Below, piece after piece: positions 1 through 63,743 of a DNA stretch of 63,743 bases. A model generated the notes under the pieces. That model saw only the letters and a list, made by a program, of their open reading frames with translations. It made no database searches and was not told the origin of the DNA. Position numbers and translations under genes: made by a program. Every line of letters begins with the position of its first letter. Position 1 is the stretch's first letter. The stretch comes from Octopus bimaculoides (Eukaryota), in contig NC_069004.1 in NCBI RefSeq assembly GCF_001194135.2, positions 29,768,445 to 29,832,187 on the forward strand, written 5' to 3'.

Positions 1-44
1 ATATATATATATATATATATATATACATACAGAGAGATAGATAG

Positions 45-76
<32 letters not shown>

Positions 77-1869
77 CTATATACATATATAAATATATAC
101 ATATAGATAGAAAGGTGAGAGGAAGGGCGTTAGATAAATAAATATAAAAACGCATGCAAACGTACATAGGCACATACTCACACACACACACACACATATC
201 CCATCGTCTCACATACACATGCATATACAATTACATATATACATACATGCATGCATATCTACATACACACGTACATATAATATTCGTATTCTCTTTGAGA
301 TGTATTACAGCTTTCTCAACTTGAAACTGTTTGACTATTTACCGATCAGCGTCTGATGTAAGACAGAGATATACATCTATGTTCATACACATATGCGTAT
401 ATATATATATATATATACATACAGATCTACACATACACACACACACACACACACGCACGCACACACACATACNNNNNNNNNNNNNNNNNNNNNNNNNNNN
501 NNNNNNNNNNNNNNNNNNNNNNNNNNNNNNNNNNNNNNNNNNNNNNNNNNNNNNNNNNNNNNNNNNNNNNNNNNNNNNNNNNNNNNNNNNNNNNNNNNNN
601 NNNNNNNNNNNNNNNNNNNNNNNNNNNNNNNNNNNNNNNNNNNNNNNNNNNNNNNNNNNNNNNNNNNNNNNNNNNNNNNNNNNNNNNNNNNNNNNNNNNN
701 NNNNNNNNNNNNNNNNNNNNNNNNNNNNNNNNNNNNNNNNNNNNNNNNNNNNNNNNNNNNNNNNNNNNNNNNNNNNNNNNNNNNNNNNNNNNNNNNNNNN
801 NNNNNNNNNNNNNNNNNNNNNNNNNNNNNNNNNNNNNNNNNNNNNNNNNNNNNNNNNNNNNNNNNNNNNNNNNNNNNNNNNNNNNNNNNNNNNNNNNNNN
901 NNNNNNNNNNNNNNNNNNNNNNNNNNNNNNNNNNNNNNNNNNNNNNNNNNNNNNNNNNNNNNNNNNNNNNNNNNNNNNNNNNNNNNNNNNNNNNNNNNNN
1001 NNNNNNNNNNNNNNNNNNNNNNNNNNNNNNNNNNNNNNNNNNNNNNNNNNNNNNNNNNNNNNNNNNNNNNNNNNNNNNNNNNNNNNNNNNNNNNNNNNNN
1101 NNNNNNNNNNNNNNNNNNNNNNNNNNNNNNNNNNNNNNNNNNNNNNNNNNNNNNNTATATATATATGTATGTATATGTATGTGTATGTATATGTTTGTGT
1201 CTGTGTTTGTTCCCCCAACATCGTTTGACAACCGATGCTGGTGTGTTTACGTCCCCGTAACTTAGCGGTTCGGCAAAGGAGACCGATAGAATAAGCCCTT
1301 TGGTCGAGCAAAGAATAAGTCCTGGGGTCGATTTGCCCGACTAAAGGCGGTACTCCAGCATGGCCGCAATCAAATGGCTGAAACAACTAAAAGAGAAAAA
1401 TAGTAAAAGAGTATATATATACATGCGCGTATGTCTACATATTGGCATATGTGTGTACATATGCACATATACATATATGCAAATACATACATGTGCATAT
1501 CTTATACATGTGTATATATAAACAGGACGTTTGATAACTCCTGACGATCTACTCCACGCTATTGAAACCTAACAGATAAATCATGCATGATAAAGCCAGA
1601 TAAACCAAGATTAAATAAACCATGATTCTTTCTGTTGACACAACAATAACTAATCTGAAGACCATTGACAATTAATCAGATCATCAGATAAACATGCAAC
1701 ATGATCAGAAATAAAGGGATTATGCGGAAGGTGAAGGTGTTTAAATAAAGGTGTTGGATAACATCAGAACATGTTTTAATGTCTTCCTGCTTCGCGTTAT
1801 ACATATTGAATGAGAAATGGCGTTTCTGGTCTATTTCATTGTTCTTGGCGTTTCTTTTGGCTTCAAATA

Positions 1870-2710
1870 TTGTCACAAGACTAGCAATTTCCGGGGAGAG
1901 GGTAAATTGTTTATATCGACCCCAGTGCTTAACTGGTATTTATTTAATTGGCTCTGAAACGATGAAAAGGGAAAGTCTATCCTGGCGGCGTTTAAACTCT
2001 GAACGTAAAATTGGAAGAAGCGCTGTGAAGCATTTTGTCCGGTGGGGTAACAATTCTGCCAGCTCACCGTCTCTCCCGGCGTTTATATTGGTTTCACATT
2101 TTGGCACAAGGCCAGAAATTTCCGGGAGTTGGGTAAGTCGACTACATCGACCCTAATGCTCCACTGGTACTTATTTTATTGAGCCTGAAAGATTGAAAGG
2201 TAGAGTTGACCTCGGCGAAATTTAAACTCAGAATATAAAAGTAGACGAAGTGCCGCTAAGTATTTTGCCCGGCGCAGTAACGATTCTTCCAGCCCGTCGC
2301 CTAAATTAAAAACAATTAATATATCGCGTAATTAATGCAGCAAGCCGACAGAATCGTTAACACGTTTCAAAATTCCGCCGAGGTCGACTTTACCCTTCAT
2401 CCTTTCGCAGTCAATAAATCAAGTACCAGTTGAGCACTGCGGTCGATGTTATTGACTTACCCCTTCTTCGGTAGTGTAGGCCTTGTTTCGGAAGGTGAAA
2501 CTTATAATTAAGGCGGACAAAACGAGCAGCCGCATTTCGTCCGCCTTTGCGCGCTGAGTTTAAATTCCACCCACGTCGACTTTACCTTTTATCCTTTCGG
2601 GGCCGATAAAATAACAACCAGTTGATCACTGGGGTCGATGTAATCGACTTACATCCCCACCACCACCACCCACCCCATCCCGGAATTGCTGGCAGTGTGC
2701 CAAAATTTGT
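1870..2710. mobile_element. Cluster of about 5 CORE-type SINE copies (family B)
   Basis: Repeated aaattccgccgaggtcgactttgcctttcatcctttcggggtcgataaa..aagtaccag in both orientations. Confidence 0.8.
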
Positions 2711-2764
2711 AACTAATACATCTCATAAACATTGAATATTAGTTAATGCTATTTTTGCTGTGGA

Positions 2765-3045
2765 GGCACATGGCCTAGTGGTTAGAGCAGCGGACTCGCG
2801 GTCGAGGGATCGCAGGTTCGAATCTCAGACCGGGCGATGTGTATGTTTATGAGCAAAGCACCTAAGCTCCACGCGGCTCTGGCAGAAGGTAATGGCGAAC
2901 TTCTGATGACTCTTTCGCCACAACTAGCAGCTCACCTGTGACGGACCGGTGTCCCGTCCAGGCAGGAAACCTATACACCAATGAAACCGGGAAACCGACC
3001 CTTATGAGCTAGGCATGGCTCGAGAAGGAACGAACAACAACAATA
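2765..3045 (+). mobile_element. tRNA-headed SINE with a V-domain-like segment and (AAC)n tail
   Basis: GGCACATGGCCTAGTGGTTAGAGCAGCGGACTCGCGGTCGAGGGATCGCAGGTTCGAATCTC head, then cctgtgacggaccggtgtcccgtccagg; no tRNA acceptor-stem 3' end. Confidence 0.75.
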
Positions 3046-3059
3046 TATTTGCTAATTAG

Positions 3060-3400
3060 TGAATACCCATAATTAAAACGTTTAATAATTACTTAATAAC
3101 AATTACTAATACATTTATTAATTACTGAATAACCATAATCAATATTGTTGCCAATTGATAAATAACTATTCTGATTCATTTAATAACCAATTATTAAACA
3201 TTATTAATACATTTCATAAATTCTTAATAACAATTACTTATACATGTTATAATTATTGATTAACCATTATCAATACGTTTGGTAATTAGCGAATAATTAT
3301 TGTTGATTCATTTAATAATCAATTAATAACCGTTGTTAATACATTAATCAACTAATGGCCATTAATATTATACATTTGTTAATTATTTTACAACCTTCGT
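3060..3400. repeat. Degenerate AT-rich tandem repeat, about 132-bp period, about 2.5 copies
   Basis: ttaataacaattact at about 3093 and 3225; tgattcatttaataa at about 3172 and 3304. Confidence 0.7.
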
Positions 3401-4114
3401 TAATTTTTAATCACTTTACAACATTTGTTAATTTTTTTAGTTACTGATTTTTTTAGTCACCTTTAGTGACATTTAAGATTTATTTTGCAACAACGTAATC
3501 TCAAAGTTGCCATTCGATCTGTTAGATGTAGCAACCTAATCGCCCTCAAATCACATCCTATCGCCATAATTAAAACAAAGCATACTGGGTAATAAAATCG
3601 TTATGTGCAGAGTGTACAACATGATCGAAAATGATTGGCATAATTATTATAAATACGTTCCGGCTGGTATGAACACAAATATGCTAATTGCTGTTGTGTT
3701 TAATATCGACGGTCTGGGTAAATTCCGGCTGACGAAACACAATATGTCGAAACACCGGTGCTTCAGAATCTCTTGTGCCAAAAACGCTAATGTGTTATGA
3801 AGACATCGTCGTCGTCAAAGGTAGGACTTGCTCTCCTGTGATGTACAGAACAGAGACTAAAGTATTTGGGTTCGAATCTACCGGGCAAGTATGAAGAATG
3901 AATATATTTCTTTTATCTTATATTTTTTTACTTGTATAAGTCATGAGACTGCAGTCATGCTGGGGCACCGCCTTGAAGAATTTTTAGTCAAATGGCATTT
4001 ATTCTATCGGTCTATTTCGCCCGAAAGCGAAGTGACGGGTACGTAAACACTCCAACAACGGTTGTCAGGCGGTTGTGGGGTACAAACACAGGCACAAAGA
4101 CACACACACACACG

Positions 4115-4115
<1 letters not shown>

Positions 4116-4178
<63 letters not shown>
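4116..4178. repeat. (GATA)n microsatellite inside a SINE
   Basis: Direct reading. Confidence 0.95.
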
Positions 4179-5067
4179 CGATGGTTTTCCTTCAGTTTCC
4201 CCTCTATCAAATTCACTCACAAAGCTTTGGTCGGGTAGGTTATCTCCTCTTCAGCAGCAGAGGCCCGAAAAGTATACACATACACACACGCACAAACATC
4301 CTAGATCACATTACAGTACTGCACGCATATTTGGGACAGTGCTGTTGTTACAAACACACACACACACACACATAAATACACACATCCTAAACCACATTGG
4401 TAACATGTTTGTAGTATAATATATATATACGATGGGATTCCACACAATTTCCGTCACCCAAATTCATTCACCAGGCATCGGTCGGCAAAGGGCTATTGTA
4501 GAAGACGCTTACTGCCATGCGGTGGAACCGAATGCAAAACCACGAGGCTGTGCAAAGCAAGGTTCTTAATCACACAAGCAGGTATAAACTACACATTACA
4601 TATAAAACGCTTTTAAAAAACCAAAACGGGAGGGTCACAGCTGGAACCTCAGAACTGACCAAAAGCTAAGCAAGCTTAAGACACATCAACAAGAACAACA
4701 ACGACGATGACGATGACAACAACCACATTTTAATATATATATTCCTCAAATGGTACGTTTCTGGCTAATTTCGAACTAACTGAAGTGATCGCAGACTTCA
4801 AAGAGGATTCCCAGCAGGAACGCTGTGGTTATTAGATCTCTTTCCATCTCTCTCTCGCTCTCCCGTAAAGATTATGGTAAAGATAATATTGTGACGTCTT
4901 TTGAGGAATTTTCTTCTTTTTTTTTTTGCGGCAAATGTTTCAAAGATGTGGATGTTGTGCTGGTTTAGATGATTTCCAAAGAAGCAATCGGCCACATTGC
5001 ATGTCGCTGTTAACATATTAACATCACTGGGAACGTTCACAAATAAGCCTGAACGCTCATCATCTGA

Positions 5068-5099
<32 letters not shown>

Positions 5100-5245
5100 T
5101 TGCGCACAAACATACATACATACATATACATGCATATATATATATATATGTATGTATATATGTATATGTGTATATATGTATATACATATATATATATATA
5201 CATATGTATGTATATGAATATATAGGTATGTATATGTATGTATGC

Positions 5246-5283
<38 letters not shown>

Positions 5284-5614
5284 ATGCATGTATGTATTAC
5301 ATATGCATATATATGTATGTATGCATACATGTATGTATTATATATGTGTATGTATATATATATATATATATATATAGTATGTGTGTGCCTGTGTGAGTGT
5401 GAGTATGTATGTATGCATGTATGTATGTATGTATGTATGTATGTGTTTGTATGTATGTGTGTGTGTATGTATGTATGCATATGCAAAGAGAGAGGATTGC
5501 ATTTTATTGGTCAGCATAAGTTTATTTGATCCAGTCGATGATATATTTCTATGCGGAGACATATCAACATCATCATCATCATCATCATGGCAATGACAAC
5601 GGCGACAAGGATGT

Positions 5615-5615
<1 letters not shown>

Positions 5616-5645
<30 letters not shown>

Positions 5646-5699
5646 AAGAAGAAGAAGAAGAAGAAGAAGAAGAAGAAGAAGAAGAAGAAGAAGAAGAAG
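5616..5699. repeat. (AAG)n microsatellite running into an N gap
   Basis: Direct reading. Confidence 0.95.
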
Positions 5700-7987
5700 N
5701 NNNNNNNNNNNNNNNNNNNNNNNNNNNNNNNNNNNNNNNNNNNNNNNNNNNNNNNNNNNNNNNNNNNNNNNNNNNNNNNNNNNNNNNNNNNNNNNNNNNN
5801 NNNNNNNNNNNNNNNNNNNNNNNNNNNNNNNNNNNNNNNNNNNNNNNNNNNNNNNNNNNNNNNNNNNNNNNNNNNNNNNNNNNNNNNNNNNNNNNNNNNN
5901 NNNNNNNNNNNNNNNNNNNNNNNNNNNNNNNNNNNNNNNNNNNNNNNNNNNNNNNNNNNNNNNNNNNNNNNNNNNNNNNNNNNNNNNNNNNNNNNNNNNN
6001 NNNNNNNNNNNNNNNNNNNNNNNNNNNNNNNNNNNNNNNNNNNNNNNNNNNNNNNNNNNNNNNNNNNNNNNNNNNNNNNNNNNNNNNNNNNNNNNNNNNN
6101 NNNNNNNNNNNNNNNNNNNNNNNNNNNNNNNNNNNNNNNNNNNNNNTATATATATAGTAATTTATATAGTAATAATTTATATAGTAATATATATATATAG
6201 TAATTTTACCTTGTACTTATTCTTAGTGCAAGTTTTGAAGAGTGCAGTTCGATTTTACCAATTATTTTTTCAAACCTATAACGGAAGTGACCAAGGAGCA
6301 TATTCGACATACTTGGCTTTATGGGTTCAATTGATGCATTGCTCCACATTATACATCAGGTCGGATTTATTTTGAATGCATCCATCGAAACATATGTAGA
6401 TTAAATGAAGATATAAATGATTTAATAACATCTAGAACATTTGTTTCCATTTTCAATTTTTCCTATGTTCTTCTAAATACGTCTCGCTTCTCCCCGGAAT
6501 CAACTCCCACATAAGTGTGATCATTGATTCCGAGGACACTTATGTGACATCTGGCTACCTTGTAATTATTCCCCTGTATCTTTCCTATAAAGTGAACATT
6601 CATATATATATATATATATATATATACATACATATATGTATATTGTTGTTGTTGTTGCTGGCACTCCGTCGCTTACGACGTCGATATATATGTAAGTATG
6701 TATATTTATGTATGTGTGCGCGCATGTGTATGTGTGTGTGTGTATGTATATATTATTTTATTTGCTTTAGTCATTTGGCTGTGGCCATGCTGGGGTACCG
6801 CCTTAAAGGGGTTTTTGTCGAAGAAATCGATCCCAGGACTTATTCTTATTTTACTGGTCTGCCCAACTGGTAAGTTACGGGAACGTAAACACACCAGCAT
6901 CGGTTGTCAAGTGAGTGTGGGGGACAAACACAGACACAAAGACATACACACATAAATATATACAGACATGTGTGTGTACGACAGGCTTCTTTCAGTTTCC
7001 GTCCACCAAATCCACTCACAAAGCTGTAGTCGGTCCGGGACTATAGTAGTAGGAAACACTTTCCCAAAGTGCCACTCAGTGGGACTGAACCCGGAACCAC
7101 GTGGTTGGGATACCCTGGATTCTATGGTTTATATATTGCGCACACACCCCACCTGGATGGGACGCCGGTCCGTCACAGGATTACTCATTTTTGCCAGCTG
7201 AGTGGACTGGAACAACATGAAATGAAGTGTTTTGCTCAAGAACACAACGTTTCGCCTGGTCCAGGAATCGAAACCACAATCTTACGATCGTGATTCCAAC
7301 ACCCTAACCACTAAGCCAAATACATCAAAATACATACATACATACACAATTATATTATGCATGTTTGTATATGTGTGTATGTATTTATATACATACATAT
7401 GTATTCGTATGTATGTATATTTTTCTGTATATGTGTATGTATAGATATATACATGTGTGCATGTTCGTATATGTATGTATGTATGTATGTATGTATGCAA
7501 GAATCTAATTGTAATAGACCCGTACCCTAGAGGCATATATTTCAAACATACTTGATATATATACATCGTACGCCGTCTGCCTCCGTTCAAAACCAGCCGC
7601 CATGACAGGAAAAATGTAAACAGACCAGAAAAATATAATGGCAATGAAGTATCTAAATAAATATGCAATAGACAGCGAAGGCGAAAACAAATTATATGTA
7701 AAACTGAGTAACAGCTCCGCATATCACAAGTTTAAACAGGAGCGATGAGGCGGATGCGGGTTGCAGCGAATTGACCCAGTCGTTAGATCGTTGGAGAAAT
7801 GTATCGCGGTATTTGTTCCGACTCTGAGTTCAAATCTTGTCACGGTCAACATTGTCTTTTATTCTTTAGGAGTCAAAAACAAGAACCAATCTAAGACCAT
7901 GGGTTTGCGGGACTATAGTAACGTCGAATCGAACGCCTTGACGTATTTGATCCGGATCTTGGCACATCGAGTTCCATTCCTCTCTCT

Positions 7988-8397
7988 CTTTTACTCTTTT
8001 ACTTGTTTCAGTCATTTGACTGCGGCCATGCTGGAGCACCGCCTTTAGTCGAGCAAATCGACCCCAGGCCTTATTCTTTGTAAGCCTAGTACTTATTCTA
8101 TCGGTCGCTTTTACCGAACCGCTAAGTTACGGGGACGTAAACACACCAGCATCGTTTGTCAAGCGATGTTGGTGGGACAAGCATAGACACACAAACACAC
8201 ACACATATATATATACACACATATACATATATACGACGATCTTCTTTCAGTTTCCGTCTACCAAATCCACTCACAAGGCTTTGGTCGGCCCGAGGCTATA
8301 GTAGAAGACACTTGCCCAAAGTGCCACGCAGTGGGACTGAACCCGGAACCATGTGGTTGGTAAGCAAGCTACTTACCACACAGCCACTCCTGCGCCT
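7988..8397 (-). mobile_element. Full-length copy of the dominant tRNA-derived SINE (family A)
   Basis: Head GGCGCAGGAGTGGCTGTGTGGTAAG...GGTTCAGTCCC, internal (TA/TG)n, tail ...gactgaaacaagtaaaagag. Other copies near 1190, 3930, 6755, 9900, 18815, 26525, 39540, 43935, 46365, 53560 and 55415. Confidence 0.9.
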
Positions 8398-9011
8398 ACC
8401 AACAAAAACTTGTGAATGGTTTCAGTAATTGAAAGTTTACTGCCAACAGTTTCATTTCCAAGACCATCTGGTGATGACGGAGCATTGCCCTGAGCTGAAT
8501 CGCCAACAGTAAAAGAAGAAGAATTTCCTTTAATATTTAAAAATATTCAAGCAACCAGGAAGAGCAGATACGCATGAATGCTTCTCTTTTGTGTCCGCCT
8601 GACACTGGAGTTATTGATAAAAACCAGTCCTAACTGAATTCAATATTTCCTTCAAAGGAATGGTTTTGATACCTCAAAGAATATTCTTCGAGACGCTGGT
8701 AATATCATTTCCTTTGAATATCGCCTGTTGACAAAAATCTTTTCCAAATGACGAAACGAAACTCGCTTCAAGAGAACGGATTGTCGAAAAACAAGTCTTT
8801 TGGACCGTGAGCCCATTGCTTCCGTTCCAATAAAGCTCGTCCGTTAATCATCTCAGATCAACCTGGATGGGAATATTAAGGTGAGGTTTGATGGCAGCGG
8901 ACAAATCGAATATCATATCGCAAGAATTCATGCCTTGCAAACAAGAAAATTATCTTTGAAAAGAAATTAAGGTTATAGCAACTGGAAAATCAATAGATAG
9001 AATAATACTGG

Positions 9012-9128
9012 TGATGGTATTCATGGTGGTGGTGGTGGTGGTGGTGGTGGTGGCAGTGGTAATGGTGGTGGTGGTGGTGGAGATGGTGCTGTGTCGTGGT
9101 GGTGGCGGTGGTGCCAGTGGGGATGGGG
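9012..9128. repeat. (GGT)n microsatellite running into an N gap
   Basis: Direct reading. Confidence 0.9.
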
Positions 9129-9854
9129 NNNNNNNNNNNNNNNNNNNNNNNNNNNNNNNNNNNNNNNNNNNNNNNNNNNNNNNNNNNNNNNNNNNNNNNN
9201 NNNNNNNNNNNNNNNNNNNNNNNNNNNNNNNNNNNNNNNNNNNNNNNNNNNNNNNNNNNNNNNNNNNNNNNNNNNNNNNNNNNNNNNNNNNNNNNNNNNN
9301 NNNNNNNNNNNNNNNNNNNNNNNNNNNNNNNNNNNNNNNNNNNNNNNNNNNNNNNNNNNNNNNNNNNNNNNNNNNNNNNNNNNNNNNNNNNNNNNNNNNN
9401 NNNNNNNNNNNNNNNNNNNNNNNNNNNNNNNNNNNNNNNNNNNNNNNNNNNNNNNNNNNNNNNNNNNNNNNNNNNNNNNNNNNNNNNNNNNNNNNNNNNN
9501 NNNNNNNNNNNNNNNNNNNNNNNNNNNNNNNNNNNNNNNNNNNNNNNNNNNNNNNNNNNNNNNNNNNNNNNNNNNNNNNNNNNNNNNNNNNNNNNNNNNN
9601 NNNNNNNNNNNNNNNNNNNNNNNNNNNNNNNNNNNNNNNNNNNNNNNNNNNNNNNNNNNNNNNNNNNNNNNNNNNNNNNNNNNNNNNNNNNNNNNNNNNN
9701 NNNNNNNNNNNNNNNNNNNNNNNNNNNNNNNNNNNNNNNNNNNNNNNNNNNNNNNNNNNNNNNNNNNNNNNNNNNNNNNNNNNNNNNNNNNNNNNNNNNN
9801 NNNNNNNNNNNNNNNNNNNNNNNNNNNNNNNNNNNNNNNNNNNNNNNNNNNNNN

Positions 9855-9887
<33 letters not shown>

Positions 9888-12800
9888 GTATATGTATTTA
9901 TGCGTCCGTGTTTCTTGACAACCTATGTTGATGTGTTTACGTCCCCATAACTAGAGGTTCGGCAAAAGACACCGATAAATTAAGTACTGGGGTCGATTTG
10001 TTCGACTAACGGTGGTGCTCCAGCATGGCCATGGTCAAATGAGTGAAACAAGTAGAAGAGTAAAAGTGTATGAGTTATCCATTCCTTGGTTACATCACAA
10101 AAGTTTTCATTTTCCGCAAAATATTTTTCAGTGAAAATAGGAGTTATTTCCCTTTATGGAGATAAAGGGGAAATAACTCTTATTTTTCACTAAAAATTCG
10201 ATCCCGTTCGACATTGTATCGTAAAGAATGATTTTCATAAAGATCCTGTGCATATTTTTACCCTTATATTTTTGTCTTCTAATTGGTTACATGATGACTT
10301 GGAATAAAAGAAAGTTTCATTAGTTATATATATATATATATATATTTAGTTATCTATTTATTACTTTATCAGATCAGATTGAATTTTTGATGCGAAGACG
10401 GGAGCTATTTCTCTTCCATTTCTATTTCTTTTGTCTAGGGGTAAATAACTTATTTAATGTTGTGACAATTGTACAGCTTAGCGACTGTACAGCTAATTGA
10501 TCAACATTATAGACGTTGATTAAAGTACATAGATACATACAAAACTGCCTGTTGTTGAGGTTGAAATTCCAATGAAGGAACCTTGGATCTCGGTTAGAAA
10601 CCGTCTCTTTCTCTATTGGCAAGAAATCTTTGTTTGTGCCTTTGTGTTTGTCCCTCACTACCGTTCAAGCAAAACAATATTGTTTTTATACATTGTGAAC
10701 AAGAAGCACGATCGCAACACAGAGCAGTTGCCCGGTGAAACCAATCGATCATGTGGTTCGATTTCGATCTATGTACAGGTAATTTTATGCCTCTAAATAA
10801 ATCCTATGGGGCCCAAGGCATTGATTTTCCCGATGAGCTATAATACTGCCGAGATGGCCCTGCATACATTCCCCATATATTCTGTAAATTTCGCCGCGAT
10901 TCATCACAGTTACCCTCGAATGTTTTTTTTTTGTTTTTTTCATTTGCTGCACGGGGCCGTTTTAAAATTTATTTATGTTATTTAAAACAAAAAGACTCTA
11001 CACATACGTATATGCTAATTATAAAAATTCCATTTACTTTTAAGAGAAGCTGAAAATTAAAAAAAAATAAACCTTTAAAAATTTTAATGTTTAACTAATT
11101 TTAGCCAATCAGAAGCCTTTATTATCGACACGCCGTGTCACTATATGAAAGAGAGCGCCGTGTATATTTATTTATTGAATCTGAAACGAGAATTTAATGA
11201 AAGAAGGAGAAAACGTTATAAAACCTCCCGAGGTTGAAGGTTCGTAACCCTTTCTTTTAATTATTATTATTAATTTCTCACAAAATATCATTGTTTAATT
11301 AGCATGTGTAGAAATATTTTAAAAAAGAAAACGATTAAAAGGTCCCGAACGTCTTCCAGCTGTAACCATCATCTCGCGTTTTCGGGACTATACAATAGGC
11401 ATTGATTGGCTGTTATTTCTAGCGTATCTAATAAGCGTGTAGAGGTTATGGTATAACTACAGTTTGATGCCCCGTTTTGTTTTCGTTGTTTTTCTCGTAA
11501 CTCTCTGAGAATTCATGTATTTTAATGAAGTTTTGTAGAGGTATATTCTTGTGTATGTAGATTAAGATTATATTGATGAAATTTGCTTAAAACAATTTTA
11601 AGGACTTTTGCATCATCCTTCTCTCTCCTCCTGACTTTTATTTCCTCATAACGGTTTAAAATGCATATTTTTAGATGATATTTTGCAGAAATTTGTTTTC
11701 GAGGGTGTTGATTAAAATTATATTCATAGAATTTGGAAAAAAAACAATTAGATTTTGAGGGTAGGTTTCGGAATCTGTCATTCTGCCTTGACTCTGTTAG
11801 CACCAATTTCCGTCGATTTAGCACTTTTCACATTCCTTTCAGATTTTATATCTTAGATATCAAAACTGTGTTATCTACCATATCTACTGTACAATCTAAT
11901 GTGTCGCTGCAACATTCCATTTAAAAGATAAACATGCTTCGGGAAATTATGCGGAAACAGTTGGTGGGGCATTATTCTATACATATGTTCTTGTTCCTTC
12001 ATTACTGGGATTTTTTTTCACTTGTCAGCACTTTCGAGACATGTTGTACTTAATACGTGGCAACACCTCGTAACTCTTTTGTTATCATATTTCCGTTGAA
12101 ATTTTAATGAATTTTAAAACCTTGGCGATATTCCAGAATGTTCTTCACCATTAGAAAACGATTTGTGGGCGGGGACTTGTTCCCTTTCATTTTTTTTTTT
12201 TTTTTTAGTCAGAAAGTATTGCTTATGATCCTTTATAGGGTTTCGAAAACTGTTGTGGGTGGGAAGAAAGATATCTTCAAACCGGTCCGAATGCTTACAA
12301 CAGAGTGGACTTGGCTAAAGATACTCGATTCCCCAGGTTGAGATGTTAAACCGGGCGAGATGTTACGCCTTCAGACTAAATTAGAAACAGTTATTATTAT
12401 CGTTATTGCACCGGACAAAATGCTTATTGACATTTCTTCCGACTACTGGCTCTGTGCCACAATTTCAAACCATTATAGGTTGCGGGGCACTGTTTTATAT
12501 CAACNNNNNNNNNNNNNNNNNNNNNNNNNNNNNNNNNNNNNNNNNNNNNNNNNNNNNNNNNNNNNNNNNNNNNNNNNNNNNNNNNNNNNNNNNNNNNNNN
12601 NNNNNNNNNNNNNNNNNNNNNNNNNNNNNNNNNNNNNNNNNNNNNNNNNNNNNNNNNNNNNNNNNNNNNNNNNNNNNNNNNNNNNNNNNNNNNNNNNNNN
12701 NNNNNNNNNNNNNNNNNNNNNNNNNNNNNNNNNNNNNNNNNNNNNNNNNNNNNNNNNNNNNNNNNNNNNNNNNNNNNNNNNNNNNNNNNNNNNNNNNNNN

Positions 12801-13886
12801 NNNNNNNNNNNNNNNNNNNNNNNNNNNNNNNNNNNNNNNNNNNNNNNNNNNNNNNNNNNNNNNNNNNNNNNNNNNNNNNNNNNNNNNNNNNNNNNNNNNN
12901 NNNNNNNNNNNNNNNNNNNNNNNNNNNNNNNNNNNNNNNNNNNNNNNNNNNNNNNNNNNNNNNNNNNNNNNNNNNNNNNNNNNNNNNNNNNNNNNNTATG
13001 TTCTGAGTTCAAATTCCGCCGAGGTCAACTTTGCCTTTCATCCTTTCGAGGTCGATAAATCAAGTACCAGTTGCGTACTGGGGGTCGATTTAATCGACTG
13101 GTCCCCTCCCCAAAAATTTCGGGCCTTGTGCCTGGAGTAGAAAAACATTATTATTATCATTAAAGCAGGGAGCTGGCAGAATCGTTAACACGCTAGACGA
13201 AATGCTAAGCGATATTTCGTCCGTCACTAGGTTCTGGGTTCAAATTCCGCCAAGGTTGACTTTGCCTTTCATCCTTTCAGGGTCGATAAATTAAGTACCA
13301 GTGAAACACTGGGGTCGATGTAATCTACTAGTGCCCTCCCTAACATTTCAGGCCTTGTGCCTTCTGTAGGTGGTCATTTAAGGTGGTCAGCTGACAGAAT
13401 CGTTAGCACACTGGACAAAATAAGTAGCAGTATTTCACCCATCATTACATTCTCAGTTCAAATTCCGCTGAGGTTCACTTTGCCTTTCATCCTTTTGGGG
13501 TTGATGAAATAGGTACCGGTTACACACTGGGGTCAATGAAATCGACCATCTCTCTCCCCCAAATTTCTGGCCTTAGCATAAAAGTGACAAGCTGGCAGGA
13601 TCATTAGCACGCAGGCAGAATGCTTAGCAGCAATTCATCCACCTTGACGTTTTGAGTTTAAATTCTGGCGAGGTCAGCTTTGCCGTTAATTTTTTGGGGG
13701 TCGATAAAATAAGTACCAGTAAAACTCTGGGGTTGATGTAATCAACTAGTCCCCCTCCCCACAAATTTCAGGCCTTGTGCCTTTAATAGAAAGAATCATT
13801 GTTAATACAGTTCTATATTTAAGAGATGAGGAATTATTTACATTATTTACATTTGACAGATATTTGTCCTCATCTTGTTTGTTGTT

Positions 13887-13932
13887 AACACAACGTTTCA
13901 GCTGATATACCCTCCAGCCTTCATCAGGTGTT
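13887..13932 (-). ncRNA. Minimal type I hammerhead ribozyme motif (best-preserved copy of the family)
   Basis: Minus strand AACAC-CTGATGA-A-GGCTG(gagggtatat)CAGCT-GAAAC-GTT-GTGTT: intact core, 5-bp stems I and II, palindromic AACGTT stem III. Confidence 0.75.
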
Positions 13933-14252
13933 TTGAGGAAACTTCGAACTTGAGTTCTCATTCCTAAAGTAGAAAGAATCGTTGTTAATACAATTCTATC
14001 TTTTAGAGATGAGGAATTATTTACATTTGACGGATATTTGTCCTCATCTTGTTTGTTGTTAACATGTTTCGGCTGATATACCCTCCAGCCTTCATCAGAT
14101 GTTTTGGGGAAGTTTCAAACCTGCATTCTCATTCCTAAGGTACTTTTCGATGTTGTTGTTATTATTATTATTCAGGTCACCACCTGGAATTGAACTTGGA
14201 ATCTTGGGGCTAGTAGCCCATGCTCTTAACCACTACACTATCATTTCCCGAA

Positions 14253-14298
14253 GACACCTGATGAAGGCTGGAGGGTATATCAGCTGAAATGTTGTGTT
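14253..14298 (+). ncRNA. Hammerhead motif, inverted partner copy with one stem III change
   Basis: GACAC-CTGATGA-A-GGCTG(gagggtatat)CAGCT-GAAAT-GTT-GTGTT. Confidence 0.6.
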
Positions 14299-15310
14299 AA
14301 CAACAAACCAGATGAAGACAAATATCTGTCAAATGTAAATAATGTAAATAGAATCATTGTTATCATTTAAGATGGTGAGCTAGTAGAATGATCAACACAC
14401 CAGACAAAATGCTCAGCAGAATTTCTTCAATCTGTATGTTCTGAGCTCAAATTCTGCCAAGATCGACTTTGACCTTCATCCTTTCAGGGTCAATAAAATA
14501 AATACTGGTCAAGCACTGGGGTCAATGTGATTGACTAGCCCCTCTCCTCAAAAAATGTTGGCAGAACCGTTAGCATGCTGGACAAAATGCTTGGCGGCAT
14601 TTTATTCATGTATATATTCAAGTTCTGCCTTTGAACCGTTCAGGGTTGATATAATCAACTTGCATCCTGCCCCCAAGATTTCAGTATTTGTATACATAGT
14701 ACAAAAAAATCATTCTTTTCTATTCCAGGCACAAGGCCTGAAATTTTTGGGGAGTGGGGGGGGGGCAGTCGATTAGATCGACTCCAGTACGCAACTGGTA
14801 CTTAATTTATCAACCCCGGAAAGGATGAAAGACAAAGTCGACCTCGGCGGAATTTGAACTCAGAACTTAGACGAAATACCGCTAAGCATTTCGCCCGGCG
14901 TGTTAACGTTTCTTATTTGTTTATTGCCCACAAGGGGCTACACACAGAGGGGACAAACAAGGACAGACAAAGAGATTAAGTCAATTACATCGACCCCAGT
15001 ACACAACTGGTGCTTAATTTATCGACCCCGAAAAGGATGAAAGGCAAAGTAGACCTCGGCAGAATTTGAACTCAGAACGTAATGGCAGACAAAATACTGC
15101 TAAGCATTTCGCCCGGCATGCTAACCATTCTGCCAGCTTTACCTTTCATCCTTTCAGGGTTGATGAAATAAATACCAGTAATGCACTGGAGTCAATGTAA
15201 TCAACTAGCCCACCTCCCCTAAAATTTCAGTCCTTGTGTCTATAACACAAAGAATTATCATTGACATTGTTTTGTTTCTCTTCACCAGAGATTCCACCAA
15301 CAGTTTCAAG

Positions 15311-15490
15311 ATGCGACAATTAAAAGGTCAAGTGAAGAAAGAGACGAAAAGAGAGAAGCGGGAGAGGAAAAAAGACTTCTTGGAGAACAAACAGAAGGTC
15401 TTCACCATTGTCTTACCCGTTTTCATTCTCCTCATCTGTTTGATCATCACATATGTATACTTCAAAACAAAACCAGTGTCCCAATACTGA
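15311..15490 (+). CDS. SMCO4: Single-pass membrane and coiled-coil protein 4, 59 aa, single coding exon
   Basis: MRQLKGQVKKETKREKRERKKDFLENKQKVFTIVLPVFILLICLIITYVYFKTKPVSQY matches recalled SMCO4 (MRQLKGKPKKET...one TM helix). Acceptor tttctcttcaccag ends at 15288, so a non-coding upstream exon is implied but not located. Confidence 0.93.
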   Translation: MRQLKGQVKKETKREKRERKKDFLENKQKVFTIVLPVFILLICLIITYVYFKTKPVSQY

Positions 15491-17666
15491 GATCAACAAC
15501 ATCCATGTTTTTCACTTCATATATCATCTCTCAGCATCTTTTCCAACTATGTATCATTCCTGATATCTGAAATTTTTATTGTTACACTGTCACTTTCATA
15601 CATAGAAATACACACACACATGAGCTGGCAGAAACGTTAGCAGGCCGGGCGAAATGCTTAGCGGTATTTCGTCTGCCACTACGTTCTAAGTTCAAATTGC
15701 GCCGAGGTCAACTTTGCCTTTCATCCTTTCGGGGGTCGATTAAATAAGTACCAGTTACGCACTGGGGTCGATACAATCGACTTAATACGTTTGTCTGTCC
15801 TTGTTTGTCCCCTCTGTGTGTAGCCCCTTGTGGGTAGTAAAGAAATAAGAAATACACAAACACACACAGATATGTGTGTGTATACATGATATCCTAAGGC
15901 GTTCATCTGACAGAGTCGCTACAGCGTCGGAAAAAATGCTTGGCGGTATTTCTTCCGACTCAGTACATTCTAAGTTCAAATTTCTTCCACCAAGGTCGAC
16001 ATTGCCCTTCATCCTTTCAGGGGTTGATAAAACAAGTACCAGTCAAGCACTGGGGTCAGTGTAATCAACTTGCTCGTCCACCTTCTCTCAAAAACTGCTG
16101 CTGGAAAGAACATTATATATATACACATATAGACACGGTAGCCTGGGGTATTCTTCTGCCTGGCCTACTCCTGTTGAATTGTCCAACACATGCCTGCATG
16201 GAAGGAGGACATTAAACGATGATGATGAATATATATATATATGTGTGTGTTTGTTAATATTTAGCAGATGCAACAGAGTGACTCAAGGTCTGAAAGTTTC
16301 GTGTGTTGGCACTTATCAAAGTGCCAATTCACAAAACTCTTGACCCATGAATCACTCTGTTACTTCTGCTAAATATTAATAAAATATATACATATGCTCA
16401 TATTTTGAGTTCTATTTTTCCTGTTTGCACCAACATACCTATATATATATATATATATATAATCTGTGGTGGTTTTTTGGTAAGCAGTGTCAATTTTTTA
16501 CAATTCTGTAAATTATAATAATATTTTATAAGCAACCACCATGTAATGATTAAAGAAAATAGTCTCTAATATTGGGGCCATCGATGGAAAAAAGTATTTT
16601 TGCCATCAAAGGTTTATATCTTCCATTATTAGGCTATTTTCTTTAGTCATTACACAAGGATTGCTTATAAGTTTTAAGCTTATAAAATGTGTATGTGTAT
16701 ACTCACACACACATGTTGTTCTCCTGAGTTCTGAATACGTGATAGTCATGAAATATCAACATTTAAGAAGGTACCAATTCTAGTCACAGTAAAGTTACCA
16801 TCTTGGAGCTACCAGTAACCTGCTCAGGAGTTCAAATCTTTCTATTACAACAATGTTGTTATGCTGTTCAGATAACCCCAGGCATTCAATTTCTCTCAGC
16901 TCCCTTCATCAACGATATAGGATTGGGATTCCCAACTGTAAAACTACTTGCCCGAATCACAATATCTCATATGTATTCCTAGCATGAAAAAAGAAATGTA
17001 TGTTGAAACAAAAGTATAATTTAAAGCTTTATAAATGGACTTAAGTATGTGTGTGTGTATATGTTTGCATGTATAGAGCTGATGTTTATTGCATAAGGTA
17101 AGATTTAAATCTTAATGCAATAAATAATGGTTTATTATTTACGTCATATATTATGCATATGTATATATGTGTATAAGAAGGGATGACTATTAAGTGGACA
17201 TCCAATATGCTAGAAAGAGGTCATCAATGACCCAACCACTTAATGGTCATCCCTTCTTATACACATGTAATACAATTTTTCTGAATTTTCAGATTTTTTT
17301 TATATGCTAGGCCACTTGGTTTTAAATTGAATTAATATTCAATTTATCACCCTCTATATATATATATATGTACATATATATATATATATATCTGTAATAT
17401 GTGGCAATTATTCGGTTGGCGTAATAAAACTCCAAATTTCGGATGTCGGGGTGGAAGCCTGCTCTGGCATCTCTTCAGTTATGAAGGCAATCAAAATATG
17501 CTATGGAAATGACCGTTAAACAAAGGGAAATTACTATGTAATTGACCACATCTGAAACTCGGAGTCTTATTATAGTAACCGAATAATTGTCATATATTAT
17601 ATTACAGATAAATTCCTCTATTTACATAATATTGTGGTCTCTTTCATTCTTTTGTTGTCTTACCAT

Positions 17667-17708
<42 letters not shown>

Positions 17709-17800
17709 GATACCTGTTTGTGATAGAAAAAAGACACACCACTCACCAATGACATTTGGACCACATATAGTATACAACATACTGTGAGTTAGTCTGTGTT

Positions 17801-17834
<34 letters not shown>

Positions 17835-18468
17835 TCACAATTGCATATTATATAAATATACATACACACATATATCTATAAGAAATGTTTCTCTATCTAT
17901 GTCTCTTTACATATATATAATCACACACACACATTCAAACATGCATACACACACACACATATATATGAAATAGAAGCTTTGTTTCTTTTTTTAAAAGATC
18001 AACTTCTGATGACCTACTTGCTCAACAAACCAACAAATTGCCTCCTTACTCTATTACAATAAACCCTGCATTTTGAAAATATAATCTACATTGAATTCGC
18101 TTAATTTTGACTAGAATTACATTTCCACCTGGTACTGAGGTAACAGACTTCACCAAAAATAACAAATCTTTTAAAGAGCCAATAAAATCTGAAGAACCTT
18201 TTTCTTTTCTTTGCTCTGTACTTTCTGCTATTGGTACATGGCCACAAGTTTTGGAGAAAAACGGCATAGTCAGTTAGCTTGACACTAGTATGTAAATGGG
18301 GTATAATCTAGCAAAGAACCCCAGAAGGATGAAAGATGAATTCAACTTTAGTGAGATTTGAACTCGGAACATGACAATATTACAATACATTTATCCAATA
18401 TTTTATTGTTTCTGCCATTCAGCCTTGTAGACTTCCATGTTTGATTCCTTATAAAACCAAAGCTTTAT

Positions 18469-18666
18469 AGTTCTATATTTAAGAGATGAGGAATTACATA
18501 CATTATTTACAATTGACGGATATTTGTCCTCATCTTGTTTATTATTAACACAACGTAATGGCTGATATACACTCAAGCCTTCATCAGGTGTCTTGGGGAA
18601 ATTTTGAACCTGGGTTCTCATTCCTGAGGTATTTTTCTATGTTGTTATTATTATTCAGGTGACCTA

Positions 18667-18697
<31 letters not shown>

Positions 18698-18797
18698 TCG
18701 AAAAATACCTTAGGAATGCAAACCCAGGTTCAAAATTTCCCCAAGACACCTGATTAATGCTGGAGAGTCTATCAGCCAAAACGTTGTTAACAACAGT
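18469..18797. mobile_element. Same element as an inverted dimer
   Basis: Minus copy about 18469-18662, plus copy about 18665-18797; perfect 12-bp flanking repeat CCAAAGCTTTAT at 18457 and 18798; both ribozyme cores mutated. Confidence 0.82.
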
Positions 18798-20026
18798 CCA
18801 AAGCTTTATGCTTTGTGGCTGTGTGATGAGAAGTTTGCTTCTTGACCACATGGTTTTGGGTTCTATCTCTCTGTGTGGTACCTTGGGCAAGTGTCTTCCA
18901 CTGTGGCCTCAGACCAACCAAAGCATTGAGAGTCAGTTTGGTAGATGGAAACTGAAAGGAGCCTGTCATATGTGTATGCATATAGGTCTTTGTGTTTGTC
19001 CACCACCACTTGACAACTAGTGTTGGTTTGTTTATGTCCCTGTAACTTAGCAGTTCACCAAAGAAAACCACTAGAATAAGTACCAAGCCTTAAAAAAAAG
19101 TAATTTCAAGATGGTGCCCCAGCATGGCCACAGTCCAAAGAGTGAAACAAACAGGAAATATCTTTGGTGGAGCAACAGGCAAAGTACTTTACAGTATTTT
19201 AGTTAGCTTGCAATATACATCCCTTTATATTCTGAGTTCAAATACCACTGAAGTTCACTTTATACTTTCAATTATTGTGGGCCAAATAAGGAATATGAAT
19301 ATTTACTCATCGAAAAATGTGAGAAAACCCTCCTCATTATCCAATGTGTTTCATATTTTAATGTTTTGCTTCATCAAGACTTGTATAATGTCAACAAAAG
19401 CAACAACAAAAAACATTTCACCTCAATAAAGAATATATTTTCCAATATCAAAAAACATCTTGTTTTTATTTCTCGTTAGGTGGAGCTGAAAGCAAGTGGC
19501 TTAGCCGTTAGGGTATTCGGCAACCACTCCAAGAGTGTAGTGGGTGCTTTTACATGCCACCAGCACGAAGGCCAGTCAGGCGGTACTGGCAACGGCCATA
19601 TCAGGAAACTGATAAGAAAAGACCCAAAACCTTAAATTATTTAAGGGACAATAAAACTCAAGTTTAGGACGCTCAAACAACAGAACACTCAAGCAATTTT
19701 TATTTTTAAATATATATTCTTCAATTTACATTATTTTAACCAACACATATAAGCATGTACATACATATATATATATATATATATATGCATATACACACTT
19801 ATCTGTGTGAAGGTTTATATTTTGGCAACAGCTTTGGAATTATTGGGATTTTTTTTTTTTGTTTTGTAATATTCTTTGTAAAAATTTTTTGCAAAAATTG
19901 TTCATTGTTTTGTTCCAGTTGTGGAATTAAATATCCATCTCCAAGAATTTTCATGAAATAGTGTTTGGTCAAGATACAAAAATAAAAAAAAAAAACATTG
20001 GAAGAAACAGATGTATGAGTGTGTGC

Positions 20027-20061
<35 letters not shown>

Positions 20062-20104
20062 CACACACAGACAAGCAGAGGTGTTGACAGATTAAGTAGA
20101 ATGT

Positions 20105-20302
20105 TCAATCTATGTTTCTAACAATGCGTCTGCAAAAGGGTGATTTCATCTCATCAAGAGCTTTTTCCAGTTCCTTAGTTAACTGAACAAGGTTCCCAGG
20201 GTCAGTTTGTAGATGGTGTGTTGTGACTTCATCATCCTCTTCTAAGTGGAGCTTCAGCAGAACGTTTGGCATCACCTGGTGCCTCATGGATCGACTTGCA
20301 AC
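20105..20302 (-). CDS. COMMD2: COMMD2 exon 5 (stop)
   Basis: VASRSMRHQVMPNVLLKLHL...LQTDPGNLVQLTKELEKALDEMKSPFCRRIVRNID*. Confidence 0.95.
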   Translation of the reverse strand, partial: VASRSMRHQVMPNVLLKLHLEEDDEVTTHHLQTDPGNLVQLTKELEKALDEMKSPFCRRIVRNID

Positions 20303-21158
20303 CTGTAATGCAAAGGAAAAGAAAATCATTTAGGAAAAGGGACAGATAATTCAAATTCTTTACAGTACTGGACCAGTTGTTGGCACTCCATCGCTTACGA
20401 CGTCGAAGGTTCCAGTTGATCCGATCAACGGAACAGCCTGCTTGTGAAGTTAACGTGCAAGTGGCTGAGCACTCCACAGACACGTGTACCTTTAACATAG
20501 TTCTCGGGGATATTCAGCGTGACACAGTGTGACAAGGCTGACCCTTTGATTTACAGGCACAACAGAAACAGGAAGAAAGAGTGAGAGAAAGTTGCGGAAG
20601 AGTACAGCAAGGTTCGCCACGATCCCCTGCCGGAGCCAACAATGACCGAGTTGCGCCATTAGACCACCAGGTCGGAATAAATACAGCAGTAATTTTTTCA
20701 TCTTTTAAGTATTCTAGTCACTAGACTGCAGCCATGCTGTGGCACCAGCTAGAAAGGTCTACTCAAGCAAGTCAACCCCAGCATCTATTTTTTTAACTCT
20801 GGTGCTTATTCTTAGGTCTCTTTGCCAAACTGCTAAGTTATAAGGACATAAATAAACCAACACAAGTTGTCATGTGGTGGTGGTAGGAGAGACACAAACA
20901 CATACACACACACATGACAGGCTTCAGGACAGTCTTTACTAAATACACTCACAATACATTGATTAGCCCAGGGCTATAGCAGACAATACTTGTTTATGGT
21001 GTTGTACAGTAGAAATGAACCTGAAGTCACATGATTGCAGAGAAAGCTCCTTCAACCACATAACCATGTTAAAACAAAACAAAAATTTTTTTAAAAAATA
21101 AATATAATTATTTTTTTTAAATAAATGGAAAAATAAAATACTAGGAATGTTTGCTCAC

Positions 21159-21332
21159 CTGAACATCAAAACGCCATTCTAAATTGTCATAATGTGGCAA
21201 CTCCATAGACATTTCCGAAAGAATATTCCGGATGTTTCCTCTGTTTTCTAGATACATAGTGAGCAAAATGTCTATTTTGTCATCTTGGAAGCCAAGAATA
21301 CTTAAAGACTCTTTGTATTCTGTTTCAGGAAT
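21159..21332 (-). CDS. COMMD2: COMMD2 exon 4
   Basis: IPETEYKESLSILGF...LPHYDNLEWRFDVQ, including the COMM-domain LEWRxDV motif; donor GTGAGC. Confidence 0.94.
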
Positions 21333-21389
21333 CTGTAAAGAACATCATTATCATAATAACAACAACAACAACAATAATGATAATGATAA

Positions 21390-22290
21390 CACAAGGTCCG
21401 AAATTTTGAGGGAGAGGACAAGTCAATTACATCAACCTGTGTTTTTTTTTTTTGGTACTTAACAACCGTGAAAGGATGAAAGGCAAAGTCAACCTCGGCA
21501 GGATTTGAACTCAGAATGTAGCGATGAGCGAAATACTGCTAAGCATTTTGCCTGGCATGCTAATGATTCTGCCAGCTCACCACCTTAATAATAATGATAA
21601 TAATAATAATAACGATAATAATAATAATAATGATAGTAATAATAATGATGATGGTTTCAAATTTTTCCACAAGGGCAACTATTTTGAGGGAGAGGATAAA
21701 TTGATTACATCAACGCCAGTGTTCAACTGGTACTCTTACTATCAACCCTGGAAGGATGAAAAGCAAAATTGACCCCAGCAGAATTTGAACTCAGAACATA
21801 AAGATGGACGAACTACCATTAAGCATTTTGCCCAGCACCATAACAATTCTTCCAGCTCACCACCTTAATAATAATAATAACGATGACTTCAAATTTTTGC
21901 CTCAAGGGCCGCTTGGGGGAAGGGATCAAGTCAATTACATCGACCGCAATGTGTAACTGGTAGTTATTTAACCGAGCCCCGAAAGGATGAAAGGCAAAGT
22001 TGACCTCGGCAGAATTTGAACTCAGAACGTAGCAACGGGTGAAATACTGCTAAGCGTTTCACCTGGTGTGCTAACGATTCTGCCACCTTGCCACCTTAAT
22101 AATAATCCTTTCTACTGGAGGCACAAGGCCTCGAATTTGTGGGGAAGGGACTAGTAGATTACATTGACCCCAGTGTTCGACTGGTACTTAATTTATCGTC
22201 CTTGAAAGGATGAAAGGAGAATATGAACTCAGAATGTACGGATGGGCAAAAATACCGCTAAGCATTTCTCCAGGTGCACTAACGATTCTG
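21390..22290 (-). mobile_element. Chain of 4-5 family B SINEs separated by (AAT)n tracts
   Basis: Repeated gaaaggatgaaaggcaaagtcaacctcggcagaatttgaactcagaa in COMMD2 intron 3. Confidence 0.85.
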
Positions 22291-22475
22291 CCAGCGCGTC
22301 ACCCGGAAACATGTGGTTGGGAAGCAAACTTCTTACCACACAGCTGCCCCATGGTATCTTTTTACAGCAGCTAGGCAGACTAGGACATTAGGTGACAATG
22401 ATGAACAACACTTTGGTTAATGTCATGTGACTATCTTTTTACATGGCTATAATGAAAATACCAAGATTTACTTAC

Positions 22476-22558
22476 CATAAATCGTGAGGTCTCTGTCAGG
22501 AGGTACATCAACCCTTCCACGGCCGACTGAACAACTTTAGTCTCCACGTCGAGTTTCT
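22476..22558 (-). CDS. COMMD2: COMMD2 exon 3
   Basis: (Q)KLDVETKVVQSAVEGLMYLLTETSRFM; acceptor ttttctgcag, donor GTAAGT. Confidence 0.93.
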
Positions 22559-22699
22559 CTGCAGAAAAGATTCCATATTAAATAAAGTATTTTAGGAGAT
22601 GTGAAGGCATGTGTGGCTTAGTGGTTAGGTTGTTTAGAAATAATACATTTCTAAATCTCTCAGAGAGATTTATGCAGTAGTGATACGATGAAGTAGTTG

Positions 22700-22915
22700 T
22701 ATGCTGTCAATTTAATGTGACGGTCCCATGAAGGGAATAATACTACTGTTGGTTAGGCCTAGGAAGCTGCACCGCTTCCTGTCGGCCTTGACACGTTTCC
22801 TGTGTCCTTATGTTTACAAGGGGGAGACAAGCACCTCCACCCAGCTAAGCCGGCATCCAGAGACATGTTTCTGAGTCTTTGCTCGTCATCAGTCTGGAGT
22901 AGCAGTCTGGTTAGG
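22700..22915 (-). mobile_element. Dispersed repeat carrying the second hammerhead (possible Penelope terminal repeat)
   Basis: 22700-22830 is homologous, inverted, to 48896-49020. Confidence 0.6.
22856..22898 (-). ncRNA. Second, unrelated minimal type I hammerhead motif
   Basis: Minus strand TCCAGA-CTGATGA-CGAG(caaaga)CTCA-GAAAC-AT-GTC-TCTGGA: 6-bp stem I, GUC site, palindromic ACATGT. Confidence 0.72.
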
Positions 22916-23221
22916 TTGTTGCACTCACAATTGCTGGAGTGTGGACTGGATTCCTAGATCGGGTGGCACATTGTGCTCTTGAGCAAAACATTTCATTCCA
23001 TGTTGCTCCAGTCTCCCTTTCTCAATCAGGGATTGGAACGTTGGCCTGCTCGTCTAGCCAGCAGGGTGGCACTGATGCAAAGCACACTGTGACTAGTGAT
23101 GTGTAACATCATCTGATAGTCTGGTCAGTCACATGATCACATGATTTTTGTAATCAACTAACCCCTCCCACCAAATTTCAGGCCTTGTTTCTATAATGGT
23201 TAGTCTACATTACTTCATGAA

Positions 23222-23560
23222 GGCATACGGCTCAGTGGCTAGAGCATCGAGCTCATAACCATGAGGTTGTGAGTTCAATTCCCAGATTGGGCTGTGCGCT
23301 GTGTTCTTGAACTAGACACCTTATTTCATGTTGCTCCAGTTCTCTCATCTGTGGAAATGAGGTGCAGCATCACTGGTACCAAGCTGTATCAGCCTTCAGC
23401 TTTCCTTGGACAACATCAGTGACGTGAAGAAGAGGGGCTGGTATGAATGGGTGACTGCTGGTCTTCCACAAAATAACCTTGACCAAACTTGTGCCTTGGA
23501 GGGGAACTTCCTAGGTGCAATCCCATGGTCATTTGTGACCGAAGGGGGGTCTTTACTCTT
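23222..23560 (+). mobile_element. tRNA-headed SINE (family D); inverted 3' fragment at about 42050-42220
   Basis: GGCATACGGCTCAGTGGCTAGAGC...GAGTTCAATTCCC head; body ctttcccttggacaacatc...ctaggtgcaatccc...gaccgaagggggg recurs inverted at 42 kb. Confidence 0.72.
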
Positions 23561-23874
23561 TACCCTTTTATATTACTCCATAAGGAGCACAGGGCCAGTT
23601 TCCTGGTTTCTCTGGCATAAATATTCCTCCCTGGATGGGACGCCAGTCCATCACAGGGTTACTCATTCTTACCAGCTGAGCGGACTGGAGTAATGTGAAA
23701 TGAAGTGTCTTGCTCAAGACCACAGCAGATCTCCTGGTCTAGGAACTGAAACCACAATCTTACAATCATAAGTCCAACACCCTAACCACTAAGCCATGTA
23801 TCTCCACCTGTTCCTATAATGGAAAGGATTGGTCAGATTAATTACAAAAATAATGATAGAAAATTTCAACTTAC

Positions 23875-23952
23875 GTGCGGCACCTTGGTAAACTTTTGGG
23901 TTGGCGCCATTTTCAATGAACTGCAAGGAGATGCGACAGAATTCCCGAACAA
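23875..23952 (-). CDS. COMMD2: COMMD2 exon 2
   Basis: (V)VREFCRISLQFIENGANPKVYQGAA; acceptor ttctag, donor GTAAGT. Confidence 0.93.
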
Positions 23953-24239
23953 CTAGAATGGAAAATATTAATGCTATGATAATTGTGATAATTAAATACA
24001 TGCATATGTGTGATTGTATGGGTGTATGTATATAAATATGATTGAGCATATATGCACATCTATACATATATGTGTGTATGTATGTGTCAGCATGCATACA
24101 CATATATATGTGTGTGCGTGTGTGTATATCAATATTGGGTCATCCCATAAATAATGCAGTTTTTTTCAACTGTATGAAATAAACTACCTGCATCAACTTG
24201 CTAATATAATCAGGTAGTAATTTTACTTTGTACTTATTC

Positions 24240-24540
24240 TTAGTACTTCAACTTACGTCGTTTCGAGTTACGTCTTTTTCGGCTTTACGCTGATTTTTTT
24301 TTAAAGGAAATTAATGAAAAAAAAATGATTAAACCTTAACTTCAGTCTGCCTCAACGAACACATTTAAAAAGCATAAAAATTATTTTTTGAATCACCTAA
24401 AATCAATACTAGAAAACGTTTATTAGCACAGATAATAAGCAAATGAGATTTTTCAAAATGATCTTCGTGTTACGTCGTTTTTCGAGGTAAGTCGAACGTC
24501 TTGGAACCAATTACCGGTGTAAAGTTGAGGTATGCCTGTA
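24240..24540. mobile_element. Tigger/pogo-like MITE, left end degenerate
   Basis: agtacttcaacttacgtc ... tgtaaagttgaggtatgcctgta ends. Confidence 0.5.
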
Positions 24541-24743
24541 TATACATTTCACAGACAAATAAGACGAGAAGGCTACGGTTGGAACCACTGTTGATCATGA
24601 ATCAGCTGAATCAGAGCAAGACCCGAGAAGGGGGCGGATACAGAAAAACAACAATAGCCATAATTCGAATAAGAACTACCATTAATTTCAGCATCATGCT
24701 CCGTGCGTTGGTCTTTTAATGAATTAAACAAATTATATTCATT

Positions 24744-24971
24744 ATGAGGGTGGTGGTGGTGGTGAAAAGTTCCTGGCTTTAAGGGTGTCGCGAAAGGCCT
24801 GGTTGGAGGCCCAACCTTCCGAGTTCTTTTACAGGGTTTAGAAAAACTGAAGGACCGCTGAAATAAATGTGTGAATCAGAGAGGGGAATTATGTTGAATA
24901 AAATCATAATCAACTGATCCTCCTACATTCTCTTTTACCCAAAACCAGGAACTTTTCAGCACCCACCTCGT
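24744..24971 (+). mobile_element. Mariner deletion derivative (MITE-like)
   Basis: TIRs around TGAAAAGTTCCTGG / CCAGGAACTTTTCAGCACCCACCTCGT; interior reads LQGLEKLKDR*NKCVNQRGE-YVE*, the mariner C-terminus. Confidence 0.8.
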
Positions 24972-24972
24972 G

Positions 24973-25004
<32 letters not shown>

Positions 25005-25975
25005 NNNNNNNNNNNNNNNNNNNNNNNNNNNNNNNNNNNNNNNNNNNNNNNNNNNNNNNNNNNNNNNNNNNNNNNNNNNNNNNNNNNNNNNNNNNNNNNN
25101 NNNNNNNNNNNNNNNNNNNNNNNNNNNNNNNNNNNNNNNNNNNNNNNNNNNNNNNNNNNNNNNNNNNNNNNNNNNNNNNNNNNNNNNNNNNNNCTGAAAA
25201 TTTTGGGAGGGAGCTAGTCGATTACATCGATCCCCAGTATTCATCTGGTACTTATTTTATTGACCCCCCCCCCCCAAAAGGCTGAAAGGCAAAGTCGATC
25301 TCGGCGCTACTACGGTAATAATGACGATGACTGTTTTTCGTGTCCGAAGATCGTAAGGAAGGGCGGAATGCCCTCAACTAGCTATATAATGAGATCCTTC
25401 ACGCCACAGAGCTTTTCTTCCTGCCTATGTGAGATCACATGTTAAGGTTATCGTTACAGATGTTCTATACAAACTACAGCCAGCACTCCTGTTACCAATA
25501 TTTCCATCTTCGGTCGCATTGTTGTTTACATTAGACGTCTTCGAATACGCAACGTCGTAACAAATCAGTGCTGCTTTTAACTTCTAGAGATAATCTTAAG
25601 TGATTTAATGGTATTGCTAACACAGTAAGACACAGTATTAACTTATAAAGTGTTTAACATTCTTTGTAGTATGTTATGGTTGCATAACGAAATACAACGG
25701 TGTCCCTACAAGTGCCTAAATGAGAGTCAATCTGCGCAATTCGATCCCAGTCTTTAGACTTGGAGGTCTGACCACAGCAACTCAGCAGGATAAGATGGTT
25801 GCGATGACCACCAAACTTTTGGTTTTACACTGGAATGTCCTTCTGGGTGAATTGCCTTACAGGACTGGAGATCTCCACCTACCTTGAGGTTGCTGGAAGA
25901 GGCAGCGAACTTATTTAATCGACTCCTGAAAGGGTGAAAGACAAAGTCGACATGGGGGAAAATTGGACCCGGAAC

Positions 25976-26012
<37 letters not shown>

Positions 26013-26032
26013 TGTAAATAAACCAGTACTAC

Positions 26033-26099
26033 CTTCAGCATCAACATTTGTTAAGAATTTCAAATGCTCCTTGTGTTCATCTTTTAACAAATTGAACAT
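26033..26099 (-). CDS. COMMD2: COMMD2 exon 1
   Basis: MFNLLKDEHKEHLKFLTNVDAE+G, donor GTAGTA (human MLLELSEEHKEHLAFL...). Confidence 0.92.
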
Positions 26100-26204
26100 T
26101 ATCTCATATAAATAGATGTATATATATAAATAAATGTGTATGTATGTATAAAAAGTGTGTAGAAAGCAAGCGGTCACTCCTACTATAAATGATGACAATA
26201 GCGT

Positions 26205-26280
26205 ACCGACTTCCGTTTAGCAACCAATCAACTTCCGTTTAGTAACCGAAATAACTTCCGTTTACAAACCGGAAGTTACT
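26205..26280. promoter_or_regulatory. Putative bidirectional promoter core: tandem ETS-type sites and a CCAAT box
   Basis: ACTTCCG at 26209, 26231 and 26254, CCGGAAGT at 26269, CCAAT at 26224, between divergent ATGs at 26099 (-) and 26469 (+). Confidence 0.7.
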
Positions 26281-26468
26281 ATCGGCAGCTGGTTGTTTTC
26301 ATTTTTTAAAAATATTTTGGTTCCAAAATATTTCTTTCTTCAAAACATTTTTGTTTAGTTTTGTTTTGTTTCTTGGTAAAAAAATCAGACGAATTCCTGT
26401 GGCTGAAGAAGAAGCCATGTGTTTAGGAAAGCAACGAAAACATTAATTAATATATATTTAATTAAAGA

Positions 26469-26488
26469 ATGAAAACAGAACTTTATCT
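26469..26488 (+). CDS. CEP63: CEP63-like exon 1 coding part (MKTELY+CT)
   Basis: ATG followed by a GTAAGT donor at 26489; phase 2 fits the next exon. ATG at 30485 is an alternative start. Confidence 0.65.
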
Positions 26489-27337
26489 GTAAGTATTATT
26501 GTCTTGTTTTATTGTAAATTCCTGCTGTGCTTTCGGAATCAGTCCCTCTACGTGGCACTTTGGGCAAGTGTCTCCTGCTATAGCCCGGGGCCAACCAAGG
26601 CTTTGTGAGTAAATTTGGTTGGCAGAAACTGAAAGAAATCCTTCATTGTGTGTGTGTGTGTGTATATATATACACGCATGTGTGTATACACGTGTGTGTT
26701 CTATTACCGTTGTTGGTTTGTTTACGTTCTTGTAACGTAGCAGTTTTGCGAAAGAGACCGATAAAATAAATGCCAGGCTTTAAGAAAAGAAATAAGTGCT
26801 GGCGGCGATTTGTTCGACGAAACCCTTTGAGGCGGTGCCCCAGCTTGACCGCAGTCCAATGACTGAAACAGGCTAAAAGGTAATTAATAGACGAAAGATA
26901 TGTATGTCAGTGTAAGTGTGCATGTATATGTCGACGTGACATTTTTACAAATTGGCGCCTCTTCACTTTGTTTCTTCCGTAACTTTACGCTGTATATGTT
27001 TTAGGGAAATTCTTCAAAAATTCATTTTCAAGGATGTAAAATTATGTGGCAGAATTCTGCTTTAAACACCCTATTTAAACCCTCGTAATTCTTTTTTGNN
27101 NNNNNNNNNNNNNNNNNNNNNNNNNNNNNNNNNNNNNNNNNNNNNNNNNNNNNNTGAATTTTGAATTTTCAGAAAATTTTTGCGAATTTGTGTCCTGCAT
27201 ATGGGAATTCATACGATTAGGCAAAAATCCGGAAGAAAATTTTTTGTGTGATTTAAGGGCTATTTAGCTGTTATTTTTAGCACTTCTCACAACCACCTCA
27301 TACCTTCCTCGTTTCTTTTTCACTCTGACGTATTGAT

Positions 27338-27707
27338 GTCATGGACTGCGGCCATGCTGGAGCACCGCCTTTAGTCGAGCAAATCGACCCCAGGACTTAT
27401 TCTTTGTAAGCCTGGTACTTATTCTATCGGTCTCTTTTGCTGAACCGCTAAGTTATGGGGACGTAAACACACCAGCATTGGTTGTCAAGCAATGCTAGGG
27501 GGACAAACACAGACACACAAACACACATATATATACATATATACGCTGGGCTTCTTTCAGTTTCCGTCTACCAAATCCACTCACAAGGTTTTGGTCGGCC
27601 CGAGGCAATAGTAGAAGATACTTCCCCAAGGTGCCACGCAGTGGGAATGAACCCAGAACCATGTGGTTGGTAAGCAAGCTACTTACCACACAGCCACTCC
27701 TGCGCCT
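27338..27707 (-). mobile_element. SINE family A, near full-length
   Basis: Near-identical to 7988-8397. Confidence 0.9.
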
Positions 27708-28802
27708 ATAATATATATATATATATAAAGTAAAAATGATCATAAAAGAATAAGACAACATAAAACAAGACTCACATCTTCAAATTCTTCTCCTCCACCA
27801 CTACCGCCACCACCGAGCAGTCCCCACCTGATCCACNNNNNNNNNNNNNNNNNNNNNNNNNNNNNNNNNNNNNNNNNNNNNNNNNNNNNNNCCCACTCCA
27901 TCCATCCCCACCACACACACACACACACAATCACTCAACGTGGGTCGTTTGTCAAGTTATAACAGGTTTCCTAGAGAAACAAGCAAGCAGGAGAACCACA
28001 CACACACACACACACACAGAAATCTACTCTAATAATAAATCAGGGAATGCATTCTTGCTGTGGTTGGAGGTGGAGAGGGCGGGGAAGAGAGCTGGCGACA
28101 GGGGTGGAGTCTGTATCCATGGTGATATGATACTGTATTAATCAAAACACACGGTGATACTGTTATCATTGTCGTTTGTCGTGAAATAGCCTTTAAGAAT
28201 CATATCCAGGATTTCTGGGGCTTTTTAAGGGTCTGGCATTTTTTCCCCATTTTTTGTTTTCCTTGTGAAATGGATTAAACATGTTGCAACGATGGATTCT
28301 TAATTAATTCTTACCAATCTCTGGACATCTCTATCTTCTTTGAGTAATATTACCGAAGGTATCTGTCATTTAACTGATGGCATTTTTTTTTTCCTTTCTT
28401 TTCATGTTATTTTGTTTTTCTGTTACTTGTCTCAAATATTAGACTGTGTCCATGCTGGGGCACCACATCATAAAGAGTTTTTTAGTCGATTCAGTCAACC
28501 CCAGTACTTTTTTTATTTCTTTTTTTTTGGGGGGGGGGTTAGCTTGGTACTATTCTATTGTTCTTTTTTGTTGAACTGCTATGCAGATGTAAACACACCA
28601 ACACCAGTTATCAAGCGGTGGCAGGGTCCAAACACACACGCATGCACATATACCATCAACATCATTTAATGTCTGTTGTCCATGCTGGTATGGGTTGGGT
28701 GGTTTGACCAGGGTTTATGCAACCCTTCAGTTTACAAGCTCTTGTCAAACTGCCCATCCCATGCCAGTGTGGATAACATACATTAAATGATGATGGTGAT
28801 GA

Positions 28803-28834
<32 letters not shown>

Positions 28835-30462
28835 TAGATATGTATGATAGTCTTCTTTCAGTTTCTGTCTACCAAATCCACTCACAAGGCTTTGGTCGGC
28901 TGGAGGATATAGTAGAAGACACTTGCCCAAGGTGCCACACAGTGGGACTGAACCCAGAACCATGTGGTTTGTAAGCAAGCTACTTACCACACAGCCACTC
29001 CTGCGTCTATATTATATGTGAAATTTATGTCTTTCTGCTTTTAAGTTAAATATCAGAAATTTTCTTCATTTATTTTTCTTTACTTTAAATTCTTTCTTTA
29101 AGAAGCTTCATAACATCTCGGATTTTCTTTTCTTTTTTTCTATATGTATAAAAANNNNNNNNNNNNNNNNNNNNNNNNNNNNNNNNNNNNNNNNNNNNNN
29201 NNNNNNNNNNNNNNNNNNNNNNNNNNNNNNNNNNNNNNNNNNNNNNNNNNNNNNNNNNNNNNNNNNNNNNNNNNNNNNNNNNNNNNNNNNNNNNNNNNNN
29301 NNNNNNNNNNNNNNNNNNNNNNNNNNNNNNNNNNNNNNNNNNNNNNNNNNNNNNNNNNNNNNNNNNNNNNNNNNNNNNNNNNNNNNNNNNNNNNNNNNNN
29401 NNNNNNNNNNNNNNNNNNNNNNNNNNNNNNNNNNNNNNNNNNNNNNNNNNNNNNNNNNNNNNNNNNNNNNNNNNNNNNNNNNNNNNNNNNNNNNNNNNNN
29501 NNNNNNNNNNNNNNNNNNNNNNNNNNNNNNNNNNNNNNNNNNNNNNNNNNNNNNNNNNNNNNNNNNNNNNNNNNNNNNNNNNNNNNNNNNNNNNNNNNNN
29601 NNNNNNNNNNNNNNNNNNNNNNNNNNNNNNNATTGGCCAGTCAGCAGCCAGACTTCACATGATAGATCATCTAAATCAGGGGTTCTTAACCAGGGCCCAT
29701 ATCGACTCTGAGGGTCCACAGATGCAAATAGTAAATTGGGGATCCATGGCAATTTTTCATCATCATCATCATTGTTTAACGTCCGCTTTCCATGCTAGCA
29801 TGGGTTGGACGATTTGACTGAGGACTGGTGAAACCAGATTGCTACACTAGGCTCCAATCTGATTTGGCAGAGTTTCTACAGCTGGATGCCCTTCTTAACG
29901 CCAACCACGTGCCACCGGCACGAAGGCCAGTCAGGCGGTACTGGCAACGGCCACGCTCAAAATGGTGTATTTTACATGCCACCTGCACAGCCATGAAAAA
30001 ACTGTGCTTTAGACAAGTGTTTTAAATCTGGGTTTTGTCTCTGTTAACGGGGGTGACTGGATCTACCTCAATGCCATAGCAACTGAGGTAGGCAGGTGCA
30101 GCCCGCCCCAACCTTTGGGCTGGCTGGTGCCCATTCTCTTTTGCTACCATGAAGCTTTTTTGGAGCTGGATTTTCTATGGAGAGCATGCCCTTGCTTACC
30201 CCCAACCTCAGTTTCTAGACATGAGTTGTCCCGAGACCAAGGCCTCTACCACGATTTTTAAGAAATGTGGAAAACTAGCTCAGGAAGGCAGGGATGCTAT
30301 TCCCTGAGACCCCTTTTGGAGCCTCCCCCCCACCTAAATAAATTGGTTATTCTTCCACAATATGCAAAATATTAAATATAAGGAATGTCTCCAGCTAGTA
30401 TAAACATGATTGATAAGGTTTCAGTTCTTATGATTCTCCCTTTTACCTCTGTTCCTCTTCAG

Positions 30463-30655
30463 ACTCCCGGTTGATGGCGTTTTGATGAGATCCTGTGAGC
30501 AAGAATTACAAGAATTGGTTCAACATATCGATATTCTTGTCAAGAACCGCGAGACCGACTTGAAACAACAAGTTAAGAAAGTTTATAAACATTTTGAGAA
30601 AAAGACGAAGGAATGTCAGCAACAGAAAATAACTCTTGAAGAGAATTCCAAAAAG
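30463..30655 (+). CDS. CEP63: CEP63-like exon 2
   Basis: LPVDGVLMRSCEQELQELVQHIDILVKNRE...ENSKK; acceptor cctcttcag, donor GTCAGT. Confidence 0.9.
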
Positions 30656-31408
30656 GTCAGTCACAGACTTTCAAAGCTTTATCTGTAAGTTTACTTACCA
30701 ATCATGTGAGTTCAGGTTCAATTACATTGCGTGGCACTTTATGCATACTTAACCACAGACTGACCGGTCTTGTGACTGGATTTTGTAGGTGGAAACTGAA
30801 AGAAGCCCATTATATTTTTATGTGTGTGTATATGTATATGTATATATATGTTATTCAAAGGAATTCCAAATTTGTCTGTTTTTTATGTTTTATTTATATT
30901 CTTATAACATTAATGTAGGATATAGAATATATAATATATTCAGTAAAATGAAATGAAGTATTGATTGTCTTATTGAATAAATGAAATATTGAATATTAAG
31001 GGACTAGTATACTTTCTTGCATTTTAGCAGTCTTCAAGGTCCCACGCTGTATATTAATGACTTGTAGGAACACAGCGTTTCATTATGCAATCGCATAAGC
31101 TATGAGATAATGCGTGATTAATTCAAACAATGTGAATGAATAAGCAGCACATTCGACAGTAATATGAACGCTAAAGGGTTAAAACAGCCATAACTGGCCC
31201 AAATATTCTTCTACTTGATTTATGTTCAAACTGGCCAGATCGAGCCTCTCACACCTACCCTACAACATCATTTGATAAATAAATAATCACATCATCAAAA
31301 TCTCGAAGCTACAAGATAATGCATGATCAATTCAAAACAATGCGAATAAATAAGCAATATGTCTGACTGAGCAACCTGAATGCTAAATGGTTAAATTTTC
31401 TTTGGCAG

Positions 31409-31504
31409 ATCCTGGCACTGCAGTCTCAGGTTGATTGGCTCACAGCAGAGAAACAGAAAGCAGAAGAGATACACGAGACGCAAGTGACAAATCTCAAGTC
31501 AAAG
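31409..31504 (+). CDS. CEP63: CEP63-like exon 3
   Basis: ILALQSQVDWLTAEKQKAEEIHETQVTNLKSK, phase 0-0. Confidence 0.87.
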
Positions 31505-32352
31505 GTAAAGCAATTTCGTCAAATTCTTTGGATTTTATTTACTGTTTTTTATTATTACTACTTTTTGTTGGCCCCCATTGTTTTGCAAACGGAATAAATA
31601 ATATTCTGTTTCCTCAAACTACAGCCAATCAGCATTGTCATCATCAGTGTCCACTTTCCATGGGTTAGACAGTTTGACCAGAGCTGATGGGCTGCACCAG
31701 ACTCCAGTCTGATTTGGCCTGGTTTCTACGGATGGATGCCCTTCCTAATGCCAACCACTCCGAGAGTGTAGTGGGTACTTTTATGTGCCACCAGCACGAG
31801 GGTCAGTCGGGCGGTACTGGCGACAGCCACGCTCAAATGGTGTTTTTTATGTGCCACCTGCACAGGAGCCAGTCCAGCGGCACTGGCAACGACCTTGCTC
31901 GAACGTTGTTTTTCACGTGCCAATAAGGCGACACTGGTAACGATCACGCTCGAATGGTGCTTTTTATGTGCCACTGGCATAGGAACCATTCAGTGACCCT
32001 GGCAACGGTCACGCTTGGATGGTGCCTTAACATTCCACTGGCACAGGTGCCAGTCAGACAGTGCTGTCATCGGCCACGTCAGCGGATTTGATTTTGATTT
32101 CTTTTACTTGTTTCAGTCATTTGACTGTGGCCATGCTGAAGCAATGCCTCGAAGAGTTTTAGTTGAACGAATTGCCAGATCAGACTGGAGCCTGGTGCAG
32201 CCATCTGGCTCGCCAGTCCTCAGTCAAACCGTCCAACCCATGCCAGCATGGAAAGCAGACGTTAAACGATGATGATGATGATAAATTATTATGTTCTTCA
32301 TCATTCTTTGATTTCTCCCAATGAGTTTTTGCTTTGCTTTTTGCCATTTCAG

Positions 32353-32496
32353 GCAGCTCTTCTAAGAACCGAACATGAGCGGCTGCACAAGACATTCTTG
32401 CGCAAGATGCACAACATGGAGAAACGCAGCAAATCTGCTGATGGACATGACGACAATAAAAACCAGCAAATCCAGCAGCTTACAGAAAAGCTAAAG
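32353..32496 (+). CDS. CEP63: CEP63-like exon 4
   Basis: AALLRTEHERLHKTFLRK...QIQQLTEKLK, phase 0-0. Confidence 0.88.
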
Positions 32497-33549
32497 GTAA
32501 TGTCCTCCCTTTTATCTTTTCAGGGTCAGTAATAAATTAGAGTACAAGTCGAGTACTGTACTGGGGTCAATGAAATTGATTAACCCCTTTCCCTTCAAAA
32601 CTGCTCAACTTGTACCTAAACCAGAAACCATTATTATTATTATAATCATCATCGTCATCATCACCACCACCATCATTAACATTATTATTATTATTGAGTG
32701 AAATAACAGTGCATGCCATCAAAGTGACACTGGGGTAAAAAAATACGAAGCCCAGTATACCCCTCGTGACTACCTGTCTGATAAGGGTACACCAGGCACA
32801 TGCATCACAACCATATGTGCACGACATGGTGATCTTATATCAAGATAAACAGCGCATGACCTTGCAGGTGGGGCCCAGTTAGAATTTTCTTCAGGTCGAG
32901 TAGCCCATCCCGCTCAGAAGGTCCCTGAATAAGGTTTGTTTAAGGATGTTGAGCAAAACACCCTTGTTTCCAAAGGTGAATTATTCAAACCCCAAAGAAT
33001 TCCTCTTAACACATGGCTATGATGCTCTCCCACTACTTCTGCTTGAGATCAGAGATGCACATATCATCAACCATTAAGGGACATGCTCAACTAGTTAAGG
33101 TCAAACAACTGACAAGCAAATCTGTGGTATTGAGCAGAATATTTGCTGTAGCCCATCTTTTTATACCAAGACAAAACAATGTACATGATAGCACTTCCAA
33201 TCAATTAAGATAAGAAGCCATGAGAACCACTGCCTAATACTGCATCCGGGCATTTATTATTATTATTATTATTATTATCATTATTATTAGGGTAGCGAGC
33301 TGGTAGAATAGTCAGCACATCAGGCAAAATGCTTAGTGGCATTCTGTCCATCCTTACATTCTGAGTTCAAATTCCACCAAGGTTGTCTTTGTTTTTCATC
33401 CTTTTGGGGTCGAAAAAATAAGTACCAGTTGAACACAGGGGGTCGATGCAATCAACTAGCCCCCTCCCTTGAATATATCGGCCTTGTGCCAAAATTTGAA
33501 ACCATTATTACTATTATTATTGTTATTTTGATATAATTATTTTATGCAG

Positions 33550-33654
33550 GAATGTGAGAATCAATTGAAAGCTGTTCAAGAGGAAAAAGACATCCTCCAG
33601 GGAAAGTTTGAATCCATGGAATCTGAATGCAAAGTTTTACAAAGGAAACGAGAG
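33550..33654 (+). CDS. CEP63: CEP63-like exon 5
   Basis: ECENQLKAVQEEKDILQGKFESMESECKVLQRKRE, phase 0-0. Confidence 0.87.
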
Positions 33655-34456
33655 GTAAAAATCACTTTGCTTCCCATACCACCATCACCACCACCTTCTC
33701 CTCCTCCTCCTCCCTCTTAATGGTAGGTCTTCCTTTAAACTTAATTTGATAACAACAGGATGCTGCTCCTGTCACCAACTCCCCACTTGTTTCCAAGCAA
33801 GGTAATATTTTCCACATGACCAGACATGCTTTTCATGGAAGATTGGAGAAGAATAACACTCGTTTACAACCATCATGCGATGACAGGACCAGACACACAT
33901 ATGTACACAATAGGCTTCTTTCATGTTCTGTCAACTGAATTCTTTCACAAGGTTTTGGTCAGCCCAGCGCTGTAGCAGAAGACTCTTGCTCCAGGTGCCA
34001 CACAGTGAGACTGAACCTAAAAAAAATGGCAGAAATCGATAAAATAAAACCAGACAATACTTACAGATAAAGGTTCAGTTTTCGTTCTTTAATTATTTAT
34101 AAACATACAGGTGCAGGAGTGGCTGTGTGGTAAGAAGCTTGCTTCCCAACCACATGGTTCTGAGTTCAGTCCCACTGCATGGCACTTTGGGCAAGTGTCC
34201 TCTACTTGTATTTGTGTGAATTTGAATATGTTAACCACTACACCATATACCTGTATTTATTGTATTAGATGTATTATATTCTGAGTTCAAATTCTGGTGA
34301 GGTCAACTTTGCCTTTCATCCTTTCGGGGTCAATAAATTAAGTACCAGTGAAACACTGGGGGTTGATGTAATCGGCTAGTCCCTTCCCCCAAAATATCAG
34401 GCTTTGTGCTTTTAGTAGAAAGGATTATATTATAGATATTATCTATTGGATTTCAG

Positions 34457-34581
34457 AATTTGGAAGCTGCAAACGAGAGTCTCACAATGAATCTTGAAGA
34501 ATCTGAAAAACAGCGACAGGAAGGCGAACACGAAATCTATAAATTCCGACTTTTGGTTAAGCAGCAGAATGACGACCTGGT
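34457..34581 (+). CDS. CEP63: CEP63-like exon 6
   Basis: NLEAANESLTMNLEESEKQRQEGEHEIYKFRLLVKQQNDDL+GT, donor GTAAGT, phase 2. Confidence 0.86.
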
Positions 34582-35061
34582 GTAAGTACAAATATTGTTG
34601 GGATTGATATGGAATTACGTTTAGGTTGCTGGCATGGCTGTGTGGTTAAGAGACTTGCTGCCAAACCAAGTGGTCTCAGGTTCAGTCCCCACTGCACGGC
34701 ACCTTGGGCAAGTCTTGTACTATAGCCTCAGGTCAACTAAAGCTTTGTGAGTTAATTTCGTTGACAGAAATTGAAAGAAGCTTACCATGTATATATATAT
34801 ATATATATATTAATAATAAAGAGGGTAAAATTAATTAATAATTTTACCAAGTAGATCGGTACATTAAAATAACCTTTCTAGGTAAAATTATACAAATATT
34901 CTATAATTATAAACATACTTATAACTAGATGTCAGCTAATTGCTTTGCCACACACCTAATTTAGAAATAGGAGCTAAAAATTCCTTTTCTAATACCACAA
35001 CTAATCTCCTTAGATTTTGATGATTGTATTTAATCGTCTGTGAATTGCGGTTTCGTTTCAG

Positions 35062-35200
35062 TGACTATGGTAAATCTGATGACCTCCTCAAGAGAGCTGT
35101 AATTACATTGAGGACCGATCTGCAAACAAAAATAGCCACCATCACCAACCTGCAGTCCGAACTCGAACAGTACAAAGAAGATCAAGCACATCGAATGAAG
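35062..35200 (+). CDS. CEP63: CEP63-like exon 7
   Basis: DYGKSDDLLKRAVITLRTDLQTKIATITNLQSELEQYKEDQAHRMK. Confidence 0.87.
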
Positions 35201-35823
35201 GTTAGTGGCAAATGGATAGATACCTGGGTAGTTTACATAAACATCATCATCACCATCATCATTTAACATCTGTTTTCCATGCTGGCAATGGGTTGGACGG
35301 TTTGACTGAAAACTGGTGAGCTGCACCAGGCTCCAGTCTGATTTGGCATGGTTTCTACAGCTGGATGCCCTTCCTAATGCCAATCACTCTGAGAGTGTAG
35401 TGGGTGCTTTTTACATATCACTGGCACAGGTGCCAGTTACATAACACAAACATTGGCCACTTCTACGATCTCACTTGGCTTGACAGGTCTTCTTGAGCAC
35501 AGGATATTGCCAAAGGTCTCGGTCACTTACTGGGCGTGTGTGGCAAGAGAGGTTTTCTGAAAACCTACGATTGCTTTAATAACAGCTTAACTCCTTTTCT
35601 TCTGACTTTAACTCTTTAGAATTCAGGTAGAGTGTTTGGGCCAGATTTGGCTGGTTTAAATGCTAAAAGTTTAATTGATTATCTTTTATCTTAATTCATC
35701 ACTTCGATGTAAAGAAAATGATGAATAGATTCTAAGCACAAAATAATTTTTTTTTTTCTTTCCAGATAAAAATAATTTCTAAATCCAGGGTGGTTTCATA
35801 TATTTCTTGTTTCTTAATTACAG

Positions 35824-35946
35824 AATGACTACGAGATGCTGGAAACTCTACAGAATGAGAACCAGCAACTTCATCAAGATCTGGTCAAGCATAAAGAATA
35901 TATGAAAGAGTATTCTAGTCTGAAAGAACAGTTAGAGTTATTAAAG
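35824..35946 (+). CDS. CEP63: CEP63-like exon 8
   Basis: NDYEMLETLQNENQQLHQDLVKHKEYMKEYSSLKEQLELLK, phase 0-0. Confidence 0.87.
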
Positions 35947-36589
35947 GTGGGTAAAAACTTTTTAAAATCTTGATCTCTGTTGTAGGCCATAACCCTGCCC
36001 CTTGACTGGCCTTTTGTGCCAGTGGCGCATAAAAAGCACTACCTGAACGTGATTGATGCCAGGCCCACCTGACTGGTTCTTCTGCTAGTGGCACATAAAA
36101 AGCACCCACTACATTCTGAGAGTGGTTGGCATTAGGAAGAGCATCCAGCTGTAGAAACATTGCCAGATTGGAGTCTGGTGTGGCCGCTGGCTTTTCAGAC
36201 CTCAGTCAAACCGTCCAACCCATACCAGCATGGAAAACGGACGTTAAACGATGATGATGATGATGATGAGGTGCTACTCTTAATTTAGACTGGTGACCTA
36301 ATGTCATTCTAAGATGAAAGAAGAGTTAAGACACCGAGCTAGCAGAATTGTTACCTCCCAGAAAAATTGCTTAATGGCAGTTCCTATGGATTTATGTTCT
36401 GAGTTCAAATGCTGCTGGGGTTGACTTTGCCTTTCATTCTTTCAGGGTCAATAACTTAAGTACCAGTTGATCACTGGGGTCAATGTAAACAGACTTACCC
36501 CACCTCCCTCGAAACTGCTAGCCTTGTGCCAAAATTTGAAACCATTATGAAAGAAGGGTTAGAGGTATTGAAGGTGAGTGAATACTCCC

Positions 36590-37070
36590 AAAACAGCACC
36601 ATCTCAGACTTCCTCTAAATATGAGTGACACTCGGCCAGAGCTCTCACTGTCACTCCAAACTCTGGGCATTGCTATCACTGAAGATTTCGCCTAACGAAA
36701 GTACATCCTTAGCATAGCTAAGACTACACCCCAACAAACAGGTCCTTCTCTTCCAAAACCAGAAGATGCTTCAATTTCCAACAGTTACTCTACAAGTCTC
36801 AAAATATGGCCCAAAATTGAGTTCTGTTCCCACATTTGGGACATTGCTGCTGTCATGCACACATTCTGGGCCACATCTAGAGAAGAGCCACTCAAATGAT
36901 TGGTACTCCATCACTGATGGACACACTCCAAATCCTGGTCCACAGCTGCGATGTCTCCTTCCTCCATCTTTCATTTTGCTATTTTAATGGTCCCTGCTCC
37001 TCAGAGCTGGTTAGTCGTATACTTCCACCACTTGGGCACTTTCAACCCAATTGTCTCTCTCCACCCAGTG
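36590..37070 (+). mobile_element. CR1/L2-type LINE reverse transcriptase C-terminal relic
   Basis: Frameshifted LGIAITEDFA*RKYILSIAK...LLYKSQ-IWPKIEFCSHIWG...RRATQMIGTPSL..LQILVHSCDVSFLHLSFCYFNGPCSSEL. Confidence 0.78.
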
Positions 37071-37148
37071 CCACTTTTAAAAATTGGATATTAAATGGGA
37101 ATGGTGATATGTGTATGTATCTATTCTTTTATTTTTGTTTCTTATTAG

Positions 37149-37279
37149 GCCGAGAAAGTTGTTTTGGGGAAAATAATCTCGGATCAAACCGAGAAACTGA
37201 AGAACCACAAAACGAAAATGCAGTTGAAGATTGATGAAGTGGAAGAGAATTTTGATGAGGTTTGGATGGCACAAGCCAG
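37149..37279 (+). CDS. CEP63: CEP63-like exon 9
   Basis: AEKVVLGKIISDQTEKLKNHKTKMQLKIDEVEENFDEVWMAQA+AG; phase 2 fits exon 10. Confidence 0.82.
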
Positions 37280-37868
37280 GTGGGTAACTTTATAGCTTTT
37301 TCCTTTGAGTAAAGAAAACAGAATCATTTATATTTTGATCTTTTTAGCATGGAGGGTCCCAGCCTAAGGGATGGGTTATAATTTTGAAAGGGTTGCATAG
37401 ACAAACTCCTTGACTTTTGAAATATTTAACAGAATGTAAAATGGTAAACAATATAGGTGCAGGCAGGGCTGTGTGGTAAGAAGTTTGTTTCCCAATCTCA
37501 TGGTTCCAGGTTCAGTTCCACTGCATGACACTTCGGGCAAGTGTCATCTACTATAACCTCGGACCAACCAAAGCCTTGTGAATAGATTTTGGTAGACAGA
37601 AACTGAAAGAAGCCCATCGCATGTGTGTATGTGTGTATGTATGTAGGTAGGTAGGCAAGCACAAGCATGGCTGTGTAATAAGAGGTTTGCTTCCCGACCA
37701 CATGGTTCTAGGTTCAATCTCTTTGTGTGGCACCTTGGGCAAGTATCTTCTACTATAACCTCAGACTGAATAAGGTGTTTTGTTTTGTTTTTTATCATAT
37801 TTGGTGTTTTTGTTTAGCTGAGCTATTTTGCAAAGTTCTGTTTTCTTACCCCACCGCGTTAATTACAG

Positions 37869-37954
37869 GAACGTTGACGAGGAAACAGCAAAATTAGAAT
37901 TACAACTGATAAATCAGCAACAAAACAGACAAGAAAAGGAAGAATTTTACGAAG
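37869..37954 (+). CDS. CEP63: CEP63-like exon 10
   Basis: NVDEETAKLELQLINQQQNRQEKEEFYE+G, donor GTAAGA. Confidence 0.83.
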
Positions 37955-38239
37955 GTAAGATTCTCTCTTCATTTATCCTTTCATTTCTGGAGAAGAGAAT
38001 TGGCTCAAAACATTGACGAGTTCTTCCAATTCTCTTGAACATCATCCTAATATACCTTGTTTGTTTGTTTTGGTTTTTTACTTCATCTTCATGTTGTTTT
38101 TTTTTTTTTTTTGCACCACACACACATGAAGGTAAGATCCAAGGATCCAAGTGTAGGGAGTTAGTAAGCTTCAAGCAGTCTGTAGAAAGTATAAAGAACA
38201 ACTTTCAGGGGCAATAGTGTTTTATTGATATGCAGATGC

Positions 38240-38810
38240 TTGTAAACTTTTCAGTCATGCTTATTTGTCCGTGGACAAGATATCTCAAGAACCATTGAAT
38301 GGATTCGGATGAAACTTTCAGGAATGTTTGGCTTCGTGACTGGCACAAACTGATTAGATTTTGGGATTGATCTGGTACCGGACAAGGCTTCTGGATTATT
38401 TGTTATATTTACTTTACTTTACATGATTACGATCTTACGTTAACTTTCAAGTCTTTCTCAATTATTTCCCTTTAGGCTGTAACTATTTTTGAATGATGAA
38501 TTTGTTAACTTTGGCAGGTTTTAGATAAGGATAAACTATTTATTACTGTTACTAAATTTTCTACAGCCACCTTCATATTCCATGGCTACCATTGGGATCG
38601 ATCAGGTACCAGACAAGGATTCTGGATTATTTTTCTGGTTTTTTTACTCAATTTTTGAGAGCAATCTGGTTCATTTTTAGTATTCTCGTTTGTGAGAACA
38701 GTCGAGTTTATTTCAGATATTCTCGTTTTAAAAATCCTCTCCAGCTAATCATTGAGAGGACGTTGGTGTTGCCTTGGTGGAGGTTCGCGCTCTCTGAGTG
38801 CTCTTGTTGA
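38240..38810 (+). mobile_element. Probable Helentron-associated non-autonomous element
   Basis: gatatctcaagaacc...gatgaaactttcagga...ttagattttgggattgatc, an internal repeat at 38363/38594, and 3' end gccttggtggaggttcgcgctctctgagtgctcttgtt. Family assignment is from memory. Confidence 0.55.
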
Positions 38811-38854
38811 TATATTTATTTTTATTTGCTTTTTAATCCCTCTACTTTTTGCAG

Positions 38855-39153
38855 AAACGGAAGACAAAGAAGAACAAGATTATGATGATGATGAAGAAGA
38901 AGTGGAAATTGAAGAAGTAGAAGAAGAAGTAGAAGAAGAGACAGACAAAGAACATGACAAAGAAGTAGGAGTAGAAGAGATGGAGAAGGAGAACAAAAGA
39001 GTTGATGTCGACCATCGGTTAAGTAAAGAAGTTGGGGACAGAGTCCACCAATCACTCTCAGCTCTAAACAGTGCCCTAAACTCAACTAGTCAAACAAATC
39101 TTCAGCATGTGATTGATGCGATAGGCATTGAGCCTAAACCGAATGACAGTGTG
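38855..39153 (+). CDS. CEP63: CEP63-like exon 11 (Glu/Asp-rich)
   Basis: TEDKEEQDYDDDEEEVEIEEVEEE...PKPNDSV; acceptor tttttgcag, donor GTAAGT. Confidence 0.85.
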
Positions 39154-40399
39154 GTAAGTCATCACTCATGAATTCTAACCTTTTTCTGTTTTTCTTAAAT
39201 AAAATTTTGGCTTGATGCCAGTGTCGCCTGACTGGCTCCTGTGCCGGTGGCACATAAAAAGCAAGCTTTGAACATGGCTGATGCCAGTGCCACCTGACTG
39301 GCCCCCATGTTGGTGGCACGTAAAAAACACCCACTACACTCTTGGAGTGGTTGACATTAGGAAGGGCATCCAGCTGTAGAAACCTTACCAAATCAGACGA
39401 GCCTGGTACAACCTCCCAGCATGGAAAGCGGACACCAAACAATGATGATGATGATGATGTTTCTTAGAATTAATTTTATTCTCTCCGCTGACTCAACCAA
39501 TAAAATCATATATCGAGAGATAAATAGATAGATAGGGGCAGGCATGGCTATGTGGTAAGAAGTTTGCTTCCCAACATCATGGTTGTGTGTTCAGTCCCAC
39601 TGCGTGGCACCTTGAACATGTGTCTTCTATTATAGCCTTGAGCTAACCAAAGCCTTGTGAATGGATTTGGTAGACGGAAATTGAATATGTATATATCTAT
39701 GTGTGTGACTTTGTGTCCGTGTTTGATCCCACATCATCACTTGACAACCGGTGTTGGTGTGTTTACGTCCTCGTAATACTAGGCTTACAATGAATAAGTC
39801 CCGAGGTCAGAAAAACACTTTAAGGCAGTGCTCCACCATGGCCACAGTCAAATGACTGAAACAAAGGAATATATATGTATGTATGTATGTATATATATAT
39901 TTGTGTGTGTATACACACACATATATATATGTATGTATATAATTTAGGATAAAATCATATTAATGATTATGTCAAGTGGCCAGCATGAAATAAATCTTTG
40001 TAGGTAATTTATATACTAAATTGGTAATTATATATATATAATTATATAAAAGAGATGAGGAAAGAACCTTTTCCAACATGCTGAAAGTAGACAGTGCTTT
40101 TGGCATCTACTTTCAGCATGTTGGAAAAGGTTCCTTCCTGATCCCTTTTATATAATTATATATATATAATATAAATATATGTTTATCTAATATATCTTTC
40201 TCAACACACCAACTCTCATTTCTAACTGTCTTTTTCTTACACACATAGACACCTCCCTCCTTCTGTATCTCACACATCTATCCTCTTGTGTCATGTTACC
40301 TCTCTCTCTCTCTCACTCACTCACTCACTATCTATCTATCTCTCTCCTGTTCCTCTTCTTTCTGTCTCTCTCTCATACAAATTCACTTTCTATACCATT

Positions 40400-40445
<46 letters not shown>

Positions 40446-40707
40446 AACACTTACAAACATACATTGATATAAACACAATATCTCTCTCTCTCTCATACAA
40501 ACACTTTCTCATCTCTCCTCCACTCTCTCTCGCCCTTTCACTCTCTCCTTCCTTCTCAGACACCCACATACACACATACAAACATACATTCACATAAACA
40601 CAGTATGTCTCCCCCTTCACCCCCTCTCTCCCTCTGTCCACCTCCCTCATACAAACACTCTTTCTCTCCCCCCATCTAATTCTTCCAAAACCTTTCTTCT
40701 ATTTCAG

Positions 40708-40854
40708 TTCTGTGTATCACAGAGCCAGATAAAGGACTTCCTACACAAAGAGCAAATATATCGCAAAGACTGGGAAGACAATTTCTCCAAAGAACTCCAC
40801 CGAATTTGGCACAACACCGAAGGAGTCATACAACGATACATCAATAGCCTGTAA
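40708..40854 (+). CDS. CEP63: CEP63-like exon 12 (stop)
   Basis: FCVSQSQIKDFLHKEQIYRKDWEDNFSKELHRIWHNTEGVIQRYINSL*. Confidence 0.82.
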   Translation, partial: FCVSQSQIKDFLHKEQIYRKDWEDNFSKELHRIWHNTEGVIQRYINSL

Positions 40855-43800
40855 ATAATAACCATGCCAATACCGACTGCGCTGTNNNNNNNNNNNNNNN
40901 NNNNNNNNNNNNNNNNNNNNNNNNNNNNNNNNNNNNNNNNNNNNNNNNNNNNNNNNNNNNNNNNNNNNNNNNNNNNNNNNNNNNNNNNNNNNNNNNNNNN
41001 NNNNNNNNNNNNNNNNNNNNNNNNNNNNNNNNNNNNNNNNNNNNNNNNNNNNNNNNNNNNNNNNNNNNNNNNNNNNNNNNNNNNNNNNNNNNNNNNNNNN
41101 NNNNNNNNNNNNNNNNNNNNNNNNNNNNNNNNNNNNNNNNNNNNNNNNNNNNNNNNNNNNNNNNNNNNNNNNNNNNNNNNNNNNNNNNNNNNNNNNNNNN
41201 NNNNNNNNNNNNNNNNNNNNNNNNNNNNNNNNNNNNNNNNNNNNNNNNNNNNNNNNNNNNNNNNNNNNNNNNNNNNNNNNNNNNNNNNNNNNNNNNNNNN
41301 NNNNNNNNNNNNNNNNNNNNNNNNNNNNNNNNNNNNNNNNNNNNNNNNNNNNNNNNNNNNNNNNNNNNNNNNNNNNNNNNNNNNNNNNNNNNNNNNNNNT
41401 ATATATATATATACACACACTTACACACACACCAATCAATCAAGCATGGACAACAGGTAAAGCACCCAGAGCAAGATTCAAAAAGTAAGGAGACCAAACT
41501 CTTTCGTCAGTTGTTGACTGAAGGTCAAGGTAATTACAAGATCACCTTGACCTTTAGTGAACCACTGGTCAACTTTGTATCACTTCCTGTCATGTGTTTT
41601 ATCTGCTGTCCTCTGTGGCTTAATTTTGCTTTTTTTATCTTGACCATCATGCCAACCAAACATTTTGTCCACTCCAAATGGCTTACGACTAGCTGCTGAC
41701 AAACTGTCCAACCCATGACAGCATGGAAGACAAACGTTAAATATTATGTGTGTGTGTATATATATATATATATATACATGCACACACAATATATATATAA
41801 ATATATATATAAGTTTAAAACTTACTTGCAAGGATGATATATATATATATAAACACACACATATATATGTGTGTGTGTGGATATATATATATATGTGTGT
41901 GTATATATATGTATATAATGCTTACGTGTGTATATATATTGACTTGGATGCTTTGTGCCTTTTCTTTCATGCCAGAATATATATTTTTGCTAATATAAGT
42001 ATATCTGTATTGTACATAATATATGAGTTGATGTCATTTATATAAAAGCATAAAGGGACCCCCTTCGGTCATGAATGATGCTGGGATTGCACCTAGAATG
42101 TTCCCCTCCGATGCACAAGTCCAGGCAAGGCTGTTTTATGGAAGACCAAAAGTTACACGTGCATACCACCCTCGTTCCTCCATGCCACCAATGTTGTCCA
42201 AGGGAAAGGCAACTGACTCACATATGGAGAAAAATTAGATAAATTATACAAACCAATGCAACCCACCTTTAATTCTTCCACATTCAGATCAGTCTGTCGA
42301 ATGTAATGCTAATTTATTCAAAATCGTCTTGAATTAATCATGCATTACCTTGTAGCTTTTGAGATTTCAATGAAGTAATTGCTATTATTTTAGAATGACA
42401 CTGTAAGGTCGGTCTGAGAGAATGGATTTGGTCAGTTGGAACAGAAAGGCAGAATATTTGTGGCCGGTTTAAATGCTATACGGTTAGAAAAAAACTGGAT
42501 GATTAATTTCATCACAATTTTTAGTGTGGTTTGTGACCCTATCTTTTTGTTTAGTTGTCCTGCATATCTGGTCAGCTATGTGTTTTAAAAATAACCACAC
42601 CACAATTTGCCTGACTTTACAGATGCACATCTAATAAATTAATATTTTATAATGGTACGGTGAATATCCATTAATTGATGCTACTAGTGAAGGCTTGTGA
42701 ATAGGAGGGAACAGAAATTACTGGATGGTGGGTGGGGGAAGACCCAACCTATACAAATTCAGCTCTGCTCAAAGCTGGATTTTCTCACCTTTAAATTACA
42801 GTCAACCTGGAAGATTCTAGAATCTGTTTTGCAGGAAAACTCGCACACTTCCTCTGAAGTTGCTGTCTCAACCATAAATATATCAGCCAGTGCTGACTGG
42901 TCAAACCATTTTCAGGTAGGCATTGATACTGTTTATGAAGGTCTGTGAATAGGAATGAAAGATAAGAGAAAAGAGAAAAAAAATGATCCAATCTGTACAA
43001 ATATTGTTTTTTACTCTAGGCACAAGGCCTGAAATTTTTTGGGAGGGGGCCAGTTGATTAAATCAACCCCGAAAGGATGAAAGGCAAAGTCGACCTCGGC
43101 AGAATTTGAACTCAGAAGGTAAAGACAGACGAAATACCGCTAAGCATTTCGCCCGGCATGCTAACGTTTCTTATTTCTTTACTGCCCACAAGGAGCTACA
43201 CACAGAGGGGACAAACAAGGACAGACAAACGGATTAAGTCAATTACATCGACTCCAGTGCGTAACTGGTACTTATTTAATCGACCCCGAAAGGATGAAAG
43301 GCAAAGTCAACCTCGGTGGAATTTGAACTCAGAATGTAGCGGCAGACGAAATCCACTAAGCATTTCGCCCGGCGTACTAACGTTTCTGCCAGCTCACAGC
43401 CTTCCAATCTGTACAAATATTGAAATTGCTCTGCGAGTGGTACATAAAAAGCATCCTGCACTCTGTTTGGTGGTTGGCATCAGGAAGGGCATGCAGCTAT
43501 AGAAACCATGCCACAACAGACAATTGGAGAGTGGATAGCTCCCAGCTGACCAGCTCCATGTCAAACTGTCCAATTCATGCCATCATGGAGAACGGATGTT
43601 AAATGAGGATGATGATGATGATTAACACCTTTTATGGCAACTCTTTTCCTTTTATAGAAATAAATTTGGTCAGGATTCTAAAGTCAGAAAAATCTGAGAA
43701 GCATGGTTCAATTCTCAGGCAGCTTCTCACTACACATTTTACCCAGAAATGCACCACCCTACCACATCCCATAGTCTATATCAGGATATGGACAACACTG

Positions 43801-44784
43801 TTCAAGAAACAGACCACATGGGATGAGATGGCTTATCATCTGACAGGCAACACTACTAGAAAAATTGACGGTTATTTTTCACTAGGCACATCATTCGGAA
43901 AGTCCCATGGGCTGTTATTTGTCTTTGACTGGTCTATGTGTTAACAGGCTCATGGACCTTATTCTATCGGTCTCTTTTTGCCGGACTGCTAAGTTATGGA
44001 GATGTAAACACATTAGCATCGGTTGTCAAGCGATATTGGGGGACAAACACACACACATATATATATACATATACGACAGGCTTCTTTCAGTTTCCGTCTA
44101 CCAAATCCACTCACAAGGCTTTGGTTGGCCCGAGGCTGTAGTAGAAGACACTTACCCAAGGTGCCACTCATTGGGACTGAACCTGGAACCATGTGGTTGG
44201 TAAGTAAGCTAGTACAATAGGATTTTTTAAACATGGAATGGTTATAAGGGTCCATTCGAATAAAATAGGAATGAAGGAGATCCATAGGTAAAAATCTGGT
44301 TGACAATCACTGTGCTAAAACGTTGATTAGATTATTGTTGGTGCATTTACCCCGCTGGTGTAGTCAAGTTACTTCCAAGAGGATCACATATCTTGACCGA
44401 TCGCACGGTCACAAAATATTTTGCTTCGAATTTCCTTCGAAACGTTTGATGAATATCCCTGCTTTATCTTTGCGGACTTGATAGTCTAGTGGTAATTGAT
44501 TGATAAGAGAGTAAGCTATTTTCTATTGTAAGAGACGAGTTATTCCCCTTGGACGAGATAGCACCATGTAACTCTTATAAGGGAGCTCATATAAGATTGT
44601 GGCGGGGCCACACAAGCAAAATGGTAAATTGGAGCCCCACAGTTGTATATTAAAGGTCCATGAATGAACTATGCTTCATATGTATTTCTTGCAACAAACA
44701 GTTAGGTTTCTTTTCTTAACGTCTTTATAGTTCAATCGATAGAACTTAATGTGTGAAAAACAAAATCGAAATTTGAAAGAAGCA

Positions 44785-45000
44785 TACTCTTTTCTCTTTT
44801 ACTTGTTTCAGTCATTTGACTGCGGCCATGCTGGAGCACCGCCTTTAGTCGAGCAAATCGAACCCAGGACTTATTCTTTGTAAGCCTAGTACTTATTCTA
44901 TCGGTCTCTTTTGCCGAACCACTAAGTTACGGGAACATAAATACACCAGCATCGGTTGTCAAGCTATGTTGGGGGTACAAACACAGACATACAAACATAT

Positions 45001-45031
<31 letters not shown>

Positions 45032-45192
45032 CGACGGGCTTTCAGTTTCCGTCTACCAAATTCACTCACAAGGCTTTGGTCGGCCCGAGGCTATAGTAGA
45101 AGACACCTGCCCAAGGTGCTACGCGGTAGGACTGAACCAGGAATCATGTGGTTGGTAAGCAAGCTACTTACCACATAGCCACTCCTACGCCT
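44785..45192 (-). mobile_element. SINE family A, full-length
   Basis: Near-identical to 7988-8397; head end partly duplicated at about 45207-45224. Confidence 0.9.
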
Positions 45193-45839
45193 AGATACTT
45201 AGCAGACAGCCACTCCTACGCCTAAGCATGTGTATAACTAGTTTTTAAACATCGATTGCCTATAGGGGTCCACCAGGGTGAAACAGTAATCAAAGGGGGT
45301 CCATAAAAAAAAACTAAATGGTTAAGAACCACTGTCATAAAGCCACATCGCTGCTATCGGCTCTTTTTTCCTACCATAACATCCTTAATTCTACGATAAT
45401 GGTTTTCACCTTCTTTCGAAGGAGCTTGCTGCTTATCTAACTGAACGGAGTAAGTGACTGAAACACCGTAATTTGTAGATGGCGTTTGAGGAGTTCGTAG
45501 GGAGGTTTCCGATACCGTTACCCGTCTCTCTAACGTATTGAATCTTAAATGTTGCTCGCGATGGTGTCTGGCTGTTTCCGTCCTTCAGTTTTGCGATCGA
45601 TCATTTACGATCAAATATTGAGTCAGAGATGAATTGGATGATGTTGAAAGAAAGCTGTAAGGGTTTGTATTTTTATAGAATGGAATCATAGCATTGGATG
45701 CAGTTTTAGACGGAGGAATCTTCGATCAGAGTTGTGCTGAGGTGACCAAAGATGCACATTTTCGAGCAATTAGCTTCGTTTGTTTATTCTGTTGCCATTA
45801 TTGCTGCTGCTGCTGATGATGATTTCATAGGACTTACAA

Positions 45840-46110
45840 GCATCTCAGGACACCAGTGGTCTGTTCTTGCCAGTGACCGTGAAGCCTGGCATCTCACCGT
45901 CCTCAGGACAACAGCCTCCTTTGAAGATACCAACAGGACCATCTTTGCACACAAAAGAAAAAGTAGTAAAATCAAGGACACTCCGACCAACCCTGATCAG
46001 CCTATTTCCCCCATGTACCCTCTGCCGTCTGACTCGTCGGGCATAGAAAACCTTAAACAGAGGTGGACATCTCTCACCGTTAATCTTCGCTCGCGAAGCC
46101 AAGCAAAGAT
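45840..46110 (+). mobile_element. RTE-clade LINE 3' end relic
   Basis: WSVLASDREAWHLTVLRTTASFEDTNR...KRK, then a frameshifted CTLC knuckle and an RTE-like tail. Confidence 0.7.
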
Positions 46111-46248
46111 ACTATCATCTCAGACGAAAATCCTCGTCGTCGCAACAACAATACACGCAGACCTGGTTGAGCTAAAAACCACCCAAAATCTTTGAAGTTT
46201 CAAATGACACCATCAAGAAAACGAAAGCGAGCCGATAAATGGTAATAA

Positions 46249-46264
46249 CTGACGCATGCGCAGT
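46249..46264. promoter_or_regulatory. NRF1-like palindrome, copy 1
   Basis: CTGACGCATGCGCAGT. Confidence 0.4.
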
Positions 46265-46771
46265 GTTCTACAGTTATGAAATACGTAACTTATAAAAATG
46301 AAATGTCGTGAACGAAGAATTTGAGCAATGATGAAGCAAATATCGTTAGATCTAAACTTGTAACTGTGTGGTAAAGAATCTGCTCCCCAACTACACGGTT
46401 CTGGGTTCAGTTCCTCTGTGTAACACCTTGAGCAGGTGTCTTCTACTAAGCCTCGGGATGTAAACAAATCAACTGGTGTTGGTTTATTTAGGTTCCTCGT
46501 AACTTAGCAGTTCGGCAAAAGTGACCGATTTTGAGTAAGTACCAGATTTCCAAAGTAAATTTAAAAAAAAAGAAAGTCCTGGGGTCGATTTGTTCGATTA
46601 AAATCTTTCAAAGTGGTGCCCCAGCATGGCCACAGTCCGATGATTGATACAAAAGATAAACGATGGAACATAGACACGGACGAGAGCGTCTTAACTGAAA
46701 CTTTCACCAAACGTTGGTTTCTAATGACGCTTTGATCGCAGCAACGAAAGTGAGCGGATATCCGGTAGTCG

Positions 46772-46787
46772 CTGACGCATGCGCAGT
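46772..46787. promoter_or_regulatory. NRF1-like palindrome, copy 2, about 450 bp upstream of the first CEP295 exon found
   Basis: CTGACGCATGCGCAGT, identical to copy 1. Confidence 0.5.
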
Positions 46788-47227
46788 ACTCTATAGTTAC
46801 GAAATTCAAACTTTTTTAAAATGTCGTAAAACGATAAACACTTTATTTACAATGAAGGAACAAATATTGTTCGGTCTTTAACAGGACATATTTTAACCAA
46901 CGAATTTAGGACTGGACTAGGACGTCTTAACTAAGACATCGGGTCCGGATAATATGTCGGTGTCTTTAATTGCTTTGTCAGGCACAAGACTAGATTTTAT
47001 CTTAACAACATCATGTCTGGACCAGTCTGTTTAGGTCACCAAGCCATTTGTTGATGTCTCTAAGTAAAATTAACACGTTATTATTTAGTTGTAAAGGACA
47101 CATTATTAAACCTATATTTTCCTGCTGTTGTGGTCTTAACTCAAACGGCTTTTGTTTGAATTATGAAAAGAAAGTTTTGGAAAATTAAAAAGAAGCACAA
47201 AGTTTGTTATTTTCTGGGTTTTTACAG

Positions 47228-47274
47228 ACCAAATGTTCGTTCTTGTCTAAAGTTAATGAAATAACCAGAAACAA
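47228..47274 (+). other. CEP295: Probable CEP295 5'UTR exon ending in the A of a split ATG
   Basis: Acceptor tattttctgggtttttacag and donor GTAAGT at 47275; last base A plus TG at 49728 gives ATG. Confidence 0.6.
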
Positions 47275-48895
47275 GTAAGTACAGACATTTGTCTTCGATA
47301 TTTATTTTACTATTTACGTATTATTTTCGTGTGTGGACATTGTAGCTTGGGCGGTCGAACAGTTGTTTCATTCTTCTAATTTATAATTATTGTAATTGTT
47401 GCTGTTGTTGTTATATGCTGGACAAAATACTTAACAGTATTTTCGTCTGTCTTTATGTTCTGAGTTCGAATATTGCCGAGGTCGATTTTGCCTTCTGGGG
47501 GTCGATAAAATAAATATCATTTTTAACACTGGGATCGATGTAATCGACTTAATTCCATCCCTAAAATTGCTGACCTTGTGCTAAAATTTGAAACCATTAT
47601 TATTGTTGTTGTTATGAATGTTTGGCTCCGTATAGGTGTTCAAATCCCGCCGAGGTCAGTTTTTTGTATTTCGTCCTTTCAGGGTCGATAAAATAAAGTA
47701 TCGGGGATCGATTTAATCAGCCAACGGATTCCTGGTTCTTTGATACAAACTTTCTTGTCTTAAAGGGATCTAAATTAGAAAACTTTCCATCAAAGTTTCA
47801 TATTAATTAATGTCCCCAACACCAGTTTAATTAATTATGATAAAGTTATTTTACTATATTCTTCATTATTTTCTAAATTAACAGAAATATGGTAACAAAA
47901 GAGTTAAATTTTCTATCGATAATGCTTGCAATATGGCCGGACGTCGGACTTAAGAAGCACCAACAAGTTGGAATTTCTCCGTTTTGATGGGTGCCCCTGG
48001 AAATGCCCTGGACTATCTCCCATGTCCCTAAAACATCATTTTGCTTAGTGCCTACAAAATCGACCTAAATCGTTCGTGAGAGGGGAAGATGGGTGCGGGA
48101 GTAAAAAAAACATTTTTCGCTTTTTTTTTTTTTTTTTTTTTTTTTTNNNNNNNNNNNNNNNNNNNNNNNNNNNNNNNNNNNNNNNNNNNNNNNNNNNNNN
48201 NNNNNNNNNNNNNNNNNNNNNNNNNNNNNNNNNNNNNNNNNNNNNNNNNNNNNNNNNNNNNNNNNNNNNNNNNNNNNNNNNNNNNNNNNNNNNNNNNNNN
48301 NNNNNNNNNNNNNNNNNNNNNNNNNNNNNNNNNNNNNNNNNNNNNNNNNNNNNNNNNNNNNNNNNNNNNNNNNNNNNNNNNNNNNNNNNNNNNNNNNNNN
48401 NNNNNNNNNNNNNNNNNNNNNNNNNNNNNNNNNNNNNNNNNNNNNNNNNNNNNNNNNNNNNNNNNNNNNNNNNNNNNNNNNNNNNNNNNNNNNNNNNNNN
48501 NNNNNNNNNNNNNNNNNNNNNNNNNNNNNNNNNNNNNNNNNNNNNNNNNNNNNNNNNNNNNNNNNNNNNNNNNNNNNNNNNNNNNNNNNNNNNNNNNNNN
48601 NNNNNNNNNNNNNNNNNNNNNNNNNNNNNNNNNNNNNNNNNNNNNNNNNNNNNNNNNNNNNNNNNNNNNNNNNNNNNNNNNNNNNNNNNNNNNNNNNNNN
48701 NNNNNNNNNNNNNNNNNNNNNNNNNNNNNNNNNNNNNNNNNNNNNNNNNNNNNNNNNNNNNNNNNNNNNNNNNNNNNNNNNNNNNNNNNNNNNNNNNNNN
48801 NNNNNNNNNNNNNNNNNNNNNNNNNNNNNNNNNNNNNNNNNNNNNNNNNNNNNNNNNNNNNNNNNNNNNNNNNNNNNNNNNNNNNNNNNNNNNNT

Positions 48896-49020
48896 CTCCC
48901 CCTCGCAAAGATAAGGACACAGGAAATGTGTCAAGGCCAACAGGAAGCGGTCCAGCTTCCTAGGGCTAAATAGCAATAGTATATTCCCTTATTGGGACTG
49001 TCACCTTAAGTTGGCAGTAT
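48896..49020 (+). mobile_element. Second copy of the 22.7 kb repeat; expected ribozyme position falls in the N gap
   Basis: ctcccc...ataaggacacaggaaa(t/c)gtgtcaaggcc(a/g)acaggaagcggt(c/g)cagcttcctagg matches the reverse complement of 22700-22830. Confidence 0.7.
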
Positions 49021-49026
49021 ACAACT

Positions 49027-49061
<35 letters not shown>

Positions 49062-49727
49062 GGGGTTCAGTCATTTGACTGAGCATCGCCTTTAGTTGAA
49101 CAAAGAGAAGTTGTCGACCACCAGGTATTAAGATCTGAAAAGATGCTGTAAAGCTATGTGGTTTATGGACATGAAACCCTAGGTAACAACCCCAGTCATA
49201 ACTATCTTTATCTAAATATATATGTATATATAAAACGTAAAGGAATAGGGATTTGGAATCTGGACAGGTACTTTATTAGCATTCTGATACAATCCAGATC
49301 TGACTAACCACATCAAATGGTGGGGGTACATATAAAATTGCCAACGCTGATCGTGTAGAGATAAGCTTAATGAATGCTATAATAGTACTGCTAATACAAC
49401 AGACCAGTACTGATTAGTGTCTAGAATACAAAACAATTATAACAAAATCTGTTCTGGCTGGAATTTCTATAGAAAACTGGAGAGATTACCTTAACAAATG
49501 ATGTAGTGGCACTGCTAACACAATAGATCATGATATTCACTTAGAAAGGCGTTTAATATACTTTGTAGTATATTATGATTGCATAACGAAATACCATGTC
49601 CCTACGCGTCATTTAGATATTCTAATGTGAATATACTATGCCTGAAAACAAAGAAAAATAGTTTGGAGGGTCATGGGTAGAATGCCTTAATGATGACAGC
49701 TAAAGTTATATAATTTTATGTTTCCAG

Positions 49728-49825
49728 TGATTAAATTGGACATTTCTTATCAACTGACTGCAGATGAGACGGAAAAAATTACCAGAGAAGAACGAGAGAG
49801 ACGAAGAAAGATTCGATTCCAGCAG
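49728..49825 (+). CDS. CEP295: CEP295 first main coding exon
   Basis: (M)IKLDISYQLTADETEKITREERERRRKIRFQQ, donor GTAAGG. Confidence 0.9.
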
Positions 49826-49922
49826 GTAAGGAAAACATTCATTGTGTGGAAAATTACTATTTGTAAATCTCAGAACGTTAGATATTCAACAACAGTACTT
49901 TGGAGTAAAGATTGTTTGCCAA

Positions 49923-50123
49923 CATAACATGGTAGTCCTGGTTTAGGACGAATATTGCTGTCACCCTGTCTTCACAGATAATTTTTTGAGCTGAGTGGGG
50001 GTGCTAGATTCCCTTGTTCGAAAATATAAGGACATAAATCGTGTCGTATAGCCAGCTGGAGATGATGTCTCCTGGGGCTAAATTACAGCAACATTCATCC
50101 TAAACCAGGACTACCATGTTATG
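49923..50123. mobile_element. MITE with about 39-bp terminal inverted repeats
   Basis: CATAACATGGTAGTCCTGGTTTAGGA(C/T)GAAT(A/G)TTGCTGT at 49923 and inverted at 50085-50123. Confidence 0.8.
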
Positions 50124-50324
50124 ATGGCAAATAATCTTTGCTCCATTCATTGTATGGTGAAGAAGTTTGTTTTGCGGCCATGTAGTATGGGGTTTGTTCT
50201 CACTGAACTCAGGTACTGAGTTTTCGGGCTATATTTGACAGGTTGCATAAAAAGGGAAAACACAAATCCTCCAAAAATAAAAGTATTTTAAAAGCTCAAA
50301 AAATATCAACTGGATTATGGCTGA

Positions 50325-51005
50325 GAGATCACAGTTTGCTCAAAAATTGCCACCCTCAGCTTTCATAACAGCCTCAGGACAGTTCCATAATGTGGTGCAT
50401 GCATTCCTCACTGTCTCCGTGGGAATATCTTTGAGCACCTCCTTGATCTTGGTGTTGCAGACAGTGGCTGGTGTTTTTTTGTTTGTTTTTTTATCTGTGC
50501 CCCTACACGTAGTAGTTCATGCGATTGCAGTTTGGGGAATTGGGAGACGAGAAATTGGGGTTGGTGGAAGTTGTGGAAATTCTCCAACAACAACTACTTC
50601 TGACTCTTTCCAGAAGTATGGCAAGGAGCTGAATCCTTCTGCCACACATAGGACATATGCCAATCCTTCTGCCACACATATGACATATGCCAATCCTTCT
50701 GCCACACATATGACATATGCCAATCCTTCTGCCACACATATGACATATGCCAATCTTCTGCCACACTTATGACATATGCCAATCCTTCTGCCACACTTAT
50801 GTCATATGCCAATCCTTATGCCACACATATGACATATGCCAATCCTTCTGCCACACATATGACTTTCCAGCAGCAACCCTCTACAACAAGGGTTTGACCA
50901 CACTCTCCAATAGCTTCACATAACCATCTGAATTGAACCTGAGATCCTTTTTGAGGATGTGGAATGGCATGACCACATCCTCACTGCAGACACCCAAAGA
51001 CCATC
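50325..51005 (-). mobile_element. Tc1/mariner (maT-like) transposase relic
   Basis: MVFG..SEDVVMPFHILKKDLRFNSDGYVKLLESVVKPLL*RVAAGKSYVWQKD...SAPCHTSGKSQK...PNSPNCNRMNYYV...IKEVLKDIPTETVRNAC...AVMKAEGGNF, with frameshifts and stops. Confidence 0.85.
50632..50863. repeat. 30-bp minisatellite, about 7.8 copies
   Basis: Unit CAATCCTTCTGCCACACATATGACATATGC; one 29-bp copy at about 50751. Confidence 0.95.
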
Positions 51006-51064
51006 TTTTTTTTGTTTTTCTTTTTCTTGAAATTTTAAAATGGATGTGAATTGTTGAATTTTAG

Positions 51065-51160
51065 GTTCGTGAAATTTCCAAAACCAATGCAGCAAAAGTG
51101 AGAAAAGATGTTACCAAAACTAAAGTCAAAGAACTGAATAAATTAATCAATACCATTAAT
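51065..51160 (+). CDS. CEP295: CEP295 exon
   Basis: VREISKTNAAKVRKDVTKTKVKELNKLINTIN, donor GTAAGC. Confidence 0.88.
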
Positions 51161-52131
51161 GTAAGCTATTTTCTTCATCTTCATCAGTGGTTCTCAACCA
51201 TTTTTTTGTTTTTTACCTATGGATGCCTTTCGTCGTATTTTATTTTACTGGATCTCCAAAGCCATTTGATGTTTTAAAAAATCCTATTGTATTTTTATAA
51301 TTAAAATATTAGGATCTCATCATCATTGTATTTTAACGTCCACTTCCCATGCTGGCATGGATTGGACAGTTTGACTGGGGTCTGGCAAGCTAGAAGGCTG
51401 CACCAGACTCCAATCCAATCTGGCAATGTTTTTACAGCTGGATGCCCTTCCTAACGCCAACCACTCCAAGAGTGTAGTGGGTGCTTTTTACGTGCCACCG
51501 GCACAAGAGCCAGTCGGGTGGTACTGGCATCAGCCACGATCGAATGGTGCTTCTTGCATGCCACCAGCACGGGGGCCAGTCAGGTGGCACTGGCAACGAC
51601 CACGGGACCAGTCAGCCAGCACTGGCATCAATTACTAAAATATAAGCATATAATTGTTAAATATAATGTTTATTCTTCAAGCGAGTTCGTTGCCAGTGCT
51701 GCTGGACTGGCTCCTGTGCAGGTGGCACATAAAATACACCATTTCAAGTGTGGCCGTTGCCAGTACCTTCTGACTGGCCTTCGTGCCGGTGGCACATAAA
51801 AGCACCCACTACACTATCAGAGTGGTTGGTGTTAGGAAGGGCATCCAGCTATAGAAACTCTGTTAAATTGTCCAACCCGTGCTAGCATGGAAGGCGGACG
51901 TTAAACGATGATGATGATGTTTTAAATTAATCTGAGTTTATCCCATATCTTCAAGATTTTGTTGTTGCATTTTAATTTGAGAATGACATTGTAGGGTAGG
52001 TGTGAGATGCCTGATCTAGCTGGCTCAGACATAAAACATGTAGAATTAAACTGGATATGACCAGTTTAAATGCTAAAAGATTAATTTTCCACAACCTGTT
52101 CATCTCTTTTTATTATTATTGTGTTTTCAAG

Positions 52132-52236
52132 GAGGATTTAAACAAAGAAAAGGCTGAGAAGATAGCAGAACTAACAGAATGTTACATGCAAAGCATTAGC
52201 AGCATTGGTCATGCCCAATGGTTGGCGGCCCAAAAT
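52132..52236 (+). CDS. CEP295: CEP295 exon
   Basis: EDLNKEKAEKIAELTECYMQSISSIGHAQWLAAQN (human ...KIQNLEKLYLASLRSMGEGHRQAKEN). Confidence 0.9.
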
Positions 52237-52935
52237 GTAAGTTCATTTTTCTCCATTTAAATTGATTCCTTCGTTTATCATTTTTTTTTTTATTATACCC
52301 CCCCCACCTCTTCCCTATTGACGAAACATTGTATTAAAATCCAACAAAATCCATGGCAAATCTTCATTTCACAAATCTCAATAACCTCTCATGGTGACCC
52401 AGTTTTTTTTAAATCCATTTTCCAGTGCTTGAGGGTGGGGTGTCAGAGATTCAACGAGATTCATAGGGGGAGATTTTCTGTGGCCAGTTACTCTTCCTGT
52501 TACCATTCCTCTTTTGTTTTCAAGCATGGGGCTTGTCTTTTTTCCCCCTTGTCTTTCAAACATAGACAGCACATTGGCCTGACATGTTTCCATAGAAGAT
52601 TGCAAATAAACTATACATCTTATATGTATGTATGTATGCATGTGTTTGTGTGTGTTATCTGGGTTTCATACATTCCCAGAGAACTGACTTTGCTGTAAAA
52701 CACACACAAATACATACATATCATCATCATCGTTTAACGCCTGCTTTCCATGCTAGCATGGGTTGGACGATTTGACAGAGGACTGGTGAACCAGATGGCT
52801 ACACCAGGCTCCAATCTGATTTGGCAGAGTTTCTACAGCTGGATGGCCTTCTTAACGCCAACCACTTCGAGAACACACACACATGCCTACATAAATAGAT
52901 ATGTATATATACACACACATACATAAATATATTAT

Positions 52936-52966
<31 letters not shown>

Positions 52967-53172
52967 CACACACATGTAAGCAATAGAAAGGGCACCTGGC
53001 CATAGAAAATATTCCTCGATAAAATTGTCTGGCCCAGGCAAGTTCAGGAAAGTGGGCATTAAATTATGATACATATATACACACATATATACACGTATAC
53101 AAATATACTAATACACCCAAACATCTGTATTTCTGTACATCATTAATTATTTTTGTCAATGATCTCTTCTAG

Positions 53173-53312
53173 GACGATCCCGAAATTGCAAAACGGCGCA
53201 TGATGAAACGTTATAAGAAGAACATTAAACTCCGCCAGAATGTGGCTCTGTCGAAGCTACACGACGACAAGGTCACAAAATACGTGCGAGAAAACAAACA
53301 CATCATTTCTAG
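53173..53312 (+). CDS. CEP295: CEP295 exon
   Basis: DDPEIAKRRMMKRYKKNIKLRQNVALSKLHDDKVTKYVRENKHIIS+AG. Confidence 0.88.
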
Positions 53313-54539
53313 GTAAAGGGCTTTGCTGTCTGAATAACTATTGTGCTTGTAACATTTTATTTTGATGTCATGAGTGTTGTCCCATCAATTTCGTTTGTTG
53401 TGTAGGTAACTTATCTGATGGAGATGTAGGCTGGCAGGTAAATAGTATTTAACCACTGACTCAAGTATCTCTACTGTCTATCTTTCGTTTACTGCGTGCT
53501 TGAATAATTGCAGATAGACAGGTAGTCAAAATAGTTTTTTAAACACTTCTGGCTTACTCTTTTACTTGTTTCAGTCATTTGACTGCGGCCATACTGGAGC
53601 ACTGCTTTTAGTCAAGCAAATCAATCCCAGGACTTATTCTATCGGTCTCTCTTTTGCCGAACCGTTAAGTTACGGGGACGTAAACACACCAGCATCGGTT
53701 GTCAAGCGATGTTGTGGGGACAAACATATACACGCAAACATATACACACACATACATATATACGACGGGCTTCTTTCAGTTTCCGTCTACCAAATCCACT
53801 CACAAGGCTTTGGTTGGCCCGAGGCTATTGTAGAAGACACTTGACCAAGGTGCCACGCAGTGGGACTGAACCCAGAACCATCTGGTTGGTAAGCAAGCTA
53901 CCCATAAACACATGTACGACAGGCTATTTCCAGTTTCTGTCCACTTCAATCTTTTCTGGGTGTTGTCACAGATTTGGAAATTTTAAAATCAAGTGAAAAT
54001 TTTCAAAATTTGGTAAATCGATGTGATTTTACATGCTAAATCCAAATTTGGGATCTGTTTGTTCCCAGAAAAATTTAGGAAAATGTAACAGAGATTCAGA
54101 GATTGATAATTTTTAGTCCAACCAGAATCAGAAGCGAATCATTTTCTGCGTGACAGATATCTGTCACAAAATGATAGACAGAAATAACAAACACACAAAA
54201 TGATATTGCAAGTCAAAACTTGTGGTTGCAGTGGTGAAAGTGTCACAATCTTGCGAGTACACACTCCTTGTTACAATGGAAACAGGGCACACTACATCCT
54301 TTGCTTGTTCCTATGGAAACAGACACCAATCTGTGCTTTAAGGTCATGTGCATAATGCTGACTTTCGATTGGTTAAAATCTCCCAAAATTTGCAAACTTT
54401 GAAAGCTGTTAACTTTTTATCAATCCATGGTGAAAATGAATTTCATTTCGTAGTTGTTATACGGAATAAATCGGTATAACCAAATTTGTAAACAATTGGA
54501 ACAAAATTGAAAACAAATGAAATCTCAATTAGATTTGTC

Positions 54540-54690
54540 TATTATTTACATTACTTACATTTGACGGATATTTGTCCTCATCTTGTTTGTTGTTAACACG
54601 TTNNNNNNNNNNCCCCCAGCCTTCATCAGGTGTCATTCATTTAATAATAATAATATCGAAAAATACCATAGGAATGAGAATCGAGGTTTG
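54540..54690. mobile_element. Same element, short inverted junction with an internal N gap
   Basis: Minus tail and core (...cagccttcatcaggtgtc) joined to plus-strand aataat-atcgaaaaataccataggaatgagaa. Confidence 0.7.
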
Positions 54691-55171
54691 AAGTATAACT
54701 AAAAGTATAGGGGAAAAACTTACATTCAGGTTACACTGCGGCACATATAGCATCGTCTCGTGGCACACCAGTGTGCCGTAGCATACTGGTTGTGGGGGTT
54801 CTGGTTTATATGGAAGGCAATAATACGTTGACTTAAAGGAAACCACATATCTTTCTCTTAATTCAAACAAAGAACCTACCTGAGCCCTCTCGCTTGTCTG
54901 TTCAACTTGTCCAACCCATGCCAGCATGGAAAAATGATGATTTTAATAATGATGAATTCACTGCTTTTTTTGTGTGTGTGTGTGTGTGTGTTTTTCTGTC
55001 TGTTTTGTCTTCTTTTTTTTATAGTTATCCAAGAGAGGAGAGACAGTACACCTGAGATGGTTCCATGCCCTTAGAATTCTGGCAGCTTGCCACTTTTTAG
55101 GAAACCAAGAGAATAATTCTTGTTTCCAATTACCATTCCATTTTCACAACTGATGTTTTTCTTCTCCTCAG

Positions 55172-55266
55172 GAAAGCAGCTTTGGAAACGGAGAAGGCAC
55201 GAGCTCTGAAGATAGCATCATTGCCTCCACCAGAGAAAAATATTTTTGAAGAAGTTAAGCAATTGA
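55172..55266 (+). CDS. CEP295: CEP295 exon
   Basis: KAALETEKARALKIASLPPPEKNIFEEVKQL+A, donor GTAAGT. Confidence 0.9.
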
Positions 55267-56306
55267 GTAAGTAAANNNNNNNNNNTGCAATTTCTTAGAC
55301 ATTTTTTTTTTTACACAAGTAGAATTCCCTGAATGACTGAAGATCAGGAAAAGAAGTGGTGAGATGCTGTGAAATGGTAACAATGAAAGACTGATAAACA
55401 TATATCTTTTGTCTTTTGCTTGCTTCAATCATTGGACTGTGGCCATGTTGGAGCACTGCCTTGAAGAATTTTTTAGTCGAATGAATCAACACCAGGACTT
55501 ATTTTTCCCCTTTTTAAAGCCTGGTACTTATTCTGTTGATCATTTTTGCCAAACTGCTAAGTTACAGGGAGATAAACATACCAATACCAGTTGTCAAGCA
55601 GTGGTGGGAGACAAACACAGACACAAAGACACACACACACATGCACACAATGGGTTTCTTTCTGCTTCCGTGTACCAAATCCACTCAGAAGGCTTAGGTT
55701 GACCTGAGGCTATAATAGAAGACATTTGTCCAAGGTGCTATGTAGTGGGACTGAACCCGGAACCATGTGGTTGGGAAGCAAGTTTTATACCACACAGCCA
55801 TGAAACAATTATTGATACTTGTGTGAGTGTGAGGCAGGTACCTAGTGGTGTTGATGGCAAGTCAATCCAGCACAACCCCACGATTTGAATAGTGCTGATG
55901 ACCCCCAAGGGGAAGGACTTAAGACTGGATAGTAGTCAGTTGATCTGGTAGGCAATGCCTTAAATCAGTAAGGGAGGAGCTGGTTTGCAGTAAATCTGTC
56001 CAAGAGAAAGGCCCTCAAATACTGCACATTTTCCCTTGATAACCCCTGAAACCTACAGGTGCCTTGAGTATGCAGAGCTTTTAATTCGAAGCAGTTGCAC
56101 AAACAAACAGCTTACAACTTTTTGTGTGTGTCTTTGTATGGCTGTGTTTATGTGTGTGTGTCTCTGTATGGTTATGTCTGCCTTTGTACGTATGCTTATG
56201 TCTGGTCACGTATGTGTGTGTGTGTGAATGTTTTGTGCTGTTTGTGCACTTTTAATTTTCCTTCGTTTGATATTGATTGGCGTAATATCTTCACGTTCCG
56301 CTTCAG

Positions 56307-56398
56307 TGGTTCCTGCAAGGAAGAACAAGTCCATTGCTCCGCATTCCCGAATTTCTTATCCATCTCCTCCGCTTGTGGAAAAACATGACAAGAATTCG
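56307..56398 (+). CDS. CEP295: CEP295 exon
   Basis: (M)VPARKNKSIAPHSRISYPSPPLVEKHDKNS; phases 1-0 fit both neighbours. Confidence 0.8.
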
Positions 56399-56735
56399 GT
56401 AAGGAAATCATTATTATTCACCCATGCTTTTCCCCTTTTAATAATATTATGTGAATGCATGCGTCTCCTTGTGTTGACAACACATCATCATCATTCTACA
56501 TCCATTTTCCATGCTGGCAAGGGTTGGACGGTTTTGCAAGAGCTGACAAGGCCAAGAGTCACACTAGGTTCCATTATCTGTTTTGGCATGGTTTCTGCAG
56601 CTCAATGCCCTTTCTAACGCCAACCACTTCACAGAGTGTACTGGGTGCTTTTTAGATGGCACCATAACCAGTGACAATTGTACTTCCATCAAACATTACC
56701 ACATGGCAAAGTATATTCTTAGTATCCCCTCATAT

Positions 56736-57032
56736 ACATTATTTACATTTGATGGATATTTGTCCTCATCTTGTTTGTTAACAACAACGTTCTGGTTGAT
56801 ATACCCTTCAGCTGTCTTGGGGAAATTTATGTTGTTATTATTATTATTATTATTATTATTGTTCAGGTCACTGCTTGGAATCAAACTCGGAATCTTGGGG
56901 TTAGTATCCCATGCTCTGAACCACTGCGCCATATGCCTGTGGGCATATGGTGTAGTGGTTAACAAACAAGATGAGGACAAATATCCGTCAAATGTAAATG
57001 TACATAATTCCTCATCTCTTAAATATAGAACT
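56736..57032. mobile_element. Same element, head-to-head inverted dimer
   Basis: Minus copy with tRNA head at 56862-56937 and core deleted; plus copy from 56942 jumps from head to tail; 14-bp flanking repeat GTATCCC(C/T)TCATAT at 56722 and 57033. Confidence 0.8.
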
Positions 57033-57368
57033 GTATCCCTTCATATGATTGGTAACAATATAGTAATTACTGTCTTGAGTCCAAGGGATCATGGGGGCCA
57101 GTTACCCAGTTTCTATAAGTGACAGATCACCAGGGTTCCCCCTTAATGGGTCACCAGTCTGTCATGGGGACTCGATTACATAGGAGTAGACTAGGGCAAT
57201 GTGAAATGAAGTGTTTTCTCAAGAACACAACACACTGCCCAGACCAGGAATCGAAACCACAATCATGAGATCATGATTGTAACACACTTATTACTAGACC
57301 ATGCATGCCTCCATAGATATTGTAGCACCTGCATAAAGTAAATGAAACCCCAACTCTCTTTATTTCAG

Positions 57369-57512
57369 GTGGAAGACGGCTACCTTGCTGCTCAAGCTCA
57401 AGATTTACTTCTCCAAGAACAAGAACGACAAATAAAGCAGACTTCAGAGAAACAAGAACATATTCAGAAAGAACGTTACCGAAAAGCCTTACAAATAGAA
57501 TTACTCAATAGG
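57369..57512 (+). CDS. CEP295: CEP295 exon
   Basis: VEDGYLAAQAQDLLLQEQERQIKQTSEKQEHIQKERYRKALQIELLNR. Confidence 0.88.
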
Positions 57513-58754
57513 GTAAGTCAGCGATTCTTATTTTCAAAATATCCTGTTCTTGTTTTAGTCATTGGACTGCGACCATGCTGGGACACTGCCTTGAAGGGTT
57601 TAGTCAAACAAATTGACCCCAGGACTTTTTTTTTGGTAAAATCTGGTACTTGTTCTCTATCAGTCACTTTTGCCGAGCCACTATGTCATGGAGACAAACA
57701 AACCAACGCCATTTGACTGGTGCTGGAACACATACGTGCACACAACACGTTTCTTTTTTTTTTTTTTTCTGTCTACCAAATCCGCTCTGTTATAGCCTAA
57801 GATTATAGTAGAAGTCACTTCCAGAAGAAACTGTGCAGTGGAACTGAACCTACAACCATGTGGTTGGGAAGCAAACTTCTTACCACACTTCCACACTCGT
57901 GCCTATTTTGCAATTTTAATTTTTCATGTTTGTCTGTATCTGGATGGTCTTTCACATGGATTACAATTGAAGAGTTTCAGGATTCCATATAAAATTATTT
58001 CCTTGAGATTTTGAAGTCAGACATCAAGTGTGTATGGAAGAACTGCGATTTACAAGATGCAGTCCAGAAGTTCTCAGGCTTTTTCAGGAAAGACATTAAT
58101 TTCAAAGAAGTCCAAAACCAGTCTAGAATATTTCATGAGTTTTTGTAGGATTTTTGTCCAGTTTAACATGAAAACTTTATTGCCGAGTGAGCTTCCAAAT
58201 TGTCTTCGTATCCTGACAGCATTCTGCAAACTAGTCAGATGTCACAAGCAGCGTGCTGTTACAGCCGTTAACCTCAATCTGGAATAACTGCTCTTACAAA
58301 AGTTTCAAAACTTTGGGACCGCACCTCAAATATCACTCTGGTTATCATCTCCAAACTTTTATCTGCCATTAATTCATTGATCAAATCAGGCATTTTCAAT
58401 CATTTTTCATCTATGGACCTCTTTGATTGACCCCCCCCCCCATAACCATTCATTGTTTGAAAACTAGTTTTATAGAATGTTATTTATTAATGCTTTCACA
58501 CATCAAATTGTGTAGGTTGGTCTGTGTAGAATGTTAAAGAAAGAAACCTAGATGTTTCTTGCGATACATACCAATGCACACATCTAAGGCAAAATTTTTT
58601 TCCAGGGCCTTTAAAATACTCTTGTCCTCAAAGAATGATTAGCGGCCATTTTTCAAAGTGTTGACGAAAAAGGAAACTCCGGAAAAAAACGGATCACCAA
58701 ATTTAGTAACGAAGGTTACCAAATGTACAGGAATGCTAAAAAGAAAAAGATTAA

Positions 58755-58890
58755 GTTATCTCCCTTGGATTAGAAATCTCAAAGGGATTGCAGTTGTCTC
58801 CCTTAGATTAGAAATCTCAAAGCGCTTGAAGTTGTCTCCCTTGGATTAGAAATCTCAAAGGGATTGAAGTTGTCTCCCTTAGACTAGAGA
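58755..58890. repeat. 38-bp tandem repeat, about 3.5 copies
   Basis: GTTGTCTCCCTTGGATTAGAAATCTCAAAGGGATTGAA starting at 58755, 58793, 58831 and 58869. Confidence 0.9.
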
Positions 58891-59196
58891 GTTCAAAGTT
58901 TTTTTTATATCAGTTGATAGAGCACAGACAGGATGTGGTAGCGTACGGATTCCTATCTTAAAGGATGTTTAATGTTGGTTATTCCTGTAATGATGTTAAA
59001 TATCTACCAAAAACTGGAATTATCTCAATAAACGTGGAATATGTTAAAAACAAAAAAAAATTGGTTTCTAATATACCATTCCTCAACAAAAGATAGACTG
59101 GTAGTTAAAACTGCAAATGTTTTCTCCGATAGCATTATGAAAAGGTTTGGATGATGGAAACTGAAAGAAGCCTAGCGTGTGTGTGTATATATATTT

Positions 59197-59388
59197 ATGA
59201 GAGCTTGCTGGAAAGTTCCTGGCATTAAGAGTGTCGTGAAAGGTTTGGTTGGAGGCCCAACATTCTAAGTTCTTCTACAGGGCTTAGAAAAACTGAAGGA
59301 CTACTGCAGTAAGTGTATGAACCCGAAAGGGGAATATGTTGAATAAAATCCGTCTGTATTTTCTTTTATCCAAAGCCAGGAACGTTGA
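59197..59388 (+). mobile_element. Second, more diverged copy of the mariner derivative
   Basis: gaaagttcctggc...cagggcttagaaaaactgaaggac...ggggaatatgttgaataa...ccaggaacgttga matches 24744-24971. Confidence 0.78.
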
Positions 59389-59390
59389 TA

Positions 59391-59421
<31 letters not shown>

Positions 59422-60214
59422 CTATAAGTCAGTGGGGTTGTGTTAACTGCACGTGGAGAAATAATAGGAAAATGAAAAAAAGCCAGAATGCTAAACTGGA
59501 AGCATATTTTAATAAAGATTTCTTCTAACCGGTTTTCATTGCGAAAAGCAAATTATCAAGAAGGAGAATGAAAATGTTTTTTTACAAAGAAGTACAAAAT
59601 GAAGAAAGTAATATATAAAACAATAATATATTAAAAAATAAATATACCCATACGTTATATTGTCTTTGAGCTTTTGTAGTTCAATAGTAGTTCATGTATA
59701 AACTGGTAGGAAAAATAAGGATGCATGNNNNNNNNNNNNNNNNNNNNNNNNNNNNNNNNNNNNNNNNNNNNNNNNNNNNNNNNNNNNNNNNNNNNNNNNN
59801 NNNNNNNNNNNNNNNNNNNNNNNNNNNNNNNNNNNNNNNNNNNNNNNNNNNNNNNNNNNNNNNNNNNNNNNNNNNNNNNNNNNNNNNNNNNNNNNNNNNN
59901 NNNNNNNNNNNNNNNNNNNNNNNNNNNNNNNNNNNNNNNNNNNNNNNNNNNNNNNNNNNNNNNNNNNNNNNNNNNNNNNNNNNNNNNNNNNNNNNNNNNN
60001 NNNNNNNNNNNNNNNNNNNNNNNNNNNNNNNNNNNNNNNNNNNNNNNNNNNNNNNNNNNNNNNNNNNNNNNNNNNNNNNNNNNNNNNNNNNNNNNNNNNN
60101 NNNNNNNNNNNNNNNNNNNNNNNNNNNNNNNNNNNNNNNNNNNNNNNNNNNNNNNNNNNNNNNNNNNNNNNNNNNNNNNNNNNTATAATGAATTTAGGGT
60201 TTTTTTGTTTCAGT

Positions 60215-60497
60215 TAAAAAATGTGCACGCCCTAATTGTGGTACCTGCCCCTACCTACTTGAAGGCTCTGAATTTACCTTCAAATGAGGAACAAAGTTTA
60301 AAATTAAAACCAATTTCTCTTGTTCCTCTGGTAACCTCATTTATGTCCTCACTTGCGCAGGTTGCCAAAACTTCTATATCGGACAGACGAGCCTCCCATT
60401 GCGTAGAAGAGTAGCTGTCCATAAGGAACAAATAAACCTCCCTCAATACCGCCAAATTCCACTCAGTAGCCACATAGACTCTTGTGCCAGAAACATT
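60215..60497 (+). mobile_element. Penelope-like element GIY-YIG endonuclease relic
   Basis: KKCARPNCGTCPYLLEGSEFTFK*GTKFKIKTNFSCSSGNLIYVLTCAGCQNFYIGQTSLPLRRRVAVHKEQI: Cys-rich linker plus IY...YIGQT motif, one in-frame stop. Confidence 0.88.
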
Positions 60498-60524
60498 GTT
60501 ATGATCATTGAAAACATATTGTAG

Positions 60525-60848
60525 CCTGGTGCCGGTGGCACGTGTAAAGGCATTTGAGCGAGATCGTTGCCAGTGCCGCTGGACTGGCTCCTGTGCAGGT
60601 GGCAAGTAAAATACACCATTTCGAGCGTGGCTGTTGCCAGTACCGCCTGACAGGCCTTCGTGCCGGTGGCACGTAAGAGCACCCACTACACTCTCTGAGT
60701 GGTTGGTGTTAGGAAGGGCATCCAGCCGTAGAAACTCTGCCAAATCAGATTGGAGCCTGGTGTAGCCATCTGGTTTCACCAGTCCTCAGTCAAATCGTCC
60801 AACCCATGCTAGCATGGAAAGCGGATGTTAAACGATGATGATGATGAT
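60525..60848 (+). mobile_element. SINE family C with (GAT)n tail and internal tandem units
   Basis: ...gagtggttggtgttaggaagggcatccagc...catgctagcatggaaagcggatgttaaacgatgatgatg. Other copies near 29758, 31637, 35243, 36010, 39210, 51318, 51685, 52720, 62240 and 62955. Confidence 0.85.
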
Positions 60849-60989
60849 ATCTTATTGAAAAAAACAACAGAAGATTGTTGTTGTTTACCTCCTGATCTGT
60901 TCTGAAATAGCAGTTTTATGAACTGCCAAATCACCTGTCACCATTCCCCCTTTTCCTGTTATTTTTTCAGGCCTGATGCATCTTTCTTA

Positions 60990-61520
60990 CAAAGGCCTTT
61001 CACTCTCTATGGAGTATCAACCATTGACAACTTTTCTTTTGTGCTCTTGACTGCGGACCGTCTCCTGTTGGATCCTTGCTTTTTCATTTCTGCCTCAATA
61101 TCCTTTCTCCATTTATTTTTAAAGTGCCCCCTCTTCTGCCTCCATTGTGGGTTCCAAGTCTAGACCTTATGTGTAATGCAGTATCTTGGTTTCCTTGAGG
61201 TGTGGCCCATCCAGTCCCACTTGTGCTTCAGGATCTATTCTTCCATTGGCACCTGACCTCAATCCCATTCTGCTACAGGTCTTTTGTATGGCAACTTTGT
61301 TGTTTCTTCTCATCATCAGATGGGGAGTTGACCTTGTAACTTCCTTTTGGAGTTTGCAGCGCCATATCATGATTCCCCGAGTGAAGGCCATCCTCTCCCA
61401 TGTCTTGTTGGTTTTCAGTTATCATCAATGCTTCTATAACTTTACATTTTTCCAAGTAGTGTTGTTGGTTCTACACAAACCCATTTTATCTCTGAGAAGA
61501 AGTGATCCATTTTAGTCTAA
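60990..61520 (-). mobile_element. RTE-clade LINE relic
   Basis: Minus strand KHKWDWMGHTSRKPRYCITHKV*TWNPQWRQKRG matches the RTE WIGHTLRK...WNPQGKRKRG motif. Confidence 0.78.
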
Positions 61521-62086
61521 CCTCCATCCTTTAACCTATCCAGCATAGAAGAGCCTGTCAGGTGCTTGCACTCTGCTAGCATAGCTCTCAGATGCATACA
61601 AGCCTTCACACTGCAACAAGGACTGGACCTTGTGGTGAACCTTATGTATCTAGGACTACATTAGTCGGTTTGCCCTTTCTCTCTTAAAATTTAAAGTGTG
61701 TGCTTTATGGAGATTTGGTTGTTATTTCTAGTAGGTGAATTGACCATAAGAAGCTCTTATAGAGCCTTTATGCAATACCCTGAATACAACAGAGTTTTTA
61801 TAGAATACCCTATCATAATAAAGGGTATTCAATAACCCCCAATTTTCTGGTCATGCAATTACTTAGACACTCCGTTATTGGTCCCTCTTAATGAACATCT
61901 ACCTCATCACTCAGCTCCCTAATTGAGTAGATGAATCTTTATTTGTAAACTTGCTGTGCTGTCTTTTACTGTGTGGGTTTGAAAGGTTTATTATTCTTGA
62001 ATATCTGTGTAATTGTACCAAACTACTACAGTTGTGTAAAGCCAACCGTTGGAGCATCTGTGACTTGTTGTTCTTTTCCATTCCAG

Positions 62087-62170
62087 GATAGTAAAAAGAT
62101 GATGAAGGAGATCAGCTTCATACAAAAGAAGCAAACCAGGCAGAGACAGAAGAATTTGGCTAAAATCCCT
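62087..62170 (+). CDS. CEP295: CEP295 exon (last one found in the window)
   Basis: DSKKMMKEISFIQKKQTRQRQKNLAKIP, donor GTAAGT. Confidence 0.88.
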
Positions 62171-63743
62171 GTAAGTTTCAATTCTTTCCATTTACATTAT
62201 TGGTATTTTATCATCTATTACACACTCCTCATCACCACCATCATCATTATTTAATGTCTGTTTTCCATGCTGGCATGGGTTGGATGGTTTTAACTAGAGA
62301 AGGCAAGCCAGAGAACTGCACCAGACTCCACTTATCTGTTCCAGCTTAGTTTCTGCAGCTGGATACCCGTCTTAATGCCAACCACTCTACAGAGTGTACT
62401 GGGTGCTTTTTATGTGGCACCAACACAGATGTTTTGTTTGTCTTTTGTTTTTTCATGTGGCACTAGCACAAGTGCTTTTCACATGACACTGGCACCAGCA
62501 GGGTCACCAAATAACTTGCAATACAAAGACTTCTTAGTTCAGAAAGGGAGTCAAGATGAGGGAGGTGGCTGTATGCCAGGCAAGAATTGACCAAGGTAGA
62601 CATAGCTCATGTTTTCTCTCTACCACATCACAGACATATTGTATGTGCATGTGATGTACTGGAAACACAACTATATTCTAATTTGATCTTTTACATTAAC
62701 ATTTTCGTGTATTTCTTTATCAGATCCATAGAATTTCTTTTGAACAATAAATTTCCCAAAAGTCCATAAGAAGAAAGAACTTTTTTCTCTACTGTCAGAA
62801 AAAAAAAAATGAATTTAGCTTAATTAATTTCAAGTCCTGAGTTATGTAATGCTGACGAGTCCAAAAGGAGGACAAAATAGTGCTATTCACAACTATTAGT
62901 GACTTAAAGAACTTTATCTCATGGAAATAAATAAAATGATTATATAGAAATATATTGGCGTTAGGAAGGGCATCCAGCTGTAGAAACTCTGCCAAATCAG
63001 ATTGGAGCGTGGTGTAGCCATCTGGTTTCACCAGTCCTCAGTCAAATCGTCCAACACATGCTAGCATGGAAAGCGGACATTAAACGATGATGATGATGAT
63101 GATGATATAATTCAGTGTTTGATGTGTGTGTGTATATGTGTGATGTTGTGTGTTTTCCTCAAAAACACCAGAATTGAAGGTTAAAAAAAATGTTCAAAAT
63201 TTATTGTTACATCATAATAACCTATGACATAATTTGTGAGTGAGTGAAATTTACTCCTCTCCCACGTCTCTTTCTCATCCCTCCCTTTCTCTCTCTGTCA
63301 TGCCTACTCCACCTCACTTTGTCTTTCACCCTCTCCTTCCTTTTCTCTGTAGCTAACTCTGTCATTCCTCTCCCTCCCTTCCCCTTACTATTACACTTCA
63401 GCAATACATAAAAAGAAAGAAAGCAACAAACAAACAAAAAGCAAAGCTTATTATGGCACAACGAGTTTGTTTGTAATTTTTGTGTAACGGATTTCATTCA
63501 CACGGTATTGATCAGTTCTATAATTTGTATCACCACCAACATCATCATCATCATCATCATACTCATGAGTGCATGAATCAGCTGAGTTTTCTCTTGCACA
63601 TTGTCTGGCCATTTCGTGAGGTGCAGTATCTTTTGTCTCTGTCACAACTTGAAACCTACCTTCTCCTTTCTTCGTTTATAACCTGTATGTTTTGCTGCTG
63701 TTTCTGTGTGTCCCGTCTTCTGTCTCCATCCTGTTGTTTAAGA

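What the first reader, a model, noticed from the sequence alone, without database searches (positions are those of the whole stretch)
15311..62170. SMCO4-COMMD2-CEP63/DEUP1-CEP295: apparent ancient microsynteny linking two centriole genes
Seen: four consecutive genes, SMCO4(+), COMMD2(-), CEP63-like(+), CEP295(+). Recalled: human 11q21 has DEUP1-SMCO4-CEP295 adjacent, while the paralogue CEP63 and COMMD2 are both on 3q. Established: coleoid genomes are heavily rearranged relative to other bilaterians. Inference: the block predates the protostome-deuterostome split and was divided between vertebrate paralogons. Keeping a centriole duplication factor beside a centriole-to-centrosome conversion factor hints at co-regulation.
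Basis: partly seen in the sequence, partly recalled or inferred. Interest (0 to 1): 0.7.

Follow-up and report, generated by a model that had tools for sequence, protein, structure and literature searches.

The report
Ancient neighbourhood of two centriole genes
In this Octopus bimaculoides window, SMCO4, COMMD2, a CEP63/DEUP1-family gene and the start of CEP295 lie side by side, and parts of this arrangement recur in scallop, limpet, ribbon worm, amphioxus, acorn worm, sea urchin and human, so it is an old animal gene neighbourhood rather than an octopus accident.

Summary
The window is Octopus bimaculoides. It holds SMCO4 (+, 15311-15490), COMMD2 (-, 5 exons, 26099-20105), a CEP63/DEUP1-family gene (+, 12 exons, 26469-40854) and the first 8 exons of CEP295 (+, 49718-62170, which runs on past the window). 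Every assembly gap falls in an intron or between genes. All splice sites are GT-AG and all frames are kept. The gap-free Argonauta hians contig has the same order and strands.

CEP63 and COMMD2 sit head-to-head in Octopus, Argonauta, Pecten, Lottia, Lineus and amphioxus. SMCO4 sits tail-to-tail with COMMD2 in Octopus, Argonauta, Pecten and Lineus. CEP295 sits tail-to-tail with COMMD2 in Ptychodera and Lytechinus. Human has DEUP1-SMCO4-CEP295 at 11q21, and CEP63 and COMMD2 on 3q. These overlapping adjacencies place all four genes close together in the bilaterian ancestor.

The exact four-gene order was seen only in octopods. The only invariant feature is the CEP63/COMMD2 divergent pair, which in octopus has 369 bp between start codons and a cluster of ETS motifs. 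Co-regulation of CEP63 and CEP295, and a split by whole-genome duplication, remain untested inferences. This is a new example of a known kind of feature, conserved microsynteny, and of moderate interest.

The parts
15311..15490 (+). SMCO4 coding exon. It encodes 59 aa with a basic N-terminus and one hydrophobic helix. The stop codon is at 15488-15490.
   Evidence: It matches Pfam DUF4519 (PF15012) at E=2.9e-24. Argonauta has a 74.5% identical ORF, Pecten 45.6% and Lineus 51%, in the same place relative to COMMD2.
20105..26099 (-). COMMD2, with 5 coding exons: 26099-26033, 23952-23875, 22558-22476, 21332-21159 and 20302-20105. The product is 199 aa. The assembly gap at 25005-25193 lies in intron 1.
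   Evidence: Splice sites were read from the sequence. The product is 100% identical to NCBI O. bimaculoides COMMD2. It carries the COMM and HN domains. Its best solved-structure match is human COMMD2 at E=3.7e-67.
26100..26468 (.). A 369-bp stretch between the COMMD2 and CEP63 start codons, which is the putative bidirectional promoter. A 23-bp unit repeated 2.8 times at 26209-26271 carries three ACTTCCG cores. An inverted CGGAAGT lies at 26270-26276, and there is a CCAAT box.
   Evidence: Four of the window's five ACTTCCG/CGGAAGT 7-mers lie here. TRF reports the repeat. One such 7-mer also lies near the COMMD2 start in Pecten, Lottia and Branchiostoma. No transcription data were available.
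26469..40854 (+). CEP63/DEUP1-family gene with 12 exons: 26469-26488, 30463-30655, 31409-31504, 32353-32496, 33550-33654, 34457-34581, 35062-35200, 35824-35946, 37149-37279, 37869-37954, 38855-39153 and 40708-40854. The product is 535 aa. Three assembly gaps lie in intron 1.
   Evidence: All junctions are GT-AG and in frame. Pfam CEP63 scores 34.9 bits against a cut-off of 33. The exons are colinear with Argonauta CEP63-like P0001. The annotated 536-aa product carries PF17045. The N-terminus matches human CEP63 chain 9i7q_B at E=0.015. BLASTP against Lottia CEP63 gives E=4e-9.
49718..62170 (+). CEP295, the first 8 coding exons: 49718-49825, 51065-51160, 52132-52236, 53173-53312, 55172-55266, 56307-56398, 57369-57512 and 62087-62170. 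Together they encode 288 aa. The gene continues beyond the window. Gaps at 54603-54612, 55276-55285 and 59728-60183 lie in introns.
   Evidence: All junctions are GT-AG and the frame is continuous. The exons are colinear with one uninterrupted Argonauta ORF at E=1.5e-69. There are 128 homologues aligned N-terminus to N-terminus, named CEP295 or KIAA1731. The sea-urchin and acorn-worm members carry PF28375 (CEP295NL), and the sea-urchin one also PF15309 (ALMS motif).

Best explanation
The block is a surviving piece of a gene neighbourhood that already existed in the last common ancestor of bilaterians.

Its core is a divergently transcribed CEP63/COMMD2 pair. In octopus the two start codons are 369 bp apart around a cluster of ETS-type motifs, which looks like a shared bidirectional promoter. 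A shared promoter cannot be split without damaging both genes, so the pair stays together. SMCO4 and CEP295 were close neighbours of that pair. Local inversions and transpositions have since shuffled them. SMCO4 lies 3' of COMMD2 in lophotrochozoans, CEP295 lies 3' of COMMD2 in ambulacrarians, and CEP295 lies 3' of CEP63 in octopods.

In vertebrates the neighbourhood now exists as two complementary remnants. DEUP1-SMCO4-CEP295 is at human 11q21, and CEP63 and COMMD2 are on 3q. The simplest reading is duplication of the whole region followed by reciprocal gene loss.

Status of each step:
- Shown: gene identities, gene order, and the adjacencies in ten species.
- Inferred: promoter sharing, constraint as the reason for retention, and duplication of the whole block in vertebrates.
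For: -
- The same four genes, in the same order and on the same strands, occur in gap-free Argonauta loci.
- CEP63(-)/COMMD2(+) are head-to-head in five further species:
  - Pecten has 433 bp between the genes, and the neighbour carries PF17045 and PF25771.
  - Lineus shows the same arrangement.
  - Lottia has an unannotated CEP63 at Pfam E=5.6e-36, plus PF25771 at E=2.2e-8.
  - In Branchiostoma the neighbour scores Pfam CEP63 E=2.1e-68.
- SMCO4(-) lies 3' of COMMD2(+) in Argonauta, Pecten and Lineus.
- CEP295(-) lies 3' of COMMD2(+) in Ptychodera and Lytechinus.
- Human order and locations come from PMC6454239 (CCDC67, SMCO4, CEP295), PMC4567323 (WWTR1-COMMD2 at 3q25.1) and PMC8317149 (CEP63 at 3q22.2).
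- The ETS motif cluster is confined to the intergenic stretch.
- From general knowledge, not tested here: YAP1 (11q22) and WWTR1 (3q25.1), and HEPHL1 (11q21) and CP (3q24), are paralogue pairs that link the same two human regions.
Against: - The exact four-gene order is seen only in octopods.
- Mizuhopecten CEP295 has none of the other three genes within 10 kb.
- Ambulacrarian COMMD2 has BRCC3 or an F5/8C-domain gene, not CEP63, at its 5' side.
- Amphioxus has BRCC3, not SMCO4, 3' of COMMD2.
- The cnidarian shows no linkage within 10 kb.
- The 369-bp spacing depends on an annotated 20-nt first exon. Argonauta's CEP63 start is 2.3 kb from COMMD2, and the promoter DNA does not align between the two octopods.
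- The three ETS cores on one strand are copies within a 23-bp tandem repeat, so they are not independent events.
- No expression, chromatin or phylogenetic test of the vertebrate duplication was possible.
- Published work dates DEUP1 to a later, lobe-finned-fish ancestor. This is Zhao et al. 2013 as I recall it; PMC4862167 records only that zebrafish lacks Deup1 and that Deup1 arose from cep63.
Confidence: 0.72

Rival explanations
1. The block is a co-regulated centriole gene cluster. On this view the genes are kept together because CEP63 and CEP295, both of which act upstream of CEP152 recruitment, share enhancers or a chromatin domain that times their expression. COMMD2 and SMCO4 would be bystanders trapped inside that regulatory landscape.
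For: A CEP63-family gene and CEP295 remain within one neighbourhood in octopods and in human, where DEUP1 and CEP295 are separated only by SMCO4 (PMC6454239). ANA1/CEP295 is needed to recruit Asl/CEP152, and both CEP63 and DEUP1 bind CEP152 (PMC5839779). A functionally related vertebrate locus, MCIDAS-CCNO-CDC20B, is a precedent (PMC8470418).
Against: CEP295 changes side and strand between lineages, and in Mizuhopecten it is more than 10 kb from the others. In ambulacrarians CEP295 keeps COMMD2 as its neighbour, not CEP63. No conserved non-coding sequence was found between the two octopods near the promoter. No expression or Hi-C data were available.
Confidence: 0.2
2. The linkage is neutral leftover. 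The genes were neighbours in the ancestor and simply have not yet been separated in slowly rearranging genomes, with no selective constraint of any kind.
For: SMCO4 and CEP295 adjacency is patchy across species, as expected for slow decay. Most species sampled are known slow evolvers, which is general knowledge.
Against: Octopod genomes are heavily rearranged (general knowledge, not checked here), yet both keep all four genes. The CEP63/COMMD2 head-to-head arrangement is identical in six species of three phyla, with short spacers of 369 bp to 1.2 kb in four of them. This is the signature of a constrained bidirectional pair.
Confidence: 0.25
3. The block is an artefact. Either the order was created by mis-scaffolding across the many N gaps, or the 'CEP63-like' and 'CEP295' calls are generic coiled-coil look-alikes.
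For: There are nine gaps inside the finding. Octopus CEP63 passes the Pfam cut-off by only 2 bits and lacks a detectable PF25771 motif. The word-indexed homologue search returned only one CEP63 hit and no CEP295 hit.
Against: All gaps are intronic or intergenic and no frame is broken. Gap-free Argonauta contigs reproduce the order. The chromosome-level GenBank record annotates CEP63 and COMMD2 in the same places. Positional orthology with strongly scoring CEP63 genes in other phyla supports the call. The full HMMER search gives 88 CEP295 homologues at E<=1e-10, aligned N-terminus to N-terminus.
Confidence: 0.03

Closest known systems
Human 11q21 cluster DEUP1(CCDC67)-SMCO4-CEP295
   Same: It holds a CEP63-family gene, SMCO4 and CEP295 as immediate neighbours (PMC6454239, Table 1). 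Orthologues or pro-orthologues of the same three families are in the octopus block.
   Different: Human lacks COMMD2 in the block, because COMMD2 is at 3q25.1 (PMC4567323). In human SMCO4 lies between the two centriole genes, whereas in octopus COMMD2 and SMCO4 lie on the far side of CEP63. The human family member is the vertebrate paralogue DEUP1, whereas octopus has a single CEP63/DEUP1-type gene in the block.
Conserved metazoan microsyntenic blocks, as catalogued in comparative genomics (Irimia et al. 2012 and Simakov et al. 2013, cited from memory)
   Same: Unrelated genes are kept adjacent across phyla for more than 500 million years. The core is a tightly spaced pair whose regulatory DNA is probably interleaved.
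   Different: I could not check whether this block is in those catalogues. No searchable paper combines these gene names with synteny. Two of the four genes act in the same pathway, which is unusual for such blocks.
Bidirectional-promoter gene pairs with ETS/GABP motifs
   Same: The octopus start codons face away from each other and are 369 bp apart. ACTTCCG/CGGAAGT motifs and a CCAAT box cluster between them. The orientation is conserved across phyla.
   Different: Promoter sharing is inferred from the sequence only. The spacing is 2.3-4.5 kb in the Argonauta and Lineus annotations. In human, from memory, CEP63's head-to-head partner is ANAPC13, not COMMD2.
Vertebrate 'multiciliation locus' MCIDAS-CCNO-CDC20B
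   Same: It is a conserved cluster of functionally related centriole and cilia genes, with synteny used as evolutionary evidence (PMC8470418).
   Different: That locus is restricted to vertebrates and its co-regulation has been shown experimentally. The present block is bilaterian-wide and its co-regulation is untested.

Membership tests
SMCO4 (Pfam DUF4519) | A protein of about 59 aa that matches PF15012 end to end, with a basic N-terminus and a single hydrophobic helix | tested here: met
   The match is E=2.9e-24, 85.4 bits against a cut-off of 27, covering residues 1-55 of 56. The hydrophobic stretch VFTIVLPVFILLICLIITYVYF can be read directly from the sequence.
COMMD2 | A COMM domain plus an HN domain, and closer to COMMD2 than to any other COMMD paralogue | tested here: met
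   The protein carries PF07258 and PF21672. Human COMMD2 matches at E=3.7e-67 against COMMD9 at 3.5e-6. All top database hits that carry a descriptive name are named COMMD2.
CEP63/DEUP1 family | The N-terminal CEP63 domain (PF17045) at or above Pfam's gathering score | tested here: met
   The score is 34.9 bits against a cut-off of 33, E=1.8e-8, covering profile positions 2-259 of 263. The margin is narrow. Support comes from Argonauta P0001 at 40.7 bits and from the precomputed PF17045 hit on the annotated product.
CEP63/DEUP1 family | The C-terminal CEP152-binding coiled coil (PF25771) | tested here: not met
   Neither the octopus nor the Argonauta protein gives a PF25771 hit at E<=1. The solved-structure search with the C-terminus found no CEP63 match. 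The same library finds the motif in Lottia at E=2.2e-8, and it is on record for Pecten and Lineus. The octopod C-terminus is conserved between the two octopods but is divergent from the motif.
CEP63/DEUP1 family | Positional orthology, meaning the same neighbour and orientation as undisputed family members | tested here: met
   The gene is head-to-head with COMMD2, as in Pecten, Lineus, Lottia and Branchiostoma.
CEP63 versus DEUP1 assignment | A tree placing the octopus gene outside the vertebrate CEP63/DEUP1 split (pro-orthologue) or with one of the two paralogues | not tested
CEP295 (Ana1) | The conserved N-terminal region, aligned N-terminus to N-terminus with named CEP295 proteins | tested here: met
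   There are 128 hits, 88 of them at E<=1e-10. Query residues about 10-288 align to residues about 8-290 of proteins that are mostly 1200-2550 aa long. Hits are named CEP295 in Patiria, Mizuhopecten, Lingula, Potamilus and Lytechinus, and KIAA1731 in Elephantulus.
CEP295 (Ana1) | The CEP295NL domain (PF28375) and the C-terminal ALMS motif (PF15309) | not testable with these tools
   PF28375 was not matched by either octopod CEP295 sequence in the local Pfam copy. It is on record for the homologues P0146 and P0147 and for Mizuhopecten. The C-terminus with the ALMS motif lies beyond the end of the window.
Ancient bilaterian microsyntenic block | The same gene adjacency in at least one protostome and one deuterostome phylum | tested here: met
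   CEP63/COMMD2 adjacency is found in Mollusca, Nemertea and Cephalochordata. The remaining pairs overlap through COMMD2, SMCO4 and CEP295 (PMC6454239).
Ancient bilaterian microsyntenic block | Retention beyond the genome-wide background for ancestral neighbour pairs | not testable with these tools
No whole-genome permutation was possible.
Bidirectional promoter pair | Divergent orientation with less than about 1 kb between the transcription starts | tested here: inconclusive
   The spacing is 369 bp between start codons in Octopus and 433 bp between gene models in Pecten. It is 1.1-1.2 kb in Lottia and Branchiostoma, and 2.3-4.5 kb in the Argonauta and Lineus annotations. Transcription start sites are unknown.
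Vertebrate 2R ohnologue pair (DEUP1/CEP63) | The paralogues lie in paralogous chromosome regions and the duplication dates to the vertebrate stem | not tested
   Map positions from the literature fit this reading (PMC6454239, PMC4567323, PMC8317149). The supporting paralogue pairs YAP1/WWTR1 and HEPHL1/CP are recalled from memory only. No dating was done.

The most novel reading that the evidence does not exclude
The four genes formed one tight cluster in the bilaterian ancestor, and the whole cluster was duplicated in the vertebrate genome duplications. DEUP1 would then be the copy that stayed in the ancestral SMCO4-CEP295 context, while CEP63 kept only loose linkage to COMMD2. On this reading the deuterosome factor DEUP1 is an old 2R ohnologue that teleosts such as zebrafish lost secondarily, not a late invention of lobe-finned fishes. 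The persistent linkage of a CEP63-family gene with CEP295 would reflect shared regulation of two steps that both feed CEP152 recruitment.
Probability: 0.3. Interest if true: 0.65.

Novelty: new member of a known kind. Interest (0 to 1): 0.45.

Why it matters
The block gives positional evidence, independent of weak coiled-coil sequence similarity, that mollusc, nemertean and amphioxus 'CEP63-like' genes are true orthologues of the vertebrate CEP63/DEUP1 family. One phylogenetic-profiling study grouped CEP63 with genes present in chordates (PMC8470418).

It also provides a testable handle on when and how DEUP1, the protein that builds deuterosomes in multiciliated cells, arose. If the neighbourhood was duplicated as a block, DEUP1 dates to the vertebrate stem.

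It identifies a deeply conserved CEP63/COMMD2 divergent pair as a candidate bidirectional promoter. And it offers a rare case in which two genes of one organelle-assembly pathway have stayed linked for more than 500 million years, even in the heavily rearranged octopus genome.

Tried and rejected
- The word-indexed homologue search with the rough CEP63 model returned only the Argonauta protein. With the CEP295 N-terminus it returned nothing at E<=10. Low-complexity coiled-coil words and the 5.8-billion-sequence E-value scale are the likely causes. The full HMMER search rescued CEP295.
- I suspected that the 2368-aa gene next to Pecten SMCO4 was CEP295. Its first exon (MYSPFCKKFERHH...) is unlike any CEP295 N-terminus, and the scallop CEP295 N-terminus does not hit that stretch. 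The claim is dropped as unproven.
- The look-up of Mizuhopecten CEP295 isoform X2 found no record. Isoform X1 worked but showed no SMCO4, COMMD2 or CEP63 within 10 kb, and no DNA similarity to the Pecten locus.
- The octopus equivalent of Argonauta's CEP63 exon 1 (MADNRYNNPQSLW...) was not found. It may lie in a gap or may not exist.
- Promoter DNA does not align between Octopus and Argonauta, apart from COMMD2 exon 1 and one repeat element.
- The octopus CEP63 C-terminus gave no match to solved CEP63 structures.
- Rfam found no RNA genes in the window, and so no counterpart of human SCARNA9 or the snoRNA cluster near CEP295. The ten largest intronic or intergenic ORFs have no Pfam domain.
- Literature searches found no paper that reports this synteny.

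Full report
**What the window is.** The 63.7-kb window has 38% G+C and 13 runs of N. A COMMD2 model built from it is 100% identical over its full length to NCBI's Octopus bimaculoides COMMD2. The encoding record is chromosome CM046624.1 of GCA_001194135.2.

**The gaps.** Exon cores were located by six-frame translation and tblastn. Junctions were then fixed by requiring GT-AG and frame continuity.
- The SMCO4 coding sequence is a single uninterrupted ORF (15311-15490).
- COMMD2 has five exons on the minus strand (26099-20105). Gap 25005-25193 is in its first intron, and the protein is complete.
- The CEP63-like gene has twelve exons (26469-40854, 535 aa). Gaps 27099-27154, 27837-27891 and 29155-29631 are all in intron 1. 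Gap 40886-41399 starts 32 bp after the stop codon.
- Gap 48147-48894 is intergenic.
- CEP295 starts at 49718 and contributes eight exons up to 62170 (288 aa in one frame). Three further gaps (54603-54612, 55276-55285, 59728-60183) lie in its introns.
- No reading frame has to be carried across a gap.

The Argonauta hians contig contains no N in the two loci fetched. It carries SMCO4(+), COMMD2(-), CEP63(+) and CEP295(+) in the same order. The gene order is therefore not a scaffolding artefact. One weak point is CEP63 exon 1. It is only 20 nt and is supported by the GenBank gene range, a GTAAGT donor and frame compatibility. The counterpart of Argonauta's first exon was not found.

**Identity of the genes.**
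- *SMCO4.* It matches Pfam DUF4519 at E=2.9e-24.
- *COMMD2.* It has the COMM and HN domains. Human COMMD2 is by far its best solved-structure match, at E=3.7e-67 against 3.5e-6 for COMMD9. Every top hit that carries a descriptive name, across animals, is named COMMD2.
- *CEP63-like.*
  - The refined model passes Pfam's CEP63 threshold narrowly, at 34.9 bits against 33, but over almost the whole profile.
  - Its N-terminus aligns to the human CEP63 chain 9i7q_B at E=0.015.
  - It aligns to a Lottia CEP63 at E=4e-9.
  - The annotated product at this locus and its Argonauta orthologue both carry PF17045.
  - The C-terminal CEP152-binding coil PF25771 is not detectable in the octopod proteins, although it is found in Lottia, Pecten and Lineus. 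The octopod gene is therefore a fast-evolving member of the family.
  - Whether it is a pro-orthologue of both CEP63 and DEUP1 was not tested.
- *CEP295.* The word-indexed search failed. A full HMMER search of 1.84 billion representatives found 128 homologues, 88 of them at E<=1e-10. Nearly all align their first ~290 residues to the query's 288, and most are 1200-2550 aa long. They are named CEP295 in starfish, scallop, Lingula, a freshwater mussel and sea urchin, and KIAA1731 in a mammal. Two of them are the very genes found next to COMMD2 in Lytechinus and Ptychodera. The Lytechinus gene carries PF28375 (CEP295NL) and PF15309 (ALMS motif), and the Ptychodera gene carries PF28375.
- *Nothing else in between.* No other Pfam-bearing ORF and no Rfam RNA lies between the four genes.

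**Synteny elsewhere.** COMMD2 orthologues were used as anchors, with 10-kb flanks. Unannotated neighbours were recovered by tblastn and Pfam. In the table COMMD2 is drawn as (+).

| Species | Arrangement | Calls |
|---|---|---|
| Octopus, Argonauta | CEP295(-) CEP63(-) COMMD2(+) SMCO4(-) | 14, 15, 19, 22, 25 |
| Pecten maximus | CEP63(-) COMMD2(+) SMCO4(-), 433 bp between the first two | 16, 19 |
| Lineus longissimus | CEP63(-) COMMD2(+) SMCO4(-) | 43, 46 |
| Lottia gigantea | complete but unannotated CEP63(-) directly upstream of COMMD2(+); Pfam CEP63 E=5.6e-36, PF25771 E=2.2e-8 | 23, 25, 79 |
| Branchiostoma belcheri | CEP63(-) COMMD2(+) BRCC3(-) DUF229(+); Pfam CEP63 E=2.1e-68 | 17, 79 |
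| Ptychodera flava | BRCC3(-) COMMD2(+) CEP295(-); CEP295 is split into two gene models that a Glandiceps protein bridges | 24, 27, 57 |
| Lytechinus variegatus | COMMD2(+) CEP295(-) | 44, 57 |
| Dendronephthya (cnidarian) | none of these neighbours within 10 kb | 42, 46, 81 |
| Mizuhopecten | CEP295 with a DUF229 gene 3' of it; none of the other three within 10 kb | 61, 62, 81 |
| Human | gene list for an 11q14.3-q21 deletion gives ...SLC36A4, CCDC67 (DEUP1), SMCO4, CEP295, SCARNA9...; local order at 3q25.1 is TM4SF4-WWTR1-COMMD2-ANKUB1; CEP63 is at 3q22.2 | PMC6454239, PMC4567323, PMC8317149 |

**What this means.** With roughly 20,000 genes per genome, a given gene is the immediate neighbour of another given gene about once in 10,000 by chance. 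The CEP63/COMMD2 divergent pair occurs in six species of three phyla spanning the protostome-deuterostome split, so it is ancestral. The other adjacencies are COMMD2-SMCO4, COMMD2-CEP295, CEP63-CEP295 and DEUP1-SMCO4-CEP295. They overlap through shared members, so the most economical reconstruction puts all four genes within a few tens of kilobases in the bilaterian ancestor, with later local inversions and transpositions. The exact octopus order was seen only in octopods, so I do not claim the order itself is ancestral.

**Mechanism.** The only invariant feature is the head-to-head CEP63/COMMD2 pair.
- In octopus the start codons are 369 bp apart.
- Four of the window's five ACTTCCG/CGGAAGT (ETS-core) 7-mers lie within 68 bp of that spacer. 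Three of them sit in a 23-bp tandem repeat, and a CCAAT box lies nearby.
- A single such 7-mer also lies close to the COMMD2 start in Pecten, Lottia and Branchiostoma.

This is the usual architecture of a bidirectional housekeeping promoter, and it would explain why this pair resists separation. It remains an inference. No transcription start data were available, the spacer is longer in the Argonauta and Lineus annotations, and the promoter DNA does not align between the two octopods.

That is biologically plausible, because CEP295/Ana1 is needed to recruit CEP152 and both CEP63 and DEUP1 bind CEP152 (PMC5839779). It is untested, and the changing side and strand of CEP295 weaken it.

**Vertebrates.** The two human remnants are complementary, which is what block duplication followed by reciprocal loss would produce. 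From memory, YAP1/WWTR1 and HEPHL1/CP are paralogue pairs that link 11q21-q22 with 3q24-q25, and WWTR1 is indeed COMMD2's immediate neighbour (PMC4567323). If the reading is right, DEUP1 would date to the vertebrate stem, and its absence from zebrafish (PMC4862167) would be a loss. As I recall it, Zhao et al. 2013 place its origin in a lobe-finned-fish ancestor. No tree or basal-vertebrate synteny could be produced here.

**Comparison and novelty.** The block is a new example of a known phenomenon, deeply conserved microsynteny. No paper in the searchable library links these genes with synteny, though the block may be buried in large microsynteny catalogues that I could not check. It matters for three reasons. 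It gives positional support for CEP63-family orthology in invertebrates. It bears on the origin of DEUP1. And two genes of one centriole pathway have stayed linked even in a rearranged coleoid genome. I rate interest at 0.45. The stronger reading, a block-duplicated and co-regulated centriole cluster with DEUP1 as a 2R ohnologue, has about 0.3 probability and would merit about 0.65.

Noticed in passing
L005:27063-30174 (Argonauta hians), compared with window 49718-62170: The Argonauta CEP295 orthologue is one uninterrupted ORF of at least 1037 codons. It covers all eight octopus exons, so at least seven introns were lost at a syntenic locus. It also has long Ser/Ala/Gly-rich insertions. This is possibly reverse-transcript-mediated intron loss.
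   Followed up: partly
window 15311-15490; L002:16383-16547; L003:20851-21018; L009:13998-14162: The 59-codon SMCO4 gene is not called in the annotations returned for Octopus, Argonauta, Pecten or Lineus. It was found only by tblastn. Small-ORF genes like this can hide microsynteny from annotation-based scans.
   Followed up: yes
window 26209-26276: A 23-bp unit repeated 2.8 times (ACTTCCGTTTAGAAACCGAAACA), plus an inverted CGGAAGT, sits in the COMMD2/CEP63 spacer. It holds four of the five ETS-core 7-mers in the whole window.
   Followed up: partly
L007:24411-31287 (Ptychodera flava): CEP295 is annotated as two separate genes of 1281 aa and 537 aa. The Glandiceps protein P0133 aligns across both. 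The 537-aa model ends in a clear ALMS-type motif (NRLYNQLEEVKERK...).
   Followed up: yes
L004, L007, L011: BRCC3 and a DUF229-domain gene recur next to COMMD2 or CEP295 in amphioxus, Ptychodera and Mizuhopecten. The ancestral neighbourhood may therefore have been larger than four genes.
   Followed up: no
L004:7970-8576 (Branchiostoma belcheri): The CEP63 exon-2 region is present in at least four near-identical tandem copies. A downstream exon (AAERDQKNHSKDLSRLEESLH...) is also repeated many times. This is probably an assembly or haplotype artefact or a local tandem duplication.
   Followed up: no
window, e.g. 1172-1398, 7991-8372, 27344-27682, 44791-45167, 53554-53900: About 25 copies or fragments of a ~350-bp SINE-like element lie in both orientations in introns and intergenic DNA. 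They are 70-92% identical to the copy used as query, and many lie next to (TA)n/(CA)n microsatellites that border the assembly gaps.
   Followed up: partly
window 50632-50863: A 30-bp minisatellite repeated 7.8 times, at 95% identity, lies in CEP295 intron 1. It creates a spurious 150-160-codon ORF (annotated from 50317, 151 aa; stop-to-stop from 50281, 163 aa; ending about 50770) that has no Pfam match.
   Followed up: yes
window 38855-39153 (CEP63 exon 11): This exon encodes a highly acidic Glu/Asp-rich segment (EEQDYDDDEEEVEIEEVEEEVEEE...). Argonauta shares it, but it is not part of the CEP63 Pfam domain. It probably swamped the word-indexed homologue search.
   Followed up: no
L003:23268-24442 (Pecten maximus): A 2368-aa gene with no Pfam hit starts 2.2 kb from SMCO4 on the opposite strand. 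Its length is close to scallop CEP295 (2343 aa), but its first exon is unrelated. Its identity is unresolved.
   Followed up: partly
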